Source of the DNA: Anaerolineae bacterium
GTDB taxonomy: Bacteria > Chloroflexota > Anaerolineae > JAAEKA01
Length of the DNA stretch: 64,000 nucleotides
Reading direction: 5' to 3'
NCBI GenBank assembly: GCA_049294015.1
Contig: JBAQCH010000024.1
Coordinates: forward strand, 62,226-126,225
This document shows positions 1 through 64,000 of this stretch, in pieces; the first letter of the stretch is position 1, and the number at the start of each line of letters is the position of its first letter. The position numbers were made by a program, and so were the translations under genes. Under the pieces are notes generated by a model. It had not been told where the DNA came from and made no database searches. It worked only from the letters and a program-made list of their open reading frames with translations.

Positions 1-2070
1 ATGGGCCTGATCTTCCTGCGCCACGCCTACAGCCGCTACCTGGGGGTCAGAGATGCGATCGTGGCCGGCCTGCCCAGCCGCGGCGGCGTGGCCCGCCCGC
101 TGACCAAGGAGGACTTCTCGCAGCGCAGCGCGATCTTCCTGCGGCCCGAGGCCCAGTTCGACCACCTGGTGGCGCTGACCGACCGCGACGACCGGGCCCG
201 GGCCATCATCGCCGCGATGGAGTCCATCGAGGCCGACTACGAGAACCTGCGCGGCGTGCTGCCCAAGAGCGAGTACCAGGAGCTGGACAACCAGGTGCTG
301 GGCCAACTGCTGCGCACCCTCAATCCCGACGAGCTGAAGCGGGTTTCCGGCGACGTCTTCGGCCGCATCTACGAGTACTTCCTGACCCAGTTTGCCGACC
401 AGAAGGCCCACGACGGCGGCGAGTTCTTCACCCCTGTCTCTCTGGTCTCGCTGATCGCCAACGTGCTGGCGCCGCAGGGCGGGCGAGTGCTGGACCCGGC
501 CTGCGGCAGCGGCGGCATGTTCGTGCAGAGCGCCCGCTTCGTGGAGCGCCAGCACGGCAACCCGGTGGAGAAGCTGACCTTCTACGGCCTGGAGAAGAAC
601 AGCACCACCATCCGCCTGGCCAAGATGAACCTGGCCGTGCATGGGCTGGAGGGGGACATCCAGCAGGCCATTACCTACTACGAGGACCCGCACGAGCTGC
701 TGGGCAAGGCCGATTTCGTCATGGCCAATCCCCCCTTCAACGTGGACGAGATCGACGCCGACAAGGTCAAGCGCGACCCGCGCCTGCCCTTTGGCCTGCC
801 GGGCGCCAACAAGAAGGGCAAGGTCTCCAACGGCAACTACATCTGGATCAGCTATTTCTACAGCTACCTGAACCAGCGGGGCCGGGCCGGCTTCGTCATG
901 TCCAGCCAGGCCTCCAGTGCGGGGCGGGACGAGGCCAGGGTGCGCCAGAAGCTGGTGGAGACGGGCGACGTGGACGTGATGATCGCGGTGCGCCCTAACT
1001 TCTTCTACACCCGCACCGTGCCCTGCGAGCTCTGGTTCCTCAACCGGGCCAAGTCGGCCGTGCCCTCATCCCCGGCCCTTCTCCCAGGGGGAGAAGGGAG
1101 TGTGGGCGGCGGCGCGCCGCTGAACCACAAGGGGTGCGTGCTGATGATCGACGCGCGCGCCATCTACCGCAAGGTGACGCGCAAGATCTACGACTTCAGC
1201 CCGGAGCAGGAGCAGAACCTGCTGGCGGTGGTCTGGCTGTACCGCGGGCAAAGCGATAAATACCTGGCGTTGGTGGCCAGCTACTGCCGGCGCACCCTGG
1301 ACGAGGCCGCGGCCTGTTTCCGCATGGCGGGCGAGAACGGCCAGCCGGTCGAGCCGCTGCCAGCCTTCGACGCCAGCCTGGCCGGCCTGCGGGCGGCGAT
1401 GCAACCCTTCCTGCACAGCCGAGCCGCTGATGGCCCGCAGGCCGGGCCGCAGCAGGAGCTGGCCGCCGCCGCGGCCCTCTTCCGCGCCGACGTGGACGCG
1501 TTCCGCGCCGCGCTGGCCGAACAGCAGGCGCTCTGGCAGGGCCAACAGACCAGCAACGGCGCGCTGCAAGCCGCCGTGGACAGGCTGGCGCCATTGGCCG
1601 AGATGAGCCGCGACCTGGTGCGGCAGAGTGACCTGCTGGTCAAGCTGGCCGCCCGGCTGATCGAAACGTGCGAGAAGGAATGCGAGGCCGGCGAGAGCGA
1701 CCTGTGGCCAAACCGGGAGATCAACCGGCTGCGCAGAGCCGCCGACGAGGCCCGTCAGGCCGCGGTGGAGCAACTCAAGCAGGTGCGCACCATCTGGCGG
1801 CAGGCCCACTGGCTGGTCGAGCGCTTCCCCGACGCCGAGCTGCGCGACGTGCCGGGGCTGGTCAAGCTGGTGGACGTGCAGGAGATCGCGGCCAACGACT
1901 GGAGCCTGACCCCCGGCCGCTACGTGGGCGTGGCCCCGGCCGAGGAGGACGAGGACTTCGACTTCGAGGAGGCGTTGCGCGAGATCCACGTGGAGCTGGA
2001 GGACCTGAACGCCGAGGCGGTGGAACTGGCGGCTACTATCCAGCGCAATTTCAAGGAGCTGGGAGTATGA
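1..2070 (+). CDS. hsdM: Type I restriction-modification DNA methyltransferase subunit HsdM; 5' end probably lies upstream of the window
   Basis: Translation contains HsdM N-domain-like LIFLRHAYSRYLG, AdoMet motif LDPACGSGGMF, catalytic NPPF (MANPPFNV) and a long helical C-terminal region. Conserved HsdM_N sequence sits at residue 1, so the true start is likely outside the window. Stop overlaps the next start as ATGA at 2067-2070. Confidence 0.9.
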   Translation: MGLIFLRHAYSRYLGVRDAIVAGLPSRGGVARPLTKEDFSQRSAIFLRPEAQFDHLVALTDRDDRARAIIAAMESIEADYENLRGVLPKSEYQELDNQVLGQLLRTLNPDELKRVSGDVFGRIYEYFLTQFADQKAHDGGEFFTPVSLVSLIANVLAPQGGRVLDPACGSGGMFVQSARFVERQHGNPVEKLTFYGLEKNSTTIRLAKMNLAVHGLEGDIQQAITYYEDPHELLGKADFVMANPPFNVDEIDADKVKRDPRLPFGLPGANKKGKVSNGNYIWISYFYSYLNQRGRAGFVMSSQASSAGRDEARVRQKLVETGDVDVMIAVRPNFFYTRTVPCELWFLNRAKSAVPSSPALLPGGEGSVGGGAPLNHKGCVLMIDARAIYRKVTRKIYDFSPEQEQNLLAVVWLYRGQSDKYLALVASYCRRTLDEAAACFRMAGENGQPVEPLPAFDASLAGLRAAMQPFLHSRAADGPQAGPQQELAAAAALFRADVDAFRAALAEQQALWQGQQTSNGALQAAVDRLAPLAEMSRDLVRQSDLLVKLAARLIETCEKECEAGESDLWPNREINRLRRAADEARQAAVEQLKQVRTIWRQAHWLVERFPDAELRDVPGLVKLVDVQEIAANDWSLTPGRYVGVAPAEEDEDFDFEEALREIHVELEDLNAEAVELAATIQRNFKELGV
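1063..1100 (+). repeat. ~38-bp palindromic element CCCTCATCCCCGGCCCTTCTCCC-AG-GGGGAGAAGGGAG inserted in-frame in hsdM (RPE-like)
   Basis: Perfect inverted repeat CCTTCTCCC/GGGAGAAGG. A near-identical copy (38/39) in opposite orientation lies inside hsdR at 13819-13857. Adds about 13 aa (SSPALLPGGEGSV) in-frame. Confidence 0.7.
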
Positions 2071-3092
2071 GCACCACAGAGTTATCCGTTCCAGATGATT
2101 ATGCAGTTCTGCTGGTCAAGGTCAAAGAACGGGTGCTTACTGCACAACTGCAGGCGTTCAGAGCGGTCAATACGGAGTTGATCGGCCTTTACTGGGATAT
2201 TGGGCGCATGATTGTGGAGAAGCAGGCTGGTGAGACTTGGGGCAAATCGGTCGTCCAACAACTGGCGGGGGATTTGCAGAATGAGTTCCCTGGCATCCGC
2301 GGTTTTTCCGCCTCCAATCTCTGGCGCATGAAGTCATTTTTTGAGACCTATGCAGCCTCGGAAAGACTCGCACAGCTTGTGCGAGAAATTGGCTGGGGCC
2401 ATAACTTGGTGATTCTAGCGCGCTGCAAAGATCCACTAGAGCGAGAATTCTACCTGCGCATGACCCGCAAGTTCGGCTGGTCGAGAAACGTGCTGGTCCA
2501 TCAGATTGAGAACCAGAGCTACGAGAAGACATTGCTTGGCCAGACCAACTTCGACAAAACGCTGTCGCCCGAACTGAGGGTGCAGGCAAGGCTAGCCGTC
2601 CGCGACGAGTACATCTTTGACTTTCTGGAACTGGACGAGCAGCACTCTGAGCGGGAGTTAGAACGAGCGCTGATTGGACGTATCGAGGAGTTTCTGCGCG
2701 CTTTGGGCGGAGTATTTGCTTTTGTGGGCAGCCAGTTCCGTCTGGAAGTTGACGATGAGGAGTTCTTCATTGATCTCCTGCTATACCATCGACGCCTGCG
2801 GGCGTTGGTGGCCATCGACCTCAAGATCGGCAAGTTCCAGCCGGAGTTCGTGGGCAAGATGCAGTTCTACTTAACGGCGCTGGACCGGCAGGTGCGCATG
2901 GAAGGCGAAAACCCCTCCATTGGTATCATTCTGTGCAAGGAAAAGAAGCGTACTATCGTCGAGTACGCCCTGTACGACGCCAGCAAGCCCATCGGCGTCG
3001 CCACCTATCGGGTTGTGCGCCAGTTGCCCAAAGACCTGCGCGGCCAGCTTCCCAGCCCGGAGGAGATCGCCAGACTCTTGGAGGAAGAGTGA
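2067..3092 (+). CDS. DUF1016/YhcG-family PD-(D/E)XK nuclease-like protein, inserted between hsdM and hsdS
   Basis: 341-aa product MSTTELSVPDDYAVLLVKVKERV...; N-terminal YhcG-like helical region and C-terminal nuclease-like core (EFFIDLLLYHRRLRALVAIDLKIGKF). ATG overlaps the hsdM stop (ATGA). Visibly lower GC than hsdM. Confidence 0.7.
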   Translation: MSTTELSVPDDYAVLLVKVKERVLTAQLQAFRAVNTELIGLYWDIGRMIVEKQAGETWGKSVVQQLAGDLQNEFPGIRGFSASNLWRMKSFFETYAASERLAQLVREIGWGHNLVILARCKDPLEREFYLRMTRKFGWSRNVLVHQIENQSYEKTLLGQTNFDKTLSPELRVQARLAVRDEYIFDFLELDEQHSERELERALIGRIEEFLRALGGVFAFVGSQFRLEVDDEEFFIDLLLYHRRLRALVAIDLKIGKFQPEFVGKMQFYLTALDRQVRMEGENPSIGIILCKEKKRTIVEYALYDASKPIGVATYRVVRQLPKDLRGQLPSPEEIARLLEEE

Positions 3093-3179
3093 TGGAGCAC
3101 CAAGGTGGAAGGGCAACAGGCACCAGACGGGCGCCTGGCGATGTTCCGGTATTCGGGCTTGGGCCTTCAGACATCTGCT

Positions 3180-3241
3180 GCACCGACGCGGTGGCGCTGG
3201 CCGCGACGATCAAGCGGAACTTCGAGGAGTTGGGGATATGA
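3180..3241 (+). pseudogene. Diverged duplicate of the hsdM 3' end (..DAVALAATIKRNFEELGI*), remnant at the cassette boundary
   Basis: Encodes AATIKRNFEELGI*, compared with the hsdM end AATIQRNFKELGV*; about 75% nt identity to 2017-2070. Its TGA overlaps the hsdS ATG (ATGA at 3238-3241). Confidence 0.6.
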
Positions 3242-4359
3242 GTTGGCAGCAGGCTCGACTCGCCGATATATCATCGATGAGAACGGGAAAGCTCGACTCA
3301 AATGCGGCCATTCCCGAGGGAGCGTATCCCTTTTTCACTTGCGCCCAGGAGACCTTGAGAATAGATGAACCTGCCTTTGACACAGAGGCGGTTCTACTGG
3401 GAGGAAACAACGCGGCAGGGATATTTCCCCTGAAGTACTACAACGGCCAGTTCAACGCTTACCAACGGACCTATGTGATCGAATCACTTGCACCAGATGT
3501 TCTGAATATCCGATATCTTTACTACGCTTTGCGTCCGGCTCTCGCACATTTTCAGTCTGCTTCTATCGGGGCCGCTACTCAGTATCTTACGAAGGGTATA
3601 CTGGACAATTTTCAAGTACCATTGCCCCCAGTTACTATTCAGAATCGCATCGTTATAATCCTCTCCGCCTACGACGACCTGATCGAGAACAACCGGCGGC
3701 GCATCCGCTTACTGGAGGAGGCGGCGCGGCTGCTCTACCGCGAGTGGTTCGTCCACCTGCGCTTCCCCGGTCACGAGCACGTGGCGGTGGTGGATGGCGT
3801 GCCAGAGGGGTGGGAGAGGAAGCGCCTAATCGAGGTTGCAGACATCAGGATGGGGCAAAGCCCGAAGTCCATCTACTACAATCAAGATGGTAACGGTCTT
3901 CCTTTTCATCAGGGAGTGAGCAACTTTGGCGGGAGATTCCCATCGCACGAAGTCTTCTGTACCATTTTAAGTCGGCTTGCAGAACCGGGCGACATTCTCT
4001 TTAGTGTACGGGCACCTGTTGGCAGGATCAACATTACACGCGACAAAATCGTGATTGGGCGCGGTTTGGCTGCAATTCGCTCCAACTGCGATCAGCAGAA
4101 TTTCCTTTTCTACGCATTGAAGAGCCATTTCTTCAAGGATGACATGATGGGCACTGGCGCGATTTTTGCCGCAATCACGAAGAATGACCTTCACGGCGTC
4201 CAACTGATGCATCCTCCGCTTCGACTCATCGAGATGTTTACGGAACATGCGCAACCGATTGATAGACAGATCGAGAATCTTCAACAGACAATCGATGGTC
4301 TTGTGAAAGCCCGCGACTTGCTCTTGCCGCGGTTGATGAATGGAGAGATCAGCGTATGA
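3238..4359 (+). CDS. hsdS: Type I RM specificity subunit HsdS (two low-GC target-recognition domains around a conserved central region)
   Basis: MSWQQARLADISS... start. Central conserved HsdS repeat region IVIILSAYDDLIENNRRRIRLLEEAARLLYREWFVHLRFPGHE and C-terminal conserved LVKARDLLLPRLMNGEISV. TRD segments are visibly AT-richer than the conserved core. Confidence 0.85.
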   Translation: MSWQQARLADISSMRTGKLDSNAAIPEGAYPFFTCAQETLRIDEPAFDTEAVLLGGNNAAGIFPLKYYNGQFNAYQRTYVIESLAPDVLNIRYLYYALRPALAHFQSASIGAATQYLTKGILDNFQVPLPPVTIQNRIVIILSAYDDLIENNRRRIRLLEEAARLLYREWFVHLRFPGHEHVAVVDGVPEGWERKRLIEVADIRMGQSPKSIYYNQDGNGLPFHQGVSNFGGRFPSHEVFCTILSRLAEPGDILFSVRAPVGRINITRDKIVIGRGLAAIRSNCDQQNFLFYALKSHFFKDDMMGTGAIFAAITKNDLHGVQLMHPPLRLIEMFTEHAQPIDRQIENLQQTIDGLVKARDLLLPRLMNGEISV

Positions 4360-7300
4360 ACTCTCCAAGAAGACAGCTCAGCAATTCGTTCTCAACTGGC
4401 GGTGGCGGCGGCCATTTCGAAGCACATCTACAGGCATCCTTTGTTGTTCTGATGCTTACCGGTGGACATGCACCTTGCCTGCCCTGTTGGCCAATCGTCA
4501 AGATCAAGCTGCAAGGAAGGATCGAAGGATTTGACACTGACGACCTGATCGTATTTGTTGAGAATGGCGATACTGGAGAAACACGGAAGCTCTTGGGACA
4601 GGTCAAGCATTCAGTTAGCATCACACAAAGCGACACCGTCTTTGGAGAAGTGATCCAGGCTGCTTGGAATGATTTCAACAATCCAACGGTCTTCACCCGC
4701 GGCAAGGATGTGATTGCGCTGATTACTGGTCCATTGAGCGCAACTGATACGCATAATGTGCAGTGGATATTGGGCCAAGCACGACACACAAGCGGAGTTG
4801 ACGAGTTCTACAGAAACGTCGAGCAAGCGAATTTTAGTCCGCCCAAGAGTGAGGAAAAGCTGGCAGCAATCCAGCATCACCTAAGGACCGCCAACAATGG
4901 CACCGCCGTTTCGCGAGAGGTTCTCTATGATTTCCTGAACCACTTCCATCTGTTAAGCTACGACTTAGGGACCGAGCATGGTGTTGTCTTGTCGTTGCTT
5001 CATTCACCTATCTCGCAGCGTAACCGAAATGCCCCGCAAATGCTTTGGTCGCGGGCTGTGGACATCGTACAAACCTGGAATCAAGATGCTGGAACGATCA
5101 CTCGGGAACGGCTTCCCGAGGATCTGGTGGACGCGTTTGAGCCTACCATCATAGCCCATATTCCCGAAGAGTTGACAACCAAAGATCTCGAAACTCAGAA
5201 AACTGACTGGGATCGGCATCAATACGCCTCCGATTTGGCTCTCGCAAATCTTGTTGGTGCATGGGATGAGAAAAGCGCCGCAGATATTGAAGCCTTGACC
5301 GGAGTAATTGGGATAGAGTATGCAACGTGGGTCAAGGAAGCACGAGAGATCTTACACCTTCCCGGTAGTCCTCTGTCACTCAAAAACGGCGAGTGGAAGG
5401 TTACTGAGCGGGCTGAACTGTGGTCTTCTCTGGGTTCGCGCGTTTTCGATCAACATCTTGACTCCTTCAAGGCTGCAGCTATTGCCGTGTTGAGGGAACG
5501 CGACCCGGCTTTTGATCTTTCACCTGAAGATCGCTTTGTGGCGAGTCTCCGAGGAAAAGCTCCCCATCACAGTTCAGTGCTCAGAATGGGCCTGGCTAAT
5601 GGATTAGCGATTCTGGGCAATCATGCGGGCGCATTAGCCAACTGTTCACGCGGAAAAGCAGAGGCCACCGTAATCTTGGCGATTCGGGAGATTTTCACTG
5701 ACGCTGATTGGAAGCTCTGGGCAAGCCTGAATAACCTTTTACCTGTCATGGCCGAAGCCGCACCCAATGAATTTCTCGATGCTGTGGAGAATGCTCTGCA
5801 GCAGTCACCTTGTCCCTTTGATGAACTCTTCGCTCAGGAAGAGAGTGGCATTATGGGGAGGAACTACCTGACCGGACTACTCTGGGCATTGGAAGGACTA
5901 GCATGGGATGAGCATTACCTTGTCAGAGTTTGTGTTATACTGGGGGAACTTGCCAGTCATGATCCTGGCGGCAACTGGACAAATCGCCCAATCAACTCTC
6001 TGATAACAATCCTTCTTCCATGGTATCCGCAGACTCTTGCACCAATCGAGAAGCGCCAAGTTGCAGTCAGGACGCTCTGCAAAGAGTCGCCAGGTATCGG
6101 TTGGAACTTGATCATTCAGTTGCTGCCTAATCAGCACCGGACATCCTCAGGTTCACATAGACCTTCATGGCGCAAGATAATTCCAGAAGACTGGGAAAGT
6201 GGTGTCTCAGGCCAAGAGTACTGGCAACAGGTGTTCTTCTATGCGGAGCTTGCTGTCTCGATGGCAGACTATGATGCTGCTAGACTCGCCGAACTCATCG
6301 AACACCTTGATAAGCTGCCAAGTTCAGCACTCGATCAACTTCTAGGGGTTCTGTCTTCGGACGCAATCTCAGGTCTTCCCGAAGAACAGCGGCTTCTGCT
6401 TTGGGATCAACTTACGAAGTGCATCATCAGACACAGGCGCTATTCCGAAGCAAAATGGGCATTTGACGACGATCGCATTTCTCAGATCGAGGCAGTGGCC
6501 AACGCCGTGGCACCAGAGAATCCTTTGATTCGATATCAGCCACTTTTTTCCGCTAATGACTTTGACCTCTACGAAGGACGAGATGATTGGCGGCAACAGC
6601 AAGAAAGACTGAACGAGCGGCGTCTGCATGCTATAGAGGAAATACTCAGAACCGGCGGAGTCGATGCAGTCATCGAACTTGCGAAATCGGTCATCTCCCC
6701 AATCCAGGTCGGATACATACTCGGAAGCATCGCTGATTCGATCATTGACTCTGAACTGCTTCCTAAGTATCTGGACTCGGAAACCAGTCAGATCATATCA
6801 TTCATCCGCGGCTATGTTTCAAGCCGGTTCACAGTGAATGGATGGCCTTGGGTGGATGGTCTGGATAGATCGACATGGAGCCTTGAACAGAATGCGATAT
6901 TCCTGAGTTGCTTGTCGTTCTCAAAGGACACTTGGGATCGAGCCGATCAATGGTTGGGTGAAGAACAAGGGGAGTATTGGTCGAGAACTAGTGCAGTTCC
7001 ATATGGAACTGACGAGGATTTGCATGCTGCCGTTGAGAAGTTGATCGACTACGGCAGACCTCAGGCTGCAATTCGCTGTTTGGACAGCATGCGTCATGAC
7101 AACCGACCGCTTGATGTCACGCAATGTATTCGAGTGCTACTAACCACCGTGTCTTCATCTGAACCTGTGGACTCGATGGCCAGGTATCATATTGTCGAGC
7201 TCATCAAATACCTTCAGAACAACTCTGAAGTGCCCTCGGATGATATCGCCAACATAGAATTGATATATCTTCCCCTACTGGATCATGACCAGGGAGTAGC

Positions 7301-7904
7301 GCCCAAACTGTTGGAGCTGCGTCTGGCCACCGATCCTTTATTCTTTTGTGAAGTACTGCAACTCATCTATCGTTCACGGAATGAGGGTGCACCTCGAACT
7401 GAGCCAACCGAGTTATCAAGGGCGATTGCGTCACACGGCTGGCAATTACTTCATCACTGGCAAACGGTGCCTGGAATACAAGAGGATGGTAGTTTCGATG
7501 AAGACCGATTTTCGGCTTGGCTTCGTCGCGTACAAGAGATTTGCACTGATTCGGGCCATATAGACGTTGCGCTCAGCACCATCGGCGAGGTTTTGATATA
7601 CTCTCCTGCCGATGCAACTGGTTTATGGATAAATCGTACGGTAGCGGAGGCGCTAAACGCGCGCGATGCAGAAGATATGCGAACTGGCTTTCGCATGGGA
7701 GTACTCAACTCTAGGGGTGTTCACTTGGTTGATCCCACTGGACAACCGGAACGAGAATTGGCGGAACAGTTCCGTCAGAAAGCAGACGATGTTGAAAACG
7801 TCGGTTTTCAGCGTTTCGCGGTCACGCTTAGGGATCTTGCCGAGAGATACGATCGCGAAGCCGAGCAAATAATCGCCGACCATCGTCAGGAAGCCGCTGA
7901 ATGA
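4356..7904 (+). CDS. Large uncharacterised protein (1182 aa), lower GC, mostly predicted helical; possible N-terminal PD-(D/E)XK-like nuclease motifs. Candidate novel defence component.
   Basis: Long uninterrupted ORF; start ATG overlaps the hsdS stop (ATGA). No Walker A, DEAD or HNH motif seen. N-terminal 90 aa contain HFEAHL ... FDTDDLIVFVENGDTGETRKLLGQVK, a possible E / D / (Q)xK arrangement. Remainder is Leu/Ala-rich with Trp/Asp periodicity, suggestive of alpha-solenoid repeats. Confidence 0.7.
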   Translation: MNSPRRQLSNSFSTGGGGGHFEAHLQASFVVLMLTGGHAPCLPCWPIVKIKLQGRIEGFDTDDLIVFVENGDTGETRKLLGQVKHSVSITQSDTVFGEVIQAAWNDFNNPTVFTRGKDVIALITGPLSATDTHNVQWILGQARHTSGVDEFYRNVEQANFSPPKSEEKLAAIQHHLRTANNGTAVSREVLYDFLNHFHLLSYDLGTEHGVVLSLLHSPISQRNRNAPQMLWSRAVDIVQTWNQDAGTITRERLPEDLVDAFEPTIIAHIPEELTTKDLETQKTDWDRHQYASDLALANLVGAWDEKSAADIEALTGVIGIEYATWVKEAREILHLPGSPLSLKNGEWKVTERAELWSSLGSRVFDQHLDSFKAAAIAVLRERDPAFDLSPEDRFVASLRGKAPHHSSVLRMGLANGLAILGNHAGALANCSRGKAEATVILAIREIFTDADWKLWASLNNLLPVMAEAAPNEFLDAVENALQQSPCPFDELFAQEESGIMGRNYLTGLLWALEGLAWDEHYLVRVCVILGELASHDPGGNWTNRPINSLITILLPWYPQTLAPIEKRQVAVRTLCKESPGIGWNLIIQLLPNQHRTSSGSHRPSWRKIIPEDWESGVSGQEYWQQVFFYAELAVSMADYDAARLAELIEHLDKLPSSALDQLLGVLSSDAISGLPEEQRLLLWDQLTKCIIRHRRYSEAKWAFDDDRISQIEAVANAVAPENPLIRYQPLFSANDFDLYEGRDDWRQQQERLNERRLHAIEEILRTGGVDAVIELAKSVISPIQVGYILGSIADSIIDSELLPKYLDSETSQIISFIRGYVSSRFTVNGWPWVDGLDRSTWSLEQNAIFLSCLSFSKDTWDRADQWLGEEQGEYWSRTSAVPYGTDEDLHAAVEKLIDYGRPQAAIRCLDSMRHDNRPLDVTQCIRVLLTTVSSSEPVDSMARYHIVELIKYLQNNSEVPSDDIANIELIYLPLLDHDQGVAPKLLELRLATDPLFFCEVLQLIYRSRNEGAPRTEPTELSRAIASHGWQLLHHWQTVPGIQEDGSFDEDRFSAWLRRVQEICTDSGHIDVALSTIGEVLIYSPADATGLWINRTVAEALNARDAEDMRTGFRMGVLNSRGVHLVDPTGQPERELAEQFRQKADDVENVGFQRFAVTLRDLAERYDREAEQIIADHRQEAAE

Positions 7905-8191
7905 CCCATAACTGCGACACCGAAGGCACCCTCGTCCAACAGACCACCACCGAGCATCTGCATCAGCACCTCGGATGGCGGGCGGTCTATGCCTACAACC
8001 GCGAGGACTTCGGAGCGGGCGGTCTGCTGGGGCGGGCATCGGACCAGGAGGTGGTACTGACGCGGCCGTTGCGTGCCAAGCTTGTCGAGCCGAACCATGA
8101 CTTGGCCGACGCGGCCTGCCAAGACCCTGCATTACGACTCAACAATGCCAAATACGGGCTTGAAACGATGAATGGAGAGATCAGCGCATGA
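7901..8191 (+). pseudogene. Remnant fusion of the hsdR 5' end (about 190 nt, ~80% identical to 12340-12530) and the hsdS 3' end (ETMNGEISA*); recombination scar between cargo 1 and cargo 2
   Basis: Encodes TEGTLVQQTTTEHLHQHLGWRAVYAYNREDFGAGGLLGRASDQEVVLTRPLRA (hsdR N-terminus is TEDTLVQQTTADYLEQQLGWRSVYAYNREDFGPDSLLGRASDREVVLTRPLRA) and ends with ..MNGEISA* (hsdS ends ..MNGEISV*). The 24-nt atgaatggagagatcagcg(t/c)atga is shared by 4336-4359 and 8167-8190. Confidence 0.6.
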
Positions 8192-10293
8192 AAGCCACCG
8201 AAGCCAACTTGCTGGATTTCCTTAAGAAGTCACCTCAGTTTGTAATCCCGATCTACCAACGCACGTATAGCTGGACCGAGCGCGAATGCCGCCAGCTTTG
8301 GGATGACATCCTGCGCACCGGCAGCAACGACGCCATCGCCGCCCATTTTGTCGGTTCTATCGTCTACATCGAGAAGGGTCTATATCAGGTCACAAGCCAG
8401 TCGCCGCTGTTGGTGATCGACGGCCAGCAACGACTGACGACCGTCATGTTGATCCTGGAAGTGCTGGCGCGCCACGTGGGAAACAGCGAGCCGGTCGATG
8501 GTTTCTCGGCCAGGAAACTCCGCAGCTACTACCTGCTTAACCCGCTGGAGGACGGTGAACGGCACTTCAAGCTGCTGCTTACGCAGACTGATAAGCAAAG
8601 TCTCCTGGCGATGGTGCAGCAGAAGCCTCAGCCCGTCGAGCCGTCGCTGCGCATCGCGGACAACTTCGCCTTCTTCGAAGAGCAGATCAAGGCCCTCGGG
8701 AAGAACCTGACACCGCTGTGCAAAGGGTTGGCAAAGCTCGTGATCGTCGACATCTCACTGAGCCGGGATCAGGACAACCCGCAGCTCATATTTGAGAGTA
8801 TGAACTCGACTGGCCGTGAGTTGAGCCAGGCCGACCTGATTCGCAATTTCATTTTGATGGGGCTGGAGCCAGCCCAACAGACGCAGCTTTACGAAGATCA
8901 CTGGCGGCCGATGGAGGTTGACTTCGGCCAGGAGGCCTACGGCACCCAGTTCGACAGCTTCATGCGTCATTACCTGACTTTGAAGACTGGCGATATCCCC
9001 AATGTCCGTGCCGTTTACGAGGCGTTCAAGTCTCACGCCCGCTCTCCAGAAGTTGTGGCAGCAGGCATCGAGGCCTTGGTTGAAGACATCCATCGCTATG
9101 CTGGCTACTATTGTGCGATGGCTTTGGACAAGGAATCCAGCAAGGAGTTGGCAGAAGCCTTCCGGGATCTGCGCGAGATGAAGGTCGATGTGGCGTATCC
9201 ATTCCTTCTGGAACTGTACCACGACTTTGCCGAGGGGGTGTTGCCTGAAGCCGATTTCCTCCAGGCCGTGCGGTTGGTGGAGGCTTACGTGTTCCGCCGG
9301 GCCGTGTGCGCAATTCCTACCAACTCTCTCAACAAGACCTTCGCCACGTTCAGACGCGCCCTCAAGAAAGAGCGCTACATTGAGAGTATCCAGGCGCATT
9401 TCCTCACATTGCCGTCCTATCGCCGTTTCCCCAACGATGAGGAGTTCAAGCGCGAGTTGTCCATTCGTGATCTCTACAATTTTCCCCGTCGTAGCTATTG
9501 GCTGCGACGCCTGGAGAATTTTGACCGGAAGGAGCGAGTGTCGGTGGGTGAATACACCATCGAACACATTCTTCCCCAGAACGAGAACCTTTCCGTCGCA
9601 TGGCGTCAGTCGCTCGGTCCAGAGTGGCGACGTATACAAGAAACCTGGCTGCACACACTGGGGAATCTCACATTGACGGGCTACAATGCCGAGTACAGCG
9701 ATCGACCGTTCCAGGAAAAACGAGATATGCCGGGCGGGTTCAAAGAGAGCCCACTGCGGCTCAATCAAGGACTTGGTGCACTGGACGCGTGGAACGAAGC
9801 TGCCATTCAGGCACGGGCGAAGCATCTTGCCGAAAAGGCCGTCAAGGTATGGGCAGCGCCCGCCCTATCGGACGCCGTGCTCGAGACCTACCAGTCAAAG
9901 GCCGAAAAGTCTGTTGGCTATAGCATCTCCGACCATCCACATGTGGCTGAAGGCGGGACCATGCAGGCCCTGTTTGAGCAACTCCGCAAGGAGATCCTGG
10001 CGCTGGACCCTTGCGTTTCCGAGGAGATTCTCAAGCTCTACATCGCCTACAAAGCTGAGACCAACTTCGTGGACATCGTGCCACAGAAGAGTCGCCTCCG
10101 CCTCTCTCTCAACATGCACTTTCACGAGTTGAACGACCCCAGGGAGATGGCCAAAGATGTGACCAATCTGGGCCGCTGGGGAAATGGCGACGTGGAGGTC
10201 GGCCTGAATCAACCGGAGGACATACCCTATGTCATGGGTTTGTTGCGTCAGGCCTTTGAGAAACAGATGGGCAACGGGATAGAGACGGAATGA
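8188..10293 (+). CDS. GmrSD-family fused DUF262 (ParB/Srx-like NTPase) plus DUF1524 (His-Me/HNH-like nuclease) protein; likely type IV modification-dependent restriction enzyme or BrxU/SspE-like effector
   Basis: N-terminal DUF262 hallmarks IPIYQRTYSWTERECRQLWDD and VIDGQQRLTT. C-terminal DUF1524-like region with EYTIEHILPQN. ATG overlaps the upstream remnant stop (ATGA). Confidence 0.85.
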   Translation: MKATEANLLDFLKKSPQFVIPIYQRTYSWTERECRQLWDDILRTGSNDAIAAHFVGSIVYIEKGLYQVTSQSPLLVIDGQQRLTTVMLILEVLARHVGNSEPVDGFSARKLRSYYLLNPLEDGERHFKLLLTQTDKQSLLAMVQQKPQPVEPSLRIADNFAFFEEQIKALGKNLTPLCKGLAKLVIVDISLSRDQDNPQLIFESMNSTGRELSQADLIRNFILMGLEPAQQTQLYEDHWRPMEVDFGQEAYGTQFDSFMRHYLTLKTGDIPNVRAVYEAFKSHARSPEVVAAGIEALVEDIHRYAGYYCAMALDKESSKELAEAFRDLREMKVDVAYPFLLELYHDFAEGVLPEADFLQAVRLVEAYVFRRAVCAIPTNSLNKTFATFRRALKKERYIESIQAHFLTLPSYRRFPNDEEFKRELSIRDLYNFPRRSYWLRRLENFDRKERVSVGEYTIEHILPQNENLSVAWRQSLGPEWRRIQETWLHTLGNLTLTGYNAEYSDRPFQEKRDMPGGFKESPLRLNQGLGALDAWNEAAIQARAKHLAEKAVKVWAAPALSDAVLETYQSKAEKSVGYSISDHPHVAEGGTMQALFEQLRKEILALDPCVSEEILKLYIAYKAETNFVDIVPQKSRLRLSLNMHFHELNDPREMAKDVTNLGRWGNGDVEVGLNQPEDIPYVMGLLRQAFEKQMGNGIETE

Positions 10294-10391
10294 GTTTCAC
10301 CGAAGACACCCTCGTCCAACAGACCACCGCCGACTACCTCGAACAGCAGCTCGGCTGGCGCTCGGTCTACGCCTGTAACGATGGAGAATAA
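10290..10391 (+). pseudogene. Near-identical duplicate of the hsdR 5' end (about 85 nt, ~97% identical to 12343-12428) ending in a degenerate junction (..VYACNDGE*)
   Basis: ttcaccgaagacaccctcgtccaacagaccaccgccgactacct.gaacagcagctcggctggcgctcggtctacgcct is shared with the hsdR start. ATG overlaps the GmrSD stop (ATGA at 10290-10293). Confidence 0.6.
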
Positions 10392-12033
10392 CAGCATGAG
10401 CATTGAAGGTCAGGATTGGGACCGCAAGTCGCTACGCTTCGTCGAAGGACGTTCCGCCAACTGGGACGAAGTCGCCAAAGACTGTGTGGCCTTTGCCAAT
10501 GCGCAGGGCGGCGGGTTGTTGATCGGTATCGAGGATGATGCATGGGCGCCGCCGGCGGGTCAGCGTATTGCGGACGAACTGATCGAACGTGTGCGCCGCC
10601 GGATCGGCGAGCTGACTGTGAATGTCACCTGCGCGGTGCAGCGAGAATTGTCCGCTGAAACCGGCGGCGAATTTCTGCGGGTGACTGTTTCTCGCTCTCA
10701 TGCCCCTGCATCTACCACCGATGGCCGCTACTACTTTCGCATTGCGGACGAGTCCAAACCCCTCGTGGGCGAACAAGTTCAACGCCTGCTCAACGAGCGC
10801 AACGCTCAGCCCTGGGAGACGCTGACGACTCTCAGCGTGCCGCGCGGCCAGACGGATCCGGCCAAGCTTGCGGCGTTCACTGCGGCTATTCGGGCATCCA
10901 GCCGGGTCAAGGCGTCGGTCAAGGAGAAGGGCGACGCGGAATTGCTGGATCACTACTACCTGGCCATCGATCGCCACCTGACCAACCTGGGCATTCTCTG
11001 TGTCGGACGCAGGCAGGATCGTGTTCAACTGGGCGCAGCGCCGGTGATTCAGTTCATCAAGTACGATCAGGATGATCGCAAGGTCAGCAAACTCTCCTGG
11101 GATGATCACTCTCTGACGCCGATGGAACTGGTGGAGGCAGTGTGGCGGGAGGTTCCGGATTTCCGCGAGACCTATGAACTGCCGGACGGCCTGTTTCGAC
11201 AATACCTGCCGGCCTATGACCAGCGGGTGGTACGGGAACTACTCGTCAACGCGTTGGTGCATCGACCATACACCCAACGGGGCGACATCTATCTGAATCT
11301 TTACCCGGATCGATTGCAGGTCGTCAATCCAGGATTACTACCTTTGGGTGTCACTCCTCAGACCATCCTGCACCAATCGGTGCGGCGAAACGATGAGATG
11401 GCGCGCGTGTTTCACGATCTGGGGCTGATGGAGCGTGAGGGCAGCGGGTATGATCTGCTTTACGAGGTCTTGACTTCGCAGGGACGAAAGCTGCCAGAAG
11501 TTCGTGAGGGAAGTGATCGGGTCGAAGTGGTCGTTTACCGGCGCGTAATCAAGCCCGTGGTGATTGATTTCCTGTCCAAGGCGGACGCTGCGTACCACCT
11601 AACGCAACGTGAACGAATAGCGCTGGGAATTCTGGTTCAATACGATGCTCTGACGATGCGAGAGCTAGCCAATCTCCTGGAGTTGCAGGACACATCGTCT
11701 GTGAATTTCTGGATCGAGAGGCTTCTGGAATGGAGAATTGTTAAGCAGGTTGGAAAAACAAGCGGGACCCGCTATTTTGTCGATCCCGATCTACTGGACA
11801 GGATGAACTTTCCAAGTAAGACAACCCTTGCTCGTATTGAGACTCATCGACTCCGTGCCCTGATTTTGGAGGATTTGCGAAGACATCCAGGTTCTTCCAC
11901 AAGTAAGATGCGTGAGCGCATTGGAGATGAGATCCCTATGCAACAAATTCGCAGGCAGCTCGCCATTCTGACAAAGGAAGGCCTAGTAGTGTTTCGAGGA
12001 GATAAACGCTGGCGTCGGTACTGGCCGACATGA
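10381..12033 (+). CDS. Schlafen-like AlbA_2 (divergent AAA) domain protein with HATPase_c_4-like middle region and C-terminal winged-helix; ATP-binding putative DNA-binding regulator or defence protein
   Basis: N-terminal AlbA_2 signature E..K.LRFVE...W.EVAKDCVAFANAQGGGLLIGIEDD. Middle RELLVNALVHRPY...GDIYLNLYPDRLQVVNPG matches the HATPase_c_4/RecG-C-like motif. C-terminal region is wHTH-like. 3' third is AT-richer. Confidence 0.75.
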   Translation: MENNSMSIEGQDWDRKSLRFVEGRSANWDEVAKDCVAFANAQGGGLLIGIEDDAWAPPAGQRIADELIERVRRRIGELTVNVTCAVQRELSAETGGEFLRVTVSRSHAPASTTDGRYYFRIADESKPLVGEQVQRLLNERNAQPWETLTTLSVPRGQTDPAKLAAFTAAIRASSRVKASVKEKGDAELLDHYYLAIDRHLTNLGILCVGRRQDRVQLGAAPVIQFIKYDQDDRKVSKLSWDDHSLTPMELVEAVWREVPDFRETYELPDGLFRQYLPAYDQRVVRELLVNALVHRPYTQRGDIYLNLYPDRLQVVNPGLLPLGVTPQTILHQSVRRNDEMARVFHDLGLMEREGSGYDLLYEVLTSQGRKLPEVREGSDRVEVVVYRRVIKPVVIDFLSKADAAYHLTQRERIALGILVQYDALTMRELANLLELQDTSSVNFWIERLLEWRIVKQVGKTSGTRYFVDPDLLDRMNFPSKTTLARIETHRLRALILEDLRRHPGSSTSKMRERIGDEIPMQQIRRQLAILTKEGLVVFRGDKRWRRYWPT

Positions 12034-12333
12034 TGTTCTATCGAACAAAAAGCACTGAATTCAATGCAAAAATGCTAACACTGTTACTTAAATGAGATTG
12101 TTGACTTCCGTAGCGCGATACATTGCTGATGCATTGCTTGTTTCGATTTCTATATATTGTATTCAATAAGTTATCTGATACTATATGTAGTGATTGTCAA
12201 AGACAAGTAAAGCCTAGAATCCCGATTCTCGCTGAAAATTCTATCTAACAAATCCTGTTGAGTTTTCGTGAATTGTCAATTAGCTGTTCGTTAGGCAGAC
12301 GTTTACAAGTGCGCAACATATGAGAAATGACCG
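12034..12333 (+). promoter_or_regulatory. 300-bp strongly AT-rich intergenic island directly upstream of hsdR; candidate promoter region (for example TTGTAT-16-TACTAT at 12157-12184) and probable 3' edge of the last inserted cassette
   Basis: AT-rich sequence (for example ctatatattgtattcaataagttatctgatactatatgtagtgattgtcaaag) contrasts with the GC-rich flanks. The promoter hexamers are a weak call because the AT richness produces many matches. Confidence 0.35.
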
Positions 12334-15300
12334 ATGAAGGCTGATCGATTCACCGAAGACACCCTCGTCCAACAGACCACCGCCGACTACCTGGAACAGC
12401 AGCTCGGCTGGCGCTCGGTCTACGCCTACAACCGCGAGGACTTCGGGCCGGACAGCCTGCTGGGCCGGGCGTCGGACCGGGAGGTGGTGCTGACGCGGCC
12501 GCTGCGCGCCGCGCTGGCCGCGCTCAACCCGGACCTGCCCGCCGCGGCCTACGACGACGCCGTGCGCCAGCTCGTCAGCGTGACAGCCACCCAGTCGCTG
12601 CTGGCAACGAACCGCGAGAAGTATACCCTGATCCGCGATGGCGTGCCGGTCAGTTTCCGCAACGCCAGGGGCGAGCTGGAGCGGCGCCGGCTGCGGGTGA
12701 TCGACTTCGCCGACCCGGCCGCCAACGACTTCCTCTGCGTGCGCGAGCTGTGGGTGCGGGGCGACCTCTACCGGCGGCGGGCCGACATCGTGGGCTTCGT
12801 CAACGGCCTGCCCCTGCTCTTCATGGAGCTGAAGAACGTCAGCCGGGACATCCGCGCCGCCTACGAACGCAACTTCAAGGACTACCTGGATACCGTGCCC
12901 CACCTGTTCCACCACAACGCGGTGGTGGTGCTGGCCAACGGCGTGGACGCCAAGCTCGGCTCGCTGACCAGTCGCTTCGAGCACTTCCACGAGTGGAAGC
13001 GGCTGGACGAGGACGAGCCGGGCGTGGTGGACATGGAAACCCTGCTCAAGGGCATCTGCCAGCCGGCCAACTTCCTGGACCTGGTGGAGAACTTCATCCT
13101 CTTCGACGACTCGGCCGGCGAGCCGAGGAAGATACTGGCCCGCAACCACCAGTTCCTGGGCGTCAACCGCGCCATCCGGGCTGTGGAGGAGCGCCGCCAG
13201 CGCCAGGGCAAGCTGGGCGTCTTCTGGCACACCCAAGGCGCGGGCAAGAGCTACTCCATGGTCTTCTTCACGCGCAAGGTGCATCGCAAGCTGGGCGGCA
13301 ACTTTACCTTCCTGGTGCTCACCGACCGGGAGGACCTGGACACGCAGATCTACAAAACCTTTGCCGGCTGCGGCGTGGTGGACAACGACCGCGATCCCTG
13401 CCGGGCGGCCGGCGGCCAGCATCTGAACCAACTGCTGACCCTGCACAAGGCGTACATCTTCTCGCTGATCCAGAAGTTCAACCGCGACGTGGAGCCGGAT
13501 CAGCCCTACAGCGAGCGGGAGGACATCATTGTCATCAGCGACGAGGCCCACCGCAGCCAGTACGGCAGCCTGGCGCTGAACCTGCGCAACGCGCTGCCCA
13601 ACGCCAGCTCGATCGGCTTCACCGGCACGCCCCTCTTCAAGAATGACGAGATCACCCGCCGCGTCTTCGGCGACTACGTTTCCACCTACGACTTCCAGCG
13701 CGCGGTGGCGGACAAGGCCACTGTGCCCCTTTACTACGACGCGCGCGGCGACAAGCTGGGCGTGGTTACCGACGACCTGAACGAGCGCATCGCCGAGAAG
13801 CTGGAGGAGATGGAAAACTCCCTTCTCCCCACGGGAGAAGGGCCGGGGATGAGGGGATTCGACATCGACGTCGCCCAGCGGCTGGAGCGCGAGCTGGAGC
13901 GGGACTATCACGTCATCACCGCCGGTAAGCGGCTGGATCAGATCGCCCAGGACTTCGTCGAGCACTATTCAACCTCTTGGGAGACCGGCAAGGCGATGCT
14001 GGTCTGCATCGACAAGGTGACCTGCGTGCGCATGCACAAGCTGGTCGGGTTCTACTGGGATCAGCGCATCAAGGCGCTGGAGCGAGCAGCGCCCGCGGCG
14101 ACCGACGAGCAGGACGAGCAATATCGCCGTCGCCAGATCGAATGGATGCGCGCGACCCGCATGGCTGTGGTGATCAGCGAGGAGCAGGGCGAGGTGGCTA
14201 GATTCCAGCAGTGGGGATTGGACATCACGCCCCATCGCCGCCTCCTCAAGGAGGGCATGGACCTGCCGGAGGCCATGCGCCAGCAGCCCCAGTACCGCGC
14301 CATGCAGCGCCTGGCCCTGGACGATGCCTTCAAGGCCGAGCAGCACCCCTTCCGCATCGCCATCGTCTGCGCCATGTGGCTGACCGGCTTCGACGTGCCC
14401 AGCCTGGCGACGCTCTACCTGGACAAGCCACTCAAGGCCCACACCCTGATGCAGGCCATCGCGCGCGCCAACCGGGTCAACGAGGGCAAGAACAACGGCC
14501 TCCTCGTGGACTACTGCGGCATCCTCAAGAACCTGCGCCAGGCCCTGGCCACCTTTGCCGGCGCAGGGGATGGCGGCCGCGACGGCGACGGCGGCGAGAT
14601 CGACCCGGCCCGCCCTGAGCAGGAGCTGCTGGCCGATCTGGCTGAGGCCGTCGCGCTGGTGCAGGCGTTTTTGGCCGAACGGGGAGCGTCGCTGGATGCC
14701 ATCATCAGCCAGGCAGGCTTCGCCCGCAACGCGGCCATCCTGGCGGCCAAGGAAGCGGCCAACCAGAACGACGCGACGCGCAAGCGCTTCGAGGTCATGT
14801 GCCGGGCGGTGTTCAGCAAGTTCAAGGCTTGTCTGACCCTGGCCGGCGTCAACGCCCACCGGCGCGACAAGAGCGCCATCGACATCGTCTACCAGAGCCT
14901 GCAAGCCGACCGCGCGCAGGCCGACATCAGCGCCATCACGCAGGAATTGCACGAGATCGTCGACCAGGCCATCGCGGTGTGGCGCAGCCCGACAGCCGCT
15001 GACCGGGCGCCGTACGACATCAGCCAGATCGATTTCGAGCGCCTGCGACGGGAGTTCGAACGCAGCCCCGCCCAACGCACCACTGTGCAGAATCTCAAGA
15101 CTGCCATCGAGCGCCGCCTCCAGCGCCTGCTGGCGCAGAACCCCCTGCGAGCTGACTTGCAGCGGCGCTACGAGGAGATCGTGGCCGACTACAACCGCGA
15201 GAAGGACCGCCTGACCATCGAGCAGACCTTTGAGGAATTGCTGCGCTTCGTGCAAGCCATGGACGAGGAGGAGACGCGCGCCGCACGCGAGGGATTGACC

Positions 15301-15627
15301 GAGGAAACGCTAGCCGTGTTCGACCTGCTCAAGAAGCCTGAGCTGGCGCCGCAGGAGATCGAGCGCATTAAGAGGGTGGCGGGCGACTTGCTGGCGACGC
15401 TCAAGGCCGACAAGCTGCGCGTCGAGCAGTGGCAGGACAAGGAGGCCACGCGCGACGCCGTGCGCCAGGCCATCCTCGATTTCCTGTGGAACGACAGCAC
15501 CGGCCTGCCGGTCGGCCGCTACAGCGAGCGTGATGTGCAGGCGCGCGCCGACGTGGTCTATCAGCACGTCTTCCGGGTCTATCCCAGGCTGCCCTCGCCC
15601 TATTACGAGCTGCGCATGGCCGCGTAA
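12334..15627 (+). CDS. hsdR: Type I restriction enzyme R subunit HsdR (SF2 helicase/nuclease)
   Basis: 1097 aa; Walker A GVFWHTQGAGKSYSMVFF, DEAH box VISDEAHRSQYG, helicase motifs; long helical C-terminus. High GC like hsdM. Confidence 0.9.
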   Translation: MKADRFTEDTLVQQTTADYLEQQLGWRSVYAYNREDFGPDSLLGRASDREVVLTRPLRAALAALNPDLPAAAYDDAVRQLVSVTATQSLLATNREKYTLIRDGVPVSFRNARGELERRRLRVIDFADPAANDFLCVRELWVRGDLYRRRADIVGFVNGLPLLFMELKNVSRDIRAAYERNFKDYLDTVPHLFHHNAVVVLANGVDAKLGSLTSRFEHFHEWKRLDEDEPGVVDMETLLKGICQPANFLDLVENFILFDDSAGEPRKILARNHQFLGVNRAIRAVEERRQRQGKLGVFWHTQGAGKSYSMVFFTRKVHRKLGGNFTFLVLTDREDLDTQIYKTFAGCGVVDNDRDPCRAAGGQHLNQLLTLHKAYIFSLIQKFNRDVEPDQPYSEREDIIVISDEAHRSQYGSLALNLRNALPNASSIGFTGTPLFKNDEITRRVFGDYVSTYDFQRAVADKATVPLYYDARGDKLGVVTDDLNERIAEKLEEMENSLLPTGEGPGMRGFDIDVAQRLERELERDYHVITAGKRLDQIAQDFVEHYSTSWETGKAMLVCIDKVTCVRMHKLVGFYWDQRIKALERAAPAATDEQDEQYRRRQIEWMRATRMAVVISEEQGEVARFQQWGLDITPHRRLLKEGMDLPEAMRQQPQYRAMQRLALDDAFKAEQHPFRIAIVCAMWLTGFDVPSLATLYLDKPLKAHTLMQAIARANRVNEGKNNGLLVDYCGILKNLRQALATFAGAGDGGRDGDGGEIDPARPEQELLADLAEAVALVQAFLAERGASLDAIISQAGFARNAAILAAKEAANQNDATRKRFEVMCRAVFSKFKACLTLAGVNAHRRDKSAIDIVYQSLQADRAQADISAITQELHEIVDQAIAVWRSPTAADRAPYDISQIDFERLRREFERSPAQRTTVQNLKTAIERRLQRLLAQNPLRADLQRRYEEIVADYNREKDRLTIEQTFEELLRFVQAMDEEETRAAREGLTEETLAVFDLLKKPELAPQEIERIKRVAGDLLATLKADKLRVEQWQDKEATRDAVRQAILDFLWNDSTGLPVGRYSERDVQARADVVYQHVFRVYPRLPSPYYELRMAA
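13819..13857 (-). repeat. Second copy of the ~38-bp CCCTCATCCCCGGCCCTTCTCCC..GGGAGAAGGGAG palindromic element, inverted orientation, in-frame inside hsdR
   Basis: The reverse complement of 13819-13857 matches 1063-1100 at 38/39 nt. Encodes SLLPTGEGPGMRG in HsdR. Confidence 0.7.
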
Positions 15628-15630
15628 CAG

Positions 15631-15666
15631 CCGTCCCCAGCATGTGGTCAACGGGGCGTTTTTGGG
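15631..15666 (+). terminator. Weak candidate rho-independent terminator after hsdR (short GC stem plus TTTTT)
   Basis: ccgtcccc-agcatgtggtcaac-ggggcg followed by ttttt right after the TAA stop; the stem is short and imperfect. Confidence 0.3.
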
Positions 15667-15700
15667 TTCTCGCACACAAAGACCGAGAATATACCCTCGC

Positions 15701-16324
15701 CTAGCCGATGCCGGCCACCACCGCCGCCAGCTCCGCCAGCACCATCGCTGTCGCGCCCCAGACTTTGTGGCCGGCGACCAGATAATAGGGGATCTGCCGC
15801 GTTGCGCCGCTGACGAACCATTCCTCCTGCGCGCAGTTGCTCTCGTCCAGAAAATGGCTGATGGGGACCTCCAGCAGCTCAGCCACCTCGTGGGGTTGGA
15901 GGCGAAACTCCGGCCGGCGGGGCAGATGGGCCACGTGGGGGTAGATGCGGAAATCGCTGGGGGGAATGTAGAGCGGCGTCAGGTCGCCCAGCAGGCGCAG
16001 GTCGGTCTCGCAGACGCCGATCTCCTCGCAGGCCTCGCGCAACGCCGCGTGCGCCGTGGATATGTCGTCGGGATCGATGCTGCCGCCCGGAAAGCTGATC
16101 TGGCCGCGGTGGCTGCCCACGGTGTCGGTGCGGCGGGTCAGCGCCAGATACAGCTCACCGTCTACGCCGCCGGGGTAGAGCAGCACCAACACGGCCCCTT
16201 CGCGCGGCCGGTGATCGGGCGTGGGCGGGTACAGCGGCCGCGGGTTGGGCGCCATGCGCACCATGGCGGCCAAGCCAGGCAGCGGCCGGCGCAGGGCAGC
16301 CTCGATCTGTTCAATCGTGACCAT
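15701..16324 (-). CDS. NUDIX hydrolase, CoA pyrophosphatase (NudL-like)
   Basis: Nudix box GGSIDPDDISTAHAALREACEEIGV; 207 aa. Confidence 0.8.
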   Translation of the reverse strand: MVTIEQIEAALRRPLPGLAAMVRMAPNPRPLYPPTPDHRPREGAVLVLLYPGGVDGELYLALTRRTDTVGSHRGQISFPGGSIDPDDISTAHAALREACEEIGVCETDLRLLGDLTPLYIPPSDFRIYPHVAHLPRRPEFRLQPHEVAELLEVPISHFLDESNCAQEEWFVSGATRQIPYYLVAGHKVWGATAMVLAELAAVVAGIG

Positions 16325-16374
16325 GATGTCGTCATTATAGCGCCACAGCCCAAAAAACTCAACCCAGCGCCCGT

Positions 16375-18543
16375 CTACCCCAGCACCATACGCACGTCCA
16401 CGGCCAGCGCACCCTGGCTGGCCGGATAGGCGAGCAATGGATTGACGTCGATTTCTTGAACTTCAGGGTGATCGAGGGCCAGGCAGGCCACGCGCTCGAT
16501 GACCTCAGCCACGGCATCGATGTCGGCCGGCGCCTGGCCGCGCAGACCCGCCAACAGCTTGCCGGCGTGCGTCTCGCCGATCATGGCCAGCGTCTCGGCC
16601 CGGCTGAAGGGCGCGACGCGGAAGGCCACGTCCTTGAGCAGCTCGACGTAGATGCCGCCCAACCCAAACATCAGCAGCGGGCCGAACTGCGGGTCGCGGC
16701 GCATCCCCACGATCAGCTCATGGCCGGGCAGCGCCATCTGCGTTACCAACACGCCTTCGATGCGAGCGTCGGACTGCCGCTCTTGGACGCGCGCCAGCAT
16801 GGCCGTGTACGCGGCCTGCACCGCCGCCTGGTCCGCCAGCTTGAGCGCGATGCCGCCCACCTCCGATTTGTGGAAGATGTCAGGCGAGACGATCTTCAAC
16901 GCCACGGGAAAGCCGATTTCCACCGCCAGCCGGCCGGCCTCATCGGCTGACCGCGCCAGCTCTGCCCGCGGCTGGGCAATGCCGTAGGCCGCCAGGATCG
17001 GCCGCGCCTCGGCCTCGCCAAGCTGAGCGGGACCAGGGGGAAGGGTGATCGGTGAACGGTGACCCTGGCTCGCCGGTTCTGAGGATAGGCGAGCGGTGAG
17101 CGGTGAGCGGTGAGCGGAGTCGGCTACCAATTTCCCAGTTTCCCAATTTCCCAATCTACCTCGTACCTCTGCATAGCGCCACAGCGCACCCAGCGCCCGC
17201 GCGGCCTGCTCCGGAAAGATGTAGCTGGCAATTTGGTGCTGGTGCAGCACGGCCATGGGCTGGCGCACTACCTCGTCGCCCATGAAACAGGCGACGACGG
17301 GCTTGTTTCTTTCAGATCCCGCCGCCCGCGCGATGGCCTCGGCCACGGCCACCGGATCGACCAGCGCTTGCGGCACCAGGATCGGCAGCACGGCGTCGAA
17401 GGCGTCGCTGGCCAGCAAGGCGGCCACGGCCTGCTCGTACTGCGCCGGCTCGGCCCCGCCCAGCATGTCCACCGGGTTGGCCAGTTGCGCCTCAGGATGG
17501 GTGAAGCCGGCCAACACCGCCTGCACAGATGCGGGCGTCGGCGGCATGAGCAGCCCCACTTGCTCGATGACATCGGCCGCCAGGCTGGCCGGCCCGCCCG
17601 CGTTGGTCACCACCGCCACCCGCGGCCCCCTCGGCAGCGGCCCGTAGGCCAGCGCCAGCGCGTGGTCGAACAGGTCCTCGACGGTGTCCACGCGCAGCAC
17701 GCCGGCCTGCTGGAAGGCCGCGTCGTAGGCCGCCATCTCGCCGGCCAGGCTGCCGGTGTGTGAAGAGACGGCGCGCGTGCCGGCCACCGTGCGGCCAGCC
17801 TTGATCACCAGGACCGGCTTGTGGGGGGTAATCTGCCGCGCCGCGTCGATGAAGCGCCGGCCGTCGCGGATGGCCTCGATGTAGGCCACGATCACCCGCG
17901 TGTTGGGGTCGTCGGCCAGGTCGAGCAGCAGGTCGGTCTCGCTGACGTCGGCGGCGTTGCCCAAGGTGGCGAAGCGGCTGAAGCCGATGCCCTTGCCGGC
18001 CGTCCATTCCAGGATGCCGCCGCAGATCGCGCCCGACTGGCTGACGAAGGCGATGGGGCCGGGCCGGGGCATGGTGCGGATGAAGGTGGTGTTGAGGCCG
18101 CTGTGCGCGTCCAACGTGCCGACGCAGTTGGGGCCGATCAGGCGCATGTTGTACTGGCCTGCAATGTGCAGCAGCGCTTGCTCCAGCGCCAGCCCCTCTG
18201 CGCCCACCTCGCGAAAGCCGCCGGAGATGATGATGGCCGCCTTGAGGCCGCGCCGGCCGCACGCTTCCAATACGCCCGGACAGGCTGCGGCCGGCGTCAT
18301 CAGCACGGCCAGCTCTACGGGGTCAGGCACGGCCTCGATGTCGGGATAGCAGGGCAGGCCCAGGATCTCGTGCGCGCGCGGGTTGACCGGATAGACTGCG
18401 CCCGTGAAGCCGTAGGTGAGACAGTTGCGCAGCACGCCGTGGCTGAGCTTGCGCGGGTCGGCTGACGCGCCGATGACGGCCACGCCGCTGGGGTTGAAGA
18501 AGGAGATAAGTGATGAGTGGGGCGCGGAGTTGGACATGCGCAA
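16375..18543 (-). CDS. Acetate--CoA ligase (ADP-forming) / NDP-forming acyl-CoA synthetase, fused alpha (CoA-binding plus ligase-CoA) and beta (ATP-grasp) domains
   Basis: N-terminal CoA-binding FFNPSGVAVIGASADPRK..GFTGAVYPVNP; C-terminal ATP-grasp start LGEAEARPILAAYGI. The inter-domain linker is encoded by a repeat element (see 17040-17170). Confidence 0.8.
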   Translation of the reverse strand: MRMSNSAPHSSLISFFNPSGVAVIGASADPRKLSHGVLRNCLTYGFTGAVYPVNPRAHEILGLPCYPDIEAVPDPVELAVLMTPAAACPGVLEACGRRGLKAAIIISGGFREVGAEGLALEQALLHIAGQYNMRLIGPNCVGTLDAHSGLNTTFIRTMPRPGPIAFVSQSGAICGGILEWTAGKGIGFSRFATLGNAADVSETDLLLDLADDPNTRVIVAYIEAIRDGRRFIDAARQITPHKPVLVIKAGRTVAGTRAVSSHTGSLAGEMAAYDAAFQQAGVLRVDTVEDLFDHALALAYGPLPRGPRVAVVTNAGGPASLAADVIEQVGLLMPPTPASVQAVLAGFTHPEAQLANPVDMLGGAEPAQYEQAVAALLASDAFDAVLPILVPQALVDPVAVAEAIARAAGSERNKPVVACFMGDEVVRQPMAVLHQHQIASYIFPEQAARALGALWRYAEVRGRLGNWETGKLVADSAHRSPLTARLSSEPASQGHRSPITLPPGPAQLGEAEARPILAAYGIAQPRAELARSADEAGRLAVEIGFPVALKIVSPDIFHKSEVGGIALKLADQAAVQAAYTAMLARVQERQSDARIEGVLVTQMALPGHELIVGMRRDPQFGPLLMFGLGGIYVELLKDVAFRVAPFSRAETLAMIGETHAGKLLAGLRGQAPADIDAVAEVIERVACLALDHPEVQEIDVNPLLAYPASQGALAVDVRMVLG
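17040..17170 (-). repeat. Heptamer/octamer tandem-repeat palindromic element (GGTGAGC x3, TTTCCCAA x3, CAATCTACC) lying in-frame inside the acetyl-CoA synthetase gene, where it encodes the inter-domain linker
   Basis: gagcggtgagcggtgagcggtgagcgg ... ttcccagtttcccaatttcccaatctacc; translated on the minus strand as GRLGNWETGKLVADSAHRSPLTARLSSEPASQGHRSPITLPPGP between the alpha-like and beta-like domains. Confidence 0.55.
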
Positions 18544-18766
18544 CCTCCTGGTGATAGATGTCCCGCCTATCGTATCACAGAAGTAACTATTCAGCCATAG
18601 GTGCCGGGCACTTGAATCTGCGCTTGCACGGATGCCCGCAACGCCGACTCAGGCCCACAAATCGATCGCAAGTGCCCGCCACCTGGATAGTTACTCACAG
18701 AACAGAGTGCAGAGACATGACAGGGGTCATATCTGGGCGAAATTTTCCGATCTGGCATCGGGCCTG

Positions 18767-20014
18767 TTAGCGATAGCGCAGCAACGTATGCGCATCGATC
18801 AGCCGGGCCAGCTCGGCGTCGAAGGGATGCCAGCCGGCCAGCCACGCGCCCCACAGGCTGACGGCCATGCCGAACAGGATCAGCCCTTTGACCGGCCACG
18901 TGCGCACCCGCAGCCCGGCCAGGGCCATGGCCAGGATCAGATAGGGCAGGAAATCGGCGGCGTAGCGGTAGCCGTACTGGACGAAGCCGGTGTTGGCGTA
19001 GAACAGCGCTGGCAGCAGGATCAGCCCGGCCGACAGCAGCGCGGCCTTGGCGCTGAGCGTCCAGCCGCGCAGCGTGGGCAGCAACAGCAGCGCCGGCGTG
19101 GTCAGCAGCAGGCTCATGCCTTCGGGGTTGAAGGCGACAAAGGGGACGATCGGCAGCAGCACCGGCAGGCTGAGGAGCAGGGCGTGCAGGTTGCGCTCCA
19201 GGTAGACCACGTCGAACAAGCCCCAGCGTGCGAAGGTCGGATCGGCGCGCCAGTCCAGGTATGGGTAGCCGAACTCGGCCGGCTGGCCGAAGCGCGCCCA
19301 GTTATACCAGGCTGCCAGCAACAGCACGGCGCCCAGGGCCAGGCTGAAGCGCAACAGCGCCCGCCGCGTGCCGGCAGTCAAACCTCGTTCCGTGCGCCAG
19401 ACCTCGGCCAGAATGAGCGGAAAGCCCAGCAGTGTGGCCCCGCGTGCCATGAAGGCGGCGCCCAAAGCCAGCCCTGCCCAGCCCGGATGGCGCCCACGAT
19501 AGGCAGCGACGAGGTAGAGGCAGGTGAAGAGCACGGCGACGATCTGGCCGGTGTAGTAGACATTGCTGGACGCGCTGAGGGCTGCAACTGGCGTGCCGAA
19601 GACTAACAGGCCCGCCAGCCAGACCCGCTCGCGCTGGCTGTGGCCGGTCTCCACCAGGTAGCGCGTCAGCGTCAGATAGAAGAGGGGCAAAATAGCGGCG
19701 GCCAGCAGCAGGTGCAGTACTCCGTGGTAAACGCCGCGGCCAAAAATGGCCACCACAGGAGCGTACAGCGCCGCGGCGGCCGGCGGATAGGGGACAAAGT
19801 AGCGCCCGCCGAATTCAGCCAAATCCAGGTACGGAGCAAGCTGGGGTGCGATGTCCAGCCGGCCGGCCAGCCAGGCCTCGGCCTGCGCTACGAACTCATT
19901 GGGCGGTCGCATAGCCAGCCGCGGCCCGGCCAGCAGGCCGAAGACCAGCAGGCTCAGTCCGTACAGCGCCAGCGCCATGCCCAGGTTAGGCCGCTTCACG
20001 CACGACTCTCGCAA
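18767..20014 (-). CDS. Polytopic membrane protein, putative GT-C fold glycosyltransferase (ArnT/PMT/DUF2079-like)
   Basis: 415 aa with about 10 hydrophobic segments and an aromatic-rich periplasmic loop; family assignment is weak. Confidence 0.45.
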   Translation of the reverse strand: MRESCVKRPNLGMALALYGLSLLVFGLLAGPRLAMRPPNEFVAQAEAWLAGRLDIAPQLAPYLDLAEFGGRYFVPYPPAAAALYAPVVAIFGRGVYHGVLHLLLAAAILPLFYLTLTRYLVETGHSQRERVWLAGLLVFGTPVAALSASSNVYYTGQIVAVLFTCLYLVAAYRGRHPGWAGLALGAAFMARGATLLGFPLILAEVWRTERGLTAGTRRALLRFSLALGAVLLLAAWYNWARFGQPAEFGYPYLDWRADPTFARWGLFDVVYLERNLHALLLSLPVLLPIVPFVAFNPEGMSLLLTTPALLLLPTLRGWTLSAKAALLSAGLILLPALFYANTGFVQYGYRYAADFLPYLILAMALAGLRVRTWPVKGLILFGMAVSLWGAWLAGWHPFDAELARLIDAHTLLRYR

Positions 20015-20132
20015 TCCGTTCCAGGTTCAACAAAAAGGCGCCCCCGCCTATTCGCCAAGCAACGGGGACGCCCTTTTCTCTCATATCGACCAAGTTCCTC
20101 TCAGTTCCTCTCAGTTCCTCTGCCCTGCGCCG

Positions 20133-20441
20133 CTAGAAGATACCCAGCTCTTCCTTGGCCCACTCGCTCATCATCTCCGGCGACCAGAAGGGCTGCCAAA
20201 CGATGTTGACGCTGATCTGGTTGGCCTCGGGGAAGGCGCGCTTGACGGTCTGCTTGACGTCGTAGATGATCTGCGGGCCGGCCGGGCAGCCAGGGCTGGT
20301 CAGCGTCATGTCGATGTCGATGGTGTCCTCGTCTACATCGACGCCGTAGATCAGGCCCAGGTCGACGATGTTCAGGCCGATTTCCGGGTCGATCACGCTG
20401 GCTCGAATGCGCTCGCGTACGTCGTTATCTGTGATTGCCAT
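20133..20441 (-). CDS. sufT: DUF59/MIP18-family Fe-S assembly protein (SufT-like)
   Basis: 102 aa; DUF59 hallmarks VIDPEIGLNIVDLGLIY and TLTSPGCP. Confidence 0.75.
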   Translation of the reverse strand: MAITDNDVRERIRASVIDPEIGLNIVDLGLIYGVDVDEDTIDIDMTLTSPGCPAGPQIIYDVKQTVKRAFPEANQISVNIVWQPFWSPEMMSEWAKEELGIF

Positions 20442-20456
20442 AGTGTTCTCCTGTCT

Positions 20457-20777
20457 TTACCAATCCACTGTCAAGAAGATCGCACTGCCCTGCACCGTCA
20501 CCGGGAAGGCCTCGATCGGCTCGAAGGCCGGCATAACCAGCGCCTTGCCGGTGCGGATGTCGAAGCGGCCGCCGTGGCGCGGGCACTCGATTTGATAGGC
20601 GTCGATCAGCTCGCCTTCGCCCAATGGGCCGCCATCGTGGCTGCAGATGTCCTCGACGGCATAGTACTGCTCGTTGTCGACGTTGAAGACGGCAATCTCG
20701 ATGCCGTCGATCTCGACCACCATCTTGCCCCCGGCCGCAATGTCCGTGGTTTCAGCAACTTTGACTAAACGCGACAT
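20457..20777 (-). CDS. Rieske [2Fe-2S] ferredoxin-like protein
   Basis: Rieske motifs CSHDGGPL ... CPRHGGRF; start refined to MSRLVKV. Confidence 0.7.
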   Translation of the reverse strand: MSRLVKVAETTDIAAGGKMVVEIDGIEIAVFNVDNEQYYAVEDICSHDGGPLGEGELIDAYQIECPRHGGRFDIRTGKALVMPAFEPIEAFPVTVQGSAIFLTVDW

Positions 20778-20814
20778 GGTTGTTTTGCAATGCCTTTCCG
20801 AAATGAGTTTATCG

Positions 20815-20900
20815 TCCGTAGCATGTAGCACGTAACACGTAACACGTAACTCGGAACCCGGAATGCACTCCGCATACACGCTCTGGGTTACGGATTACGC
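20815..20900 (+). repeat. GTAAC-type palindromic heptamer-repeat element (gtaacacgtaacacgtaactcgg...ccgg...gggttacggattacgc)
   Basis: Intergenic, between the Rieske gene and sufU; same family as 22996-23068 and 36793-36880. Confidence 0.55.
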
Positions 20901-21275
20901 ATCACTGTCCTCAACGCCCCACACGCCCGCCTTGAGCGCCTTCAACGGCAGCAGCGCGCATTTCAAACGCACCGGGCCGATCTCGATGCCCAGCAGGTCC
21001 AGGATATCGTCCTTGGTCCAGCTTTTCAGCTCGTCCAGCGACTTGCCGACGATCTCCTCGGTCATCATGGAGGCCGAGGCCTGGCTGATGGCGCAGCCGC
21101 GGCCGTCGAAGGCCGCGTCCACCACCACGCCATCCTCGATCTTCAGCTCCAGCGTGATCTCGTCGCCGCAAAAGGGGTTGTGGTCGAAGTGGCTGATGTC
21201 GGGGTTGTCCAGATGACCCTTGTGGCGCGGATATTTGTAGTGGTCGAGGATAGCCTCGCGGTAGAGTGCGTCCAT
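20895..21275 (-). CDS. sufU: SufU/IscU-like (NifU N-terminal family) Fe-S scaffold/sulfur acceptor
   Basis: MDALYREAILDHYKYPRHKG...NPFCGDEITL...DGRGCAISQASASMMTE; start refined within the longer ORF. Confidence 0.8.
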   Translation of the reverse strand: MDALYREAILDHYKYPRHKGHLDNPDISHFDHNPFCGDEITLELKIEDGVVVDAAFDGRGCAISQASASMMTEEIVGKSLDELKSWTKDDILDLLGIEIGPVRLKCALLPLKALKAGVWGVEDSDA

Positions 21276-21282
21276 AGTTCTC

Positions 21283-22506
21283 CTACATTCCCAACACCGA
21301 ATGCACTTTGTCCAGCGCCATGACCAGCCGGTCGATCTCGTCGAAGGTGTTGTAGAAGTAGAAGCTGGCGCGGGCGCTGGCCGGGATGCCGTAGAAGTCG
21401 TGGATCGGCTGGGCGCAGTGATGACCGGCGCGGATGGCGATGCCTTCGGCGTCCAGGATGGCCGCGGTGTCGTGCGGGTGGATCTCGCCCAGGGTGAAGG
21501 CCACTGCGCCGCCGCGCTGATCAGGGCCAGGCCCCAGGATGCGCAGCCCCTCGACGCGACCAAGCTGCTCCATGGCATAGCTCACCAGCTCGTGCTCGCG
21601 CTGCTGCACGAAGTCCATGCCCAGGCTGGTCAGGTAGTCCACCGCCGCGCCCAGGCCGATCACTTCGGCAATCGCTGGCGTGCCGGCCTCGAACTTCCAG
21701 GGCAGCGTGTTCCAGCGCGAGCCCTCCAGCCGAACCTCGCGGATCATATCGCCGCCGCCCATGAAGGGGGGCATGGTCTCCAGCAGCTCACGCCGGCCGT
21801 AGAGCACGCCGCTGCCGGTCGGCCCGCACATCTTGTGGCCTGAGAAGACCAGGAAGTCGCAGTTGAGCGCCTGCACGTCCACCGGCAGATGGGGCACGCT
21901 CTGCGCGCCGTCGACCAACGCCAGCGCGCCCACGCTGTGCGCCCGCGCCACCAGTTCCGCCGCCGGGTTGATGGTGCCCAGCACGTTGGACATGGCCACG
22001 AAGGCGAACAGCTTGGTGCGCTCGGTCAGGAGTTCATCCAGCAGGTCCAGGCGCAGCGTGCCTTGCGCATCCAGCGGCACGTACCGCAGCGTCGCGCCGG
22101 TGCGCGCAGCAATGATCTGCCAGGGCACGATGTTAGCGTGGTGCTCCATCTGCGTGATCAGCACCTCGTCGCCCGGCTTGAGCGCGTCCAGTCCCCAGCT
22201 ATAGGCCACCAGGTTGACGGCCTCGGTGGCGTTGCGGGTGAAGATCACCTGCTTGGAGCTGGGCGCGTTGATGAAGCGGGCGATGCGGCCGCGCGCGGTT
22301 TCATACAGCGCCGTCGCCTCCTCGCTCAGCGTGTGGACGCCGCGGTGGACGTTGGCGTTGCGCAGGTGGTAATAGTCGTCCATGGCCTGCAGGACCGCCA
22401 GCGGCTTCTGCGAGGTCGCCGCGTTGTCAAGATAGGCGAGGGGCTTGCCGTTGATCTCCCGCTGTAGAATGGGAAAGTCGGCGCGGATGGCTTCGATGCT
22501 TCTCAC
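21283..22506 (-). CDS. sufS: Cysteine desulfurase SufS (class V aminotransferase)
   Basis: 407 aa; ..YLDNAATSQKP.., PLP-Lys region and catalytic Cys loop typical of SufS. Confidence 0.9.
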   Translation of the reverse strand: MRSIEAIRADFPILQREINGKPLAYLDNAATSQKPLAVLQAMDDYYHLRNANVHRGVHTLSEEATALYETARGRIARFINAPSSKQVIFTRNATEAVNLVAYSWGLDALKPGDEVLITQMEHHANIVPWQIIAARTGATLRYVPLDAQGTLRLDLLDELLTERTKLFAFVAMSNVLGTINPAAELVARAHSVGALALVDGAQSVPHLPVDVQALNCDFLVFSGHKMCGPTGSGVLYGRRELLETMPPFMGGGDMIREVRLEGSRWNTLPWKFEAGTPAIAEVIGLGAAVDYLTSLGMDFVQQREHELVSYAMEQLGRVEGLRILGPGPDQRGGAVAFTLGEIHPHDTAAILDAEGIAIRAGHHCAQPIHDFYGIPASARASFYFYNTFDEIDRLVMALDKVHSVLGM

Positions 22507-22574
22507 AATAGGCGCTCACAGGAGACCTTCGAGGTTTTCGGCAACCTCGAAGGTCTGGGGCTAATCCAGACGTT

Positions 22575-22985
22575 CTAGGAAGGGTTGATCTTGTGACAGG
22601 CGTGCTTGACCGTATCAAAAGCCAGGGTAGCACAGCGCTGGCGGGCGCTGGCGATGTCAGGCCCAAGCCTGTCCAACAGGGGCTCCGCCGTAGCGGCGTC
22701 GATCTGGGCCAGGGTCAACCCATTTAGCATCTCCATGGCCATGGACGCGGCCGCCTGGCTGATGGTGCAGCCCTGGCCCTGGAAGGCCAGCGCTACCGGC
22801 CCGCCGTTGCCGGCGGCCCGCACGTAAACCGTCACCACGTCGCCGCAGGCCGGATTGTTGCCCGTGTGGACGACATCAGCCGGCTCCAACAAGCCGAAAT
22901 GGCGTGGATGCTCGAAGTGGTCGACGATCAGGTCGATGCGTTCTTGGCGGTCCATGGCGCTGCTCTGTTGCATTGAACGATGCAT
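22575..22985 (-). CDS. Second SufU/NifU-like Fe-S scaffold paralog (start may be an internal Met)
   Basis: ..VDHFEHPRHFG...NPACGDVVTV...QGQGCTISQAAASMAME; Cys triad conserved. Confidence 0.7.
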   Translation of the reverse strand: MHRSMQQSSAMDRQERIDLIVDHFEHPRHFGLLEPADVVHTGNNPACGDVVTVYVRAAGNGGPVALAFQGQGCTISQAAASMAMEMLNGLTLAQIDAATAEPLLDRLGPDIASARQRCATLAFDTVKHACHKINPS

Positions 22986-22995
22986 ACCGAGTCAT

Positions 22996-23068
22996 GTGTA
23001 ACGAGTAACCCGTAACCCGGAAGCGCGCACGCGCAATTCCGGGTTACGTTTTACTCGTTACTCGTTGC
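22996..23068 (+). repeat. GTAAC-type palindromic element (gtaacgagtaacccgtaacccgg-aagcgcgcacgcgcaatt-ccgggttacgttttactcgttactcg)
   Basis: Near-perfect inverted repeat, intergenic between the second sufU and the rhodanese gene. Confidence 0.55.
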
Positions 23069-23116
23069 GGCAGTTCAGCCGATTATCGCGCCTCTCTCAG
23101 CAGCGGGCAAATAGCG

Positions 23117-23962
23117 TCACTTCTCGATCGGCACGCCCACCAGGTTGCCCCACTCGGTCCAACTGCCGTCGTAGTTGCGCACGTTGGGGTAGCCCAGCAG
23201 GTAGGTCAGCACAAACCAGGTGTGGCTGGAGCGTTCGCCGATGCGGCAGTAGGCCACCACCGTATCGTCGGGCTTGAGGCCCTGCTCGGCTTCGTAGATG
23301 GCCCGCAGCTCGTCGGCGCTCTTGAAGGTCCCATCGGCGTTGGCCGCCCGCGCCCAAGGCACGTTCTTCGCGCCGGGGATGTGCCCGCCGCGCAGCGCGC
23401 CCTCCTGCGGGTAGTTGGGCATGTGCAGCAGCTCGCCGCTGTATTCAGCCGGCGAGCGCACATCCACCAGCGGCAGGCCGGCCTGCACGTGGGCCAGCAC
23501 CTGGTCGCGGTAGGCGCGAATCTTGTAGTCGGCGCGCGCCTGGGCCCGGTAGGCAGTCTTGGGATAGGTTGGCGTTACCTTGGTCATGGGCCGCCCCTCG
23601 GCCTCCCACTTCGCGCGGCCGCCATCCATCACCTTGGCGTGGGCGTGGCCGAAGAGTTGGAAGACCCAGAACGCGTAGGTGGCCCACCAATTGTTCTTGT
23701 CGCCGTAGAAGACCACCGTCGTGTCGTTACCGATGCCGTTGATGGCCATCAGCACCTCGAAATCCTGACGGGTCAGGTAGTCGCGGCGTACAGCGTCATT
23801 CAGGTCTTTTTGCCAGTCGATCTGCACGGCGCCGGGGATGTGGCCCAGGTCGTACAGCAGGATGTCTTCGTTGGACTCAACGATACGGATGGTGGGATCG
23901 TTCAGGTGGTCAGCGACCCACTGGGTAGAGACCAGGACATCAGGAATTGTATAGCCTTTCAT
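23117..23962 (-). CDS. Tandem-rhodanese thiosulfate/3-mercaptopyruvate sulfurtransferase
   Basis: Active-site [11 protein letters not shown]; two rhodanese domains; start refined to MKGYTIPDV. Confidence 0.8.
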
Positions 23963-24111
23963 AGCCAGGAAGAACCTCCTCATCAAGCGAATAAGAACAC
24001 CGGCCACAGATCATGCAGAACACACAGACGCACCATTTCCGGTCAATCCGTGCCATCCGCGCAATCTGTGGCCGGTGTTTGGTCATGCTATGCCTTGGCC
24101 AGAAGCGCAGG

Positions 24112-25446
24112 CTAGCCGCCGATAATCTTGCGAGCGATGCTTTGCTCCAGCTTGCGGCGCACGCCCTCCACGGGCACACGGTTGAGCACTTCCTCGAAGA
24201 AACCGGTGACGATCATCTGCTCGGCCTGATACTGGCTCAGGCCGCGCGCCATCAGGTAAAAGAGATACTCTGGCTCGATCTTGCTGACGGTGGCGCCGTG
24301 GGTGCAGCGCACGTCGTCGGCCTCGATCTCCAGGCCGGGGATGCTGTCGGCGCGAGCGCGTTTGTCCAGCACCAGGTTCTCGTTCTTCTGGTAGGCGTCG
24401 GTTTTCTGCGCGTGGGGCCAGACCTTGATGCTGCCGGAGTAAACCGAGCGCGAGCGGCCGCGCAGCGCGCCCTTGAACAGCAGGTCGCTGGTGCAGTGAT
24501 CGGCCATGTGGTTCTGCATGGTGTGATGGTCCAGGTGCTGCCGGCCGCTGGGGAAGTAGAAGCCCAACAGCTCGCCGTGCCCGCCCCGCTCCAGCAGTTG
24601 CATCTCCAGGTTGATCTTGCTCAGCCGGCTGCCCCACGAGCTGGTCATCCAGTTGATCTGAGCGTCGCGGCGCATCTGAGCCTGCTGGGTGCTGAAGTGC
24701 CAGGTATTGGTGTTCCAGTCCTGGCTGTGCAGGTAACGCACCACGGCGCCGGCTTGGGCGAAGATCTCGACGACGCCGCTGTGGAAGGCTGCGCCCTCGC
24801 CGTCGCTCACCATCTCGTCGACGTAGGTGACCTGCGAGTTCTCCTCAGCGATGATCAGCGTGTGGGCGAAGTCTGCCAGGCCGCCGCTGGCAGCCGTGAT
24901 GCCGTAGAGCGGCAGCTCGATCTGGACGTTGCGCGGCACATAGAGCACCGCGCCGCCCGTGACCAGGGCTGCGTGCAGGGCGGTGAACTTGTCGGCGTCC
25001 ACCGCCACGTTGTTGGTCATGAAGTAGCGCTGAATCAGCTCCGGATGCTGGCGGATGGCCGTGTTCAGGTCGGTGAAAAGCACACCCTTGGCGGTCAGTT
25101 CGCTGCTCAGCTCATGATAGCGCACAGCGCCGTTTTCTGTCACCAGCGCGCCGGCCGACTCAACCGACTCCATCTCTTCACGCAGGTAAGCGGGCAGGTC
25201 GGCGCGGTCGCCGCGCTCGGGCCCCGCGGCGTTGGGTAGACGAAAATCGTCGATACTGAGGCCGGTCAGCCGGGTACGACGCCACTCTTCCTCTTCGCCC
25301 GTGGGCCAGGCGATCTCTTCGTAAAAGCGCCACGCGCGCCGGCGCAGGTCCAGGAACCACTCCGGCTCGCGCCGCTGGGCCGAAAGCCCCTCGACGCCAG
25401 CCTGGTTCAAGCCAACTTCTGGCAATGTCATTGTTTTTACAGTCAT
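24112..25446 (-). CDS. sufD: Fe-S cluster assembly protein SufD
   Basis: SufB/D-family C-terminal beta-helix region; GGAG RBS 8 nt before the ATG at 25446. Confidence 0.85.
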   Translation of the reverse strand: MTVKTMTLPEVGLNQAGVEGLSAQRREPEWFLDLRRRAWRFYEEIAWPTGEEEEWRRTRLTGLSIDDFRLPNAAGPERGDRADLPAYLREEMESVESAGALVTENGAVRYHELSSELTAKGVLFTDLNTAIRQHPELIQRYFMTNNVAVDADKFTALHAALVTGGAVLYVPRNVQIELPLYGITAASGGLADFAHTLIIAEENSQVTYVDEMVSDGEGAAFHSGVVEIFAQAGAVVRYLHSQDWNTNTWHFSTQQAQMRRDAQINWMTSSWGSRLSKINLEMQLLERGGHGELLGFYFPSGRQHLDHHTMQNHMADHCTSDLLFKGALRGRSRSVYSGSIKVWPHAQKTDAYQKNENLVLDKRARADSIPGLEIEADDVRCTHGATVSKIEPEYLFYLMARGLSQYQAEQMIVTGFFEEVLNRVPVEGVRRKLEQSIARKIIGG

Positions 25447-25456
25447 TTTGATCTCC

Positions 25457-25570
25457 GGGAAGGAAACAGGTAGACAAGTAAACAAGTAGACAAGGGGCAG
25501 GTTGCAGATTTCGCTCGCTTCCTTGTCTTCCCATTCCGCCCCTTGTTTCCTTGTCTACCTGTCTACTTGT
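25457..25570 (+). repeat. GTAGACAAG-type palindromic heptamer-repeat element (caggtagacaagtaaacaagtagacaagg ... ccttgtctacctgtctacttgtctac)
   Basis: Long inverted repeat between sufD and sufB; related element at 38395-38528. Confidence 0.55.
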
Positions 25571-26986
25571 CTACCCAATACTGCCTTCCATCTGCAACTG
25601 GATCAGGCGGTTCATCTCGACGGCGTATTCCATCGGCAGCTCTTTGACCATTGGCTCGATGAAGCCGCTGACGATCATCGTCGCCGCCTCTTCCTCGCCC
25701 AGGCCGCGGCTCATCAGGTAGAAGATCTGCTCTTCATTGACCTTGCTGACGCTGGCCTCGTGGCCCACCTGCACGTCCTGCTCGTCGATCTCGATGTAGG
25801 GGTAGGTGTCAGAGCGGCTGTGGTCGTCCAGCAGCAGCGCATCGCACACTACCGTCGACTTGGAGCCGCTTGCGCCCTTGGCTACCTTGAGCAGGCCGCG
25901 GTAGGAAGCGCGGCCGCCGTTCTTGCTGATCGACTTGGAGATGATCTTGGAGGAGGTGTTGGGCGCGCCATGCACCACCTTGCCGCCCGCGTCCAGCGTC
26001 TGTCCGTGGCCGGCGAAGGCGATGGAGAGGATCTCGCCGTGGGCTCGCGGTCCCATCATGTAGACCGCCGGGTACTTCATCGTCACCTTCGAACCTAGAT
26101 TCGCGTCGATCCACTCCATGGTGGCGCCGGCCTCGGCGATGGCGCGCTTGGTGACCAGGTTGTAGACGTTGTTGGACCAGTTCTGGATCGTGCTGTAGCG
26201 GCAGCGGCCGCCTTCCTTGACGATGATCTCCACCACGGCGCTGTGCAGCGAATCCGAGGCGTAGATCGGCGCGGTGCAGCCTTCGACGTAGTGGACGCTG
26301 GCGCCCTCTTCGACGATGATCAGCGTGCGCTCGAACTGGCCCATGTTCTGGGCGTTGATGCGGAAGTACGCCTGCAAGGGGATATCCACGTGGACGCCCT
26401 TGGGCACGTAGACGTAGCTGCCGCCCGACCAGACAGCCGAATTCAGGGCAGCGAACTTGTTGTCTGACGGCGGGATGACGGAGCCAAAGTACTCCTTGAA
26501 GACATCCTCGTGCTCGCGCAGGCCGCTGTCGGTATCCAGGAAGATCACGCCCAGCTTGGTCCACTGCTCTTGCAGCGAATGATAGACCACCTCGGACTCG
26601 TACTGTGCGCCGACGCCGGCCAGGAAGCTGCGTTCGGCCTCGGGGATGCCCAGGCGGTCGAAGGTGTCCTTGATGCTATCCGGGATGTCGTCCCAGCTCT
26701 TGCCCTGCTTCTCGGTGGGCCTGAGGTAGTAGTAGATGTTGTCGAAGTCGATCTCGCTCAGGTCGGCGCCCCAGGTGGGCATCGGCTTCGACAGGAAGAT
26801 GTCCAGGGACCGATGGCGGAACTCGCGCATCCAGTCGGCCTCGTTCTTCATGTCGCACATCTGATCGATGACCTCGTGACTCAGACCCCGCTTCGATTTG
26901 AAAACGAACTCTTCCGGCTTGCTGAAGCCATATTGATACTCATCTTTTACGCCCGCAAGGGCTTCGCGGTCACTGGTAGTAGCCAT
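25571..26986 (-). CDS. sufB: Fe-S cluster assembly protein SufB
   Basis: 471 aa, [12 protein letters not shown]...; highly conserved SufB sequence throughout. Confidence 0.9.
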
Positions 26987-26994
26987 ACTGTTCT

Positions 26995-27177
26995 CCAGTT
27001 CGTACTCGGTAGTGGTAAATTGGTAGATTGGTGGATTGGTCGGTTGGCAGGGTTGGCGGGGTTGGCAGAGAGGTAGATTGGCAGAGTAGTCAAAGCAATC
27101 AGAAAAGCTGCATTTTGACTGACCCAACATGCCTCCGGCGTACCAATTTACCAATCTACCAATCTACCAGTTCCTTG
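26995..27177 (+). repeat. GGTAGATTGG / CCAATCTACC-type palindromic heptamer-repeat element
   Basis: ggtagattggtggattggtcggttggcagggttggcggggttggcagagaggtagattgg ... ccaatttaccaatctaccaatctacc; intergenic between sufB and sufC. Confidence 0.55.
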
Positions 27178-28008
27178 CTAAACCGCCACCAACTCGGCCT
27201 CGCCAAACTCGTCCTTGACCCACTGGTAGCCCTGGGACTCCAGTTGATGGGCCAGCTCCGCGCCGCCGCTGATGACCACGCGGCCGTTGTAGAAAACGTG
27301 GACGAAGTCGGGCTGGACGTAGTTGAGGATGCGCTGATAGTGGGTGATCAGCAGAATGCCCAGGCCGGGCCCGGCCAGCTTGTTGACGCCGTCGGAGACC
27401 ACGCGCAGCGCGTCGATGTCCAGGCCGCTGTCGGTCTCGTCCATGATCGCGATCTTGGGCTGAAGCATGGCCATCTGCAGGATCTCGGCCCGCTTCTTTT
27501 CGCCGCCGCTGAAGCCCTCGTTGAGGTAGCGCTTGGCGAAGCTGCGATCGACGTTATACTCATCCATCTTGTCCAGCAGCTCTTTGCGGAAGTCGCGCAT
27601 CGGCATCAGGTTGGAGCCGACGACGCCCGACTTGCTGCCGCCGTTGCTGGCCGCGGCCTGGTCGGTGTAGCCGCGCACGTTGCTGACCGCCGTGCGCAGG
27701 AAGTTGGCCATGCTGACGCCCGGCACAGCCACTGGATACTGGAAGGCCAGGAAAAGGCCGCGCCGCGCCCGCTCGTTGGGCTCCAGCTCCAGGATGCTTT
27801 CGCCGTCCAGCAGGATGTCGCCGCCGGTGACGGTGTAATGGGGATGGCCCATGATCGCGTAGGAGAGAGTGCTCTTGCCAGAGCCGTTGGGGCCCATCAG
27901 CGCATGCACTTCGCCCTGGCGGATTGTCAGATTGACGCCCTTCAGCACTTCTTTTTCGCCGTCGTTGACGGTTACGTGCAGGTCTCGGATCACTAGCTCG
28001 CTGGTCAT
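27178..28008 (-). CDS. sufC: Fe-S cluster assembly ATPase SufC
   Basis: Walker [13 protein letters not shown] signature LSGGEKKR, Walker [13 protein letters not shown]. Confidence 0.9.
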
Positions 28009-28110
28009 AATGCTTTCAGAAACTCCTTGGTGCGTTGTTTTGTCTTTGCGACAGCGGGCAGACATCTACTTGCTCAAGCTGGCTGCCCTCAGTTATCAGG
28101 GTCGATACGG

Positions 28111-28788
28111 CTACTGTGGACTGACGGCCGGCAGCGGCCCCGCAGAAGCCAACGGTCGGGTGTTGACCACGAAATGGCAGCTATGATGGCCATCCTGGAT
28201 ACAATCGCCCAGGGTTACGTCAGTTCCCAGGGCTTGCGAGAACGCGCTGCGCTCCATCTCACAGATATCGCGGTGTACCGAGGCGATCTCGTGGTAGGGA
28301 CAGTTGTACTCGCGCAAAATGATGACATCGTCGCCGTGTTCGAGGTCGACCCGGATGCCGCGCCGGTCCAACACGGTCGACAGTTCTCGCGTCCGGTCGC
28401 CCAGCGCCTGGCCCTTGATCTGGCGACGATACTGCACCGCCAGCTTGCTGCCCACCCGGTTGAGCAGGTAGCGCAGCTTGTCGGCGCCCTCAGTCTCCAT
28501 CAACTCGTGGATCAGGTCCAAGGCCAGCTCGTCGTTGTAGCAGGCAAACAGGCTGTGTGAGCGCTCGGTCAGTTGGTAGAGGTTGCGCGGCCGGCCGACG
28601 CCTTGCCGCTCCTTGGACATGGTCACCAGGCCATCGGCTGTCAGGCTGGCCAGTTGCTGGCGCACGGCCGTAGCCGTCACGCCACTGGCCTGCTCCAGCT
28701 CTTTGATGCTGGCCGGGCCGTTGCGCAGCAGAAACTCAAGAATCTGCCCTGCGGGTGTGGAAGTATCTTGGGAGCTCAAGCCGGTCAT
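28111..28788 (-). CDS. sufR: SufR-type transcriptional regulator (N-terminal wHTH, C-terminal Cys-rich Fe-S sensing region)
   Basis: wHTH ILEFLLRNGPASIKELEQASGVTATAVRQQL; C-terminal CPYHE...C..E...C...C motif. First gene of the suf operon. Confidence 0.7.
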   Translation of the reverse strand: MTGLSSQDTSTPAGQILEFLLRNGPASIKELEQASGVTATAVRQQLASLTADGLVTMSKERQGVGRPRNLYQLTERSHSLFACYNDELALDLIHELMETEGADKLRYLLNRVGSKLAVQYRRQIKGQALGDRTRELSTVLDRRGIRVDLEHGDDVIILREYNCPYHEIASVHRDICEMERSAFSQALGTDVTLGDCIQDGHHSCHFVVNTRPLASAGPLPAVSPQ

Positions 28789-28833
28789 ATCATTGCCTCG
28801 GTGTCAACCAATGTCAGTCAGTAAGTGAACGAG

Positions 28834-28863
28834 AGTATAACACCCCATCTTTGATTTTGTCAA
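28834..28863 (-). promoter_or_regulatory. Near-consensus sigma70-type promoter for the sufR operon (TTGACA-17/18-TATACT on the minus strand)
   Basis: Minus-strand read TTGACAaaatcaaagatggggtgTTATACT, about 45 nt upstream of the sufR ATG. Confidence 0.5.
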
Positions 28864-28907
28864 ATTATCATGCGAAAATTGCCGAAAGCTGTGCTGTCAT
28901 AGCCCAT

Positions 28908-28951
28908 GCCTAAAAAACAATCGCCGGATGCCCATTGGGCATCCGGCGATG
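28908..28951 (-). terminator. Rho-independent terminator of the upstream minus-strand gene (14-bp perfect stem atcgccggatgccc/gggcatccggcgat, 3-nt loop, T-run)
   Basis: Minus-strand read: stem-loop followed by TGTTTTTTA. Confidence 0.6.
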
Positions 28952-28970
28952 ATGTTTCTGCGATTTTCGG

Positions 28971-30443
28971 CTAGCGCGTCTTGAGTCGCTGCTGCCAGAC
29001 AGTCAGGCCGCCGACGAGAACTACCAGGCTCAGGGCAACTGCCCACCAGGTTAGCGAGCCGGCAGCAGGTCCTTCAGCGTCCAGGCTGCTGAGGCCAACG
29101 GCCGTCGGAGCCATACAGGTGACCGAGACGGGGCCATGCAGGCTGGTGACGCCGCCCAGCGACACGTCTTGCAGCCAGTAGTAGTACTCCACGTCTGACT
29201 GCGCAGTCGTATCTTGCCATTGATAGGAACCACCTTGGACGCTGCCAGGGTGCTGGGCCGGGATCAGGGCCGTGTTCAACTGGGTGTCCCAGCCGGTGGC
29301 GGACAGCCCGCGCAACAGGTTGTACCCTTGTGTATCGAACTCAGAGACGCTTGCCCAACTGATGGTGGGCGTCTGAGCCTCGCAGGCAGCCGAGAAGCTG
29401 CTGAGTGTAACACCCAAGGTGCCGAAAGGATTGATATAGTCTTCAACCTCGCCGTTGGTGACCAAGCCCAGAGGTGAGATCGGCGTGGCCGACGAGTTGT
29501 CGTACAGGCGCACGCGCGCCGCCAGTTGACCGCCGTTCCAGGTGGCAGGGGTGTTAAACACCAGATCGTATGAGGCGCCGGTGCCGCCGGTCAACGTGAA
29601 CTGGTAGCGTTCGCCGCCGCTGCTGAACAGATTGTTGTCAAAGGAGCCGCTGTTGTCCCAGTCCAGCCAGAAAGCCACGGTGCAGTCGTTGCCCGCGGTG
29701 CATTCTCCGGCGCCTGAGGCGTTGACGCTGACACGGATCTTACCGCCGTTGACGCCGACATACCAGGGGGCAAGGAAGGCTACGCCGTCCTCATCGTCGG
29801 TGTTGTTGGCATCGTCGCCCAGGGCGTCTGGACTTGGGAATCCGCCGGCCGTCGTCTCATCGGTCGGATTTGCCCAAGCATAGTCGACCGTGCTGCCCAG
29901 CCAGATAGCGACCTGTCCGCCTTGCGTCTTGGGAGATCCGGTTCCGGTCGGGTCCTGGATAGCGTGACGGGCGCCGTTACTGCTGAACAAGGTGCTGTAA
30001 GTGTCCGGCAGGTCGCCGCCGTCGATGCCCTTGTAGAGCAGGATTGGCGGTTCGGGAGCAACCAACTGGCAATTGCACTTGGAGGTTGTGCCCGGACCAG
30101 GGACGAGAGCCGTCACGCCGTTGCAGGTATACTGATTTTCGTTGTTGGCCCAGCTTAAGCAGGTGCTGATCGGGTCGACCACACCGTTGTTGTCTGCGTC
30201 GTTGCAGTAGATGGTTACGGCCTGCTGCAGCTTGTAGATTGCGCCGCCCGGGTTGCTGGTAGCCAGCGGATCACCCTGGTTTGCTTCGCCACAGAAGTCC
30301 CCGTCTTCGTTACTTGAACGGGCCAGTCCCTGCGGGATTGAGCGGATTGCCAGCAGCGTTGAGCGCTGCGACCGGCTGTAGCACGTCCTTGTAACAGGCA
30401 GAACCGACCTCGGCGTTGCCCGTGCCCGCCTGGCCACTCGCAA
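28971..30443 (-). CDS. Secreted GEVED-domain protein with C-terminal sorting-signal-like TM plus basic tail; body of a gene whose signal-peptide N-terminus is in another frame (30310-30771)
   Basis: GEVEDYINPF motif; Gly/Asn/Thr/Cys-rich; C-terminus ..TWWAVALSLVVLVGGLTVWQQRLKTR. The ORF's own N-terminus (MRVARRARA..) lacks a signal peptide. Confidence 0.6.
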   Translation of the reverse strand: MRVARRARATPRSVLPVTRTCYSRSQRSTLLAIRSIPQGLARSSNEDGDFCGEANQGDPLATSNPGGAIYKLQQAVTIYCNDADNNGVVDPISTCLSWANNENQYTCNGVTALVPGPGTTSKCNCQLVAPEPPILLYKGIDGGDLPDTYSTLFSSNGARHAIQDPTGTGSPKTQGGQVAIWLGSTVDYAWANPTDETTAGGFPSPDALGDDANNTDDEDGVAFLAPWYVGVNGGKIRVSVNASGAGECTAGNDCTVAFWLDWDNSGSFDNNLFSSGGERYQFTLTGGTGASYDLVFNTPATWNGGQLAARVRLYDNSSATPISPLGLVTNGEVEDYINPFGTLGVTLSSFSAACEAQTPTISWASVSEFDTQGYNLLRGLSATGWDTQLNTALIPAQHPGSVQGGSYQWQDTTAQSDVEYYYWLQDVSLGGVTSLHGPVSVTCMAPTAVGLSSLDAEGPAAGSLTWWAVALSLVVLVGGLTVWQQRLKTR

Positions 30444-30771
30444 TGTAGATGCCCATGTCGTAGCGAGAGCTGGCCCCGATCACCAGGTAGGTGGTGAACA
30501 CGGCCGTGGCCGTATCATTGGCAGTCAAGCAGGCCTCAGTGATGGTGGGCGAGATCTTGCTGATGCGCGTGTCGTTAGCGGTGCAGTTGGCTCCGCCCGG
30601 ATACCCAGCGTCATCGATGCAGAAATTGCCGGGACCTGCATACTGCGGGTTTGGATACTGCGCCGAGGCCGTCTGCGCGCTGACCAACAGCGCCGCCAGC
30701 AGGCCCATTGCCGCCAGAGTAGCCAAAATCAAGGATTTGGCTGAAATGTGTCGAACTGTAGTTGCTGTCAT
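30310..30771 (-). CDS. Signal-peptide-bearing N-terminal part of the GEVED secreted protein, frame-shifted relative to 28971-30443 (pseudogene, programmed frameshift or sequence error)
   Basis: MTATTVRHISAKSLILATLAAMGLLAALLVSAQTASAQ signal peptide. Composition matches the downstream ORF and the two ORFs overlap by 134 nt in different frames. Confidence 0.4.
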   Translation of the reverse strand: MTATTVRHISAKSLILATLAAMGLLAALLVSAQTASAQYPNPQYAGPGNFCIDDAGYPGGANCTANDTRISKISPTITEACLTANDTATAVFTTYLVIGASSRYDMGIYIASGQAGTGNAEVGSACYKDVLQPVAALNAAGNPLNPAGTGPFK

Positions 30772-30992
30772 CGTAGTCTCCTTCTCCTGAAGTAAGATCT
30801 AATCCTTGTGAGCCGCCGGTTGATTGGCAAATGAAGATGGATTGGTTTTCGGGAAGCCAGGCAACCTGCATGGCGCCAAGAACTACCGTTGTTGGTCAAG
30901 CAGACGCAGCAGGCAGTTTGACCAATGCGATAATTCCCGCGTCTACAGCATTGGGTTAGAAATCTCTCCAAGTATAAGGCAGATTACGCCAT

Positions 30993-31016
30993 CTGTCTGT
31001 CAGGAGACTTTGACAA
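30993..31016 (-). promoter_or_regulatory. Copy of conserved motif CTCCTGACAGACA (minus-strand sense AAGTCTCCTGACAGACAG) in the promoter spacer upstream of the GEVED gene
   Basis: Minus-strand read TTGTCAaagtctcctgacagacagatggcgTAATCT; the same core occurs at 31852-31877. Confidence 0.35.
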
Positions 31017-31121
31017 TCTGTATCTTGATTTGCGTCAGTTCGGCGCAATTAGGCGCCGAAGCAGCACATGGTGCTGCACTGCGCCTGACAGCCAGGCTAC
31101 TACGCGCTCAGGCTAGCGGCC

Positions 31122-31814
31122 CTAGGCTAACCCGTTTTCTTTGGCAAAGTGCCGCAGGCCGGGCACAGTGCTGACCCCGAATTTGGACATCAGGCGCCCT
31201 CGATAGGTGTCGACAGATTTGGGCGAGATCGCCAGTTGTTGGGCGATCTGAGCGCTGGTTTTGCCCTCCATAACCAGGTCGAACACCTGGCGCTCCCGCT
31301 GGCTCAAGAGTCGCAGTGGGCTGGTTCTTTTGGCGCCGTTGCGCAGACCCAGATAATCGTTCAACAGCGCGACCGATGCCTCCGCGCTGATGAAGGTGCC
31401 GCCCGCATGCACCGCTCGCACAGCGTCGCCCAACGTGTTGCCGGCCAAGGGACAGAAAATGACCCCGTTGGCGCCCGCTTCCAGCGCCTGATACAATAAG
31501 ACCGAGTCGGTCTGTGGCAATACCAGCACCGTGCGCAGCCTGATATGCATGCGGTGGATGCTGCGCAGCGCTTCCAGGTCAAAAGCACTGAGAAGTTCCA
31601 GAACCAGCACATCGGGCCTGAGATCGGGCAAATCCAGGTTGACAAGCTGCTCCTGTGGCATTGCTCCAACCGTTACAATATCTGATTGGTTGTCCAGCGC
31701 TGCGCGCAACGCTGCTCCCGTGACCGCTCGATCCACTATGAGCACCCTGATTGCTGCCACGTTGTGAACCTTCCTGACATCATGGGATATCACTGGCCCA
31801 CGCGATGGGTGCAA
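31122..31814 (-). CDS. LuxR/NarL-family regulator with atypical receiver domain (phospho-acceptor Asp replaced by Glu, acidic-pocket DD replaced by DR); start uncertain
   Basis: Receiver ..IRVLIVDRAV...PDVLVLELLSAF.. aligns to the neighbouring regulator IRVLIADDHA...PDVAVVDISMP; C-terminal LuxR HTH LSQRERQVFDLVMEGKTSAQIAQQLAISPKSVDTYRGRLMSKFGV. Confidence 0.75.
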   Translation of the reverse strand: MHPSRGPVISHDVRKVHNVAAIRVLIVDRAVTGAALRAALDNQSDIVTVGAMPQEQLVNLDLPDLRPDVLVLELLSAFDLEALRSIHRMHIRLRTVLVLPQTDSVLLYQALEAGANGVIFCPLAGNTLGDAVRAVHAGGTFISAEASVALLNDYLGLRNGAKRTSPLRLLSQRERQVFDLVMEGKTSAQIAQQLAISPKSVDTYRGRLMSKFGVSTVPGLRHFAKENGLA

Positions 31815-31851
31815 GGCCAGCTTACCTCCACTTTAGCATAAAACCGCTGCG

Positions 31852-31877
31852 CTTGTCTGTCAGGAGTCTTGGCGCAA
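31852..31877 (-). promoter_or_regulatory. Second copy of the CTCCTGACAGACA motif, upstream of the atypical LuxR regulator; a partial third copy at 31898-31912
   Basis: Minus-strand read TTGCGCcaagactcctgacagacaagcgcagcggttTTATGCT; partial copy gtgattgtcaggagc further upstream. Confidence 0.35.
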
Positions 31878-31928
31878 TTGACGTAAAATCCCCACAAGTG
31901 ATTGTCAGGAGCGGCGCCGGGCGCTGGC

Positions 31929-32591
31929 TTAGTTCAGCGGAGTCAACCCGTGCTGCACGGCGAACTTGACCAAGCCAGGCAGGTCTTTGATGCCCAGTTT
32001 GGCCATCAACCGGCTGCGGTAAGTCTCGATAGTCTTAGGGGACAAGGACAGGATCTCGGCAGCCTCGGCGCTGGATTTTCCCTCAACGACCATTTGTAGA
32101 ATCTGCCGCTCCCGCGCGCTCAACCGTTCCAAGGGGCTGGCCAAGGGCCCACGCTCGCGCTGCTGGACAAAATCCTCCACCAGCACCTGGGTCATCTCTT
32201 CGCTGAAATAGCGATGACCGGCATGGACCGCGCGAATTGCCTCGATCAGCATCTTCCCGGCCGAGCCTTTGAGCAGATAGCCGTGAGCGCCCGCTTGCAG
32301 CGAGCGGTAGAGATGTTCCGATGTGCCTTGCATGGAGAGAATAACGATGCGCGTTTGCGGGGAAATGGCGGCAATCTCGATGGCAGCGTCGATGCCGTTC
32401 AATTCCGGCATGGAGATATCGACGACGGCGACGTCGGGGAGGAGCTGGCGCACCATCTCCACGGCCTCGCGGCCATTGCCGGCGCCGCCAACGACCTCGA
32501 TGTCTGCATGAGCCGACAACATATGCGTCAAGGCATCGCGCAGCATGGCGTGGTCATCGGCAATCAAAACCCGGATCGGTGCATGGTTCAT
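31929..32591 (-). CDS. LuxR/NarL-family response regulator (canonical receiver)
   Basis: MNHAPIRVLIADDHAMLRD...VVDISMPELNG...; C-terminal LuxR HTH. Start overlaps the kinase gene end. Confidence 0.85.
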   Translation of the reverse strand: MNHAPIRVLIADDHAMLRDALTHMLSAHADIEVVGGAGNGREAVEMVRQLLPDVAVVDISMPELNGIDAAIEIAAISPQTRIVILSMQGTSEHLYRSLQAGAHGYLLKGSAGKMLIEAIRAVHAGHRYFSEEMTQVLVEDFVQQRERGPLASPLERLSARERQILQMVVEGKSSAEAAEILSLSPKTIETYRSRLMAKLGIKDLPGLVKFAVQHGLTPLN

Positions 32592-34528
32592 GGTGCAACC
32601 TCGACTACGACTGTGGCGCCCGCGCCGGGCTGGGAGGTCACGTGCAGCGTACCGCCTACTGCCAGGGCGCGCTCCTGCATGGTAAGAAACCCCCAATGCG
32701 GCTCATCGCTGGCCTGCCTGACTCTCCCAACAGCAAACCCGCGTCCGTTGTCGGCAATAGTCATGCGTATCCGTTCCTCCTGGCACTGCAAGCTGACGAC
32801 AACCTTGCTCGCCGCTGCATGCTTGGCCACGTTGTTCAAAGCCTCCTGGGCAATGCGAAACAGGGCAGTCTCGACTGCCGATGAACAGCGCATGGTTACG
32901 CCGCAGTCAATGACCTCAGTTGCCACGCCGGTGCGCTGGCAAAACTGTTGACCGTACCAGCGCAAGGCAGCCAGCAGGCCGTAGTCGTCCAGGACCGGTG
33001 GACGCAGCTCGGCCATCACCGTGCGCACCTGGCGGATCGCCTGCCCGACCAGATCGCTGGCGTCGTGCAACTGGCGCTGCACCGCCTGTGGCGCGTTGGA
33101 CGGCAGCACCTGTCCAATCAGATCGAGATTCAGGTTGATTACAGTCAGCGTCTGGCCGAGTTGGTCGTGCAGCTCGCGGGCCAGTTGTTGACGCTCCTGC
33201 TCTTGCATGTCAGCTAGCCGGCCGGCCAGGGCGCGCAGTTGGCTGCGTTGCACGTTGACAGCCCGAAACAACAAGGCGTTCTCGGTGGCAATCGCTGCAA
33301 TGCCGGAAAGCGCTTCGACCAACCCCGCATCGCCTTGGCTGAAGCGGCCAAGCTGTCTGTCGGTCACCTGCAACACGCCAAATGGCTTGCCCTGAGCGAC
33401 AAACGGCACACTGAGGGCGCTGCGCAGCTCCTGGCTGCCCGGCGTCGTCACATATGGGACAAACCTGGGATCCGTGCGGACATCATCCACCACGATGACT
33501 TCGCCGGTCGAAAAGGCGCACCCGACCAGGCCCTTGTCCGGCGCAATCCGCCACCCCTGCAAGGGCGCGCTCCCAGGCCCAGCCGCGCGCCAGCAAACCA
33601 ATTCACCCGTCGCCGTGTCCTCCAGCCAGACTGCAACGCTGGCTGCCTCAAATAAGGCGCTGATTTCCTCCAGCACTGCCGCCAACACCTGATGCAGATC
33701 CAGGCTGGCGACGAAATGCTGGCTGGCGCGGTTGAGTAGGGCCAACTCCTGATTGCGCCGGTGCAGCATCTCCTCGAACTGCTTGCGCTGGGTGATATCG
33801 CGCACGATCGCCTGAACCATCGGCTCGCCGTCCCAATCGAAGCTGCCGGCGTTGATCTCCACCGGAAACGTGCTGCCGTCGCGCCGCAGGAACCATGAAG
33901 TCAGGCGCTTCTGCGTTGTACTATCGCTGGCAGGATCAAGCGAAGAGCGGCAGTCGTCAAGACTGCCGGGCGCAATGAAGGTCTCGATGGGCAGGGCGCG
34001 TACCTGCGCATCGTCCTTCGCTCCCAACATGCGCAGCAACGCGGGGTTGGCCAGACGAATGCGGCCCTCACGATCCACTATGAAAATGCCGTCGGGCGAT
34101 AGCTCGATCAGCCGCTCGTAGCGGGCCTGCTCAGCCAGCAGCCGGCGGTAGCGATCCATGCGCGCCACGGCCCGCACGCGCGCCCTCAGTTCAGTGGGAT
34201 CGAACGGTTTGCTGATGAAGTCATCGGCGCCAGACTCCAGACCCGCAAGTCGCGACGCCCGGTCATCCAGGGCCGTGATCATGATGATCGGCACGGCGGC
34301 CAGGCGCGGCATGGCGCGCAGCGACCGGCAGACGGCGAAACCGTCCATATCGGGCATCATGACGTCGAGCAGGATCAGATCCGGGCCCAACGCCTGCGCC
34401 TTTTCCAGAGCCTCGCGTCCGCTGAAAGCAAACTCAAGGTGATAGCCATCAACGCTTAGCAGCGAAGCTATCAACTGGCTCATGGCGGGCAAATCGTCAA
34501 CGATCAGGATCGTGCTGGTCGGAGGCAT
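32588..34528 (-). CDS. Hybrid sensor histidine kinase: N-terminal receiver, PAS, GAF, HisKA_3 and HATPase
   Basis: Receiver ILIVDDLPAM...LILLDVMMPDMDG; PAS/GAF middle; H-box ARELHDQLGQTLTVINLNL (NarX-type HisKA_3); ATPase C-terminus. Confidence 0.85.
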   Translation of the reverse strand: MPPTSTILIVDDLPAMSQLIASLLSVDGYHLEFAFSGREALEKAQALGPDLILLDVMMPDMDGFAVCRSLRAMPRLAAVPIIMITALDDRASRLAGLESGADDFISKPFDPTELRARVRAVARMDRYRRLLAEQARYERLIELSPDGIFIVDREGRIRLANPALLRMLGAKDDAQVRALPIETFIAPGSLDDCRSSLDPASDSTTQKRLTSWFLRRDGSTFPVEINAGSFDWDGEPMVQAIVRDITQRKQFEEMLHRRNQELALLNRASQHFVASLDLHQVLAAVLEEISALFEAASVAVWLEDTATGELVCWRAAGPGSAPLQGWRIAPDKGLVGCAFSTGEVIVVDDVRTDPRFVPYVTTPGSQELRSALSVPFVAQGKPFGVLQVTDRQLGRFSQGDAGLVEALSGIAAIATENALLFRAVNVQRSQLRALAGRLADMQEQERQQLARELHDQLGQTLTVINLNLDLIGQVLPSNAPQAVQRQLHDASDLVGQAIRQVRTVMAELRPPVLDDYGLLAALRWYGQQFCQRTGVATEVIDCGVTMRCSSAVETALFRIAQEALNNVAKHAAASKVVVSLQCQEERIRMTIADNGRGFAVGRVRQASDEPHWGFLTMQERALAVGGTLHVTSQPGAGATVVVEVAP

Positions 34529-34582
34529 GCTCAGTCAACCTTAGGGTGGTGCAGCATTCTGGCAACAAAGCTGAGTCGGGTA

Positions 34583-34611
34583 ATTGTAGAGCAGACTGCT
34601 GGCAGTGTCAA
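34583..34611 (-). promoter_or_regulatory. Consensus-like sigma70 promoter for the kinase/regulator operon (TTGACA-17-TACAAT, minus strand)
   Basis: Minus-strand read TTGACActgccagcagtctgctcTACAAT. Confidence 0.5.
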
Positions 34612-34640
34612 ACAAACCACAATTACTCTCAGCCGTCCGC

Positions 34641-34669
34641 TTGTCTGGAAGCCATTGGCTGGGTACAAT
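34641..34669 (+). promoter_or_regulatory. Candidate promoter for the divergent dehydrogenase gene (TTGTCT-17-TACAAT)
   Basis: ttgtctggaagccattggctgggtacaat, about 80 nt upstream of the ATG at 34749. Confidence 0.4.
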
Positions 34670-34748
34670 ACCATCCCTGAGCGCGCCAGCCGGGGCGCAA
34701 AACGACGCCTCGCCGCGCCTTGGTCACATCACCAGAGGACAGATCAGA

Positions 34749-35654
34749 ATGGCAGATCGTATCGGCTTTATCGGATTGGGTATCATGGGCGCCGGCATGG
34801 CAGCAAACGTGCTGCGCGCCGGCTTCCCCCTGACGGTTTGGAATCGGACGCGCCCGAAAACGGAGCCGCTGGCCGCTGCTGGCGCATCAATCGCCGCCAC
34901 GCCCGCCGACCTGGCCGCAGGGAGCGACATCATCATCACCTGCGTCAGCGACACGCCCGATGTGGAGGCTGTGATTCTAGGTCCGCAAGGCGTGATCCAT
35001 GGCATACGTCCTGGCAGCCTGGTGATCGACATGAGCACCATCAGCCCGGCCGTAACCCGCCACATCGCCAGCGCATTGGCTGAGAGAGGCGTGGCCATGC
35101 TGGACGCCCCGGTCAGCGGGGGCAGCGAGGGCGCAGCGCGCGGCACGCTGAGCATCATGGTGGGCGGCGAGTCGGCGGCGCTGCAGCGGGCCATGCCGGT
35201 GCTGCAAGCCATGGGCCAACGCATCACCCACGTTGGGTCGCACGGCGCCGGCCAAACGGTCAAGCTGGTCAACCAGGTGATGGTGGTCGGCAACTGTCTG
35301 GCCATGGCTGAGGGCCTGCTGCTGGCTCAGGCCGGCGGTGTAGACTTGCAGAAGGCGCAGGAAGCCGTCAGCGGCGGCGCGGCCGGCAGTTGGATGCTCA
35401 GCAACCGCGGGCCGCAGATCCTGGCGCGCGACTGGCGGCCCGGCTTCACCATCGCCTTGCAGCAGAAGGATCTGCGCCTGGTGCTGGAGGCGGCCGACCA
35501 GCAGGGCGTGCCCCTGCCCGGCACCGCGCTGATCTTCCAGCTTTACCGCACGCTGGAGGCCAAGGGGCTGAGCGGCGACGGCAATCACGCGCTGGTCAAG
35601 GCGTTGGAAGCCCTGGCCGGCTTTGAAATCGAGAGCACACAAGCAACCGCATGA
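34749..35654 (+). CDS. NAD(P)-dependent 3-hydroxyisobutyrate/2-hydroxy-3-oxopropionate reductase family (HIBADH-like)
   Basis: MADRIGFIGLGIMGAGMAANVLRAGFPLTVWNRT Rossmann N-terminus; start refined within the longer ORF. Confidence 0.8.
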   Translation: MADRIGFIGLGIMGAGMAANVLRAGFPLTVWNRTRPKTEPLAAAGASIAATPADLAAGSDIIITCVSDTPDVEAVILGPQGVIHGIRPGSLVIDMSTISPAVTRHIASALAERGVAMLDAPVSGGSEGAARGTLSIMVGGESAALQRAMPVLQAMGQRITHVGSHGAGQTVKLVNQVMVVGNCLAMAEGLLLAQAGGVDLQKAQEAVSGGAAGSWMLSNRGPQILARDWRPGFTIALQQKDLRLVLEAADQQGVPLPGTALIFQLYRTLEAKGLSGDGNHALVKALEALAGFEIESTQATA

Positions 35655-36166
35655 ATCAGGCAAGCAACAGCTACGCGTTCTACCCGGCCGGTGGGCCGGC
35701 CCCCAATTTTTCGCTCACCACCATCAAGTCAGGCCGCCAGATCAGCCCTGCCAGCTGCCAGGGCGCTGTGCTGGGACTGGTCTTCCATGGCCGCGAGACC
35801 GTGCAGGCTATGGTCGAGATCAACACAGCGGTGCGGCCGATCTATCCTGATCCTAAGCCGGTGGTGCTGGTCAGCGTGCTCGATCTGAGCATCGTGCCCC
35901 GTTTGTTGCACGGCGCTGTCAAGCCGATGCTGGAACAGGCCTACGACCAGGCAGCGCGTGAGATTCCCAAGGGCTACGACCCGGCCGACTACGTCTTTCT
36001 ATTGCCCGACTGGAACGGCGCGGTAACCAAGGCATTTAAGGCCAAGGACACGGGCAAGATGGCGGCGGTGGTGGTCATCGACCCACAAGGCCAGGTGGTG
36101 GGCAGCTACCAGGGCCCTCAGCCCGGCCCGGCCACGCTCAGCCTGATCCAGCAGGCCCTGGCCTGA
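35651..36166 (+). CDS. Hypothetical protein (171 aa), possibly thioredoxin-like fold
   Basis: ORF translationally coupled to the upstream gene; no diagnostic motif recognised. Confidence 0.45.
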   Translation: MNQASNSYAFYPAGGPAPNFSLTTIKSGRQISPASCQGAVLGLVFHGRETVQAMVEINTAVRPIYPDPKPVVLVSVLDLSIVPRLLHGAVKPMLEQAYDQAAREIPKGYDPADYVFLLPDWNGAVTKAFKAKDTGKMAAVVVIDPQGQVVGSYQGPQPGPATLSLIQQALA

Positions 36167-36266
36167 TTTTGCGTCAACCATGATTTGAGGAGTTCGCATG
36201 CCTACATGCGAACCCGGCGTCTGGGGACGCCTACTCCTCAAATCATCGTTGACGCGACATTGGACC

Positions 36267-36752
36267 CTAGCTCTCGGCAATGGTGACCGAGGTCATCACA
36301 TCGCCTTGGCGGATGGCGTTGACCACGTTCATGCCGCTGGTCACTTTGCCAAAGACGGTGTGCTTGCCGTTCAGGTGCGGCTGCGGCGAATGCGTGATGA
36401 AGAACTGGCTGCCGTTGGTATTGGGGCCGGCGTTGGCCATCGAGATCACGCCCGTCTCATGCTTGAGGGGATTGTTGCGCACCTCGTCTTCGAAGCGGTA
36501 GCCGGGGCCGCCGCTGCCGGTGCCGGTGGGGTCGCCGCCCTGGATCATGAAGTCGCGGATCACCCGGTGGAAGGTGACGCCGTCGTAGAAGCCCTCGCCG
36601 GCCAGGAAGACGAAGTTGTTGACCGTTTTGGGCGCCTGCTGCGCATCCAGCGCGAGCACGATATCGCCCCGGTTGGTGGCGATGGTGGCGGTATACTGCT
36701 TCTTGGGGTCGATCTGCATCTCAGGAGGCGAGGTGTATTGTTTGCTGGTCAT
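36267..36752 (-). CDS. Cyclophilin-type peptidyl-prolyl cis-trans isomerase
   Basis: ..[25 protein letters not shown]...[24 protein letters not shown]. Confidence 0.9.
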
Positions 36753-36792
36753 GGTGATGTCCTTTCGTTGGTCGATGGGATGGTTCGGTACA

Positions 36793-36880
36793 GTGTAACA
36801 CGTAACACGTAACCCGTAACCCGGAGAGTCTGCGCATGGCGCACATTCCGGGTTACAGGGTTACGCATTACGAGTTACAG
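36793..36880 (+). repeat. GTAAC-type palindromic element (gtaacacgtaacacgtaacccgtaacccgg ... ccgggttacagggttacgcattacgagttac)
   Basis: Intergenic between the PPIase and carboxypeptidase genes. Confidence 0.55.
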
Positions 36881-38386
36881 CCCGTACAGCTCGCCATACT
36901 TGCCCTTCAGATAGGCGATGTAGGGATCGATGGTCAGCGGCGCGCCGGTCACCTGCTCCACCAGCAGCGGCGCAGTGAACTTGCTGCCGTGCTGGTAGAT
37001 GCGCTCGCGTAGCCAGCCGCGCAGGGTGTCGAACTGGCCCTGGGCGATCTGCTCGCCGATCTCTGGATGGGCCGCGTTGGCAGCCTGCCAGAAGGCCGCG
37101 CTCAGGATATTGCCCAGCGTATAGCCCTGGAAGCCGCCGCCGATCTGACTATAGTACCAGTGCATGTCCTGCAAGACGCCATCCCGGTCGTCGGGCACGT
37201 CTACGCCGAGGGCCTCGCGGTAGCTGGCGCGCCAAGCTTCGGGCAAGTCCTTGACGGCCAGTGTGCCCTCCAACAGGGCTAACTCCAGATCGAAGCGGAT
37301 GATGACGTGCAGGTTATAGGTCACCTCGTCGGCGTCGACGCGGACGAGGCTGGGCCGCACCTTGTTGATGGCGCGATAGAAGGCGTCGAGCGGTATTTCG
37401 CCCAACTGCTGCGGGAAGATGGCCTGAAGCTGCGGGTAGTAGTAGCTCCAGAAGGGCCGGCTGCGGCCGACCAGGTTCTCCCACAGCCGCGACTGGCTTT
37501 CATGCACACCGGCCGATGTCCCGCCGCCCAGCGGCGTGCCGCCGAAGGCTGGATTGATACCCTGCTCGTACATGGCATGGCCCGACTCGTGCATGGTCGA
37601 GAAGAGGCCGTCGCCCAGGTCGTCCTCGCGGAAGCGGGTGGTGATGCGCACGTCGCCCGGCCCGAACTTGATCATGAACGGGTGGTGGGTCTTGTCTTGC
37701 CGGCCGCGCTGGAAGTCGTAGCCGAAGCGCTTGACCACATCGACGCCGAAGTCCCACTGCTGTTGCTCAGGATAGTGGCGATAGAGGAACGAGTCGTCGG
37801 GCGCCGGCTGCGCCTGGATCGCCTCCACCAGCGGCGTGAGTTGTTCCCGCAGCGCGGCAAACAGCGGCCGCAGCATGGCCACGGTCATACCGTAGTCGGC
37901 TTCGTTGATCAGCGGGTCAGCGATGTGCCCGCCGGCCGGCCAGCCGAAATACTCAGCTGCGCGGCGGCTGAGCTCCAGCGTCTTTTCCAGCAGCGGCTGC
38001 ATGGCGGCGAAGTCATTCGCCGGTCGCGCCACGGTCCACGCCTGGTAGGAGCGCGCCGCGTGGCTCGACAGTTCAGCTACGAACGCGGGCGGCAGCTTGG
38101 TCGCCCGCTCGTATTCGCGGCGGGTGACGCGAACGAGGCTGGCTTCGTCGTTGTCGTAGGGCAGCGTTTCCTGGTAGGGCTGCAAGTCCTCCAGCAGCTG
38201 GCCCAGCGCGGGAGAGGTGAACTTTTCCTGAGCCAGCCGGCTGAGCGTGGCCAGTTGCTGGCCGCGCGTCTCGGCCCCGCCCGGCGGCATGTAGGTCGCC
38301 TGGTCCCAGTACAACAGCGCCGCGGCCCCATGCAGGTCATACACCTCCTGCAGTCGCGTCTTTAACTCGGTGAGTCTCTCTTGCAT
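36875..38386 (-). CDS. M32 family (Taq-like) metallocarboxypeptidase
   Basis: HESGHAMYEQG zinc motif; approximately 500 aa; start refined to MQERLTEL. Confidence 0.85.
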   Translation of the reverse strand: MQERLTELKTRLQEVYDLHGAAALLYWDQATYMPPGGAETRGQQLATLSRLAQEKFTSPALGQLLEDLQPYQETLPYDNDEASLVRVTRREYERATKLPPAFVAELSSHAARSYQAWTVARPANDFAAMQPLLEKTLELSRRAAEYFGWPAGGHIADPLINEADYGMTVAMLRPLFAALREQLTPLVEAIQAQPAPDDSFLYRHYPEQQQWDFGVDVVKRFGYDFQRGRQDKTHHPFMIKFGPGDVRITTRFREDDLGDGLFSTMHESGHAMYEQGINPAFGGTPLGGGTSAGVHESQSRLWENLVGRSRPFWSYYYPQLQAIFPQQLGEIPLDAFYRAINKVRPSLVRVDADEVTYNLHVIIRFDLELALLEGTLAVKDLPEAWRASYREALGVDVPDDRDGVLQDMHWYYSQIGGGFQGYTLGNILSAAFWQAANAAHPEIGEQIAQGQFDTLRGWLRERIYQHGSKFTAPLLVEQVTGAPLTIDPYIAYLKGKYGELYGL

Positions 38387-38394
38387 GCGTAGTC

Positions 38395-38528
38395 TCCTCA
38401 GGGTTGAGGTAGACAGGTAAACAAGCAGACAAGAAGACAAGGCCGGAACCTGTCCACCTCACCAATCTACCAATCTACCAATCTACCAATTACTTGTCTA
38501 CCAATCTACCAATTACTTGCCTACCTGT
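38395..38528 (+). repeat. Composite palindromic heptamer-repeat element (GTAGACA and CCAATCTACC units)
   Basis: gaggtagacaggtaaacaagcagacaagaagacaagg ... ccaatctaccaatctaccaatctaccaattacttgtctacc ... cctacctgtctacttgtctacttgtctacc. Confidence 0.55.
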
Positions 38529-39221
38529 CTACTTGTCTACTTGTCTACCTGCCTTCACCGTCCGCCGCGTCTGCCGCACAATGCGCACCCAGTTGCGCAT
38601 GTGCGTCCAGGGGTCGATGTGGCTGCCCTGGTCGCCGTAGATGGTGCGGATGGGCACCCCGTCCAGCACGTAGCCGCGCTGCACGCAGGTGACGATCATC
38701 TCGACCTCGAACTCGAAGCCGTGCTCCTGGCTGTCCAGCACGGCCTCGGCCATGCGCCGGCTGAGCAGCCGATAGCCCGACTGGTTGTCCTCGACCCGCT
38801 GGCCCAGCGCCCAGGAGAAGCTCCAGCGGCCCAGGGTGTTGGCCGCGCGGCGGCTCAGCGGCATCTGGCTGAAGTCGCGGCAACCGATCAGCAGGTCGGC
38901 GTGGGTTACAGCCTGCCGCGCCAGAAAGGCCGGAATCTCGGCCGGGTCGTGCTGGCCGTCGGCATCCAGCGTCAGCACAGAGTCATGGCCGTGGGCCAGC
39001 GCCCAACGCAGGCCGGCCCGCAGCGCCGCGCCCTTGCCCTGGTTGGGAATCTGGCGCAGCACCGTCGCGCCGGCAGCCTCGGCCAGCGCGGCCGTGTCGT
39101 CGCGCGAGCCGTCGTCCACCACCAGCGCTGGCAAGTGCTTGAGCGTGGCCGCGATCACCGGCGCGATGCGCTGCGCCTCGTTGTAGGCGGGGATCAGCGC
39201 CAACGGGTTGCAGTGCTCCAT
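38529..39221 (-). CDS. Family 2 glycosyltransferase (dolichol-phosphate mannosyltransferase-like)
   Basis: ..LIPAYNEAQRI...VVDDGSRDDT...LDADGQHDP.. Confidence 0.8.
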   Translation of the reverse strand: MEHCNPLALIPAYNEAQRIAPVIAATLKHLPALVVDDGSRDDTAALAEAAGATVLRQIPNQGKGAALRAGLRWALAHGHDSVLTLDADGQHDPAEIPAFLARQAVTHADLLIGCRDFSQMPLSRRAANTLGRWSFSWALGQRVEDNQSGYRLLSRRMAEAVLDSQEHGFEFEVEMIVTCVQRGYVLDGVPIRTIYGDQGSHIDPWTHMRNWVRIVRQTRRTVKAGRQVDK

Positions 39222-39224
39222 CGC

Positions 39225-39599
39225 TCAGCGCTTGGCCTTGGCGGGCGCTTTGATCTTCTGTAGGCCGTAGACATGCGACAGTGGCATGGCGCAGAACACC
39301 CCGGTATGCGGCTGGGAGAAATCGCCGGCTACCCGCTGCGCCGCCTGCGCCAGGGCTTCGACCTGGGCCTCACCCTCTACCACCGACAGGAAGGTGCGAT
39401 GGTGCTCTTCGCCGCCGCGCAGCAGGTCGCGCAGGGCGGGCATCAGGGGCATGTCATCGCGCAGCGACGCCCGCCGCACGCGGCCGATGCCGCTGCTTTC
39501 CAGGATCGTGATGCCTCTCGCGCCGGCCGTTTCCCAAGCGTCAAGCAATGCATCGCTCAAGTCGGGATCGTCGAGAACCAGCAAAACCAGGTAGGACAT
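39225..39599 (-). CDS. Small P-II-like (GlnB-fold) protein of unknown function, co-transcribed with a cation:proton antiporter
   Basis: 124 aa; MSYLVLLVLDDPDLSDALLDAWETAGARGITIL..; family assignment is weak. Confidence 0.4.
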   Translation of the reverse strand: MSYLVLLVLDDPDLSDALLDAWETAGARGITILESSGIGRVRRASLRDDMPLMPALRDLLRGGEEHHRTFLSVVEGEAQVEALAQAAQRVAGDFSQPHTGVFCAMPLSHVYGLQKIKAPAKAKR

Positions 39600-39602
39600 G
39601 GC

Positions 39603-42346
<2,744 letters not shown>

Positions 42347-42350
<4 letters not shown>

Positions 42351-42589
42351 GCGGGTACTAATTCCAGCGCATGGACACCCTCTTCTGCTAGCCAGGCAGC
42401 ATACTGCAATGCCTGGCTAATATCCTGTGGCTCCAAGTAAGGGTAATCCTCGATGATTTGCTGTACTGTCATCCCACTGGCAACAAGGTTGACGATCAGC
42501 GAGACCGTAATGCGCATACCGCGGATACATGCCCTGCCACCCATCACCTGCGGATCGAATGTGATTCTGTTGAATCCAAACATGCTCAA
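42347..42589 (-). CDS. DUF433-domain protein (putative antitoxin-like)
   Basis: ..GGRACIRGMRITVSLIV...QIIEDYPYLEPQDI.. DUF433 signature. Confidence 0.65.
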
Positions 42590-42742
42590 CTCCTGTCTTT
42601 CACCCGGAACTTCAAGTCGGTTGCTAGCTAGACTGCGCTAATCGGGTAGCACACATTGTAACACAGTTCTCCAAATGCACCATCTGGAAGGTTCGCGCTC
42701 GCCAGGCGGGTCTCCGAACCGAGCCAACCTAAGATTCGATTG

Positions 42743-43234
42743 CTAAACGCTTCCTAACAGCCACTGCGCCAACGAACGAATTTCGATGGTCATACCATCC
42801 TGTTGGATTGGCTCGGCATTGACCTCGGTCAGAATCAGCCCGCGTTCGAGTCCCAAAGCGCTCATGCCATCGCGTAGTACGCGTATTTTCCGCTCTCGAA
42901 CGCCGCTTTGATCAAGGTTCTGAGCAACCTGGACCAGCATGCGCTGCTCAGGCAGGTAGAAATCGACTTCGAAGCCACCAGGCGTTGTGTAATAGAAGAT
43001 CTCTTGCGTTTGGCGCCGCAACGCCAGGAAGATCACGTTTTAGAGTAAGCGCCCGCTGTTGGGCGAGAACGCGTGGGGCAGGGGCGCTGCGCGCGTTAGC
43101 TGCGCCAACTGATCGCGTGGAATGCCCGTGTCACGCTCCCAGAATCCCTGGGCCTGCTCCAGCAGCATGGCGCGAATCTGGTCTCTCGACCATCTGTTTC
43201 GCCAATAGTTTTCATTCATAATGAAATGATACAC
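42743..43234 (-). pseudogene. Truncated AAA+ ATPase of the DUF4143 family (N- and C-terminal fragments in the same frame, separated by a stop; ATPase core missing)
   Basis: The C-terminal fragment ..EIFYYTTPGGFEVDFYL.. matches the DUF4143 C-terminal motif; the total length of about 160 aa compares with roughly 400 aa expected. Confidence 0.45.
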
Positions 43235-43274
43235 CTAAATGATTTCATTGACAATGAAATCATTTAGGTGTATC
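43228..43274 (+). repeat. 47-bp perfect AT-rich palindrome (23-bp arms gatacacctaaatgatttcattg / caatgaaatcatttaggtgtatc, 1-nt centre)
   Basis: Read directly from the sequence; overlaps the stop of the permease gene and the start of the truncated ATPase. Confidence 0.8.
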
Positions 43275-45485
43275 GTCCTCAAGCGCATACAACGTGCTCC
43301 CGCTGACCACGTACAGCCGTCCGTCAGCCAGCGCGCCGCCTACCAGCGCGCCGCCTGGCTCGATGGCCAGTGTCCAGGTCGCCGAGGGCCGGTCCACCAG
43401 GTAGCCGCTGCACTCCAGGATGCCGCCGCGCTGTGTCCGGCCGTTGCTGCCGCAGGCGTAGACCGTGCCATCCCTGCCCAGCGCCACCAGCCGGCCGGTT
43501 CCGCCCGACCAGGGATAGTCCACCACATTCAGCGTGCTGCCGTCTGCCTCCGCCCACAGCAACTTGGCGAAATCAAAAGGGCTGCCGTAGAACACCCAGT
43601 AGCGGCCGCCGGGGGCGACGCCGGCCGCGGCCGGGACGCGCTGGCCCAGCGCCAGGTTCAACAGATCGATCTGCCCTTGCGGCTGAAGCTGCACCGCCTC
43701 GCCGTCGATGACGGCCGCTGCGAAGTTGTCCTGCCCGGCCAGATAGAGCTTTCCATCGGCGCCCACCAGGTAACGATCCAGGATGGCGTCGCTGGACTTG
43801 ATCAGGGTCCGGCCCGTAGCAGCATCCAGCACGATGTCCTCGAATAAGACGTAGCGGCCGTCGGGCGAAAGCAGCGGCTGCGGCGAGACGTAGCTGTAGG
43901 TCGGCAGGTTGACCCGCCAGGCCAGCTCGCCAGTGGGCCGCACCGCTACGAGGCTGCGCTCGGTGGCGAAATAGGCCACGCCGTTGGCGTCCACCACCGG
44001 GCTGGACAACGGCGCGGCGCCGGGATCAGCCCGCACCGCCCCGACCAGATTGGCCTCCGAATCCAGCACATAGAGCACCCCCTCGTCGTCCAGGACATAG
44101 ATGTAGCCCTCGGCGCTCAAGGCTGGCGCGCCAAACGGCTGGCCGGGCAACCTGGCCTTCCATAGCGCCGTTCCATCCGGGTTGACGGCGACCAAACGGC
44201 CATCCTTGGCCGTGACGTAGAGCGTGCCGTCGGCCGCGACCGCTGGTCCGCCGGCCCAGCCGCTCGCGTCCGCCAGTGTCCAGGCGACTTGCGGCTGGCG
44301 CGGCCCCTGGGTGTTGGCCCAGTAGGCGCCTTGGGCGTCATGGCGCGCAGCCGCCCACAGATGCCCGCCGGGCGTCGTGATGGCCGAGGCGGCTGACGGG
44401 ATGGCTGTGGCGCGCAGCAGGGCCGCCGTACTGCCGGCCAGCAGCAGCAAGAGCGCGCCCACACCCAGCGCCGTCGTCAAGCCGCCCCGTCCCATCGCCA
44501 GCCGCTCCAGCGCCATCTCGTTGAAGGCGCTGCTGGCGCGCTCGACGGTTGCGCCCAGCCGGCCTTGACGCCGCCGCGCGCGCGTCGGGTCAGCCTGGCG
44601 GCGCAGCCCCTCGCCTAGCACGTTGAAGGTTAGGACCAGCAGAAATACCACCGCGCCGGTCGTCAGCAGCAGCCAGGGGTGGCGCTGGGCGATGGCCGCG
44701 CCGCTGGCCAGCATCTGGCCCAACTCTGGCTGGCCTGCGGTGCGCACGGCCGTCCAGTCCCCCAATGGAATCCAGATAGCGTTGACGAAGTAGCCCAGAA
44801 AGCCCAGCCCGGCCGTCACCAGCAGCGCGGTGCTGATCTCCAGCGGCAGCAGAATCCATACCACCGGCAGCACGTGCGGCAGCACGTGCTTCACCACCGC
44901 GCCCGCGCCGGTGGCGCCCAGCGCATGCGCAGCCTCGATGTAGGGCTGGGTCTTGATCAGGCTGGTCCGGTCGTGCAGCACGCGCGCAGCCTCGGCCCAG
45001 CCGGTGAGGCATAGTCCCAGGACGAAAGCCCACACGCCCCACTGCGGACCAAAGGCGGCCACCAGACAGAGCGCCACCAGGAGCACCGGAATGGAGACGG
45101 CGATGGCGGTGATTCCTTCCAGCAGCCGGCTGACGCGGCCGGCGCCCCAGCCCGACGCTACGCCGATCGACAGGCCTAGCAGCAGCCGCACGGCCGCGGC
45201 CACCAGCACCAGGATCAGCGTGGGACGCAGGGCCCACAGGATCTGGCTGAGGGTGTCCCGTCCCAAAGGGTCCGCGCCCAGGGGATAGCCGGGCATCTGC
45301 CCCGGCCGGAAGGGCGGCTTGACGAAGGCCAGGGTTTCCGGGTGCTGGACGATGTAGACCGGCTTGACCGGGTCGTGCGGGGCGAACTGTGGGCCCAGCC
45401 AGGCCAGCAGGGTGATGAGCAGCAGCAGGGCCAGCCCAATCCACAGCGGCCAGTTGACCGGCGCTTTCCAGGCGCGCTCAGCCAT
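43260..45485 (-). CDS. ABC transporter permease (DppC/OppC-like) fused to a C-terminal extracytoplasmic PQQ-like beta-propeller domain
   Basis: N-terminal ~310 aa permease with EAA-like loop (..IEAAHALGATGAGAVVKHVLPHV..); then an extra TM and ~430 aa with repeated (D)G.LYV....G.L.A(V/L) beta-propeller blades. Confidence 0.75.
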   Translation of the reverse strand: MAERAWKAPVNWPLWIGLALLLLITLLAWLGPQFAPHDPVKPVYIVQHPETLAFVKPPFRPGQMPGYPLGADPLGRDTLSQILWALRPTLILVLVAAAVRLLLGLSIGVASGWGAGRVSRLLEGITAIAVSIPVLLVALCLVAAFGPQWGVWAFVLGLCLTGWAEAARVLHDRTSLIKTQPYIEAAHALGATGAGAVVKHVLPHVLPVVWILLPLEISTALLVTAGLGFLGYFVNAIWIPLGDWTAVRTAGQPELGQMLASGAAIAQRHPWLLLTTGAVVFLLVLTFNVLGEGLRRQADPTRARRRQGRLGATVERASSAFNEMALERLAMGRGGLTTALGVGALLLLLAGSTAALLRATAIPSAASAITTPGGHLWAAARHDAQGAYWANTQGPRQPQVAWTLADASGWAGGPAVAADGTLYVTAKDGRLVAVNPDGTALWKARLPGQPFGAPALSAEGYIYVLDDEGVLYVLDSEANLVGAVRADPGAAPLSSPVVDANGVAYFATERSLVAVRPTGELAWRVNLPTYSYVSPQPLLSPDGRYVLFEDIVLDAATGRTLIKSSDAILDRYLVGADGKLYLAGQDNFAAAVIDGEAVQLQPQGQIDLLNLALGQRVPAAAGVAPGGRYWVFYGSPFDFAKLLWAEADGSTLNVVDYPWSGGTGRLVALGRDGTVYACGSNGRTQRGGILECSGYLVDRPSATWTLAIEPGGALVGGALADGRLYVVSGSTLYALEDDTPK

Positions 45486-46467
45486 GGTCGCCTGCCTCTA
45501 GCGACATGCGCAGCCGCGGATCGACGGCGTACACTGCCAGCGAGCTGGCTAAGTCGGCTAACAGAAAGACCAGGCCGAAGAGGGTCAGCAGCGCGGCCAC
45601 CAGCTCAGGGTGCAGGAAGGTACGCGCGGCGCCGGTCAGGCCGCCGGCCGAGGCCACAGTGGGCGGCAAGAGCGTGCTGGCCAGCAGCTTGCCCAGCCCC
45701 GGCCAGCCAAACAGCCATTCCACCAGGATCAGCTCGCCCACCAACAGACGCAGCGCTGCTGCCGCCACCAGAATCACCGCCGGTAGAACGTTGCGCAGGG
45801 CATGTTTGCTGCGAATGGTGCGCAGGGGAATGCCCAGACTGCGCGCCGTCACCACGTGCTGCTTGCCCAGCTCGTCCACCAGGACGCCAGCCGTGGTCTG
45901 GGCGATCTGCATGGTCGGGCGGATGGACAGCGCCAGCACCGGCAGCAGCAGGTGCAGGTCGAGGCCGTAGCCGTTCAGCGGCAGCAGGAGACGGGCGTTC
46001 TCGCCCGCGCGCAGATAGAGGGCCAGCACCAGGGCGATGCCCACGGCGCCGATGAAGAAGCTGGGCGAGGCCAGCCCCAGCGAGGCCAGCGGCGGCAGCC
46101 ACGGCCTCAGCCCAGGCGGGTTGGCGCGCACCGCGGCCAGCCCCAACAGCAAGCCCACTGCCAAACTGAGCAGGAAGGCCACACCCGCCAGCGTCAGGCT
46201 GGCGCCGGCCGCCGCGGCGACGACCGTCTGCACCGGTTCGGCGCTGCCGCCCACCAGGGGCATCTGCCCCCAATCGCCGGTCAGCACGTGGCCCAGGTAG
46301 ACGCGGTACAGCGACAGGATCGGCACGGCGGCGTCCACGCCGCTGCCGAAGGGGTTCTGGGCTTGCTGCACGCGCTGCGCCAGCAGCGCGTAGCTGAACG
46401 CGACGAAGTTGATCGCCAACAGCGCGATGGGCAAGAGGAGCAGGCGGCGCACGATGAAGCGAGTCAT
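45478..46467 (-). CDS. ABC transporter permease (DppB/OppB-like)
   Basis: ..MTRFIVRRLLLLPIALLAINFVAF.. N-terminus and six TM segments; start chosen at the internal Met to avoid overlap. Confidence 0.8.
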   Translation of the reverse strand: MTRFIVRRLLLLPIALLAINFVAFSYALLAQRVQQAQNPFGSGVDAAVPILSLYRVYLGHVLTGDWGQMPLVGGSAEPVQTVVAAAAGASLTLAGVAFLLSLAVGLLLGLAAVRANPPGLRPWLPPLASLGLASPSFFIGAVGIALVLALYLRAGENARLLLPLNGYGLDLHLLLPVLALSIRPTMQIAQTTAGVLVDELGKQHVVTARSLGIPLRTIRSKHALRNVLPAVILVAAAALRLLVGELILVEWLFGWPGLGKLLASTLLPPTVASAGGLTGAARTFLHPELVAALLTLFGLVFLLADLASSLAVYAVDPRLRMSLEAGDHG

Positions 46468-46471
46468 AGCA

Positions 46472-47368
46472 TCACGCTCTGCCCAGCGCTGTGACAAACT
46501 CAGCAGGCATGGCTATCGCCGCGCTCGTCTGCATATCGACGCAGCCCCAGCGCGCATGGCTCTGCGCCAGCAGTTCCCCATCGGCCGCCCGCACGACGGT
46601 GGTGTGCCGCACAGCGCCTTCCTCGGTCAACTCTGACAGCCAGGTGGAAATGATCAATTCGTCCCCCGGTAGGGCCGGCTGGCGGTATTCGATGCGCAGT
46701 TGACGGGTGGCCAGGTCCAAGCCTTCGGCCGTCATGCGGCGGGCTGGCCAGCCGCACAGGCGAGCAGCCAGGCGGGCGGCGTCCTCGATGTAGTCGCCGT
46801 AGGACGCGTTGTTGACGTGGCCGACGCTGTCCAGGTCGCGCCATTGCACCGGCCGGCGCAGGGTGACGACACCGCTGGCTGGCGGCAGCGCGGCCGGGAA
46901 GCGTTCGCGCTCCTGCGCCTCGCCTGGCTGGCCAGCAGGGAAGAAGGCGGCGATCACCTCGTCGGGAATCGCGGCCGGCCGGCCTGTGTCCCGGTCGAGA
47001 AAGACCCAGTCGGTGTGGGCCCGGGCCACCAGCCGCTCCTCGCTTGGGCTGTTGTGAGCGTAGCCACTCAGGCCGCTCCCCCACAGCTCGTAGGCGCGTC
47101 GCGAGCGCACGCGGCGAAAGTCGGCCACCCACGTGCGCACGCGCACCTGGTCGCCGTAGCGCAGCGGCGCGATGAAGTCCACGGCGCTCTCGTGGATCAG
47201 CCAGATGCGCCGCATCGCCTGGTAGCGGTCGTCCCAGTAGCCGGCTGCGGCCGAGGCCTCGAACGCGGCCTCCTGCATGTAGCGCAGGTAGCAGGCGTCG
47301 CGCACGATCTGGTTGACGTCGCATTCGTGATAGTTGACGCGTTGGAGCAGTTCTGTGAGGAGGGGCAT
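46472..47368 (-). CDS. Tandem hotdog-fold acyl-CoA thioesterase (4HBT/YbgC-like, two domains)
   Basis: Two repeats of the ..HVNN..Y...E.A.. hotdog motif (CDVNQIVRDACYLRYMQEAAFE and DSVGHVNNASYGDYIEDAAR). Confidence 0.7.
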   Translation of the reverse strand: MPLLTELLQRVNYHECDVNQIVRDACYLRYMQEAAFEASAAAGYWDDRYQAMRRIWLIHESAVDFIAPLRYGDQVRVRTWVADFRRVRSRRAYELWGSGLSGYAHNSPSEERLVARAHTDWVFLDRDTGRPAAIPDEVIAAFFPAGQPGEAQERERFPAALPPASGVVTLRRPVQWRDLDSVGHVNNASYGDYIEDAARLAARLCGWPARRMTAEGLDLATRQLRIEYRQPALPGDELIISTWLSELTEEGAVRHTTVVRAADGELLAQSHARWGCVDMQTSAAIAMPAEFVTALGRA

Positions 47369-47447
47369 GGACTCCGCCTTAGTTGCCGGGCACTTGCACT
47401 GGCGCTGGTATGTAGAGGTCAGGCCTTCAAGTGTCCGGCAACTGTCA

Positions 47448-47801
47448 CTAGGCTTCGAAGCGCTGGATCTCCAGCAGGTAGCCGTTGGGGTCGCGCAGGA
47501 AACAGTGATAGATGTTGTATTTCGGGTTGAGCGCGGGCGGATGCTCGAAGATGACGCCCCGCTCGGCCAGCCGAGCGTGCCAGCCGTCTACGTCCTCGGT
47601 CACCAACGTGATGATGATCCCGGACGGCTGCTGGGGGGCATTGGCGCGCTGGCAGAAGCCCAGCAGGCCCTCCTGGCTGACCTGGTAGATGCGACAGTCG
47701 CCCTGGTCTACGGCCAGCGGCAGGCCCAGCACCTGCTCGTAGAAGCGGGCCGTGGCAGGGAGGTCAGCGGTGTAAAGAAAGGTGATCTGTTGGTCGAACA
47801 T
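47448..47801 (-). CDS. VOC/glyoxalase-bleomycin resistance family protein
   Basis: 117 aa; ..ATARFYEQVLGL...GYLLEI.. fold motif. Confidence 0.8.
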   Translation of the reverse strand: MFDQQITFLYTADLPATARFYEQVLGLPLAVDQGDCRIYQVSQEGLLGFCQRANAPQQPSGIIITLVTEDVDGWHARLAERGVIFEHPPALNPKYNIYHCFLRDPNGYLLEIQRFEA

Positions 47802-47864
47802 AGGTTGCTGCTGATCTTGCGCAGACCCTGCGGGTTTCCGAAATTCGCAGGGTCTTTCGGGATT

Positions 47865-49196
47865 TCAAGAAGCCAGCCCGGCCAGCCCGCGCGGCTCGCG
47901 CACCCAGCGGTGCAGCGCGACCAGGCCGGCCAGACAAAACAGTGCGCTGACGGCAAAGAGCGTATCGTAGCTGCGGGTGGCCAGCCAGGCGCCGATCAGC
48001 GGGCTGGCCATGCCCATCAGGCCCAGCGCAGTGTTGATCAGGCCGGTGTAGGTGGGGCGCAGGTCAGCCGGCGAGAACTCCAGCGTGATCATGGTGCCGG
48101 AAACCACGGCGGCGCCTGTGCCCAGGCCCAGCAGGACGAAGACGACGTAGTACCATGCCGGGGTTGGCGCCTGCCAGGCCAGCAGATAGGCGGCAGTCAG
48201 CAGCGCGCAGCTCAGCTCCAGCGGCAGCTTGTGGCCTTTGCGATCGGCCAAGAAGCCCGCGGCGGCATTGGCGACGGTCTGGCCGATCAACAGCGCCAGC
48301 GTGTACAGGCCGACAACGCCATCGGACACCTGCCAACGAGATACCGCCGCCACCGTCAGGAAACCGGCTCCCATGCCGCCCAGCACCAGCAGCAAACGGG
48401 CCAGGATGAAGCGGCGAAAGTTGCCATCGCTGCGCAAAATCTGTGGCAGTCCGGCCCAGAACTGGCTGTTGCTTTGCCGCGGAGCAGTCACCGCTTGCTC
48501 TGGCTCGCGGGCGAAGGCCAGGAAGGCCCAACTGAGGGTGATGAAGAAAGCTGCCAGCGTGAAGGTGGCCACGAAGTTGGTGGGGAAGACCAGCGTGGCC
48601 AGCAGCCAGGCGCTGAAGGTTGCGCCCAGCGCGCCTGTGCCATTGCCCACGAAGGTGGTGATGCCAAAAAAGCGGCCGCGGCGATCGACTGGAAAGATAC
48701 GGGCCACCAGGTCCTGCCAGGCTGTGGCCACGACGCCCGCGCCCACGGCATGGCCTGCGTAGCCCAGGAAGAAGAGCACCAGAGCCAGCGTTGGCGACTC
48801 GACTGCCAGCAGAGCAGCCAAAGGAAGCAGCCACAGCGGCAGCCGTTCGGTGAAGAAGCCCAGGTTGACCACGACGGGTTTGCGGCGCGGCAGGCGCTGG
48901 ACGGTGTTGGCGGTGAAGAGCTGCGGCAGGAACCAGCCGCTGTTGGCGATCACCGCGATCAAGCCAATGGCGAGCTGGCTGCTGGTCAGCTTGCTGACGA
49001 ACAGCGGCACGATGGTGGCGCTGGACATGAAGCTCAAGCCCAGCCAGAAAGTTGCGCCGTCCAGCAGGTTGAAGGCGAAGTTCCAGGGATAGTTGCGTTC
49101 GACCTCGCGGGCCACATCGAGCGCACTACGCGCGGGCGGGGCAGGGTCGGCGCGCAGCAGGCGGCGCATGGCGGATCGAACGTAGAGGTTGAACAT
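47865..49196 (-). CDS. MFS transporter
   Basis: 12 predicted TM segments; ..[10 protein letters not shown].. loop motif between TM2 and TM3. Confidence 0.75.
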
Positions 49197-49199
49197 AGG

Positions 49200-49320
49200 A
49201 TCGTGGAACGAGGGGCGGGCAGCGTGAAACGTAAAACGTGACCAGAGAGCAGTCTCGGTCACGTTTCACGGTTCACGCCGTACGGCGGACGCGTCTTGGG
49301 AAGCAGCGCGCAGAAGATCC
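49200..49320 (+). repeat. Palindromic element gtgaaacgtaaaacgtgacc-N13-ggtcacgtttcacggttcacg, sharing GTCACGTT/AACGTGAC half-sites with the REP at 58.6 kb
   Basis: Intergenic between the MFS transporter and FadD genes. Confidence 0.5.
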
Positions 49321-49322
49321 GT

Positions 49323-51017
49323 CTACTTGCTCTTTTCCAGTTCCTCTTTGACCAGCTCACGCCGCAGCACTTTACCGATGGTGCTCTTGGGCAGCTCGGA
49401 ACGGAACTCGACGTAGCGCGGCACCTTGTAGCCGGTCAACTTTTCCTTGCAGAAGTTCTGGATTTCGTCGGCTGTGGCCGCCACGCCAGGCTGCAGGACG
49501 ATCCAGGCCTTGACGGCCTCGGTGGTGCGCGCGTCGGGGATGCCAGCCACGGCAACTTCCATCACCTTGGGATGGGTGGCCAGTACTTCTTCCACCTCGC
49601 GCGGCCAGACCTGGAAGCCAGAGACTTTGACCACGTCCTTCTTGCGGTCGACGATGAAGATGTAGCCGTCCTCGTCCATGTAGCCCAGGTCGCCGGTGAA
49701 CAGCTCGCCGGCCTTGAGCATTTCGGCCGTGGCCTCGGGGCGCTGCCAGTAGCCGCGCATCAATTGCGGCGCCCGGATGACGATCTCGCCCACGTTGCCT
49801 TCGCCTAAGGGCATGTTTTTGCTGTCATCCGCCACATCGGCGATGCGTACGAAGACGTCGGGGACCGGCATACCGATGGAGCCAACCTTGTACTTGCCTT
49901 CGATAGGCGTACAACAGATCGCCATCATCGACTCGGTCAGGGCGTAGCCCTCGACGATGCGGCTGCCGGTCAGCTTCTCGAAGCTTTCCTTGGTGTCTTG
50001 CAGCAGCGCCGACGCGCCGGAGATGCACAGCTTGATCGAGGTCAGGTCAACCTTGCCCTCCTTGACCAGGGGGTGGTTGAGCATGGCGTTGAACATGGTG
50101 GGCACCGAGGGGAAGAAGGTGGCCTTGGTCTTCTCGATGGTCTTCATCACGTCGGGGATGTCGCGCGGGTTGGGCACCAGCGCCATGCCGCCCCGGGCGG
50201 TGAAGGCGGCCATCTGCACGCCGGCGTTGGCGAAGACGTGGAAGAGCGGCAGCGCGGTCAGGAAGACGTCGTCCCACTCGTGCAGGATGTTCTGGAACCA
50301 GGCGAAGATCTGCTTGCCCGACATCACCAGTCCTTCGTGCGAGCCTACGGCAGCCTTGGACAGACCCGTGGTGCCGCCGGTGAAGAGGATGATCGCGTTG
50401 TCGCTGGGAGTCACTGTCACGCTGGGCCGGCCGGAGCCCTTGTTCTGCTTCAGCAGATCCTTGAACCAGAAGTCGCCTGGCTGCAAGTCAATGCGATGGC
50501 CTTCTTTCTTCTCCTTGGCCAGGGTGAAGAGCAGGCGTATCACGAAAGGAAGATACTCCCTGACGCCGGCGGCAATGACACGCTTGACCTTGGTCTTGCT
50601 CTGCACGTTCTTGATCTTGTTGTAGAACGTGGTCATCGCTACGACCGTTTCGGCGCCGCACTCGTTGAGTGCGTGCTCCATCTCATACTCGGTGTAGAGG
50701 GGGTTGATGCAAGCCGCCACCGCGCCGGCTTTCCAAACACCGAACTCCGCAATGACAAATTGCGGAATGTTGGGCATCACCAGCGCGACGCGGTCGCCCT
50801 TCTTGATGCCCATCGCGATCAGCGCGTTGGCGAATTGATCGCTCAATCGGTCCAACTGGCTATAGCTGATCTTGGTGCCCTTGAAATACAGGGCCATGTG
50901 ATTGGGGCGCAAGCTGACTGTCTCGCGCACGACGTCGATCATGGTCTGTTGCAGGTAGGGCTGCAATGTGGCCGGCACGCCCTTGTCGTAGTTGTTCAAC
51001 CAGGGTTTGTTGTCCAT
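49323..51017 (-). CDS. Long-chain fatty acid--CoA ligase (AMP-binding, FadD-like)
   Basis: AMP-binding motifs ..LFTGGTTGLSKAAV.. and ..GELFTGDLGYMDEDGYIFIVDRKKD..; start refined to MDNKPWLNNYDKGVP. Confidence 0.85.
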   Translation of the reverse strand: MDNKPWLNNYDKGVPATLQPYLQQTMIDVVRETVSLRPNHMALYFKGTKISYSQLDRLSDQFANALIAMGIKKGDRVALVMPNIPQFVIAEFGVWKAGAVAACINPLYTEYEMEHALNECGAETVVAMTTFYNKIKNVQSKTKVKRVIAAGVREYLPFVIRLLFTLAKEKKEGHRIDLQPGDFWFKDLLKQNKGSGRPSVTVTPSDNAIILFTGGTTGLSKAAVGSHEGLVMSGKQIFAWFQNILHEWDDVFLTALPLFHVFANAGVQMAAFTARGGMALVPNPRDIPDVMKTIEKTKATFFPSVPTMFNAMLNHPLVKEGKVDLTSIKLCISGASALLQDTKESFEKLTGSRIVEGYALTESMMAICCTPIEGKYKVGSIGMPVPDVFVRIADVADDSKNMPLGEGNVGEIVIRAPQLMRGYWQRPEATAEMLKAGELFTGDLGYMDEDGYIFIVDRKKDVVKVSGFQVWPREVEEVLATHPKVMEVAVAGIPDARTTEAVKAWIVLQPGVAATADEIQNFCKEKLTGYKVPRYVEFRSELPKSTIGKVLRRELVKEELEKSK

Positions 51018-51249
51018 GAAACCGTTTTTTCCTCCTAAGCGCCAAGGCTGATTTGGTTGATTTGACACCCCTGAGTTGGTCAGAGATGCATGCGACGGTG
51101 AAATGGGCAGAGGGTAAGCCCGCGTTGCCAAGACAGCGACCAGCTGCGCAGCGTTCCTGCTCAACTATACCAGAACCAACAGCGGTTTGTCAATACTCAA
51201 CCTGAGATCGCGGTATTCGGGACATCGTCGATCGGCAGGCTCGCAGTGG

Positions 51250-52440
51250 CTATACGGACTTTCTGCGACCTGACACCTCCACCCAGACAGCGATCAGAAC
51301 TCCGACGATCAGTCCGGCTACGGCTGCGGTAGCCAACAGCCCTAACAAAGGTGCGCGCACGTGGGCTACGATGGGGTCCAGACTGCCCACAACGGTCAGC
51401 AGGCTGGGATCGGCGCGCTCTTGAAGCTGTAGCTCATTGACCTTGCGGAACATTATCTGATAGAGATCTCTGGCCTGGTTGCGCTCCCGGAAGATCAGCT
51501 CGAAATCGTACCAGTCGCTAGCCAATGTATCCCGGAGCTGGCTGGCCTCTTCTTCCAGCGCAGTGGCTGTGGCCTGCAAGGCGTTTTCTTCTTGGCTCAG
51601 CAGCTCCAGCAGCGCGGCTGGGGTGTCCAGGTTGGCGCGTGCGATCTCTGGGGAGATCAGCTCACGCTGGCTGAGCACCGGCCCTGCCAACAGTTCCCAC
51701 GGCAATTGCGTCAAATCGGTGTCGGCCGTCGCTTCTGCCAACTTGCCCCGCAGCAGGCGGATGTTCTGCAGATCCACCAGATAATCGGCTAAGATCTCGG
51801 TGACCTGATTGGTCTGCTGCAAGTTGATGCTGGGCTTCATGATCTCGTCAGGAATCGCGCTGTGGCTGTAGATGCCCGTGCGCGACCGGGTCTCAGCCAG
51901 CGCAGTCTCCATCTGCAACATGGTTGCCTCCAGGTCCTGAAGCTCTGCCTGGAAAACAGCCAGATCCTTGGCTGCCCCGTAGACATCGCGCGCCGAGGCG
52001 ATCAGCGCTTGGGTCCAGGCGCGCGCGTAGGCGGCGGCCCGCTCGGCGTCGTCAGCGGTGGCGGTGACGACGATGGTATTGCCGTCGCCTGCACGCACGG
52101 CCACGGCGCTGGTCAACGCTTGGGGTGTGATGGCCGGCTCCAACCCGGCCGCTTCCAACGTCTTGGCGGCGGCCTGGGCGATTTCATCGCTGCGCGCAAT
52201 CGCCAGTATCTCGCGCTGAAAATCGCGGCGCTGGTCGGTAATCGCGGTGATCTCGTTGGCAAAGCGCCACTGGTAACGCGGCGACTGCACCAGCAGGGTA
52301 TTGCTGGCTTCGTAAGGCCGGCCCTGAGCCAGGCCGATACCTGCGGCAACGACCAGAGCCAAGGCCATGCACAGCAGGATGATCCACCAGCGGCGGCGCA
52401 ACGCGGCCTTGAAAAGTGAGAAATCGATTTCGCTGGACAT
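51250..52440 (-). CDS. Polysaccharide chain-length determinant-like (Wzz/PCP/GumC-type) protein, two TM segments flanking a coiled-coil periplasmic domain
   Basis: N-terminal TM after a basic stretch (RRRWWIILLCMALALVVAAGI), long coiled-coil, C-terminal TM (LLATAAVAGLIVGVLIAVWV); no kinase domain. Confidence 0.5.
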   Translation of the reverse strand: MSSEIDFSLFKAALRRRWWIILLCMALALVVAAGIGLAQGRPYEASNTLLVQSPRYQWRFANEITAITDQRRDFQREILAIARSDEIAQAAAKTLEAAGLEPAITPQALTSAVAVRAGDGNTIVVTATADDAERAAAYARAWTQALIASARDVYGAAKDLAVFQAELQDLEATMLQMETALAETRSRTGIYSHSAIPDEIMKPSINLQQTNQVTEILADYLVDLQNIRLLRGKLAEATADTDLTQLPWELLAGPVLSQRELISPEIARANLDTPAALLELLSQEENALQATATALEEEASQLRDTLASDWYDFELIFRERNQARDLYQIMFRKVNELQLQERADPSLLTVVGSLDPIVAHVRAPLLGLLATAAVAGLIVGVLIAVWVEVSGRRKSV

Positions 52441-52638
52441 AGAATTCCTTCAGGACTTTCGCAAAACTCTGGTCGAGCAGGCCGCCGTATCGAGATCCAC
52501 CGGGGCGTATCGAGACTGGTTTAGCCTAAGTCCTGTCCTTCCTTGGGTTGACAGGGAGCGATTATAGCATAGAACAAGAGCAAGAGCAATGCTGTGATAC
52601 TTGCGGCCAGCCTAACAGTTGGCTTATACTAAGGACGA

Positions 52639-54051
52639 TTGTGTCTGGATACTGTTCCAACGTCCGGCGACAGACACAGCCAGCTCATCCTCATATCGGC
52701 CTGGAGTAACGGTTTGTTAGCCATTTTTGCGGTCATCACTGCGCTACTGCTGATCAACGCCCTCTACGTGGCTGCCGAGTTTGCCACCTTGAGCAGCCGG
52801 CGCTCGCGCCTGGCTCAGATGGCCGAAGAGGGCAACCGCCTGGCAGGCATGATCCTGCCCATTGTCGAAGAGCCGCGCCGCCTTGATACGTACATCGCAG
52901 CCTGCCAGTTAGGCATCACCTTGTCCAGCCTGGTGCTGGGCTTCTACGCCCAGGCCGCGCTGAGCAGCGTGGTGGCGCCCTGGCTGGAGCATTTGGGCAT
53001 CTCGTCGGGCGTGGCTGCGCTGTCCTTGTCGGCCACAGTGATTCTGCTGGTCCTGACCGGCTTTCAGGTGGTGATCGGCGAGCTGGTCCCCAAGAACATC
53101 GCCGTGCAGTATCCAGAGCGGCTGGCGCTGCTGACGGCTGTCCCGCTGCGCTGGTCCATGATCGTCTTTCGCCCTTTGATCTGGCTGTTCAACGGCAGCG
53201 GCCAGTTGATTCTCAAACTGCTGGGGGTGGAGCCAACCCGGGAGCACGTCCACATCCACACGGCTGACGAGATCGCCATCCTGGTGGAGGAGAGCGGCGC
53301 CGGCGGCGTGCTGGACAAGCAGGAGCGGCGCCTGATCGAAAACACCCTGTGGATGCGCCGCTCCAGCGTGCGGCAGATCATGGTGCCCCGCACGCGCGTG
53401 CTGGCCGCGCCGGTTGACACCCCGTGCGACCAGTTGTTCAGCCAGCTTGCCAGCTCCTACTTCTCGCGCCTGCCCCTCTACACTGGCAGCATCGACAACA
53501 TTGTCGGCATCGTGCATTTGAAGGATCTGCTGTGCCTGTACGCTCAGCCCGGCCGAGAGTGCGCCGACGCGCGCCAGGTGATGGCGCCGGCTCTGTTCAT
53601 CCCCGAATCGATGGCGGCCGACGAGGCCTTCGCCTTGTTGCAGACCAGGCGTTACCACGTCGCGGTCGTCCTGGATGAGTTCGGCGGCACCGCTGGCATT
53701 GTCACACTGGAGGACCTGATCGAAGAGATCTTCGGCGAGGTGCAGGACGAGTTCGACCAGGAAGTGCCGCTGTTTCGCGTCCTGCCCGGCAACCGGGTGT
53801 TGGTGCGCTGGGACTGGCTGATCGAAGACCTGAACGAGTTGCTCAATCTGCGCCTGCCCAGCGCAGAAGCCGATACCATCGGCGGCCTGGTACTGAACGA
53901 ACTGGCCCATGTGCCCGAAGTCGGCGAGATCGTCGAGGTGGCCGGCGTGCCGCTGCGGGTCGAGCGCGTCGAGGGCAAGGGCGTGGCCGCAGTCAGCCTG
54001 CCAGCCACGCCTGATCAGGTGGAGCGCATGCGCGAGGAGACCGCCTCATGA
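52639..54051 (+). CDS. CNNM/CorC/TlyC-family protein (DUF21 TM domain, CBS pair, CorC_HlyC)
   Basis: ..INALYVAAEFA.. DUF21 start, CBS pair, C-terminal transporter-associated domain. Confidence 0.8.
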   Translation: MCLDTVPTSGDRHSQLILISAWSNGLLAIFAVITALLLINALYVAAEFATLSSRRSRLAQMAEEGNRLAGMILPIVEEPRRLDTYIAACQLGITLSSLVLGFYAQAALSSVVAPWLEHLGISSGVAALSLSATVILLVLTGFQVVIGELVPKNIAVQYPERLALLTAVPLRWSMIVFRPLIWLFNGSGQLILKLLGVEPTREHVHIHTADEIAILVEESGAGGVLDKQERRLIENTLWMRRSSVRQIMVPRTRVLAAPVDTPCDQLFSQLASSYFSRLPLYTGSIDNIVGIVHLKDLLCLYAQPGRECADARQVMAPALFIPESMAADEAFALLQTRRYHVAVVLDEFGGTAGIVTLEDLIEEIFGEVQDEFDQEVPLFRVLPGNRVLVRWDWLIEDLNELLNLRLPSAEADTIGGLVLNELAHVPEVGEIVEVAGVPLRVERVEGKGVAAVSLPATPDQVERMREETAS

Positions 54052-55382
54052 GCGAGTATCTGGTTCCCCTCCTGATCATTAGCTTTCTGATCCTGCTCAA
54101 CGGACTGTTCGTGGCGGCGGAGTTCGCCATTATCGCTGCGCCGCGCACGATTCTGACCCAGGCGGCCGAGCGCGGTTCGAGCTCGGCCAGCAATGTGCTG
54201 CGCATTCTGGCCAATCCGGCGCAGCAGAACCGTTACCTGGCCACGGCCCAGATCGGCATTACCATTGCCAGTCTCGGCCTGGGCATGTACGGTGAGCACA
54301 CGGTGGCTGAGTGGCTGTACGGCCCGCTCAGCCGCATCACCCCGCTGGCCGAGCCGCTGGCGCACAGCGTTGCCACCGTCCTGGCCCTCGGCGTGTTGAC
54401 CTATCTGCACGTGGTGTTGGGCGAGATGGTGCCCAAGTCGCTGGCAATTCAATATGCTGACAGCTCGGTGCTGCGGCTGGATGCGCCGATGCGTGTCATG
54501 CGCAAGATCTTTGCGCCGGTCGTCCTGGTGCTCAACGGCATCGGCAACGGCGTCGTACGTTTGATGGGGATTCCGCCGGTCAACGCGCAGGCCCGTCTGT
54601 TCTCGGCTGAAGAGCTGGAGTACCTGATGGACGAGAGCGCGGAGGTCGGGTTGATGGAGCCAGCCGAGCAGCTCTTCATCGAAAACATCTTCGACCTGCG
54701 CCAGCGCACGGTGGGCCAGGTAATGACGCGGCGCAAGCAGGTCCTGGGCCTGCCCATTACCGCCGGCGAGCAGGAGACGTTGCGCTTCGTCTGTCAGGAG
54801 CGCCACTCGCGCTATCCCGTCTACGCCAAGGGGCTGGACGACATCGTCGGCGTGCTGCACGTCAAAACCCTGGCCCGCCAGCAGGCCAACCGCGACAGCC
54901 AGCCCTTCGACCTGCGCCAGCTCGCGCGGCCCGTGGCTTATGTGCCCGAATCACTGCCCCTCGATGAGATGTTGACCCGCTTTCGCCGTGATCGCCGCCA
55001 ACTGGCCATCGTGGTAGACGAATACGGCGGCACGGCTGGCCTGGTGACGCTGGAGGATATCATCGAAGAGGTGGTGGGCGAGATTCTGGACGAGTTCGAC
55101 CAGGAGATCGCGCCGCTGGAGCGGCTGAGCGAGAGCCTGCTGCGGGTGCGCGGCGACCTGCTGGTGGATGAGCTAAACCAACTCTGCGACCTGGCGCTGG
55201 CGCACCCCGAGGCCGACACCGTGGGCGGCCTGGTGATGGCAAGCCTGGGCCGCGTGGCCGCGCAAGGGGACAGCATCGCCGTCGACGGCGTGACGCTGGA
55301 GGTCGAGGCGGTGGAGGGACTGACGGTGCAGACGGTGTTGGTGCGCTTGCCAGCGGCGGAAAATGCTCACGATATAGGATGA
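54048..55382 (+). CDS. Second CNNM/CorC/TlyC-family paralog in tandem
   Basis: ..LNGLFVAAEFAIIAAPR..; same architecture; ATGA overlap with the upstream paralog. Confidence 0.8.
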   Translation: MSEYLVPLLIISFLILLNGLFVAAEFAIIAAPRTILTQAAERGSSSASNVLRILANPAQQNRYLATAQIGITIASLGLGMYGEHTVAEWLYGPLSRITPLAEPLAHSVATVLALGVLTYLHVVLGEMVPKSLAIQYADSSVLRLDAPMRVMRKIFAPVVLVLNGIGNGVVRLMGIPPVNAQARLFSAEELEYLMDESAEVGLMEPAEQLFIENIFDLRQRTVGQVMTRRKQVLGLPITAGEQETLRFVCQERHSRYPVYAKGLDDIVGVLHVKTLARQQANRDSQPFDLRQLARPVAYVPESLPLDEMLTRFRRDRRQLAIVVDEYGGTAGLVTLEDIIEEVVGEILDEFDQEIAPLERLSESLLRVRGDLLVDELNQLCDLALAHPEADTVGGLVMASLGRVAAQGDSIAVDGVTLEVEAVEGLTVQTVLVRLPAAENAHDIG

Positions 55383-55412
55383 TGTTGGGTGTGATTCGCG
55401 TGTTTTGGATCT

Positions 55413-55440
55413 TGACAAATGCCACCCCTGGGGTTACAAT
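55413..55440 (+). promoter_or_regulatory. Near-consensus sigma70 promoter for higBA (TTGACA-16-TACAAT)
   Basis: cttgacaaatgccacccctggggttacaat about 80 nt upstream of higB; GAGG RBS before the ATG. Confidence 0.5.
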
Positions 55441-55522
55441 CAGATTGTGACTGCAACCTCGGTTGTTGACAGCAAAGGATGGAGGACACAACCTATGAAG
55501 AACTACAAAGAGGTAGCATCCG

Positions 55523-55801
55523 ATGATTAGGTCGTTCCGTCACAAAGGTCTGGAAGAGTTCTTTTATGACGGAACAAAAAAGGGTATACAACCCAAGCAG
55601 GCCAATCGATTGGCAGACATTCTGGATGCGCTTGAGGCAGCTACATCAATCCAGGATGCTAACTTTCCAGGCTCTGGATTACATCTGTTGCAGCCCAGGA
55701 CCGAAAATAGATGGGCAGTGAAAGTCTCCGGAAACTGGAGAGTCACCTTCCGGTTCGAGAATGGAGACGTTCATCAGTTAGATTATGAGGATTATCATTG
55801 A
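55523..55801 (+). CDS. higB: HigB-like toxin (RelE/ParE superfamily, plasmid maintenance system killer)
   Basis: MIRSFRHKGLEEFFYDGTKKGIQPKQANRL...NWRVTFRFENGDVHQLDYEDYH. Confidence 0.8.
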   Translation: MIRSFRHKGLEEFFYDGTKKGIQPKQANRLADILDALEAATSIQDANFPGSGLHLLQPRTENRWAVKVSGNWRVTFRFENGDVHQLDYEDYH

Positions 55802-56121
55802 CTATGAGCACCAGGAATAGGCCGCCGGCGCATCCCGGCCGGATTCTGAAGAACCTTTATCTGTCGCCGTTGGGTGTAACGAACACGCAGTTGGCCGAGG
55901 CCCTGGGGGTTTCGCGCAAGGCGATTTCGGCCATCGTCAACGAGCGCAAGTCGGTCACTCCTGAGATGGCTCTCCGTTTTTCGCGCGCTTTTCCCAACAC
56001 TGCGCCGGAGTTCTGGCTGAACCTGCAGCGGACCTACGACCTTTGGCACGCAACTCAAAAATCACAAGATTGGCAGCAGGTGAGGTCATTGATGGGATCG
56101 TTGGCTGATGCGCCTGCTTAG
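55798..56121 (+). CDS. higA: HigA antitoxin (XRE-family HTH)
   Basis: ..HPGRILKNLYLSPLGVTNTQLAEALGVSRKAISAIVNERKSVTPEMALRFSRAF..; overlaps the higB stop. Confidence 0.8.
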   Translation: MTMSTRNRPPAHPGRILKNLYLSPLGVTNTQLAEALGVSRKAISAIVNERKSVTPEMALRFSRAFPNTAPEFWLNLQRTYDLWHATQKSQDWQQVRSLMGSLADAPA

Positions 56122-56344
56122 GTTCGAAAAGACACCAGGCGTTTCCGGCGGCGAGGCATGTCTCGTGGGGACGCGTATTCCTATTTGGATCTTGGAGGGC
56201 TATCGCCGGCTGGGATGGAGCGAGGCTGAGATTCTTGAAAACTATCCCACGCTGCGGGTTAGCGACCTGGCGCAAGCGTGGGCTTATGTCTCTGCCCATC
56301 GATTCGAGATTGATCAGGCTATACTTGCGAACGAAGAGGCTTGA
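56108..56344 (+). CDS. DUF433-domain protein (second copy in the window), no obvious partner
   Basis: ..GGEACLVGTRIPIWILEGYRRLGWSEAEILENYPTL.. DUF433 signature. Confidence 0.6.
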   Translation: MRLLRFEKTPGVSGGEACLVGTRIPIWILEGYRRLGWSEAEILENYPTLRVSDLAQAWAYVSAHRFEIDQAILANEEA

Positions 56345-56406
56345 TCCATGACCCTGTTGTAAGCCAACGAGAATTTTCCGCTCAAGGTTTTTCGTTCCCC
56401 AGGATA

Positions 56407-57225
56407 ATGTCAGCAACACCTTCTATCGTAGATCAGCATCATCTGAAGACGCTGCAATACAAAGATGCCGCCAACCTGACCGCGCGCAGCTCGCTGCACG
56501 AGCGCTTTAGCACCAACAAGACCGGCTGGTTCACCTGGGTGTTCGACCAACTGGCGGACTTGCCGGAGCAGAGTCGCGTCCTGGAGCTAGGCTGCGGGCC
56601 GGCCTGGCTGTGGCGGCACAATCGCGACCGCATACCGACGGGCTGGCGCGTGCTGCTCACCGACCTCTCGCCGGGGATGGTCGACCAAGCCCGCGCCAAT
56701 CTGTCGGACCAGAACGCAGCGCAGTTCGACTTCGACGTGATCGACGCGCAGGCGATCCCTTACGGCGACGCCAGCTTCGACGCCATCGTGGCCAACCACA
56801 TGCTCTACCACGTGCCTGACCGGCCGCGGGCGTTCTCCGAGATTCGTCGCGTGCTCAGACCGGGCGGCCAATTCTTCGCTGCTGCCAACGGCCAGGGTCA
56901 CATGGCCGAGTTGTGGGACATGGTCTTGCAAGCGGCCGGTGCAGGCCGCGGCGCCAACCGCTCGGATCTGCATTTCGGCCTGGAGAACGGCAGCGAACAG
57001 TTGACGCCCTGGTTCTCCAGCGTCGAGCGCCGTGATTACCCCGACGCATTGCTCGTCACGGAAGCTGAGCCGCTGATCGCCTACGCTGCCAGCAGCGAGC
57101 TGTGGGGGGTCCAGGGGGATACTGAAGCAACCAGATTGCTGGCCGAGCGCGTCCAGCAGCAGCTTGCCAACGAGGGCGTGATCCGGATTACCAAGAACTC
57201 AGGGATGCTCGTGGCGCACACATGA
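56407..57225 (+). CDS. Class I SAM-dependent methyltransferase
   Basis: Motif I VLELGCGPAWLW, ..MLYHVPD..; start uncertain (56341 or 56407). Confidence 0.7.
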   Translation: MSATPSIVDQHHLKTLQYKDAANLTARSSLHERFSTNKTGWFTWVFDQLADLPEQSRVLELGCGPAWLWRHNRDRIPTGWRVLLTDLSPGMVDQARANLSDQNAAQFDFDVIDAQAIPYGDASFDAIVANHMLYHVPDRPRAFSEIRRVLRPGGQFFAAANGQGHMAELWDMVLQAAGAGRGANRSDLHFGLENGSEQLTPWFSSVERRDYPDALLVTEAEPLIAYAASSELWGVQGDTEATRLLAERVQQQLANEGVIRITKNSGMLVAHT

Positions 57226-57968
57226 GGAACGAGACGAGAAGTAGCCTGGCGCGTTCCCGTTTGATTGCGCCGATGATCGCCTTGCTCTTGATTCTCTGCG
57301 GCGCGCTGCTGCTGGGTGGAGCGATCGTACGGCCACGTCTAGCCGCAGCAGCCGAGCGACTGCTGCGCCTGAGCGCCTGGTTCGCCGACCCCGCGGCCAA
57401 CCCGGAGTGGACGGTGCTGGCCGGCGTGCGCTGCCAGCCCGACGCGCCCATGCTGCTGCCCACGGCCGGCTACATCGGCTTCGGTTGGGACGACAGCTTC
57501 CGCCCCGGCCACCGCCACAGCGGCTACGACATCTTCAGCCCCGAACGAGCGGTCAACGTCACCCCGGTGATCGCGGCCCACGACGGCTACCTGACACGTG
57601 AGCCAGGCTGGCGCAGCGCAGTGATCATCCGCCACCCCGACTTCCCCGCCATCGTCCCCGGCGAGCAGATCTGGACCTACTACACCCACATGGCCTCGGC
57701 CGACGGCAGCCAGTCCTTCATCGCGCCGCAGTTCCCGGCCGGCTCACGCGAGCTATTCGTGCCGGCCGGCACGCTGCTGGGCTACCAGGGCAACTGGTCC
57801 GGCAACGTCGCCAGCCCCACCGGCATCCACCTGCACTTCTCCGTCGTCAAGTCCACTTCCGGGGGCAGCTACGCCGACGAGACCGACATCAGCAACACCT
57901 ACGATCCAGGTCCCTTTCTGGGCGTCACGCGCAACGCGGCCGGCGTGCTGGTCTGCGGCGCAGAATGA
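57222..57968 (+). CDS. M23-family metallopeptidase with N-terminal TM/signal
   Basis: HxxxD (HRHSGYDIF) and HxH (IHLHFSV) motifs. Confidence 0.75.
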   Translation: MRNETRSSLARSRLIAPMIALLLILCGALLLGGAIVRPRLAAAAERLLRLSAWFADPAANPEWTVLAGVRCQPDAPMLLPTAGYIGFGWDDSFRPGHRHSGYDIFSPERAVNVTPVIAAHDGYLTREPGWRSAVIIRHPDFPAIVPGEQIWTYYTHMASADGSQSFIAPQFPAGSRELFVPAGTLLGYQGNWSGNVASPTGIHLHFSVVKSTSGGSYADETDISNTYDPGPFLGVTRNAAGVLVCGAE

Positions 57969-57974
57969 TCCCTC

Positions 57975-58045
57975 GCCAATCGTCGCGTAGGTCCGGCTAC
58001 CAGCCGGACAGCACGCCTGTCACGTTGATAACGTGACCTACGCGC
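57975..58045 (+). repeat. REP-unit copy (ggtccggctaccagccggac + GTCACGTTGATAACGTGAC palindrome) on the 3' side of the RAYT gene
   Basis: Same unit as the array at 58590-59160. Confidence 0.65.
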
Positions 58046-58562
58046 AACAGTCTTCGCCAAACCCAATCAACGATTCGGGCAGGTTCCAACCCCACTCGTC
58101 AGGATAGACGCCTCTTGTCTTCCACTGCAGAAAGCTGCTGTGTTGCCAGTCTTCCGGCTTATTGACATAGCCATGCTTGACCGGGTTGTAGTGGATGTAG
58201 TGCAAATGGTTGGCGAAATCATCTTCGTCCCGGATGATGTGATCCCAATAGCGCTTCTGCCAAAACTTCATCGATCCTTGCACACCAATGGTTGTTTTGT
58301 ACGCCTTGGTGAAGTTTGGCTTGATCGAGTGCATGATTTGGGTGTTGGTGACACCATGCATCGGCTTGAACAACAGGTGAAAATGGTCGGGAAGGAAGAC
58401 GAAAGCCAGCATCGCGAAAGGATACAACCGCTGCGCTTCGTGTATGATCTCACGCAGAAGATCGAGGTGTTGGATGTTTCGAAACACAGGAACGCGTCCC
58501 TCAACTACTTGGGTGATGAAGACAATCGAGTCGGGTACGTAATAGCGGCGTATGTTGGTCAT
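58038..58562 (-). CDS. REP-associated tyrosine transposase (RAYT; IS200/IS605 TnpA-like HuH enzyme)
   Basis: HuH motif DHFHLLF, catalytic Tyr region ..RYWDHIIRDEDDFANHLHYIHYNPVKHG..; flanked on both sides by REP palindromes; start refined to MTNIRRYY. Confidence 0.8.
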   Translation of the reverse strand: MTNIRRYYVPDSIVFITQVVEGRVPVFRNIQHLDLLREIIHEAQRLYPFAMLAFVFLPDHFHLLFKPMHGVTNTQIMHSIKPNFTKAYKTTIGVQGSMKFWQKRYWDHIIRDEDDFANHLHYIHYNPVKHGYVNKPEDWQHSSFLQWKTRGVYPDEWGWNLPESLIGFGEDCCA

Positions 58563-58589
58563 TGGTATCCCTCCTTGGAAAACGTGTTG

Positions 58590-59160
58590 CGAACGCATGT
58601 CACGTTGATAACGTGACCTACGCCACATCCTTGGTAGGTCCGGCTACCAGCCGGACAGAGCGCCCGTCACGTTGATAACGTGACCTACGCGCATCGTTGG
58701 TAGGTCCGGCTACCAGCCGGACAGAGCGCCCGTCACGTTGATAACGTGACCTACGCCGCATCGTTGCGCAGGTCCGGCTACCAGCCGGACAGAGCGCCCG
58801 TCACGTTGATAACGTGACCTACGCGCATCGTTGGTAGGTCCGGCTACCAGCCGGACGGCACGCCTGTCACGTTGGTAACGTGACCTACGCCGCATCGTCG
58901 CGTAGGTCCGGCTACCAGCCGGACAGCACGCCTGTCACGTTGGTAACGTGACCTACGCCGCATCGTCGCGTAGGTCCGGCTACCAGCCGGACAGCACGCA
59001 TGTCACGTTGATAACGTGACCTACGCGCATTGTTGATAGGTCCGGCTATCAGCCAGACAGCACGCATGTCACGTTGATAACGTGACCTACGCGCATTGTT
59101 GGTAGGTCCGGCTACCAGCCGGACAGCACGCCTGTCACGTTGCTAACGTGACTACTGCTG
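58590..59160 (+). repeat. Tandem array of about 9 REP units of roughly 66 bp; each unit has palindrome GTCACGTT-GAT-AACGTGAC and a second hairpin TCCGGCT-ACC-AGCCGGA (REPIN/BIME-like)
   Basis: Directly visible periodicity of about 66 bp; units differ by a few substitutions (gataacg/ggtaacg/gctaacg). Confidence 0.85.
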
Positions 59161-59204
59161 ATTTTAGCATGAGTGTGCCATGACGACAAGGGCGCAAAAG
59201 CATC

Positions 59205-59245
59205 CACCCTCTTCCCGCCTGGTTGGAGGAAAGAGGGTGGATCAG
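59205..59245 (-). terminator. Rho-independent terminator of the NHL-repeat gene (stem atccaccctctt / aagagggtggat, then T-run on the minus strand)
   Basis: Minus-strand read: stem-loop followed by gcttttgcg. Confidence 0.55.
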
Positions 59246-59297
59246 ACCAAACTGCCGAGCGATACGGCGCAGGTCACGAGGCGCCGCGGCCCGACAC

Positions 59298-62200
59298 CTA
59301 CTGCGCTGGCGTAATGCGCACGTCGTCTACGTAGCGGGTCGAGGTGGTGTTCGCATCGCCGTTCCATAGATCAAGGGACGCCGACAGGCTGGTTGCCACA
59401 GCCAGTGCAGCTGCATCGCTAGGCACATGGCTGCCGATCATGGCGCCATTCAAATAGAAGCGCAGTTGTGCCGTCGTCGGGACGATTTCTATTCGGGCGA
59501 CATGCCAGGTATTATACGGCACCGAGACGCTGGCCGTTTGATATTCCATCCTCCAACCTGTTCCCTCTGGCACCAGGATCCCGCAACTAAAGTCTGCGTT
59601 CTGGTTGCCTTGGCTCCCGTTCAGACCACATAGTGCCGTCCAGCCGTGGTTGTTCACGAACGCATGCACTTTGAGTTGGACTGATGAGTGACCACCGAGA
59701 CGATCATCGCTGATTTTCATGCGCCCTGCGATGTACCACGTTTGTTGTGGCGAGCGCGGCAGTCGTTGCCGTGTCTGAAGTTGAGCACCGCTACCCTGGG
59801 GTGAAGGAGTCGTGCTCCAGAGCACCATGGCGCCGTTCTGCTGCGCAGCGTGGAAGGGAGTGTCGCCTTCCCATGACCACAATAACGGGTTCCAGGTCCC
59901 GTCATAGGCGGGATTGTCGAAGCTGTCGTAGATATCGGTCAAGGGATCGTAGCCCTTAACCGAGATCGGCAGGAAAGTCCGATACCAGGCGTTGACGTAG
60001 GCCGGTCGGGTCAGCGTGTGGCTGTCCATGCCGTCGCCCACCGTCAGCCGCACGGTGTAAGCGCCGGCCGCTGAGTATGTGTGCGTCGGGTTGGCGGCCG
60101 TGCTGCTCTGGCCGTCGCCGAAGTCCCACTGCGTGCTGGCGACGTCGCCGGCCGAGGCGTTGCTGAAGCTGACGGCCAGCGGCGGCCGGCCGGTGAGCGG
60201 CGTGGCGCTGAAGTCAGCGGTGACGGTCTTCTGCCAGATCTGGTTGCCGACGCCATCGGTAGACGTGCCGATGAAGAGTCGGTTGCCGAACACCACCACC
60301 GAATTGCCCCAGTTAGGGCCGGTGTTGTTGCCGTTGCCGAAGCCGGCCGGGGCATCCTGCTCCCATTGCTGACCGTTGGCCGAGCGCCAGACCTGCGTGC
60401 CCTCGCCAGATCGGTTGCTGGTCAGGGCATACATGCGACCGCGCAGCACTGGCAGCGCCATGATGCGGCGATTCCAGCCATCGCCAAAGCCGCCGGTCAT
60501 CATCTGGCTCCAGTCGCTGCCGTTGCAGACCGAGCAGCGCCAGAGTTGGGCCCCTGTGGTCCAGTTGGTGGTGCCGGCATAGAGCAAGCCACCAAAGGAC
60601 GCCAACGACGCAACCCCAGCGTTGTCGATGTCGCCAAAGCCACCGGCGTTGACCAGGGTCCAGGTTGTGCCGTTGCTGCTGCGCCAGACCTGCCCGCCAG
60701 CCGGCTCATTGAACGTGCCTGCGTACAACGCACCGTTGTGTTCCTGAAAGGTCATAGCGCCTTGATTACCTGCATCGCCCAGGCCCCCGATGACGACGCG
60801 CGTCCAACTGCCTGCATTGCCCGTGCTGCTGCGCCAGATTTCGCCGCCGGTTGCAGTGTTGAGCGTGCTGGCATAGAGCTGGCCGCCGAAGACCACCATC
60901 CGGAAAATCTCCAGGTTGTCCGTATCGCCAAAGCCGCCGTCGGCCACCAGCGACCAGTTGACGCCGTTGGCGCTGCGCCAGACCTGGCCGCCCAAGGTGT
61001 AGCCGTTGTTGCAGTCTGGGTCGCAGGCGTAGTGGCCCGTGCTGGCGTAGAGCTGGCCGTTGAACTCGACCAGATGATCGATCCAGTAGTTCTCACCGCC
61101 CAGGCCGTTGGTCACCACCGCGCTCCAGTCGCCGCCGGCGTTCTGCCGCCAGATCCAGGGCGCATTGTTGTGTGCGCCGCCCGCGTACAGTCGGCCGCCG
61201 AAGGCAGTCAAGCCGCCCAGGAACGACCAGCGCTCGCCAAAGCCGGTGACGTTGACCTGCTTCCAGCCCGGCACGCCCGGGCTGAACTTCTGCACACGGT
61301 GGTTGTCTCTCTCAGCCACGTAGACATTGCCCTCTTTGTCCACCGCCACGTCCACGGCGTCGCGCAGGCCGCCGCTGCTGCTGCTATACACGCCGCCGAT
61401 GGTGGCCAGATACGCGCCAGTGGCGTCGAACACCTGCACCCGGTCGTTCCAGGGATCGGCCACGTAGACGCGGCCGGCGGCGTCGACAGCCACATCCATA
61501 GGAACGATGTGGCCGTTGTCATTGCCAAACACCCCGGTTTCGCCGGCGAAAGTCGTGCAAGCGTAGTCGTTGGCTGACAGCAGGCACTTCTGCACGCGGT
61601 AATTGCTCACGTCAGCCACGTAGACCGCGCCGCTGGCGTCCACGGCCACGCCCCGCGGCCAGCTGAAGTGACGGTTGTCGCTGCCCTGCTCGTCCAGCAC
61701 ACCTAAGGTCATGCGATAGACCCAATGGCGGGTGTAGACCTGGATGCGCTGGTTGCCGTGGTCGACCACGAAGATGTCGCCGGTGGCCGGGCTGACGGCG
61801 ATGCCAACCGGACCCTCGAACTCGTGGTTGCCGACGCCCCACGCGCCAAAGGTGGCGTGATAGCTGCCGTCGGCGTTGAAGATCTGGATACGGTTGTTGG
61901 GCGTGTCGGGCACGTAGGCGCGACCGGCCGTGTCGACGGCGATGCTGCCCTCGGGTCCGGTCCACCACTGGCCGAAGTGGGCGTTATCGTCGCCGTAGAT
62001 GCCGGCTTCGCCCACGGTCCACTGCACCGCGCCGCTGGCATCCAGCTTGAGCAGCCGGTAGCCGCGGTTTTCAGTCACGTAGACGCTGCCATCCGCGCCC
62101 ACGCCGATGCCCCAAGGACTGTTCAAGTGCTGGCCGTCGGTCACGTAAGGCACGCCGCTGACGCCGGCAAAGACGCCCATAGGGCTGCCCGTGCTGCTGA

Positions 62201-63326
62201 ACTTGCGCACAGTAAAGTCGTCCCAAACGTTGATGTAGACGTTGCCAGCGCTGTCTGTGGCCACGTCTGACGGCCAGGCCAGCCCGTTGATCAGAATGCT
62301 GCAACTGCCGGTGGTGGTGCAGCGCTTGATGCGGCCGTTGCCGCTGTCGGCGATGTAGATGCTGTTGCCCGCAACATCCCGGCCCAGGCCATAGGCCCAG
62401 TTCAGTTGGTCATCTGCGCCGCCCGCCATACCCGTGCCGTGGAAGGTCGAACAGGTCCATGCGCCGCTGAAGGTGCAGCGCTGCACGCGGGAGTTCTCCA
62501 CGTCGGCCACGTAGAGCCGGTTGCTGCTGTCGATAGCGATCTCAGATGGATGGTTGAAGTGGCTGTTATCGCTGCCCGGTTGGCCGGTCACGCCGATGGT
62601 CGCCTGGTAGGTCAGGCTGGTGCCAGACACGGTGAACACCTGCACGCGATGGTTGTTGTCGTCAGCCACGAACAGCCGGCCTGTGCTGTCGAAGGCGATG
62701 CCGCGCGGCTGGTCGAAGCGGTTGTTGCCGCTGCCTGAGTTCCAGGGCTCATCGTCGGGATAGCGCAGAAGCAGGTTGCCGGCCGGGTCGAAGGCCTTGA
62801 CCGCGTGGCCGATGGTCACCCAGATGTTGCCGGCGGCGTCCGCTGTCACGCCCTTGGGCCAGGCCAGGAACCGGTCGTGGTGCCAGGGCTGCCCTGCCGC
62901 GCCGACGATCAGAGTGTTGGCGCCGCTGGCGTTGTAGCGCAGCAAGCGATGCCCCGACTCTTCGACCACGTAGAGCGAGTTGTTATTATCGATGAACAAG
63001 CCATTGGGATCGTTGAGGTGCTGCGCGTCGGCCAGGTAAGGGGTCTCGGTCTGGCCGAAGGTCTGCACGTGGCGAAAGCTCAGGCCTGGCTGGCCGATGG
63101 GCACGGCGGGACTGGCTGCCGCGTCCGGCTGGTCACCGGCAGGACGTTGCAGCCACGGCTGCGGCCCTTGCTGTGCTGGCTCTGGGGCTGGTCTGGCCGA
63201 TGGAACAGCCGGCCGGCTGCTGTCCGGCGGCTGCGGCCTTTGCGCGGCTGCGCTGAGCACGGAGCCGGCCAGCAGCGTCACGGCCAGCACAAGGCTGAAG
63301 AGGCGATTGAGATGTCTGCGTTGCAT
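59298..63326 (-). CDS. Secreted 1342-aa NHL-repeat beta-propeller protein with PKD domain and C-terminal concanavalin/LamG-like domain
   Basis: Signal peptide MQRRHLNRLFSLVLAVTLLAGSVLSAAAQ; more than 10 NHL-type repeats (..NHRVQVF.., ..NNRIQIF.., ..GNQRIQVY.., ..DNHRVQKF..); PKD domain ..TQWDFGDGQSSTAANPTHTYSAAGAYTVRLTV... The track ORF begins upstream at a GTG; the Met plus signal peptide is the preferred start. Confidence 0.8.
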   Translation of the reverse strand: MQRRHLNRLFSLVLAVTLLAGSVLSAAAQRPQPPDSSRPAVPSARPAPEPAQQGPQPWLQRPAGDQPDAAASPAVPIGQPGLSFRHVQTFGQTETPYLADAQHLNDPNGLFIDNNNSLYVVEESGHRLLRYNASGANTLIVGAAGQPWHHDRFLAWPKGVTADAAGNIWVTIGHAVKAFDPAGNLLLRYPDDEPWNSGSGNNRFDQPRGIAFDSTGRLFVADDNNHRVQVFTVSGTSLTYQATIGVTGQPGSDNSHFNHPSEIAIDSSNRLYVADVENSRVQRCTFSGAWTCSTFHGTGMAGGADDQLNWAYGLGRDVAGNSIYIADSGNGRIKRCTTTGSCSILINGLAWPSDVATDSAGNVYINVWDDFTVRKFSSTGSPMGVFAGVSGVPYVTDGQHLNSPWGIGVGADGSVYVTENRGYRLLKLDASGAVQWTVGEAGIYGDDNAHFGQWWTGPEGSIAVDTAGRAYVPDTPNNRIQIFNADGSYHATFGAWGVGNHEFEGPVGIAVSPATGDIFVVDHGNQRIQVYTRHWVYRMTLGVLDEQGSDNRHFSWPRGVAVDASGAVYVADVSNYRVQKCLLSANDYACTTFAGETGVFGNDNGHIVPMDVAVDAAGRVYVADPWNDRVQVFDATGAYLATIGGVYSSSSGGLRDAVDVAVDKEGNVYVAERDNHRVQKFSPGVPGWKQVNVTGFGERWSFLGGLTAFGGRLYAGGAHNNAPWIWRQNAGGDWSAVVTNGLGGENYWIDHLVEFNGQLYASTGHYACDPDCNNGYTLGGQVWRSANGVNWSLVADGGFGDTDNLEIFRMVVFGGQLYASTLNTATGGEIWRSSTGNAGSWTRVVIGGLGDAGNQGAMTFQEHNGALYAGTFNEPAGGQVWRSSNGTTWTLVNAGGFGDIDNAGVASLASFGGLLYAGTTNWTTGAQLWRCSVCNGSDWSQMMTGGFGDGWNRRIMALPVLRGRMYALTSNRSGEGTQVWRSANGQQWEQDAPAGFGNGNNTGPNWGNSVVVFGNRLFIGTSTDGVGNQIWQKTVTADFSATPLTGRPPLAVSFSNASAGDVASTQWDFGDGQSSTAANPTHTYSAAGAYTVRLTVGDGMDSHTLTRPAYVNAWYRTFLPISVKGYDPLTDIYDSFDNPAYDGTWNPLLWSWEGDTPFHAAQQNGAMVLWSTTPSPQGSGAQLQTRQRLPRSPQQTWYIAGRMKISDDRLGGHSSVQLKVHAFVNNHGWTALCGLNGSQGNQNADFSCGILVPEGTGWRMEYQTASVSVPYNTWHVARIEIVPTTAQLRFYLNGAMIGSHVPSDAAALAVATSLSASLDLWNGDANTTSTRYVDDVRITPAQ

Positions 63327-63671
63327 GGTACCCTCCGAGATGTGATGCGTCGATGGTGCGTTCAGAGGCGCCAGCGGCCAAAACCGCTGGCGCCCTGCTG
63401 ATACCCGGAGACTCCCCGGGTCTCCTGGCATAGAGGTAACTCGGCCAAGCCAAAGCTGGCCGAGGCATCTCTCGCTTTGTCCCCCGCGGATGGAGCCGCC
63501 GAGGCAACCCGGTCGGTCTGCAGGTATCAGCACGCTCACTGTACCATGCGGCCGCTACGAAATTGCTACCTGGCGGCCCGATTGTGAAAACTGGTGGCTG
63601 GGAGGCAGTGCAGCGTAGTCTGCAACTATTTTTGGCTGTCGCTCCGCAGCGGGTTGAGGGTGGGGAGACGA

Positions 63672-64000
63672 TTAGAGCGCTTCCATCTCAGCCTCAGCGT
63701 CGCGGCGTCTTTGCAGCAACATGCGCAGGCTGCTGGTGTTGCCCGAGCTGCGATGGCGCTCGATCAGCCAGGCAGTTGCTTCTTCATCCAGCGGCTCAGC
63801 CTGGTGAATGGTCTCCCAGAGATCGGCGGCGCGCGCTAGGTCTTGCTCAGCGCGCGCCAAGGCGCGCAGCCCGCTCAGCCAGCGCTGGCGCAGGCCCTCG
63901 CGCGCCGGCTCGAGCAGGGATGCGGGCAGGTACGATTCGTCGGGCAGCAGCCCTTGGGGAGCATAGAGCGCAACGGCTTGCTGCCAGCAGGCCAGGCCCT
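63672..64000 (-). CDS. C-terminal part of a BTAD/SARP-like TPR regulatory protein (gene continues beyond the window end)
   Basis: The reading frame is open to position 64000; ..LRALARAEQDLARAADLWETIHQAEPLDEEATAWLIERHRSSGNTSSLRMLLQRRRDAEAEMEAL* resembles a bacterial transcriptional activator domain. Confidence 0.4.
   Translation of the reverse strand, partial: GLACWQQAVALYAPQGLLPDESYLPASLLEPAREGLRQRWLSGLRALARAEQDLARAADLWETIHQAEPLDEEATAWLIERHRSSGNTSSLRMLLQRRRDAEAEMEAL

Follow-up and report, generated by a model that had tools for sequence, protein, structure and literature searches.

A chromosomal Type I restriction-modification (R-M) operon of an Anaerolineae metagenome-assembled genome (MAG) has accumulated four extra defence-type genes (Table 1), and short duplicated ends of its own hsd genes are found at the joints between them, within the window, i.e. 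the whole stretch of 64,000 nucleotides analysed here. In the model we favor, with a probability of roughly 60%, recombination brought together modules of different hsd loci and the leftovers were kept as relay open reading frames (ORFs), which would provide initiation signals and translational coupling. Read in this way, the remnants would document, in the sequence itself, the way in which defence genes become stacked. The gene order from hsdM to hsdR with four cargo genes, as first read from the sequence, is borne out by Pfam and PADLOC, which also agree on the identities (hsdM, DUF1016/YhcG, hsdS, an ORF of 1182 codons, GmrSD, AlbA_2 and hsdR); the 5' part of hsdM, approximately 36 codons, lies outside the window.

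Table 1. Genes, mini-ORFs and spacer of the R-M locus, in window coordinates.
Feature	Position	Strand	Assignment or content
hsdM	1..2070	+	Pfam N6_Mtase, HsdM_N; PADLOC MTase_I from profile position 37
Cargo 1	2067..3092	+	DUF1016_N + YhcG PDDEXK nuclease; PADLOC candidate PDC-S02
49-codon mini-ORF	3092..3241	+	final 60 nt (3182-3241) = hsdM 3'-end remnant, host-like GC3
hsdS	3238..4359	+	Pfam Methylase_S (two stretches); PADLOC Specificity_I; two target-recognition domains
Cargo 2	4356..7904	+	1182-aa protein, no family assignment
96-codon chimeric mini-ORF	7901..8191	+	hsdR 5' remnant, 41 nt between, hsdS 3' remnant; single frame
Cargo 3	8188..10293	+	GmrSD-family Type IV restriction enzyme, C-terminal DUF5655; Pfam GmrSD_N, GmrSD_C, DUF5655
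33-codon mini-ORF	10290..10391	+	hsdR 5' remnant
Cargo 4	10396..12033	+	AlbA_2/Schlafen + HATPase_c_4 + HTH protein (Pfam)
AT-rich spacer	12034..12333	+	36% GC; interrupts the overlapping-gene chain ahead of hsdR
hsdR, intact	12334..15627	+	Pfam HSDR_N, SWI2_SNF2, ResIII, T1R_D3-like, T1RH-like_C; NCBIfam TIGR00348

Self-BLASTN of positions 1-17000 of the window recovered all three families of duplicated hsd gene ends claimed by the first-pass annotation, with E values from 5e-54 to 4e-5, and, together with nhmmer, it identified the short fragments as true homologues of these ends. The 5' end of hsdR has two extra copies, the first of which (7918-8125 vs 12351-12558) is 81.7% identical over 208 nt (E 5e-54), the remnant from 7901 to 8125 being 82% identical to 12334-12558, while the second (10296-10374 vs 12349-12427) is 98.7% identical over 79 nt (E 7e-34) and forms a direct repeat of 84 nt (10296-10379 and 12349-12432, 96-99% identical). 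The hsdM 3' end at 2012-2071 recurs at 3183-3242 with 78% identity over 60 nt (E 3e-7), this remnant matching the family profile with an nhmmer E value of 1e-9, and the hsdS 3' end at 4335-4360 recurs at 8167-8192 with 96% identity over 26 nt (E 4e-5), the remnant at 8167-8190 carrying 1 mismatch. The ATGA stop/start overlaps proposed for all six boundaries are read directly in the sequence, at 2067 (where the start of cargo 1 overlaps the hsdM stop), 3238, 4356, 7901, 8188, and 10290. All three repeat families and all six junctions are confirmed at the coordinates first given, far beyond what chance would give.

A feature missing from the first-pass annotation is that in-frame mini-ORFs link both neighbors of a joint. 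The ATG of the 49-codon ORF overlaps the stop codon of the DUF1016 gene (TGATG) and its own stop codon overlaps the hsdS start (ATGA), whereas the 96-codon ORF, which has ATGA overlaps at each end, reads the hsdR-5' and hsdS-3' remnants in one frame that ends with MNGEISA and the stop codon. The 33-codon ORF stops 5 nt short of the AlbA_2 start, with GGAGA in its final 12 nt upstream of that start. Gene finders call the 49-aa and 96-aa ORFs as genes in the independent contigs L081 and L082. A mini-ORF overlapping both neighbors bridges 14 of the 22 joints, as compared to 0.96 expected by chance, and an in-frame stop is absent from 33 of 35 remnants as first listed, this list still holding a few contig-edge and duplicate cases. 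In L009 and L056, the bridging ORF was kept though the remnant has decayed nearly past detection, the lengths differing by 3 nt. Coupling is the norm in these loci, where ATGA marks the stop of hsdM in 105 of 112 cases and that of hsdS in 98 of 123, with a 4-nt overlap in 255 of 520 adjacent gene pairs, but it is not obligatory, because 8 of the 22 joints have no full bridge and about one-third of the adjacent gene pairs are separated by gaps of more than 20 nt. From these sequence patterns, we infer that the mini-ORFs are probably translated and that coupling is under selection.

The joint at the hsdM end carries a further trace of exchange. The GC content of third codon positions (GC3) of hsdM stays at 0.93-1.0 as far as nt 2025 and then drops to 0.64, and A or T occupies the third position (AT3) in 6 of the 19 last codons vs 11 of the 170 codons of the body (p=0.003). 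The last ~19 codons of the functional hsdM (2011-2067) thus resemble the cargo at their third positions and the remnant resembles the host, a codon-composition mosaic that supports homologous exchange within the shared hsdM end as the event at the DUF1016 joint.

A survey of 160 related loci, 103 of which are complete, yielded both the empty sites and the alternative cargo anticipated from a comparison with relatives. In nine alleles neither slot is occupied and the order is hsdM-ATGA-hsdS-ATGA-hsdR, in line with the proposal that the uninterrupted operon is translationally coupled, and L122 shares 99.2% identity in hsdM-hsdS and 99.5% in hsdR with L125/L161 while carrying unrelated cargo; no near-identical pair of loci differing by one remnant-flanked module alone was found in the survey. 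A module map shows cargo modules that stand alone in certain loci and reappear elsewhere in stacks whose joints carry remnants (e.g., L020, L025, L027, L028, L071, L143, and L146); many other stacked loci show no detectable remnant. The module of L010 together with 117 nt of its hsdR aligns contiguously with the module and remnant of L143, and in L027 and L143, which share one remnant and c1 unit behind differing upstream modules, the hsdR 5' end is fused to the 3' end of the cargo gene c29, itself intact in L141. Near-identical backbones with different cargo, swaps of TRDs (L010 vs L098), and a central hsdS segment of ~160 nt that is 96-99% identical among loci otherwise 75-90% identical point to homologous exchange being evidently active in this hsd family, which is widely transferred.

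With nhmmer profiles of the three gene ends, approximately 29 extra gene-end copies were located at module joints in 23 non-redundant related loci, a recount that allows for contig-edge and duplicate cases. A remnant trail is present in 19 of the 103 complete loci (about one in five), so that the nested scars of the window are not as unusual, within this family, as had been supposed. The gene boundary is always kept and the inner breakpoints vary: the hsdM and hsdS remnants reach the stop codon or come within a few bases of it (profile position 150 for hsdM and 115-120 for hsdS), the hsdR remnants begin at profile positions 3-17 with the single exception of L146 (position 31), and the inner ends lie at 19-107 for hsdM and at 45-225 for hsdR. 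In tblastn searches with the whole proteins, no fragment exceeded 225 nt. Remnants between hsdS and hsdR accompany longer cargo (median 5142 vs 2249 nt, p=2e-4), and those of hsdM occur in 10 of the 22 loci with an occupied hsdM-hsdS slot vs 0 of the 81 in which this slot is empty. In loci other than that of the window, the remnants are more diverged from their relatives than the functional ends, which could reflect decay or foreign origin; the direction of displacement is inconsistent, in that the hsdM remnant of the window looks resident, unlike the remnants elsewhere.

In the favored model, the two internal junctions of hsdM-hsdS-hsdR would act as slots for promoterless, co-directional defence-type cargo, and the short hsd fragments would be junction remnants left from joining segments of two hsd loci, each joined segment retaining a few dozen bases from the start or end of its former neighbor, be it the hsdR start, the hsdS or hsdM end, or the end of another cargo gene. 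The non-hsd gene end in the recurrent composite remnant implies that the rule is to keep the junction of whichever gene adjoins, and therefore that the first formation of each joint would need a non-homologous join; modules and remnants would later spread and re-assort by homologous recombination in hsdM, hsdS, hsdR, and the remnants themselves. Remnants of 3' ends would persist because the following gene has its ribosome-binding site and its overlapping start within them, and fused remnants would form short in-frame ORFs that open on the stop codon of the preceding gene and close on the start codon of the following one, which would hand ribosomes on and thereby leave no untranslated gaps causing polarity; the retained initiation signals and relay ORFs would explain why the remnants persist rather than decay. 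The model builds on homology, recurrence, module stacking, junction anchoring, the excess of bridging ORFs, and the composition mosaic, all of which were observed directly. In the window, at least three joints would have been made, between DUF1016 and hsdS, the gene of the 1182-aa protein and GmrSD, and GmrSD and AlbA_2, the last probably being the newest, where we infer both the kind of recombination behind each joint and the order of events. It has to be noted that the shortness of the remnants fits this model only with added deletion or with selection against long fragments.

An alternative, which we regard as possible but distinctly less probable, is that recombinase-free cassettes, composed of cargo and a piece of an hsd gene end, integrate at the resident end by RecA-dependent homologous recombination, either as a circle by a single crossover or by a double crossover that could use an existing remnant as one arm, leaving direct repeats through which the cassette can pop out later. 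Consistent with that, the AlbA_2 gene and spacer are inserted between the 84-nt direct repeats, the ~59-nt duplication around DUF1016 has a cargo-like left and a host-like right copy in GC3, as a crossover predicts, homologous exchange is frequent in the family, and the shared remnant and c1 unit of L027 and L143 follow different upstream modules. The Logan assemblies, in which the AlbA_2 segment lies on separate 2-kb contigs ending at the repeat, are compatible with an excised form, short of a demonstration. However, homologous recombination alone cannot form the first non-homologous joint, such as that of hsdR+225 to hsdS-24, and neither a pair of empty and occupied alleles nor a circular junction was seen. 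The first-pass annotation had likewise cast the hsd ends as homology arms, and in this its interpretation, partly supported as a whole, has to be divided: exchange at the hsdM end and the stacking of modules stand, whereas a special arm system of hsd ends is contradicted by gene ends whose conservation does not exceed that of the remaining hsdM and hsdR sequence (72-73% vs 63-80% nucleotide identity), by inner breakpoints that differ between loci, and by the non-hsd gene ends inside composite remnants.

An unlikely origin of the remnants is the collapse of two to three head-to-tail hsd operons with one cargo each, the redundant hsdR-hsdM-hsdS bodies having been deleted and their ends left behind. 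The hsdR-5'::hsdS-3' composite, found in the window and in L028, would be left behind by a deletion that starts early in hsdR and stops late in the hsdS of the following operon, and both the hsdS of L156, cut down to its two ends beside an hsdM remnant, and the internally deleted hsdR of L062 are in keeping with such a process. Yet tandem full operons and long hsdR or hsdM fragments are absent from the 160 loci, extra steps are needed where the hsdR 5' end is joined straight to a cargo start (L020 and window 10290-10391) or to a cargo 3' end (L027 and L143), and the GC3 mosaic at the hsdM end is left unexplained. We consider it very improbable that the mini-ORFs encode functional micro-proteins, e.g. 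HsdR N-terminal or HsdM C-terminal peptides modulating the assembly of the restriction complex, even though they stay open, are called by gene finders, and retain the conserved C-terminal motif AA.IKKNFEELG in hsdM remnants: the peptides are poorly conserved, span 25-96 codons including unrelated filler, and have no Pfam or PADLOC match, the first hsdR remnant of the window shows 20 nonsynonymous vs 11 synonymous changes, and the conserved nucleotides are those of the Shine-Dalgarno and start region of the following gene. Least credible of all are chimeric joins during assembly, an explanation suggested by the window being derived from a MAG and by short-read contigs ending at the 84-nt repeat; L081 and L082, two Logan assemblies made independently, agree fully with the window over the stretch from hsdM to GmrSD with its two remnants, mis-joined reads cannot yield remnants diverged to 78-82% identity, and the architecture recurs in many unrelated assemblies, with a weak instance in the complete genome of an isolate, Syntrophus buswellii (L021).

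The outcome resembles several known systems. In rhs/cdiA orphan toxin-immunity arrays, modules pile up beside a conserved gene and the displaced ones retain a short piece of it, usable as homology for later exchange; these arrays displace C-terminal toxin domains of one gene, whereas the window stacks whole genes between operon genes and keeps its remnants as coupled mini-ORFs. A GmrSD-family Type IV enzyme was reportedly described by Machnicka et al. in 2015 inside a Type I R-M operon beside hsdR, while that of the window is one of several stacked modules, flanked by hsdS-3' and hsdR-5' remnants. Integron gene-cassette arrays are alike in having promoterless cassettes in one orientation under a common promoter, but the joints of the window are at variable positions, and no integrase or attC-like inverted repeats were found at them. 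Phase-variable Type I systems with truncated hsdS copies likewise hold partial hsd genes as recombination partners within the locus, with inverted repeats and usually a site-specific recombinase shuffling target-recognition domains, in contrast to the direct repeats of the window, which come from hsdM, hsdS, and hsdR ends around foreign genes. Embedding of defence genes in Type I R-M loci is already known, and ‘guilt-by-embedding’ was described in Type I R-M, BREX, DISARM, and Hma loci by Payne et al. 2024 (bioRxiv 10.1101/2024.01.29.577857), whose catalogue of embedded genes leaves open how and why they are embedded and whose text does not mention recombination, scars, remnants, or translational coupling. 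These loci share with the window same-orientation cargo between system genes, with GmrSD-like and DUF1016 (PADLOC PDC-S02) families among it, and differ from it in that its joints hold gene-end remnants as bridging mini-ORFs. The hsdS-hsdR site of the EPEC RptR-RM-DarTG island was suggested to be a ‘recombination hotspot’, related Type I systems having either DarTG2 or a pair of an RNA-binding protein and an ATPase in that slot (PMC12255303); the differing cargo is a likeness to the family studied here, but the island belongs to another Type I lineage and the paper reports no trail of duplicated gene ends. No description of the architecture of remnants and relay ORFs turned up in the literature that was searched.

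The cargo genes themselves have relatives in equivalent places. DUF1016 homologues fill the same hsdM-hsdS slot in L009, L023, L031, L056, L062, L116, and L150, homologues of the GmrSD gene (PADLOC matches Orf5/HEC-06/mREase_IV) lie immediately upstream of hsdR in L067 (70% identity) and L074 (56%), and a 59% identical AlbA_2 homologue comes straight after hsdS in L070. The AlbA_2 gene has an alternative in-frame start at 10381, the 545-aa form starting at 10396 being the one called in L169 and L170. The spacer that follows it has no homologue among the 160 related loci, no sigma-70-like promoter was found in it, it matches nothing in Rfam, and its structure is not unusual. The first five codons of hsdR (MKADR) come from the insert side, homology with the remnants starting at 12349, and no relative of this hsdR above 84% protein identity was present among the available sequences. 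The 1182-aa protein, with zero matches in Pfam, PADLOC, and NCBIfam, is an alpha-solenoid over residues ~290-1182 according to an AlphaFold model and Foldseek, the N-terminal 280 residues being outside the modelled part; it has 1778 homologues, each of about 1180 aa, and elsewhere these are found outside hsd loci.

Window positions 1-15627 are spanned by a single plus-strand gene string (see the table), in which four cargo genes, all on that strand, sit between hsdM and hsdR. On the domain content of its predicted HsdM, HsdS and HsdR proteins, the locus belongs to the Type I restriction-modification class, with HsdS carrying two target-recognition domains (Pfam, PADLOC) and HsdR combining, by domain matches, an N-terminal nuclease, an SF2 motor and a C-terminal domain and being distantly related to the HsdR of EcoR124I (E 1e-33). 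It is also an "embedded defence" arrangement; the GmrSD and DUF1016 (PDC-S02) cargo genes belong to known or candidate defence families, the AlbA_2 gene gives weak PADLOC matches and the 1182-aa protein none. The genes 3' of hsdR are housekeeping ones (NUDIX, ADP-forming acetyl-CoA synthetase, NifU, cysteine desulfurase, SufBD). In composition, hsdM and hsdR are host-like (65-72% GC, GC3 0.91-0.93; host genes GC3 0.84-0.90), and the region from ~2026 to 12348 is lower in GC throughout (36-61%).

Genes of the window's hsd string, and bridging ORFs at joints of two related loci
Feature	Position	Strand	Remarks
hsdM	1-2070	+	5' end lost at window start; PF02384 E 3e-71, HsdM_N, PADLOC MTase_I E 3e-230
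DUF1016_N/YhcG PDDEXK gene	2067-3092	+	PADLOC candidate PDC-S02
hsdS	3238-4359	+	PF01420 with two stretches; PADLOC Specificity_I full length
1182-aa ORF	4356-7904	+	without Pfam, PADLOC or NCBIfam match
GmrSD_N+GmrSD_C+DUF5655 gene	8188-10293	+	PADLOC Orf5/HEC-06/mREase_IV
AlbA_2+HATPase_c_4+HTH gene	10396-12033	+	alternative start 10381; PADLOC matches weak
Spacer	12034-12333		300 nt, 36% GC
hsdR, intact	12334-15627	+	HSDR_N, SWI2_SNF2/ResIII, T1R_D3-like, T1RH-like_C, TIGR00348
L025 bridging ORF	4728-4829		MSLGNIHVELEDLNTEAVQLAAMIKKNFEELGI and stop, vs own HsdM end DIHVELEDLNAEAVHLAATIKRNFEELGV and stop
L020 bridging ORF	7752-7937		clean example

Self-BLASTN of window 1-17000 recovers all three families of hsd repeats that the first-pass annotation had read in the sequence, every one of them direct. 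The hsdR 5' end recurs twice (12351-12558 vs 7918-8125, 81.7% over 208 nt, E 5e-54; 12349-12427 vs 10296-10374, 98.7% over 79 nt, E 7e-34), the hsdM 3' end once (2012-2071 vs 3183-3242, 78% over 60 nt, E 3e-7) and the hsdS 3' end once (4335-4360 vs 8167-8192, 96% over 26 nt, E 4e-5). These leftover gene ends at module joints, here called remnants, lie within small frames. The 49-codon ORF 3092-3241, whose ATG overlaps the DUF1016 stop, ends as the hsdM remnant; the ORF 7901-8191 holds in one frame the hsdR start, 41 unassigned bases and the hsdS end, with the terminus MNGEISA before its stop; and the second hsdR remnant is the 33-codon ORF 10290-10391, which stops 5 nt 5' of the AlbA_2 start at 10396 and carries in its last codons a GGAGA at Shine-Dalgarno distance from that start. 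Stop/start overlaps (ATGA or TGATG) occur at 2067, 3090, 3238, 4356, 7901, 8188 and 10290, and the six ATGA overlaps named by the first-pass annotation are all readable. A continuous chain of overlapping or abutting frames thus runs from hsdM to AlbA_2, its sole break being the AT-rich spacer before hsdR, in which a promoter, a terminator, a known RNA and unusual structure were looked for and none was found, and which has no homologue among the related loci. The stretch 10380-10395 was considered as an hsdS 3' remnant, and with just ATGGAGA and ATGA matching this assignment is uncertain.

The order from hsdM to GmrSD is reproduced in two independent Logan assemblies of the window's organism (L081 and L082; SRR28060807, SRR28060529), in both of which the 49-aa and 96-aa ORFs are called by the gene finder. 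These contigs end inside the 84-nt hsdR repeat (10296-10379 and 12349-12432), and the AlbA_2 gene with the spacer forms a separate 2.0-kb contig (L169/L170) bounded by that repeat, which is the normal behaviour of short-read graphs at a repeat; the samples may hold a mixed population with and without this module.

Because no close relative of the window locus suited to a same-species empty-site test was found (best HsdR identity 84% in genome and 78% in metagenome collections; no record of an identical HsdR protein found), the comparison was made at family level, with 80 loci each from genomes and metagenomes retrieved with the HsdR query at 59-84% protein identity, their hosts ranging from Chloroflexota, Desulfobacterota, Planctomycetota and Cyanobacteria to methanogenic archaea. 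Among the 106 loci whose fragment carries hsdM, hsdS and hsdR, cargo occupies the hsdS-hsdR slot in 95 and the hsdM-hsdS slot in 24. The empty-site alleles foreseen by the first-pass annotation exist at family level, both slots being empty in nine of the 106, which read hsdM-ATGA-hsdS-ATGA-hsdR, with ...MNGE..V and a stop followed by MS.YTEDTLVQQ. Alternative cargo on the same backbone was likewise found at this level, in L122 vs L125/L161, where hsdM-hsdS is 99.2% and hsdR 99.5% identical, the cargo is unrelated and identity returns at about codon 5 of hsdR. ATGA closes hsdM in 105/112 and hsdS in 98/123 cases, regardless of the next gene, and a 4-nt overlap is seen in 255 of 520 adjacent gene pairs of the related loci. 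No allele pair differing solely by one remnant-flanked module, as insertion or pop-out, was present among the 160 loci.

The nested trail of gene ends, which had been taken for an unusual feature of the window, proved instead to be a general property of this operon family. With nhmmer DNA profiles built from the related loci for three gene ends (150 nt at the hsdM end, 120 nt at the hsdS end and 300 nt at the hsdR start), ~29 extra gene-end copies were found in 23 related loci, by our recount after removal of contig-edge and duplicate cases, and at least one remnant is present in 19 of the 103 complete non-redundant loci. Their placement is regular: hsdM remnants always reach the stop and lie directly 5' of hsdS; hsdS remnants reach the stop or end a few bases short of it (profile 115-120), directly 5' of a cargo gene; and hsdR remnants begin at the start-codon region (single exception L146, at profile position 31) and lie directly 3' of a cargo gene. 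The inner ends are variable, from profile position 19 to 107 for hsdM and out to position 45-225 for hsdR, and no remnant longer than 225 nt was found in the related loci, whole-protein tblastn included. Over the 103 complete loci, hsdM remnants occur in 10 of the 22 with hsdM-hsdS cargo vs none of the 81 without it, and remnants between hsdS and hsdR accompany longer cargo (median 5142 vs 2249 nt, Mann-Whitney p=2e-4). Around the 1182-aa gene in its other genomic settings, nhmmer found no hsd remnants. Two loci show further arrangements of such ends. L110 has tandem hsdM 3'-end remnants 5' of hsdS (4328-4371 and 4456-4502), which suggests two successive events at one joint. L156 has no full hsdS and carries, at 7629-7913, a 141-nt hsdM 3' remnant followed by a short frame with an hsdS-like start (MSWESK...) and the last 113 nt of hsdS, so that of hsdS apparently just the two ends are left.

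Clustering of the 449 cargo-region ORFs resolved a limited number of recurrent modules, of which c4+c5, c7+c15, c8, c16+c18+c17, c12+c13, c19+c20 and c3+c1 (cargo ORF clusters) are examples, found singly in some loci and stacked in others, with remnants at the joints. Thus L020 reads c7+c15, hsdR-5' remnant, c8; L071 reads c7+c15, hsdS-3' remnant, c4+c5; L028 reads c3+c1, hsdR-5' remnant, hsdS-3' remnant, c19+c20+c12+c13; L025 reads c16+c18+c17, hsdR-5' remnant, c9; and L143 and L027 both hold an hsdR-5' remnant followed by c1. A module directly adjoining hsdR where it occurs alone (e.g. c16-c17 in L009) has an hsdR start remnant behind it when stacked (L025), and one that follows hsdS when single (c4+c5 in L007) has an hsdS end remnant ahead of it when stacked (L071, L118). 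In one case the alignment is contiguous, at 90%, between c12+c13 plus the first 117 nt of hsdR in L010 and c12+c13 plus the remnant in L143. The remnants had been described as pieces of hsd genes only, and this did not hold: the hsdR remnant of L027 and L143 continues into ~70 nt representing the 3' end of the cargo gene c29, which is intact in L141, where it overlaps c1, and in L028 the frame ending in the hsdS remnant holds an AlbA_2-like N-terminal motif, so that any neighbouring gene can leave its boundary behind. The core of the original interpretation, iterative stacking of cargo in a translationally coupled ancestral operon, holds. Separately, L068 (Methanoculleus sediminis S3Fa, 6952-8650) has an older DUF1016 gene interrupted by a second, complete one, 41% identical to it; residues 4-130 of the older gene remain on the 5' side and residues 294-340 on the 3' side, a nested replacement with both ends of the older cargo gene left.

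The most striking property of the remnants is their persistence as in-frame bridging mini-ORFs. The native frame is stop-free in 33 of the 35 remnants first listed, a few of these being contig-edge or duplicate cases. A single ORF, defined as one whose start overlaps or abuts the upstream stop and whose stop overlaps or abuts the downstream start, bridges 14 of the 22 joints with defined neighbours, vs 0.96 expected when the interior is shuffled and the frame randomised. Between DUF1016 and hsdS, the interval holds ~28-30 hsdM codons in L108 and L150, ~20 in L023 and 18 in the window, and in L031 and L062 there is no remnant and the DUF1016 stop directly overlaps the hsdS start. In the Methanoculleus loci L009 and L056 the corresponding remnants are barely recognisable and the ATGA-to-ATGA ORF is still there, with 25 and 26 codons, a difference of exactly 3 nt; the keeping of the frame through such heavy divergence argues for selection on the frame, not recency. 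The conserved part of the 3' remnants falls on the next gene's purine-rich stretch and start codon. Translational coupling is known to be favoured where a stop and a start overlap by 4 nt, and operons with untranslated stretches are prone to Rho-dependent polarity; judging from the sequences, the mini-ORFs probably act as translation relays. This suggests a rule for keeping a growing operon expressed, in which the neighbour's start and stop signals are kept as a tiny bridging frame. Such frames may exist beyond hsd operons: in a polysaccharide gene cluster (L165/L166), a 30-codon ORF (9912-10004) precedes a homologue of the 1182-aa gene with 4-nt overlaps on both sides, and a 196-aa protein with an AlbA_2-like N-terminus (13540-14130) follows it with a 4-nt overlap.

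As to how the joints arose, an hsdR start shares no homology with an hsdS end or a cargo gene, so that their initial joining would have been illegitimate; ordinary homologous recombination could afterwards move the modules. Evidence for homologous exchange comes from the allelic cargo replacement in L122 vs L125 and the target-recognition-domain swap in L010 vs L098, and further evidence of module movement from the same remnant-plus-c1 unit standing behind different upstream modules in L027 and L143. A segment of ~155-170 nt in mid-hsdS, ~480-650 nt past the hsdM stop, shows 96-99% identity between loci that share 75-92% in hsdM and hsdR (e.g. L006, L010, L021, L025, L094, L098, L100, L108, L115), which would fit frequent recombination or conversion at the central conserved region that separates the two target-recognition domains. 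The DUF1016 joint of the window retains a compositional mosaic. GC3 of hsdM is 0.93-1.0 up to nt 2025, and the last 19 hsdM codons have AT3 in 6/19 vs 11/170 in the hsdM body (p=0.003), indistinguishable from DUF1016 (104/341); the hsdM remnant (AT3 1/19) resembles the hsdM body and differs from DUF1016 (p=0.018). The functional hsdM end therefore appears to have entered together with the cargo, displacing the resident end that is now the remnant. This supports a crossover inside the ~59-nt hsdM-end homology, in which either a circle integrated or a remnant already present in the donor served as the right arm of a double crossover.

The proposal that hsd gene ends serve as homology arms is thus supported at the DUF1016 joint, but not as a general system. 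Sliding-window identity over 149 hsdR and 95 hsdM sequences gives no excess at the ends (hsdR 1-120, 72-73% vs 63-80% elsewhere), the breakpoints vary between loci, and remnants of non-hsd genes exist. A crossover point was also sought as an internal mosaic in the hsdR 5' remnant of ORF 7901-8191, where identity is patchy with no clear switch. In most loci the functional ends are nearer to relatives than the remnants are, a closeness that fits decay or foreign origin alike, and for this reason a general call of resident vs imported ends was rejected. A pure deletion model would have tandem operons or long fragments as its intermediates, and none were seen among the 160 related loci. The pattern itself is well supported; the mechanism is a proposed one.

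At least three joints were probably made in the window. The youngest is probably that between GmrSD and AlbA_2, since its repeats are 96-99% identical; the AlbA_2-plus-spacer insert is flanked by the 84-nt repeats, whose three mismatches imply a donor hsdR start almost identical to the resident one and suggest that the donor was an allele from the same population. The joint between the 1182-aa gene and GmrSD (82% identity, GC3 0.80, differences by codon position 11/10/17, 20 nonsynonymous vs 11 synonymous codon changes) is probably older or had a more distant partner, and the DUF1016 joint has 78% identity over 60 nt. In a bolder and unlikely reading, with perhaps one chance in five, the remnants form a working recombinase-free cassette system of homology arms and relay ORFs, and AlbA_2 plus spacer is an excisable module that switches the coupling of hsdR. 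Remnant arms would then let RecA insert, excise and re-assort defence modules between operons of this Type I family, across phyla, the relay ORFs would plug each newcomer into operon translation, and the 84-nt repeats would allow a reversible AlbA_2-plus-spacer excision that alternates operon-coupled with uncoupled hsdR expression.

Embedded defence genes have been documented in Type I restriction-modification, BREX, DISARM and Hma systems, with 96.7% of them co-oriented and GmrSD-like proteins often among the cargo, in a study that leaves open the mechanism and significance of embedding (bioRxiv 10.1101/2024.01.29.577857); recombination, scars, remnants and translational coupling are absent from the text of that study. 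Others have proposed that the site between hsdS and hsdR may be a hotspot of recombination (PMC12255303), and searching the literature for remnants or truncated forms of hsdR or hsdM in an embedding context returned just unrelated staphylococcal and other cases. The window locus is neither integron-like nor shufflon-like: unlike an integron, it has no integrase or recombinase domain in the ORFs scanned across window 1-27 kb and no inverted repeats at its joints, and breakpoints differ between loci; unlike a phase-variable hsdS shufflon, its hsd repeats are direct and no recombinase was found. In orphan toxin-immunity arrays beside rhs and cdiA genes, displaced modules retain a piece of the conserved gene, and these arrays may be the nearest analogy, in logic, to the remnant-bearing joints. 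New immune genes are now being sought by their embedding in restriction and related systems, an approach that leaves aside how the cargo enters and is expressed; the remnants are a base-level record of joining events and show ready-made modules stacked and re-assorted between operons of distant phyla, archaea included. If this is true, they could serve as markers for delimiting cargo modules automatically, for dating acquisitions and for designing insertion points for synthetic cargo in such operons.

The 1182-aa protein, which NCBI lists as hypothetical in an Anaerolineae MAG, is a candidate for a stand-alone defence protein. Its family has 1778 matches of uniform length (~1180 aa) at 60-67% identity (homologues P0002-P0120) and is itself without Pfam, PADLOC or NCBIfam assignment. 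The C-terminal ~900 residues are a predicted alpha-solenoid, for which a fold search gave generic alpha-solenoid similarity only, the N-terminal domain being outside the model; the N-terminal ~280 residues are conserved in the family, with an invariant HFE..H..QA motif. Homologues (L163-L167) lie in a genomic island, in a polysaccharide gene cluster and beside a DNA methyltransferase. Finally, a 39-nt REP-like hairpin (CCCTTCTCCC-loop-GGGAGAAGGG plus flanks) occurs in just two copies within the 64-kb window, at 1063-1101 (+) and, inverted, at 13817-13855, 95% identical. Both are in-frame insertions relative to homologues, of 21 residues in hsdM and 13 in hsdR, in opposite orientations, and they suggest a long stay of the hsdM/hsdR backbone in this genome.

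Follow-up and report, generated by a model that had tools for sequence, protein, structure and literature searches.

Genes of the YhcG/DUF1016 family have been reported in association with Type I R-M loci (PMC3424549, PMC9881135, PMC1189080). In EcoKI, hsdM and hsdS overlap by 1 nt and were described as translationally coupled, and an HsdM-HsdS fusion was engineered from them by removal of the frameshift (PMC3510504). Coupling by termination-reinitiation was found to be lost with gaps of about 20 nt, and the final 15 nt of the gene upstream, placed on any translated ORF, were enough for it (PMC10666635, PMC6728339).

The stretch of DNA analysed here (the window) comprises 64,000 nt of the forward strand of Anaerolineae bacterium GCA_049294015.1 (contig JBAQCH010000024.1, positions 62,226-126,225); the loci compared with it carry L-numbers (L002, L165 etc.), L165 being a contig identical to the window. 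All window features described below lie on the + strand. The hsdM gene (1-2070, stop 2068-2070) encodes a long Type I methyltransferase subunit of ~725 aa; the window lacks its first 36 codons, and L165 carries the full 725-aa gene. The protein matched N6_Mtase (E 3e-71) and HsdM_N in Pfam and MTase_I in PADLOC (PDLC03035, E 3e-230), and its PDB relatives were Type I M subunits. HsdS (3238-4359, 373 aa) contained two TRDs, with Methylase_S matched in two stretches (Pfam) and Specificity_I at E 5e-85 (PADLOC), and HsdR (12334-15627) matched HSDR_N (E 9e-36), SWI2_SNF2 (E 8e-69) and T1RH-like_C in Pfam and the NCBIfam hsdR model TIGR00348 (E 7e-138). HsdM, the two-TRD HsdS and HsdR all have the features of Type I R-M subunits.

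Between hsdS and hsdR lie three larger genes. A 1182-aa gene (4356-7904), which shares an ATGA overlap with hsdS on one side and with a small downstream ORF (relay ORF 2) on the other, gave no match in Pfam, NCBIfam or PADLOC; it is missing from L166, L169 and L170, where hsdS overlaps the next gene directly. This next gene (8188-10293) belongs to the GmrSD family of Type IV restriction genes (Pfam GmrSD_N, GmrSD_C, DUF5655). The third is an AlbA_2/HATPase_c_4/HTH gene (10381-12033, Pfam), whose family was also seen as cargo between hsdM and hsdS in L106, L107, L117 and L135. Successive co-directed ORFs of the operon overlap by 4 nt or 1 nt, with ATGA at 2067, TGATG at 3090-3094, and ATGA again at 3238, 4356, 7901, 8188 and 10290. 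A direct overlap of the hsdM stop with the hsdS start is absent from the window; 1171 nt lie in between, and the ATGA of hsdM now starts a DUF1016 gene.

This gene (2067-3092, ATG 2067, TGA 3090-3092) encodes a predicted PD-(D/E)XK nuclease-like protein of 341 aa. Pfam recognised both domains of the family, DUF1016_N (PF17761, residues 19-154, E 6.1e-47) and YhcG_C (PF06250, the PD-(D/E)XK domain, residues 177-329, whole profile covered, E 1.6e-61), and the PADLOC defence candidate family PDC-S02 matched at E 1.7e-150. The predicted catalytic residues E...D...(D/E)xK would be a glutamate near 194, D236 (FIDLL) and D251-L-K253 (AIDLK); these columns were conserved in 83 relatives, position 251 alternating between D and E. 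The protein is thus by its sequence a nuclease-like member of the YhcG/DUF1016 family, and no solved structure related to it by sequence was found. An initial reading of the letters without database searches (the sequence-only reading) had described such a gene, a known companion of Type I operons, as wedged precisely into the hsdM/hsdS overlap with its ATG on the hsdM stop, which proved correct; the wedge as such is an ordinary, already reported association, and any role of the protein alongside the R-M complex is one that we infer.

The same reading had noticed a duplicated hsdM tail with the ATGA onto hsdS restored, and this too was borne out. The best direct repeat in positions 1-5000 paired 2012-2071, the present 3' end of hsdM (last 19 codons plus ATGA), with 3183-3242, a remnant copy whose stop overlaps the hsdS ATG at 3238 and which carries a Shine-Dalgarno-like GAGGAG motif 9 nt upstream of that ATG. 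The two copies were identical at 47/60 nt (78%), and the next ungapped 60-nt match to the repeat in the whole 64-kb window, both strands included, reached only 31/60. At the protein level, the copy DAVALAATIKRNFEELGI and the resident tail EAVELAATIQRNFKELGV, each followed by its stop, shared 13/18 residues. A DNA profile was built from 93 resident hsdM 3' ends and searched with nhmmer; it matched 3181-3243 at profile positions 243-305 with E 1.8e-15, so that the similarity of the fragment to the hsdM end, on which the sequence-only reading had staked its proposal, was significant, and the tail HMM matched the remnant at E 1.8e-6. Other family members came closer to the remnant (84-88%) than the window's own tail did, which reached 75% and ranked 57 of 94, and between the two window tails pS was 0.55 and pN/pS 0.26, the family baseline being 0.60 and 0.19. 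These values support an origin of the tails from two different hsdM genes, as the earlier reading had supposed, with a divergence like that of two functional family members. Pooled remnants compared with their own resident tails gave a pN/pS of 0.40, above the 0.19 baseline, indicating that the peptide is under relaxed constraint.

On which copy is foreign, composition pointed the other way from the earlier reading. In that account, a single donor had supplied one cassette made up of DUF1016, the fragment of the tail and a foreign hsdS with low-GC TRDs, the fragment being the end of the donor's hsdM. The tails do differ as orthologous functional tails would, the fragment does lie nearer to other family members, and the GC of DUF1016 and of the hsdS TRDs is in both cases below that of hsdM, GC falling from ~0.68 to ~0.55 exactly at 2070. 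At third codon positions, however, the supposed cassette did not hold together. GC3 was 0.94 in the hsdM body (0.93 for the whole hsdM in the window, and 60/60 in the 60 codons preceding the tail) and 0.91 in hsdR; the remnant before hsdS stood at 0.95 (18/19), and the tail now on hsdM at 0.68 (13/19), close to the 0.70 of DUF1016 and so low that only 8/651 19-codon windows of the hsdM body reach it. Because the remnant resembles the hsdM body and the hsdM-borne tail resembles DUF1016, the values suggest that in the window the remnant is native and the tail on hsdM was imported together with DUF1016. This compositional polarity is particular to the window, most other loci having the lower GC3 in the remnant rather than in the resident tail. 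The hsdS gene was itself a mosaic, with GC3 of 0.50 in TRD1, 0.91 in the central conserved region CR1 and 0.57 in TRD2. In L166, DUF1016, the small ORF that follows it and TRD1 are identical to those of the window and TRD2 is different; the low-GC TRDs are therefore explained by TRD swapping, the exchange of TRD2 within this population having been independent of DUF1016. Moreover, in L161, a sister lineage, the same ...GAAGAGTGATG DUF1016 3' junction opens a different hsdS directly. We consider a single-donor cassette unlikely.

Overlapping the DUF1016 stop was a small ORF that the sequence-only reading had missed, as it had the recurrence of the whole pattern. This ORF of 49 codons (relay ORF 1, 3092-3241) bridges DUF1016 and hsdS; it opens with an ATG on the DUF1016 stop (TGATG) and closes with a stop on the hsdS ATG (ATGA), and the tail remnant forms its 3' third. 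In the sequence, hsdM, DUF1016, the relay and hsdS thus form a chain of stop-start overlaps without a break. Independent gene callers reported relay ORF 1 as a 49-aa gene in L165-L170, and its peptide had no Pfam match. Its 5' 30 codons had a GC3 of 0.57, compared with 0.95 in the last 19, and resembled the hsdS N-terminus of L161 only weakly (RAPGDVPVFG vs RKSGPIPVFG; p 0.017 as a single comparison, 0.22 over 65 hsdS genes).

At most loci of the long HsdM family (~700 aa), hsdS sits directly on the hsdM stop; where cargo separates the two, hsdS is preceded by a remnant of the hsdM tail. Relay ORFs ahead of hsdS were found 21 times, in ~16 junction classes, in bacteria and archaea and behind four kinds of cargo (Pfam), namely DUF1016, a DUF1016 subfamily 44-45% identical to it, AlbA_2/HATPase/Fic-like_C proteins and a 23S_rRNA_IVP-like four-helix protein. 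In 21/21 the start codon of the relay overlaps the cargo stop and the frame is open to the ATGA, all starts being ATG except in L044, where a GTG is followed by ATGs 3 and 6 nt downstream. The gap from cargo stop to hsdS ATG ranged from 40 to 277 nt over these ~16 length classes and equalled 1 mod 3 in 21/21. At least 13 independent length changes were all multiples of 3 (p < 1e-6), a statistic to be read with the loci as not fully independent, since several junction classes may share descent.

These counts bear on the simplest alternative, in which a recent rearrangement left the copied tail and the small ORF behind as a neutral scar and hsdS uses its own ribosome-binding site. As hsdS keeps its own GAGGAG, de novo initiation may indeed suffice; the raised pN/pS of the remnants fits this too, and a few loci are not chain-coupled though hsdS is intact (L007, L158), with L004 showing a 100-nt gap after the relay downstream of DUF1016. 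Against it, phase was kept in every relay, and indels inside remnants measured 3, 9 or 12 nt or, as with the 1-nt insertions of L032 and L046, fused the relay in frame to hsdS, no others being seen. The frame also survived the decay of the remnant's amino-acid sequence (L002, L048, L091, L039, L157) and that of the cargo itself, where DUF1016 had decayed to a single bridging ORF (100 aa in L046, 232 aa in L126). It was broken only in L064, a negative control in which hsdS is a truncated pseudogene. A scar free of any selected role is accordingly improbable in our judgement. The compared loci show this anatomy, its recurrence and the conservation of its phase, and the regularity of the relays appears not to have been described before.

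Two further relays lie downstream in the window operon, and both are composites of hsd gene ends. Relay ORF 2 (7901-8191, 96 codons, ATGA at both ends) joins in frame an hsdR head to the last ~8 hsdS codons; over residues 7-80 it shared 68% identity with the same residues of the resident HsdR (E 1e-32), and its hsdS part corresponds to a 26-nt repeat (4334-4359 and 8166-8191, 25/26 matching). The corresponding empty site is visible in L166. Relay ORF 3 (10290-10391, 33 codons), which starts in an ATGA overlap on the GmrSD stop, is a copy of the hsdR head, with 84 nt of which 81 are identical to hsdR 12351-12434; relative to the start of the next gene, its end lies either 11 nt downstream or 4 nt upstream, and L166 has the same arrangement, called there as a 38-aa gene. 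No donor operon was identified, and the gene order predicted from relay 2 (1182-aa gene followed by hsdR) was absent in five homologous loci.

Relays 2 and 3 also weigh on the idea that relay 1 encodes a micro-protein which, as a free-standing duplicate of the C-terminal helix of HsdM, would bind the helical region of HsdS and modulate assembly of the methyltransferase or nuclease. The HsdM C-terminal helical region has been modelled alongside the inter-TRD helix of HsdS (PMC3510504), and the window copy keeps 13 of the 18 residues, its changes being mostly synonymous. Relays 2 and 3, however, are made of unrelated fragments, the relay peptide is without a family match, and in many relays, including the five decayed ones named above, the tail's amino-acid sequence is lost while the frame is kept. 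We regard a functional peptide as very improbable.

Another possibility is dedicated mobility, in which DUF1016 would be a homing-type enzyme directed at the 3' end of hsdM, or the conserved hsdM tail an attachment-site-like handle for cassettes that leave as circles and insert again. Relatives 70-81% identical to the DUF1016 protein occur across bacterial and archaeal phyla, some of them very distant, and in L045 and L046 the one slot has received DUF1016 twice in succession. Direct repeats flank DUF1016 outside R-M contexts as well (55 nt in L067, 30 nt in L069, 133 nt in L018), exceeding the 99% null at 20/75 DUF1016 loci; in L036, which has no hsdM in the vicinity, an hsdM-tail copy is joined to DUF1016, and single crossovers of circular DNA are known to give duplications of 109-950 bp (PMC3240628). 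Yet most DUF1016 loci are without a flanking repeat, the same scars surround non-nuclease cargo (AlbA_2, the four-helix protein) and recur at hsdS-tail and hsdR-head junctions, and the 5' limits of the remnants vary from 26 to ~180 nt, unlike a fixed target duplication. No recombinase or transposase ORF was found in 1-16000, nor any integrase, transposase or terminal inverted repeats at 2067-3241, and no inverted repeats bound that interval. Dedicated mobility is thus unlikely, and the window showed no sign of a transposon, insertion sequence or integron-type cassette, with no recombinase or transposase ORF in 1-16000, no inverted repeats bounding 2067-3241 and no target duplication of constant length.

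The reading that we prefer, and hold to be probable from sequence comparison, is that the relays are recombination scars between differently arranged operons, kept by selection for termination-reinitiation coupling. The hsdM/hsdS stop-start overlap of one Type I family (HsdM ~700 aa) would serve as a recurrent insertion slot for accessory genes. In the window, a segment of about 2012-3182, made of a donor hsdM tail, DUF1016 and ~30 codons of whatever came after DUF1016 in the donor, would have entered the native hsdM ~19 codons before its stop. One end would have been joined by homology in the tail, the other illegitimately but in frame. On the left, the register of hsdM is kept and GC3 breaks at ~2012-2025; on the right, hsdM codon -19 follows directly on non-hsdM sequence (3182/3183). 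Homology-facilitated illegitimate recombination is one conceivable route, and integration of a circularised fragment through one crossover is another. The native tail, displaced in this way, would have stayed before hsdS because it bears the Shine-Dalgarno motif and the ATGA overlap of hsdS, and together with the 30 leftover codons it would make up the 49-codon relay from the DUF1016 stop to the hsdS start. Since the relay spans this whole distance, ribosomes leaving DUF1016 can translate to hsdS and may reinitiate there. Selection would then act on the unbroken translated chain (reading frame, phase and overlaps) and not on the peptide, and relays 2 and 3, whose composite origin is plain, may be products of the same logic. 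Coupling as the selected property, like the recombination route, is what we infer from these sequences.

A bolder extension, which we think unlikely, is that the conserved ends of hsdM, hsdS and hsdR act as homology handles and the stop-start junctions as a recombinase-free cassette slot for defence genes. If that were so, accessory defence genes would be captured and stacked in arrays (as in L004, L046 and the window) and lost again when a resident end recombines with its remnant, and the relay ORFs would make each capture expression-neutral for the core enzyme; this would amount to an integron-like assembly of defence islands within an operon.

Compared with the YhcG/DUF1016 genes already known from Type I loci, the window gene shares both domains, the conserved PD-(D/E)XK positions and the company of hsdM, hsdS and hsdR; the duplicated hsdM tail and the bridging ORF, both features of the window, go unmentioned in PMC3424549, PMC9881135 and PMC1189080. 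The prrC gene of the EcoprrI Type IC locus (PMC12707154) is likewise an accessory nuclease-type gene inside a Type I operon, with which it is co-transcribed and by whose system it is controlled, and DUF1016 is embedded and co-oriented here. PrrC, however, is an anticodon nuclease with another fold and another locus position, and the likeness is one of gene context. Similar are the scars of homology-facilitated illegitimate recombination in T6SS effector-immunity arrays and Rhs loci (PMC5361080), which consist of orphan immunity genes and displaced 3' ends. There too one conserved flank anchors the incoming module, the end of the resident gene is retained after its shift downstream, and arrays grow by repeated events; L004, L046 and the window with its three scars are comparable. 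Unlike the orphan genes of those systems, which have their own function, the pieces found here are of 26-180 nt and lie in frame within bridging ORFs of one operon.

With termination-reinitiation as described for EcoKI hsdM-hsdS and by Huber et al. (2019, 2023), the window shares the ATGA/TGATG overlaps. A native upstream 3' piece before the downstream start, with translated sequence ahead of it, is the very configuration that those experiments found sufficient. What differs is the upstream partner, which here is a chimeric leftover ORF rather than a real gene and seemingly only carries ribosomes across the insertion. The 1-nt insertions of L032 and L046, which fuse a tail-bearing relay to hsdS, can be viewed as a natural counterpart of the engineered EcoKI fusion; in that construct a whole subunit was joined to HsdS, whereas in these two loci only the last 20-30 HsdM residues are.

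The YhcG/DUF1016 gene was found to be wedged between hsdM and hsdS of the Type I R-M operon. The window starts inside hsdM, whose stop lies at 2068-2070 (the full length is 725 aa in an identical contig, L165), and the DUF1016 ATG at 2067 overlaps this stop as ATGA; from there 341 codons run to a TGA at 3090-3092, with Pfam matches to DUF1016_N (E 6e-47) and YhcG_C (E 1.6e-61). The family corresponds to the defence candidate PDC-S02 of PADLOC (E 1.7e-150). Its PD-(D/E)XK positions are kept across 83 relatives and the catalytic positions of the gene are intact; a sequence search for a relative in the PDB gave none. The top direct repeat of the first 5 kb pairs 2012-2071 with 3183-3242 over 60 nt, and a profile built on 93 related hsdM 3′ ends matched 3181-3243 at E 1.8e-15. 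The sequence-only reading had described this wedge, a duplicated hsdM tail and an ATGA onto hsdS, and every coordinate proved right; on alignment the fragment does resemble the hsdM end, 47 of 60 nt being identical against 31/60 for the next best 60-mer match in the whole 64 kb.

The stop of the tail copy overlaps the hsdS ATG at 3238. Between the two genes an ATG at 3092, overlapping the DUF1016 TGA, opens 49 codons in the frame of the tail copy up to the hsdS ATGA. We refer to such a short ORF, bridging the stop of an inserted (cargo) gene and the start of the next gene, as a relay ORF, and this one, relay 1 (3092-3241), was annotated as a 49-aa gene by independent gene callers in 6 metagenomic contigs with an identical DUF1016 protein. 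From hsdM through DUF1016 and relay 1 to hsdS, each stop overlaps the next start, and this unbroken chain extends via a gene for a 1182-aa protein, a 96-codon ORF and GmrSD. An RNA element as the content of 3093-3237 was ruled out by the lack of any Rfam match in 1-16000 and by the ordinary fold of 3085-3265, which was not better than shuffles (z +0.84). An internal promoter or terminator dividing DUF1016 from hsdS was rejected likewise, as a consensus scan gave no more sites than shuffles; the scan, which is weak for a Chloroflexota host, returned from 3000-3300 nothing but one weak terminator-like site inside hsdS.

Elsewhere in the operon, the middle of hsdM (1051-1800, including the stretch encoding SAVPSSPALLPGGEGSVGGGAPLNHKG) is a highly variable region, with indels and 52-73% identity against the sister lineage L161 and flanks about 91% identical; nothing in solved Type I M subunits corresponds to the C-terminal ~330 residues of this long (~700-aa) HsdM family. 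A 300-nt AT-rich non-coding gap (12034-12333) separates an AlbA_2/HATPase gene from hsdR in an otherwise GC-rich operon; it may hold the hsdR promoter and may have come in with the inserted gene.

The composition of the two tails was then compared. GC3 is 0.94 in the hsdM body, and 60/60 in the 60 codons preceding the repeat. It is 13/19 in the tail now on hsdM, a value as low as that occurring in just 8 of 651 19-codon windows of the body, and 0.70 in DUF1016; the copy before hsdS returns to 18/19. This copy is also 84-88% identical to the tails of other family members, L161 included (86%), against only 75% for the tail that hsdM now carries. In the window, the copy before hsdS is thus rather likely to be native and the tail on hsdM foreign, a judgement drawn from a 19-codon sample and from a pattern that is not general. 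In the simplest history, a segment of ~1.17 kb, comprising DUF1016 with a foreign hsdM tail before it and 30 more codons behind, would have entered the native hsdM 19 codons ahead of the stop, so that the native tail came to lie before hsdS. This would reverse the earlier proposal that the fragment before hsdS is the donor hsdM end. As a general rule, a cargo-like hsdM tail with an hsdM-like remnant was rejected, being true in the window and failing in most other loci.

The joint import of DUF1016 with low-GC target-recognition domains (TRDs) of hsdS, also proposed from the sequence, was not supported either. In codon usage the TRDs (GC3 0.50-0.57) do not share the 0.70 of DUF1016, and their low GC is explained by TRD exchange, since L166, a contig of the same population, is identical in DUF1016, relay and TRD1 but has another TRD2 behind them. 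The hsdS gene (3238-4359; compared with L166 2168-3250) is a compositional mosaic, with GC3 of 0.91 in its central conserved region (CR1) between such TRDs. Contigs of the same population are 99.7% identical over hsdM, DUF1016, relay, TRD1 and CR1, differ in TRD2 and lack the 1182-aa gene; their downstream genes are just ~91% identical to the window. No donor of the inserted segment was found. The closest relatives of TRD1 (best 78% identical) are silent on polarity because some of their operons have DUF1016 and others lack it (L171-L173), and a sharp recombination breakpoint in hsdM against L161 was not seen, divergence climbing gradually from 5-15% to 21% to 29% without a step.

The arrangement recurs in other loci. 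DUF1016 relatives 70-81% identical are spread over nearly all bacterial phyla and also occur in methanogenic archaea. Of 80 genomic loci, about 17 have an HsdM of the same long family directly upstream of DUF1016, and in nearly all of these an HsdM tail remnant follows DUF1016 and ends on the hsdS start. Metagenomes were also scanned with the HsdM C-terminus for further long-HsdM operons: in most of them hsdS sits directly on the hsdM stop, and a minority have intervening genes. The cargo at this slot includes DUF1016, a DUF1016 subfamily only 44-45% identical, an AlbA_2/HATPase_c_4/Fic-like_C gene and HEPN/nucleotidyltransferase pairs, and tail remnants are found behind nuclease and non-nuclease cargo alike. 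Some loci are arrays: L004 reads hsdM, DUF1016, tail, four-helix protein, tail, hsdS, and L046 reads decayed DUF1016, tail, intact DUF1016, tail fused to hsdS. A single ancient insertion followed by decay was ruled out, as lineage-specific residues of the resident tail recur in the remnant at the same locus (L004, L043, L052, L044, L045, L064) and junctions differ among loci; remnants begin anywhere between about 35 and about 180 nt ahead of the stop.

The 70-81% identical subfamily (L001-L080) extends from Anaerolineae to Methanoculleus, Methanothrix, Ralstonia, Planctomycetes and others, and its GC follows host GC just partly (r 0.77). Outside R-M contexts some copies have flanking direct repeats (55 nt in L067, between two ABC transporter genes; 30 nt in L069; 133 nt in L018; about 1 kb in L065), and the copy in L007 has IS200-like genes at both sides. 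In Methanoculleus formosensis (L036, 5477-6408) an hsdM tail copy encoding DEVVRLAATIKKNFEELGV up to the stop terminates an unrelated 175-codon ORF and overlaps the DUF1016 start, with no hsdM within the 13-kb locus. L003 belongs to another Type I family; there DUF1016 comes after hsdS, and 21 nt of the hsdS 3′ end are repeated immediately behind the DUF1016 stop (5970-5990 / 7036-7056), which hints at the same kind of scar outside the long-HsdM family.

Phase and frame were tabulated for every locus with cargo, remnant and intact hsdS (n=21). In all 21 the cargo stop and the hsdS ATG lie 1 mod 3 apart, the cargo stop is overlapped by a start codon (AATGA, TGATG or TAATG), and no stop interrupts the relay frame before the ATGA; the overlapping start is ATG in all but L044, which has a GTG on the stop and then ATGs 3 and 6 nt beyond it. 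This holds across about 16 classes of gap (40 to 277 nt) with unrelated 5′ sequences. Indels within remnants measure 12, 9 and 3 nt, and the sole two 1-nt insertions turn the overlap into an in-frame relay-HsdS fusion (L032 7023-8138, L046 7029-8330), by which HsdS gains an N-terminal extension containing HsdM tail residues. The frame is retained despite decay of the tail peptide past recognition (L002, L048, L091, L039, L157), and also where large deletions in DUF1016 left a single bridging ORF (100 codons in L046, 232 in L126). In four loci the cargo stop lies directly on the hsdS start (L035, L057, L135, L161); two loci (L007, L158) are not chain-coupled, and L064 combines a truncated hsdS with a broken relay frame. 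The relay peptide is under relaxed constraint, since its pooled pN/pS is 0.40 vs 0.19 between functional tails, yet reading frame and phase are conserved.

We infer from these sequence patterns that coupling would be the property under selection in relay ORFs. In both bacteria and archaea, genes that overlap as ATGA or TGATG are strictly coupled by termination-reinitiation (PMC6728339); a gap of about 20 nt almost abolishes the coupling (PMC6728339, PMC10666635), for which any translated ORF suffices provided that it ends in the final 15 nt of the native upstream gene (PMC10666635); hsdM and hsdS of EcoKI, with a 1-nt overlap, are described as translationally coupled (PMC3510504).

Two further relays were identified downstream. 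Relay 2 (7901-8191, 96 codons), between the 1182-aa gene and GmrSD, has an ATGA overlap at both ends; over residues 7-80 it shares 68% identity with the same residues of the resident HsdR (E 1e-32), and its last 26 nt, in frame with this hsdR head, repeat the hsdS 3′ end (25/26). In L166, L169 and L170, which lack the 1182-aa gene, hsdS overlaps GmrSD directly. Relay 3 (10290-10391, 33 codons), a copy of the hsdR head (81/84, against 12351-12434), reaches from the GmrSD stop, which its ATG overlaps as ATGA, to where the AlbA_2/HATPase gene begins. The same arrangement in L166 (5349-5465) was called as a 38-aa gene. When the window is set against L166, the two copies of the head show cross-similarity (98.7% and 93.8%), suggestive of exchange between them.

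From the makeup of relays 2 and 3 it is clear that relays are chimeras, joining the head of the gene behind the cargo in its prior context to the end of the displaced core gene. They would arise by recombination with one homologous and one illegitimate junction, or alternatively by a single crossover of a circularised fragment, a known duplication route (PMC3240628). The donor order predicted from relay 2 (1182-aa gene, then hsdR) was not seen in 5 homologous loci, where the gene is solitary. An origin of the relay 1 5′ part from an earlier hsdS was not upheld (best match the L161 hsdS N-terminus; p 0.017 singly, 0.22 after multiple testing) and is kept as a lead.

Surveys tie DUF1016 to Type I systems and mobile-element genes (PMC3424549, PMC9881135, PMC1189080), and the wedge is an ordinary member of this known association, so nothing is new in the gene itself; by its position it may be an accessory effector tied to the R-M complex, like prrC (PMC12707154). 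The 1182-aa protein (4356-7904) had no Pfam, NCBIfam or PADLOC match. Its homologues (60-67% identical, ~1180 aa) occur in Gammaproteobacteria, Planctomycetes, Syntrophus and Desulfosporosinus, mostly solitary and adjoining defence-type genes (Wadjet-like JetC/JetD, AAA_15/RloB, BrnT/BrnA, HEPN/NTase). The gene may be an uncharacterised single-gene defence system.

We read the duplicated tail as one case of a recurrent regularity, in which chimeric relay ORFs link inserted genes and the core gene that follows into a single chain of coupled translation. Three within 10 kb, relay ORFs look like a regular and apparently selected device in defence operons. No description was found in the literature searched, whose coverage was incomplete, so that an earlier one may exist; as far as could be found, the regularity is undescribed. 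Short ORFs and gene-end fragments in defence operons are usually ignored or labelled pseudogenes. If our reading is right, translational coupling limits defence-island growth, and an accessory gene enters a coupled operon only when ribosome flow to the next core gene is restored. The scars record both the donor gene behind the cargo and the recipient gene end displaced, and therefore the order of acquisitions can be reconstructed; the relay rule also offers a simple recipe for inserting genes into coupled operons with subunit stoichiometry undisturbed.

In its configuration, a native 3′ piece of the upstream gene fused to another ORF, the relay ORF is that of PMC10666635, and the relay-HsdS fusions of L032 and L046 are the natural counterpart of the engineered EcoKI M-S fusion (PMC3510504). 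T6SS and Rhs loci offer a further parallel in their orphan genes and displaced 3′ ends (PMC5361080).

Follow-up and report, generated by a model that had tools for sequence, protein, structure and literature searches.

The BoxC, PIT and TMECO repeats of bacteria have been known since the 1990s. Each begins with a C-rich block, from which a loop of 3-6 nt leads to a complementary G-rich block; a spacer of 2-3 nt separates the latter from another G-rich block that is mirror-related to it. The repeats are known in Enterobacteria and Cyanobacteria (Bachellier; Hoyne and Maher 2000; Holder et al. 2015, PMC4666352; Kaplan et al. 2016, PMC5100583). Holder et al. (PMC4666352) reported a total of 3,610 copies from 262 genomes of Proteobacteria, tied them to local genome instability, and stated that no mobility function has ever been found near these repeats. 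A mobility gene tied to them is likewise not reported in the literature searched.

The window, which is the whole stretch of 64 kb analysed here, contains two palindromic repeats within genes of a type I restriction-modification (R-M) operon. The original prediction likened them to the Rickettsia palindromic element (RPE), but they belong neither to a new family nor to one related to RPEs, since their three-block architecture is that of the BoxC/PIT/TMECO repeats (PMC4666352). Thus the repeat family itself is already described, and what appears new from sequence comparison is its link to a DUF559 endonuclease cassette, which distinguishes it from BoxC/PIT/TMECO as published. The two copies are probably variant three-block BoxC-type repeats that represent end-units of this cassette, the one in hsdM being a deletion remnant and the one in hsdR a single end-unit.

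Sequence and location of the repeat copies

Copy 1 is located in hsdM at positions 1063-1100 on the plus strand, as detected by exact, mismatch, hairpin-pattern and relaxed family-pattern searches and by hairpin folding. It consists of an outer C-block CCCTCATCCCC (1063-1073), a GG spacer, a C-arm (1076-1085), an AGG loop and a G-arm (1089-1098), followed by AG. Copy 2 is located in hsdR at positions 13818-13857 on the minus strand, inverted relative to copy 1, and consists, when read on the plus strand, of CT, a C-arm (13820-13829), a CAC loop, a G-arm (13833-13842), a CC spacer and an outer G-block GGGGATGAGGGG (13845-13856). The sequence search confirms that two palindromic copies are present at these places with the reading frames unbroken, and both are translated within intact ORFs. 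They are, however, identical at 36 of 38 positions instead of the 38/39 first given, with two loop bases being different (AGG versus GTG), and the perfect stem of both copies, CCCTTCTCCC/GGGAGAAGGG with a 3-nt loop, is 10 bp and not 9 bp long. This stem, folded as DNA, gives -10.7 to -12.7 kcal/mol.

The 23-mer CCCTCATCCCCGGCCCTTCTCCC has exactly two sites in 64 kb, at 1063-1085 (+) and 13833-13855 (-). A third site is not found in the window even when three mismatches are allowed, and no match is obtained in 100 dinucleotide-preserving shuffles. The hairpin pattern is not found in the window beyond copies 1 and 2, and relaxed family patterns likewise add none, so that the number of unit copies in 64 kb is two, both in the R-M operon. 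The original prediction considered that a motif unique to these two sites would speak against a mobile repeat; the motif is unique within the 64-kb window, but is common worldwide. The unit with variable loops is present in 25 unrelated viral contigs, sometimes inside ORFs, and the solo units in a phage primase and a portal-MuF protein fall between Pfam domains.

Both window copies are translated as Pro/Gly/Ser-rich coil, and in-frame copies would be tolerated in loops, because stop codons occur in only one of the unit's six reading frames. The predicted coil lies between structured segments, as expected if Pro/Gly-rich loops were selected at the protein level as adaptive linkers, with the likeness of the DNA as a by-product or the result of convergence. 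This explanation is very unlikely, close to negligible, given that the two copies are nearly identical as DNA despite their opposite orientations and that the same DNA unit is also found between genes and, within them, in each of the three reading frames; in addition, the stem arms covary.

The second G-block of the window copies is preceded by CC and reads GGGGATGAGGG, which mirrors GGGAGAAGGG at nine of ten positions and has T instead of A at the remaining one. G-tracts capable of G4 formation on the G-rich strand are common to the BoxC/PIT/TMECO repeats and the window units. The spacer is CCG in TMECO type B, but CC in the window copies. The published 9-nt pattern, CCCTCNCCC N3-6 GGGNGAGGG N3 GGGNGAGGG, does not describe the window copies, which have 10-nt blocks with TTCT/AGAA, a 2-nt spacer, the stem given above and this outer block. 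In contrast, C-variant copies around DUF559 genes at other loci fit the published TMECO pattern, and their blocks are nearly identical to those of BoxC/PIT/TMECO. The window copies are therefore classified as a variant. They also differ from the copies of E. coli K-12, which are reported to be always intergenic (Holder 2015, PMC4666352), in that they are located within, and translated as part of, coding sequence, indicating that BoxC-type repeats can reside there.

Insertions in HsdM and HsdR

The hsdM gene (1-2070, +) encodes a type I R-M methylase (Pfam N6_Mtase, E=3e-71, and HsdM_N), of which about 36 N-terminal codons are missing, because the start is cut by the window edge. Comparison with the empty-site DNA of L114 and a protein alignment of 120 orthologues indicates that the whole in-frame insertion covers 63 nt (1063-1125, +) and encodes residues 355-375, PSSPALLPGGEGSVGGGAPLN. 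Besides the unit, this insertion has only a second outer block, which is degenerate (GTGGGCGGCGG), and a tail ending in CCGCTGAAC. The hsdR gene (12334-15627, +) is intact and encodes the restriction subunit (Pfam HSDR_N, SWI2_SNF2, ResIII, T1R_D3-like and T1RH-like_C), which resembles EcoR124I HsdR (E=8e-34). Its copy is a clean 39-nt single unit when compared at the DNA level with the empty allele L026, and the encoded peptide, LLPTGEGPGMRGF (residues 497-509), is absent from 115 of 120 orthologues. The expected addition of about 13 residues per protein is thus exact for HsdR, but not for HsdM, where it is 21 residues, as set against the 704-residue orthologues and the empty-site DNA.

Because these inserts are missing from almost all orthologues, they are true insertions. 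The orthologue alignments of HsdM and HsdR support the prediction of lineage-specific, in-frame, translated insertions of a palindromic repeat that occurs also elsewhere. In contrast, it is not evident that the R-M genes are native, as had been presumed, since their proteins are 75-88% identical to orthologues in many bacterial phyla and in methanogens. Target-site duplication is not visible when filled and empty alleles are compared at hsdR (L026) and hsdM (L114). A shared target sequence is not seen either, the only junction consensus being A/CCCTCA and GAGGG/T (the slash represents the junction).

Five more filled alleles of the hsdR site are detected among 80 metagenomic relatives. The filled alleles are not one another's nearest relatives, and at least four distinct unit variants, all with paired stems, are found at this site. 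These sequences indicate that the HsdR site is occupied repeatedly.

The retention of paired stems across these variants may also be explained if the units are kept by the host as functional nucleic-acid elements, which either modulate R-M expression by pausing polymerases or ribosomes, or, being inverted copies 12.7 kb apart, serve as a recombination switch for inversion or deletion of the segment between hsdM and hsdR (phase variation). The inverted orientation and the 36/38 identity of the copies would fit such a role, as would the four G-tracts on the G-rich strand, the published triplex and G4/hairpin behaviour of relatives, and the enrichment of DUF559 genes and N6-methylases among predicted programmed-inversion targets. 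Nevertheless, there is little chance that this explanation is correct. Inversion between the copies breaks both genes, 38 bp is short for RecA-dependent exchange, and most orthologues function without inserts. Furthermore, PIT elements lack promoter and terminator activity according to earlier work cited by Holder et al. (PMC4666352), who saw no hint of a general role in gene regulation.

DUF559 cassettes at the HsdM site and in other phyla

Six HsdM orthologues (P0140, P0142, P0155, P0156, P0164 and P0213) carry an in-frame DUF559 insert of 147-168 residues at the site that is occupied in the window. The left boundary of these cassettes is CCCTCATCCCC-GG-CCCTTCTCCC-loop-GGGAGAAGGG, the right boundary is hairpin-NN-GGGGGTGAGGG, and the junctions in HsdM are KPDQ/PSSP and GGEG/QNIV. 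The unit is thus the terminal inverted repeat of a DUF559 cassette, and the initial account of the repeat as an autonomous element is incomplete. Of these features, the left unit is still present in the window hsdM, as are the right outer block, in degenerate form, and the cassette-specific tail; among the orthologues aligned, this tail, xPLN(H/R)KG, is otherwise restricted to cassette-bearing alleles. The hsdM copy therefore most likely arose by deletion from a cassette. Window HsdM is, over its full length, nearest to empty alleles, so that only the shared site and the tail point to a cassette-bearing ancestry. Even the nearest empty allele has just 88% identity to a cassette-bearing HsdM, and thus the insertion boundaries and the recency of the insertion are not sharply fixed.

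The cassette is about 430 bp in size and contains only a DUF559 frame of about 147 codons without its own start or stop codon. In the 147-residue insert, Pfam detects no domains other than DUF559 and MTES_1575. The cassette core matches PDB 3HRL (E=5e-21) and I-Bth0305I (3R3P, E=1e-3), and its residues D55, E66, D68, H72 and D79 are invariant. The DUF559 protein of the cassettes is a Vsr-like, EDxHD-type PD-(D/E)xK nuclease and is probably active. In the AF2 model of P0156, a folded alpha/beta domain is flanked by the peptides that the repeats encode, and these are coil (pLDDT <50).

Among 80 DUF559 loci from at least ten phyla, a repeat is present on the left of 69, on the right of 74 and on both sides of 66. 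About 70 of the 80 loci are inside long open frames, namely those of HsdM (three sites), HsdR (three sites), HsdS and Eco57I-like proteins; this R-M host bias is drawn from one DUF559 subfamily that was seeded with HsdM inserts. Closely related cassettes occupy at least eight different sites across several host genes, and related ones are also present, out of the host frame, within BREX pglX and DUF1156 methylase genes. Twelve stand-alone DUF559 genes from cultured bacteria, located on plasmids and chromids, include at least 11 that are flanked within 200 nt by units of the same architecture, the block sequences of which are lineage-specific and covary. A generic unit detector gives 3.3 units per kb in DUF559 flanks versus 0.057 per kb in the background, where all seven matches fall within hsdM or hsdR genes that bear known units or cassettes. 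For ycjD, the DUF559 gene of E. coli K-12, TMECO no. 9 is located 168 nt beyond the stop codon, and a degenerate hairpin is present at the stop codon itself.

Solo units far outnumber cassettes, a DUF559 gene being found neither in the window nor in the 25 viral loci with solo units. This abundance, together with the clean 39-nt unit in hsdR, the several unit variants at one HsdR site and the failure of Holder et al. (PMC4666352) to find mobility genes near the E. coli copies, is what would be expected if the 38-39-bp repeat moved autonomously, like an RPE or a miniature inverted-repeat transposable element (MITE), by host replication or repair (e.g., hairpin-mediated template switching) or by another enzyme. 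The link to DUF559 would then be secondary, either because the gene lands in pre-existing units or because it is captured between them. This account is rather unlikely, because the hsdM copy has its site and the cassette-specific tail in common with full cassettes, and because chance capture poorly explains inverted units that bound DUF559 cores in most of the 80 loci and covary in sequence with lineage. The abundance of solo units also speaks against the cassette reading, under which any mobilisation would have to act in trans. In the hsdR copy, the presence of one outer block only argues against a cassette origin, and a full cassette at this site is not found among the HsdR orthologues, the DUF559 loci or the 80 metagenomic relatives. 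This copy may therefore have another origin than a cassette at that site.

Proposed mechanism and its significance

We propose that the three-block units form the terminal inverted repeats of a selfish DUF559 cassette, which persists as an in-frame insertion in defence genes for DNA modification (hsdM, hsdR, hsdS and those for Eco57I-like proteins). The DUF559 nuclease, expressed within the host protein, would cut the units at their hairpin, triplex or mismatch structure or close to it, and recombinational repair would then spread both cassettes and solo units. At the hot site in hsdM, the endonuclease frame was most likely deleted between the two hairpin repeats, and hsdR carries a lone end-unit at a second, recurrently occupied site. 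Both copies are now passive, because no DUF559 gene is left in the window.

DUF559 genes are bounded by inverted, lineage-matched units across phyla, including ycjD of E. coli, and DUF559 is therefore a candidate for the mobiliser of these repeats. A candidate enzyme, YcjD in the case of E. coli, would thereby be assigned to an orphan repeat. It is possible, but we propose it only tentatively, that DUF559 endonucleases generate and spread the BoxC/PIT/triplex-motif repeats in general, and that the start-less and stop-less cassettes represent a distinct class of selfish elements. The concentration of in-frame endonuclease cassettes in genes for R-M and other defence methylases is relevant to the annotation of R-M proteins, to the understanding of domain insertion and to the variation of defence systems.

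Comparison with known systems

The likeness to RPEs (Ogata et al. 2000) is fair for behaviour, since in both cases a palindromic repeat enters ORFs in-frame and adds a peptide without destroying the protein, but not for family. RPEs are reportedly about 100-150 bp long, with sequence families restricted to Rickettsia, whereas the present unit, from a source that resembles an Anaerolineae MAG, is 38-39 bp long, unrelated in sequence and distributed in many phyla. We know of no endonuclease associated with RPEs.

RAYTs are linked to REPs by the same flanking-repeat logic as is used here. As in REP/REPIN-RAYT systems, an enzyme gene is located between two inverted hairpin repeats, which have far more numerous dispersed solo copies; this arrangement is seen at 66 of the 80 loci, at the plasmid loci and, in part, at E. 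coli ycjD. However, the enzyme is a DUF559/MTES_1575 Vsr-like PD-(D/E)xK nuclease and not an HUH Y1 transposase, the units are three-block without a GTAG head, and the cassettes are in-frame inside genes. Like MITEs, the solo units are more numerous than a larger coding element that has the same ends, but target-site duplication is not seen, solo units commonly occur as a single end and not as a pair, and the protein encoded by the larger element is not a known transposase.

Inteins and Vsr-like (EDxHD) homing endonucleases such as I-Bth0305I (PMC3239194, PMC2677866) likewise represent selfish in-frame insertion of a Vsr fold at conserved sites in genes that are themselves conserved and exchanged horizontally, and the catalytic E, D, H and D residues of these endonucleases are shared by the cassettes, though not by the window. 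An intron or intein context is not seen around the DUF559 cassettes at the 80 loci. Unlike an intein, the cassette has neither a Hint nor a splicing domain, and the mature host protein apparently retains the insert; unlike these homing elements, the cassette is bounded by hairpin inverted repeats and occurs at multiple sites in several host genes. If the proposed mechanism is correct, the cassettes would act as inteins without splicing, living as parasites of defence-system genes for methylase, specificity and restriction subunits, in which translated solo repeats remain, as in the window.

Two copies of the repeat unit in the window

The window contains two copies of the 23-mer CCCTCATCCCCGGCCCTTCTCCC, one at 1063-1085 on the plus strand and one at 13833-13855 on the minus strand. 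No further site with three or fewer mismatches is found in the whole 64-kb window, none of 100 shuffled sequences contains a match, and relaxed family patterns detect no additional copy in the 64 kb. Both copies run on from the 23-mer into a 3-nt loop and GGGAGAAGGG to form a perfect 10-bp hairpin, for which the computed folding energy as DNA is -10.7 to -12.7 kcal/mol. The copies differ only in the loop, and are therefore identical at 36 of 38 positions. Copy 1 is located in hsdM (1-2070), the N-terminus of which is cut by the window edge, and copy 2 in hsdR (12334-15627). The frames of both host genes are intact. Thus, a palindromic repeat is indeed present in both genes, as the original prediction stated, but with an identity of 36/38 instead of 38/39 and a perfect stem of 10 bp instead of 9 bp. 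As read from the sequence, the second G-block of the unit (GGGATGAGGG) is the mirror image of the first one (GGGAGAAGGG) at 9 of 10 positions, which fits what the triplex model demands, and only one of the unit's six frames, GGA TGA GGG, contains a stop codon. The region around copy 1 has nothing in Rfam but chance matches below the threshold, and neither narrow nor broad HMMs detect DUF559 in the window.

At 2070-12330, further genes of defence type separate hsdM/hsdS from hsdR and so interrupt the type I operon; the G+C content here is 51-57%, as compared to ~62% elsewhere. These genes encode a YhcG/DUF1016 PDDEXK nuclease, a 1182-aa ORF without a Pfam match (4356-7904), a 96-aa ORF, a GmrSD-family endonuclease (8188-10293) and a Schlafen/AlbA_2-HATPase_c_4 protein (10381-12033). 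Farther downstream, an otherwise G+C-rich region contains a perfect 47-bp A/T-rich palindrome (43228-43274), which has 23-nt arms 1 nt apart and lies beside the start of a 741-aa ORF on the minus strand. At 58593-59152, a 66-bp sequence is repeated 8.4 times in tandem with 92% matches, and each 66-bp repeat contains the inverted repeat ACGTCACGTT..AACGTGAC.

Single unit in hsdR

The 120 HsdR proteins closest to that of the window are 75-100% identical to it and come from many bacterial phyla and from methanogens. Exactly 13 residues (LLPTGEGPGMRGF), at aa 497 of the window HsdR, are missing from 115 of them. The DNA of L026, an empty allele without the insert, is ..gagatcagc|gacatc.. at this site, and the window DNA is 39 bases longer there. 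The hsdR copy is a single unit of exactly 39 nt, consisting of the hairpin and one outer block. The window HsdR, a filled allele, is nearest to the empty P0004 (87% identity), the filled HsdR P0005 is nearest to the empty P0006 (88.7%), and the filled alleles are not one another's closest relatives. The same site is filled in five more of 80 metagenomic relatives, but with units that differ, including a T-variant, in which the loop is TTAT and the right junction differs, a C-variant (CCCCTCTACC/GGGAGAGGGG) and one unit that is partly deleted. This result indicates either that the site is hit repeatedly or that units are exchanged or reshaped with the stem kept paired.

A full cassette, which is a DUF559 (Vsr-like) endonuclease frame bounded by units, is not found at this site in the 120 orthologues, 80 genome loci and 80 metagenome loci. 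The hsdR copy possibly originates from insertion of a single unit or from decay of a cassette. An AF2 model of the window HsdR suggests that the insert is a coil between two helices, at a mean pLDDT (48.8) too poor for mapping the insert, and the insert site is outside the alignment with EcoR124I.

A probable cassette remnant in hsdM

HsdM orthologues consist of 704 aa and lack the insert, and the window HsdM and the related protein P0121 carry 21 extra residues. The insert, at aa 355, comprises 63 nt (1063-1125), as judged by comparison with the orthologues and with the empty-site DNA of locus L114. Alignment with orthologues thus agrees with the prediction that the inserts in both proteins are lineage-specific, but the predicted size of about 13 added residues holds for HsdR only.

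At the same position, six HsdM orthologues of 851-875 aa contain an in-frame insert of 147-168 aa with Pfam DUF559 and MTES_1575. In the DNA of L028 and L030, the left end of this cassette is CCCTCATCCCC-GG-CCCTTCTCCC-loop-GGGAGAAGGG-AG, the middle is a DUF559 frame with neither a start nor a stop codon, and the right end is CCCTTCGCCC-loop-GGGAGAGGGG-CT-GGGGGTGAGGG-T. These ends match the window unit, which is therefore a cassette's terminal inverted repeat. The window insert retains the left unit and a degenerate right outer block (GTGGGCGGCGG). Its tail, ..APLNHKG.., is like ..GPLNRKGH.., which is found only in cassette-bearing alleles, empty alleles reading ..PEAHRDK... We infer that the hsdM insert is a cassette remnant, from which the endonuclease frame would have been deleted between the two cassette hairpins; as either hairpin is an inverted repeat in itself, the two are direct repeats of each other as well. 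Descent of the window HsdM from cassette-bearing alleles is ambiguous, because the closest relatives of the full-length protein are empty alleles. The protein search gives no near-identical pair of filled and empty HsdM to fix the boundaries, the closest being only 88% identical. Other HsdM length variants carry unrelated inserts. Neither a target-site duplication nor a shared target sequence is seen at the inserts when filled and empty hsdR and hsdM alleles are compared or when a junction consensus is taken.

Cassettes in other genomes and host genes

When one genome per species is searched with A1, the DUF559 core, 80 loci are obtained, which belong to Verrucomicrobiota, Planctomycetota, Acidobacteriota, Nitrospirota, Chloroflexota, Omnitrophota, Desulfobacterota, Bacteroidota, Pseudomonadota and other phyla. 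The left unit is present at 69, the right unit at 74 and both units at 66 of the 80 loci, with an outer-to-outer length of mostly 420-445 bp. About 65 of the 80 cassettes lie within long open frames matching the window HsdM (near aa 104-116, 186 and 362-374) or HsdR (near aa 230, 284-293 and 391-393). Other loci are in HsdS or Eco57I-like methylase-specificity fusions, and about eight stand alone. The cassette lacks a start and a stop codon of its own, and at most loci it is in frame with the host gene. Cassettes from different host genes are 50-72% identical despite unrelated host sites, indicating that the cassette moves. The behaviour originally proposed for the repeat, that of a mobile in-frame element, is correct but incomplete, because its link to the DUF559 cassette was missed. 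The host genes were also presumed to be native, but the high identity of HsdM and HsdR to orthologues across phyla argues that they are horizontally exchanged.

Some cassettes (L087-L090, L093 and L094) have two or three additional units, in tandem or nested, ahead of them, suggesting that units can duplicate locally. On two plasmids of Synechocystis sp. B12 (L116 and L117), a DUF1156 methylase gene and a BREX pglX gene are each interrupted by a cassette that has the same end repeats, and the frames of these host genes are disrupted and split into separately annotated ORFs. These split frames could be pseudogenes or assembly errors in G/C runs.

Stand-alone DUF559 genes and solo units

Units of the same architecture are present within 200 nt of at least 11 of 12 stand-alone DUF559 genes sampled from plasmids or chromids of cultured bacteria. 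Their block sequences are lineage-specific, such as CCCCCCTCCC..CCTCCCCC/GGGGGAGG in Deinococcus and CCCCCC/GGGGGG in Pseudanabaena, so that gene and repeat architecture covary. In the flanks of these genes, a generic detector finds 3.3 units per kb, as compared to 0.057 per kb for a background of 122 kb, and all seven background matches lie inside hsdM/hsdR genes with known units or cassettes.

A degenerate 23-mer search gives 25 viral contigs (L001-L025), in nearly all of which the match runs on into a variable loop and a G-arm. Narrow and broad HMMs detect no DUF559 near the solo units of these 25 loci. The units are mostly located in short gaps, usually <50 nt, between co-directional genes, and some are in frame inside ORFs, between Pfam domains of a DnaG-like primase, a portal-MuF protein and a HerA-like protein. 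In the gap units, the purine arm GGGAGAAGGGAG lies upstream of the next start codon at a distance of ~9-25 nt, often ~10 nt, and looks like a sequestered Shine-Dalgarno sequence. This reading is drawn from viral units ahead of start codons and is inapplicable to the intragenic copies.

The nuclease and a possible mechanism

The cassette nuclease has a Vsr/EDxHD fold, matching 3HRL (E=5e-21) and the catalytic domain of I-Bth0305I, 3R3P (E=1e-3). The invariant residues of A1 are D55, E66, D68, H72 and D79, the first four of which correspond in the alignment to I-Bth0305I positions that are catalytic or have been mutated. In an AF2 model of the related protein P0156 (mean pLDDT 62), of which residues 391-531 can be taken as a cassette domain, a folded alpha/beta domain has on its two sides the repeat peptides 385-425 and 521-537 as coil of low confidence, which partly shows that repeat-encoded peptides flank the nuclease domain as coil. 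Many right-hand hairpins have a purine-purine mismatch in common (CCCTCTACC / GGGAGAGGG; CCCTCGCCCC / GGGGAGAGGG), and the E. coli 'mm' types of the TMECO repeat also carry one in the stem (PMC4666352). In a proposed mechanism, the nuclease would be produced as part of the host protein and would cut at, or close to, the non-B structure or a stem mismatch, and subsequent repair would copy or delete the cassette, leaving solo units. The preference for R-M and other defence methylase genes possibly reflects their horizontal lifestyle, their tolerance of insertion or a benefit from the tethered nuclease.

Comparison with known repeats

The motif CCCTCNCCC N3-6 GGGNGAGGG N3 GGGNGAGGG, earlier termed BoxC or PIT element, is named TMECO by Holder et al. 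2015, with 23 copies in E. coli K-12 and 3,610 in 262 proteobacterial genomes; G/C-rich triplex motifs also abound in cyanobacteria (PMC4666352). Enterobacter asburiae LF7a has 143 TMECO, and Salmonella has none. TMECO repeats form a triplex in vitro and are associated with local rearrangement, and activities conferring genetic mobility have never been found near them (PMC4666352). Kaplan et al. 2016, whose paper contains the BoxC/TMECO block sequences, describe conserved E. coli G-quadruplex motifs as a G-quadruplex/hairpin/duplex switch (PMC5100583). The solo unit is, by its sequence, a variant of this described kind of repeat, and the family originally taken as novel is not new.

A link between DUF559 and the repeat is visible in the sequence of E. 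coli K-12 at ycjD, a DUF559 gene (NC_000913.3, 1,351,407-1,351,760, minus strand; locus L115 spans 1351204-1351760). A degenerate hairpin lies at its stop codon and is followed by a partial duplication of the ycjD 3' end and, 168 nt downstream of ycjD, by TMECO no. 9, a repeat for which Holder et al. reported no genes in association. In phylogroups A, B1 and C, the ycjD segment occupies the place of the eefRABCD operon in other E. coli (PMC12817139). In a survey of programmed inversions, DUF559 proteins and N6-methylases are among the genes enriched for flanking inverted repeats, and cassette ends may explain this enrichment. In the literature searched, no paper ties DUF559 or ycjD to BoxC/TMECO, nor does any seem to describe the intragenic, translated state of the unit or its role in bounding DUF559 cassettes within R-M genes. 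The window copies share the BoxC/PIT/TMECO architecture, but as a variant with a 10-nt stem, and they are intragenic and translated, whereas the copies of E. coli K-12 are reported to be always intergenic (PMC4666352).
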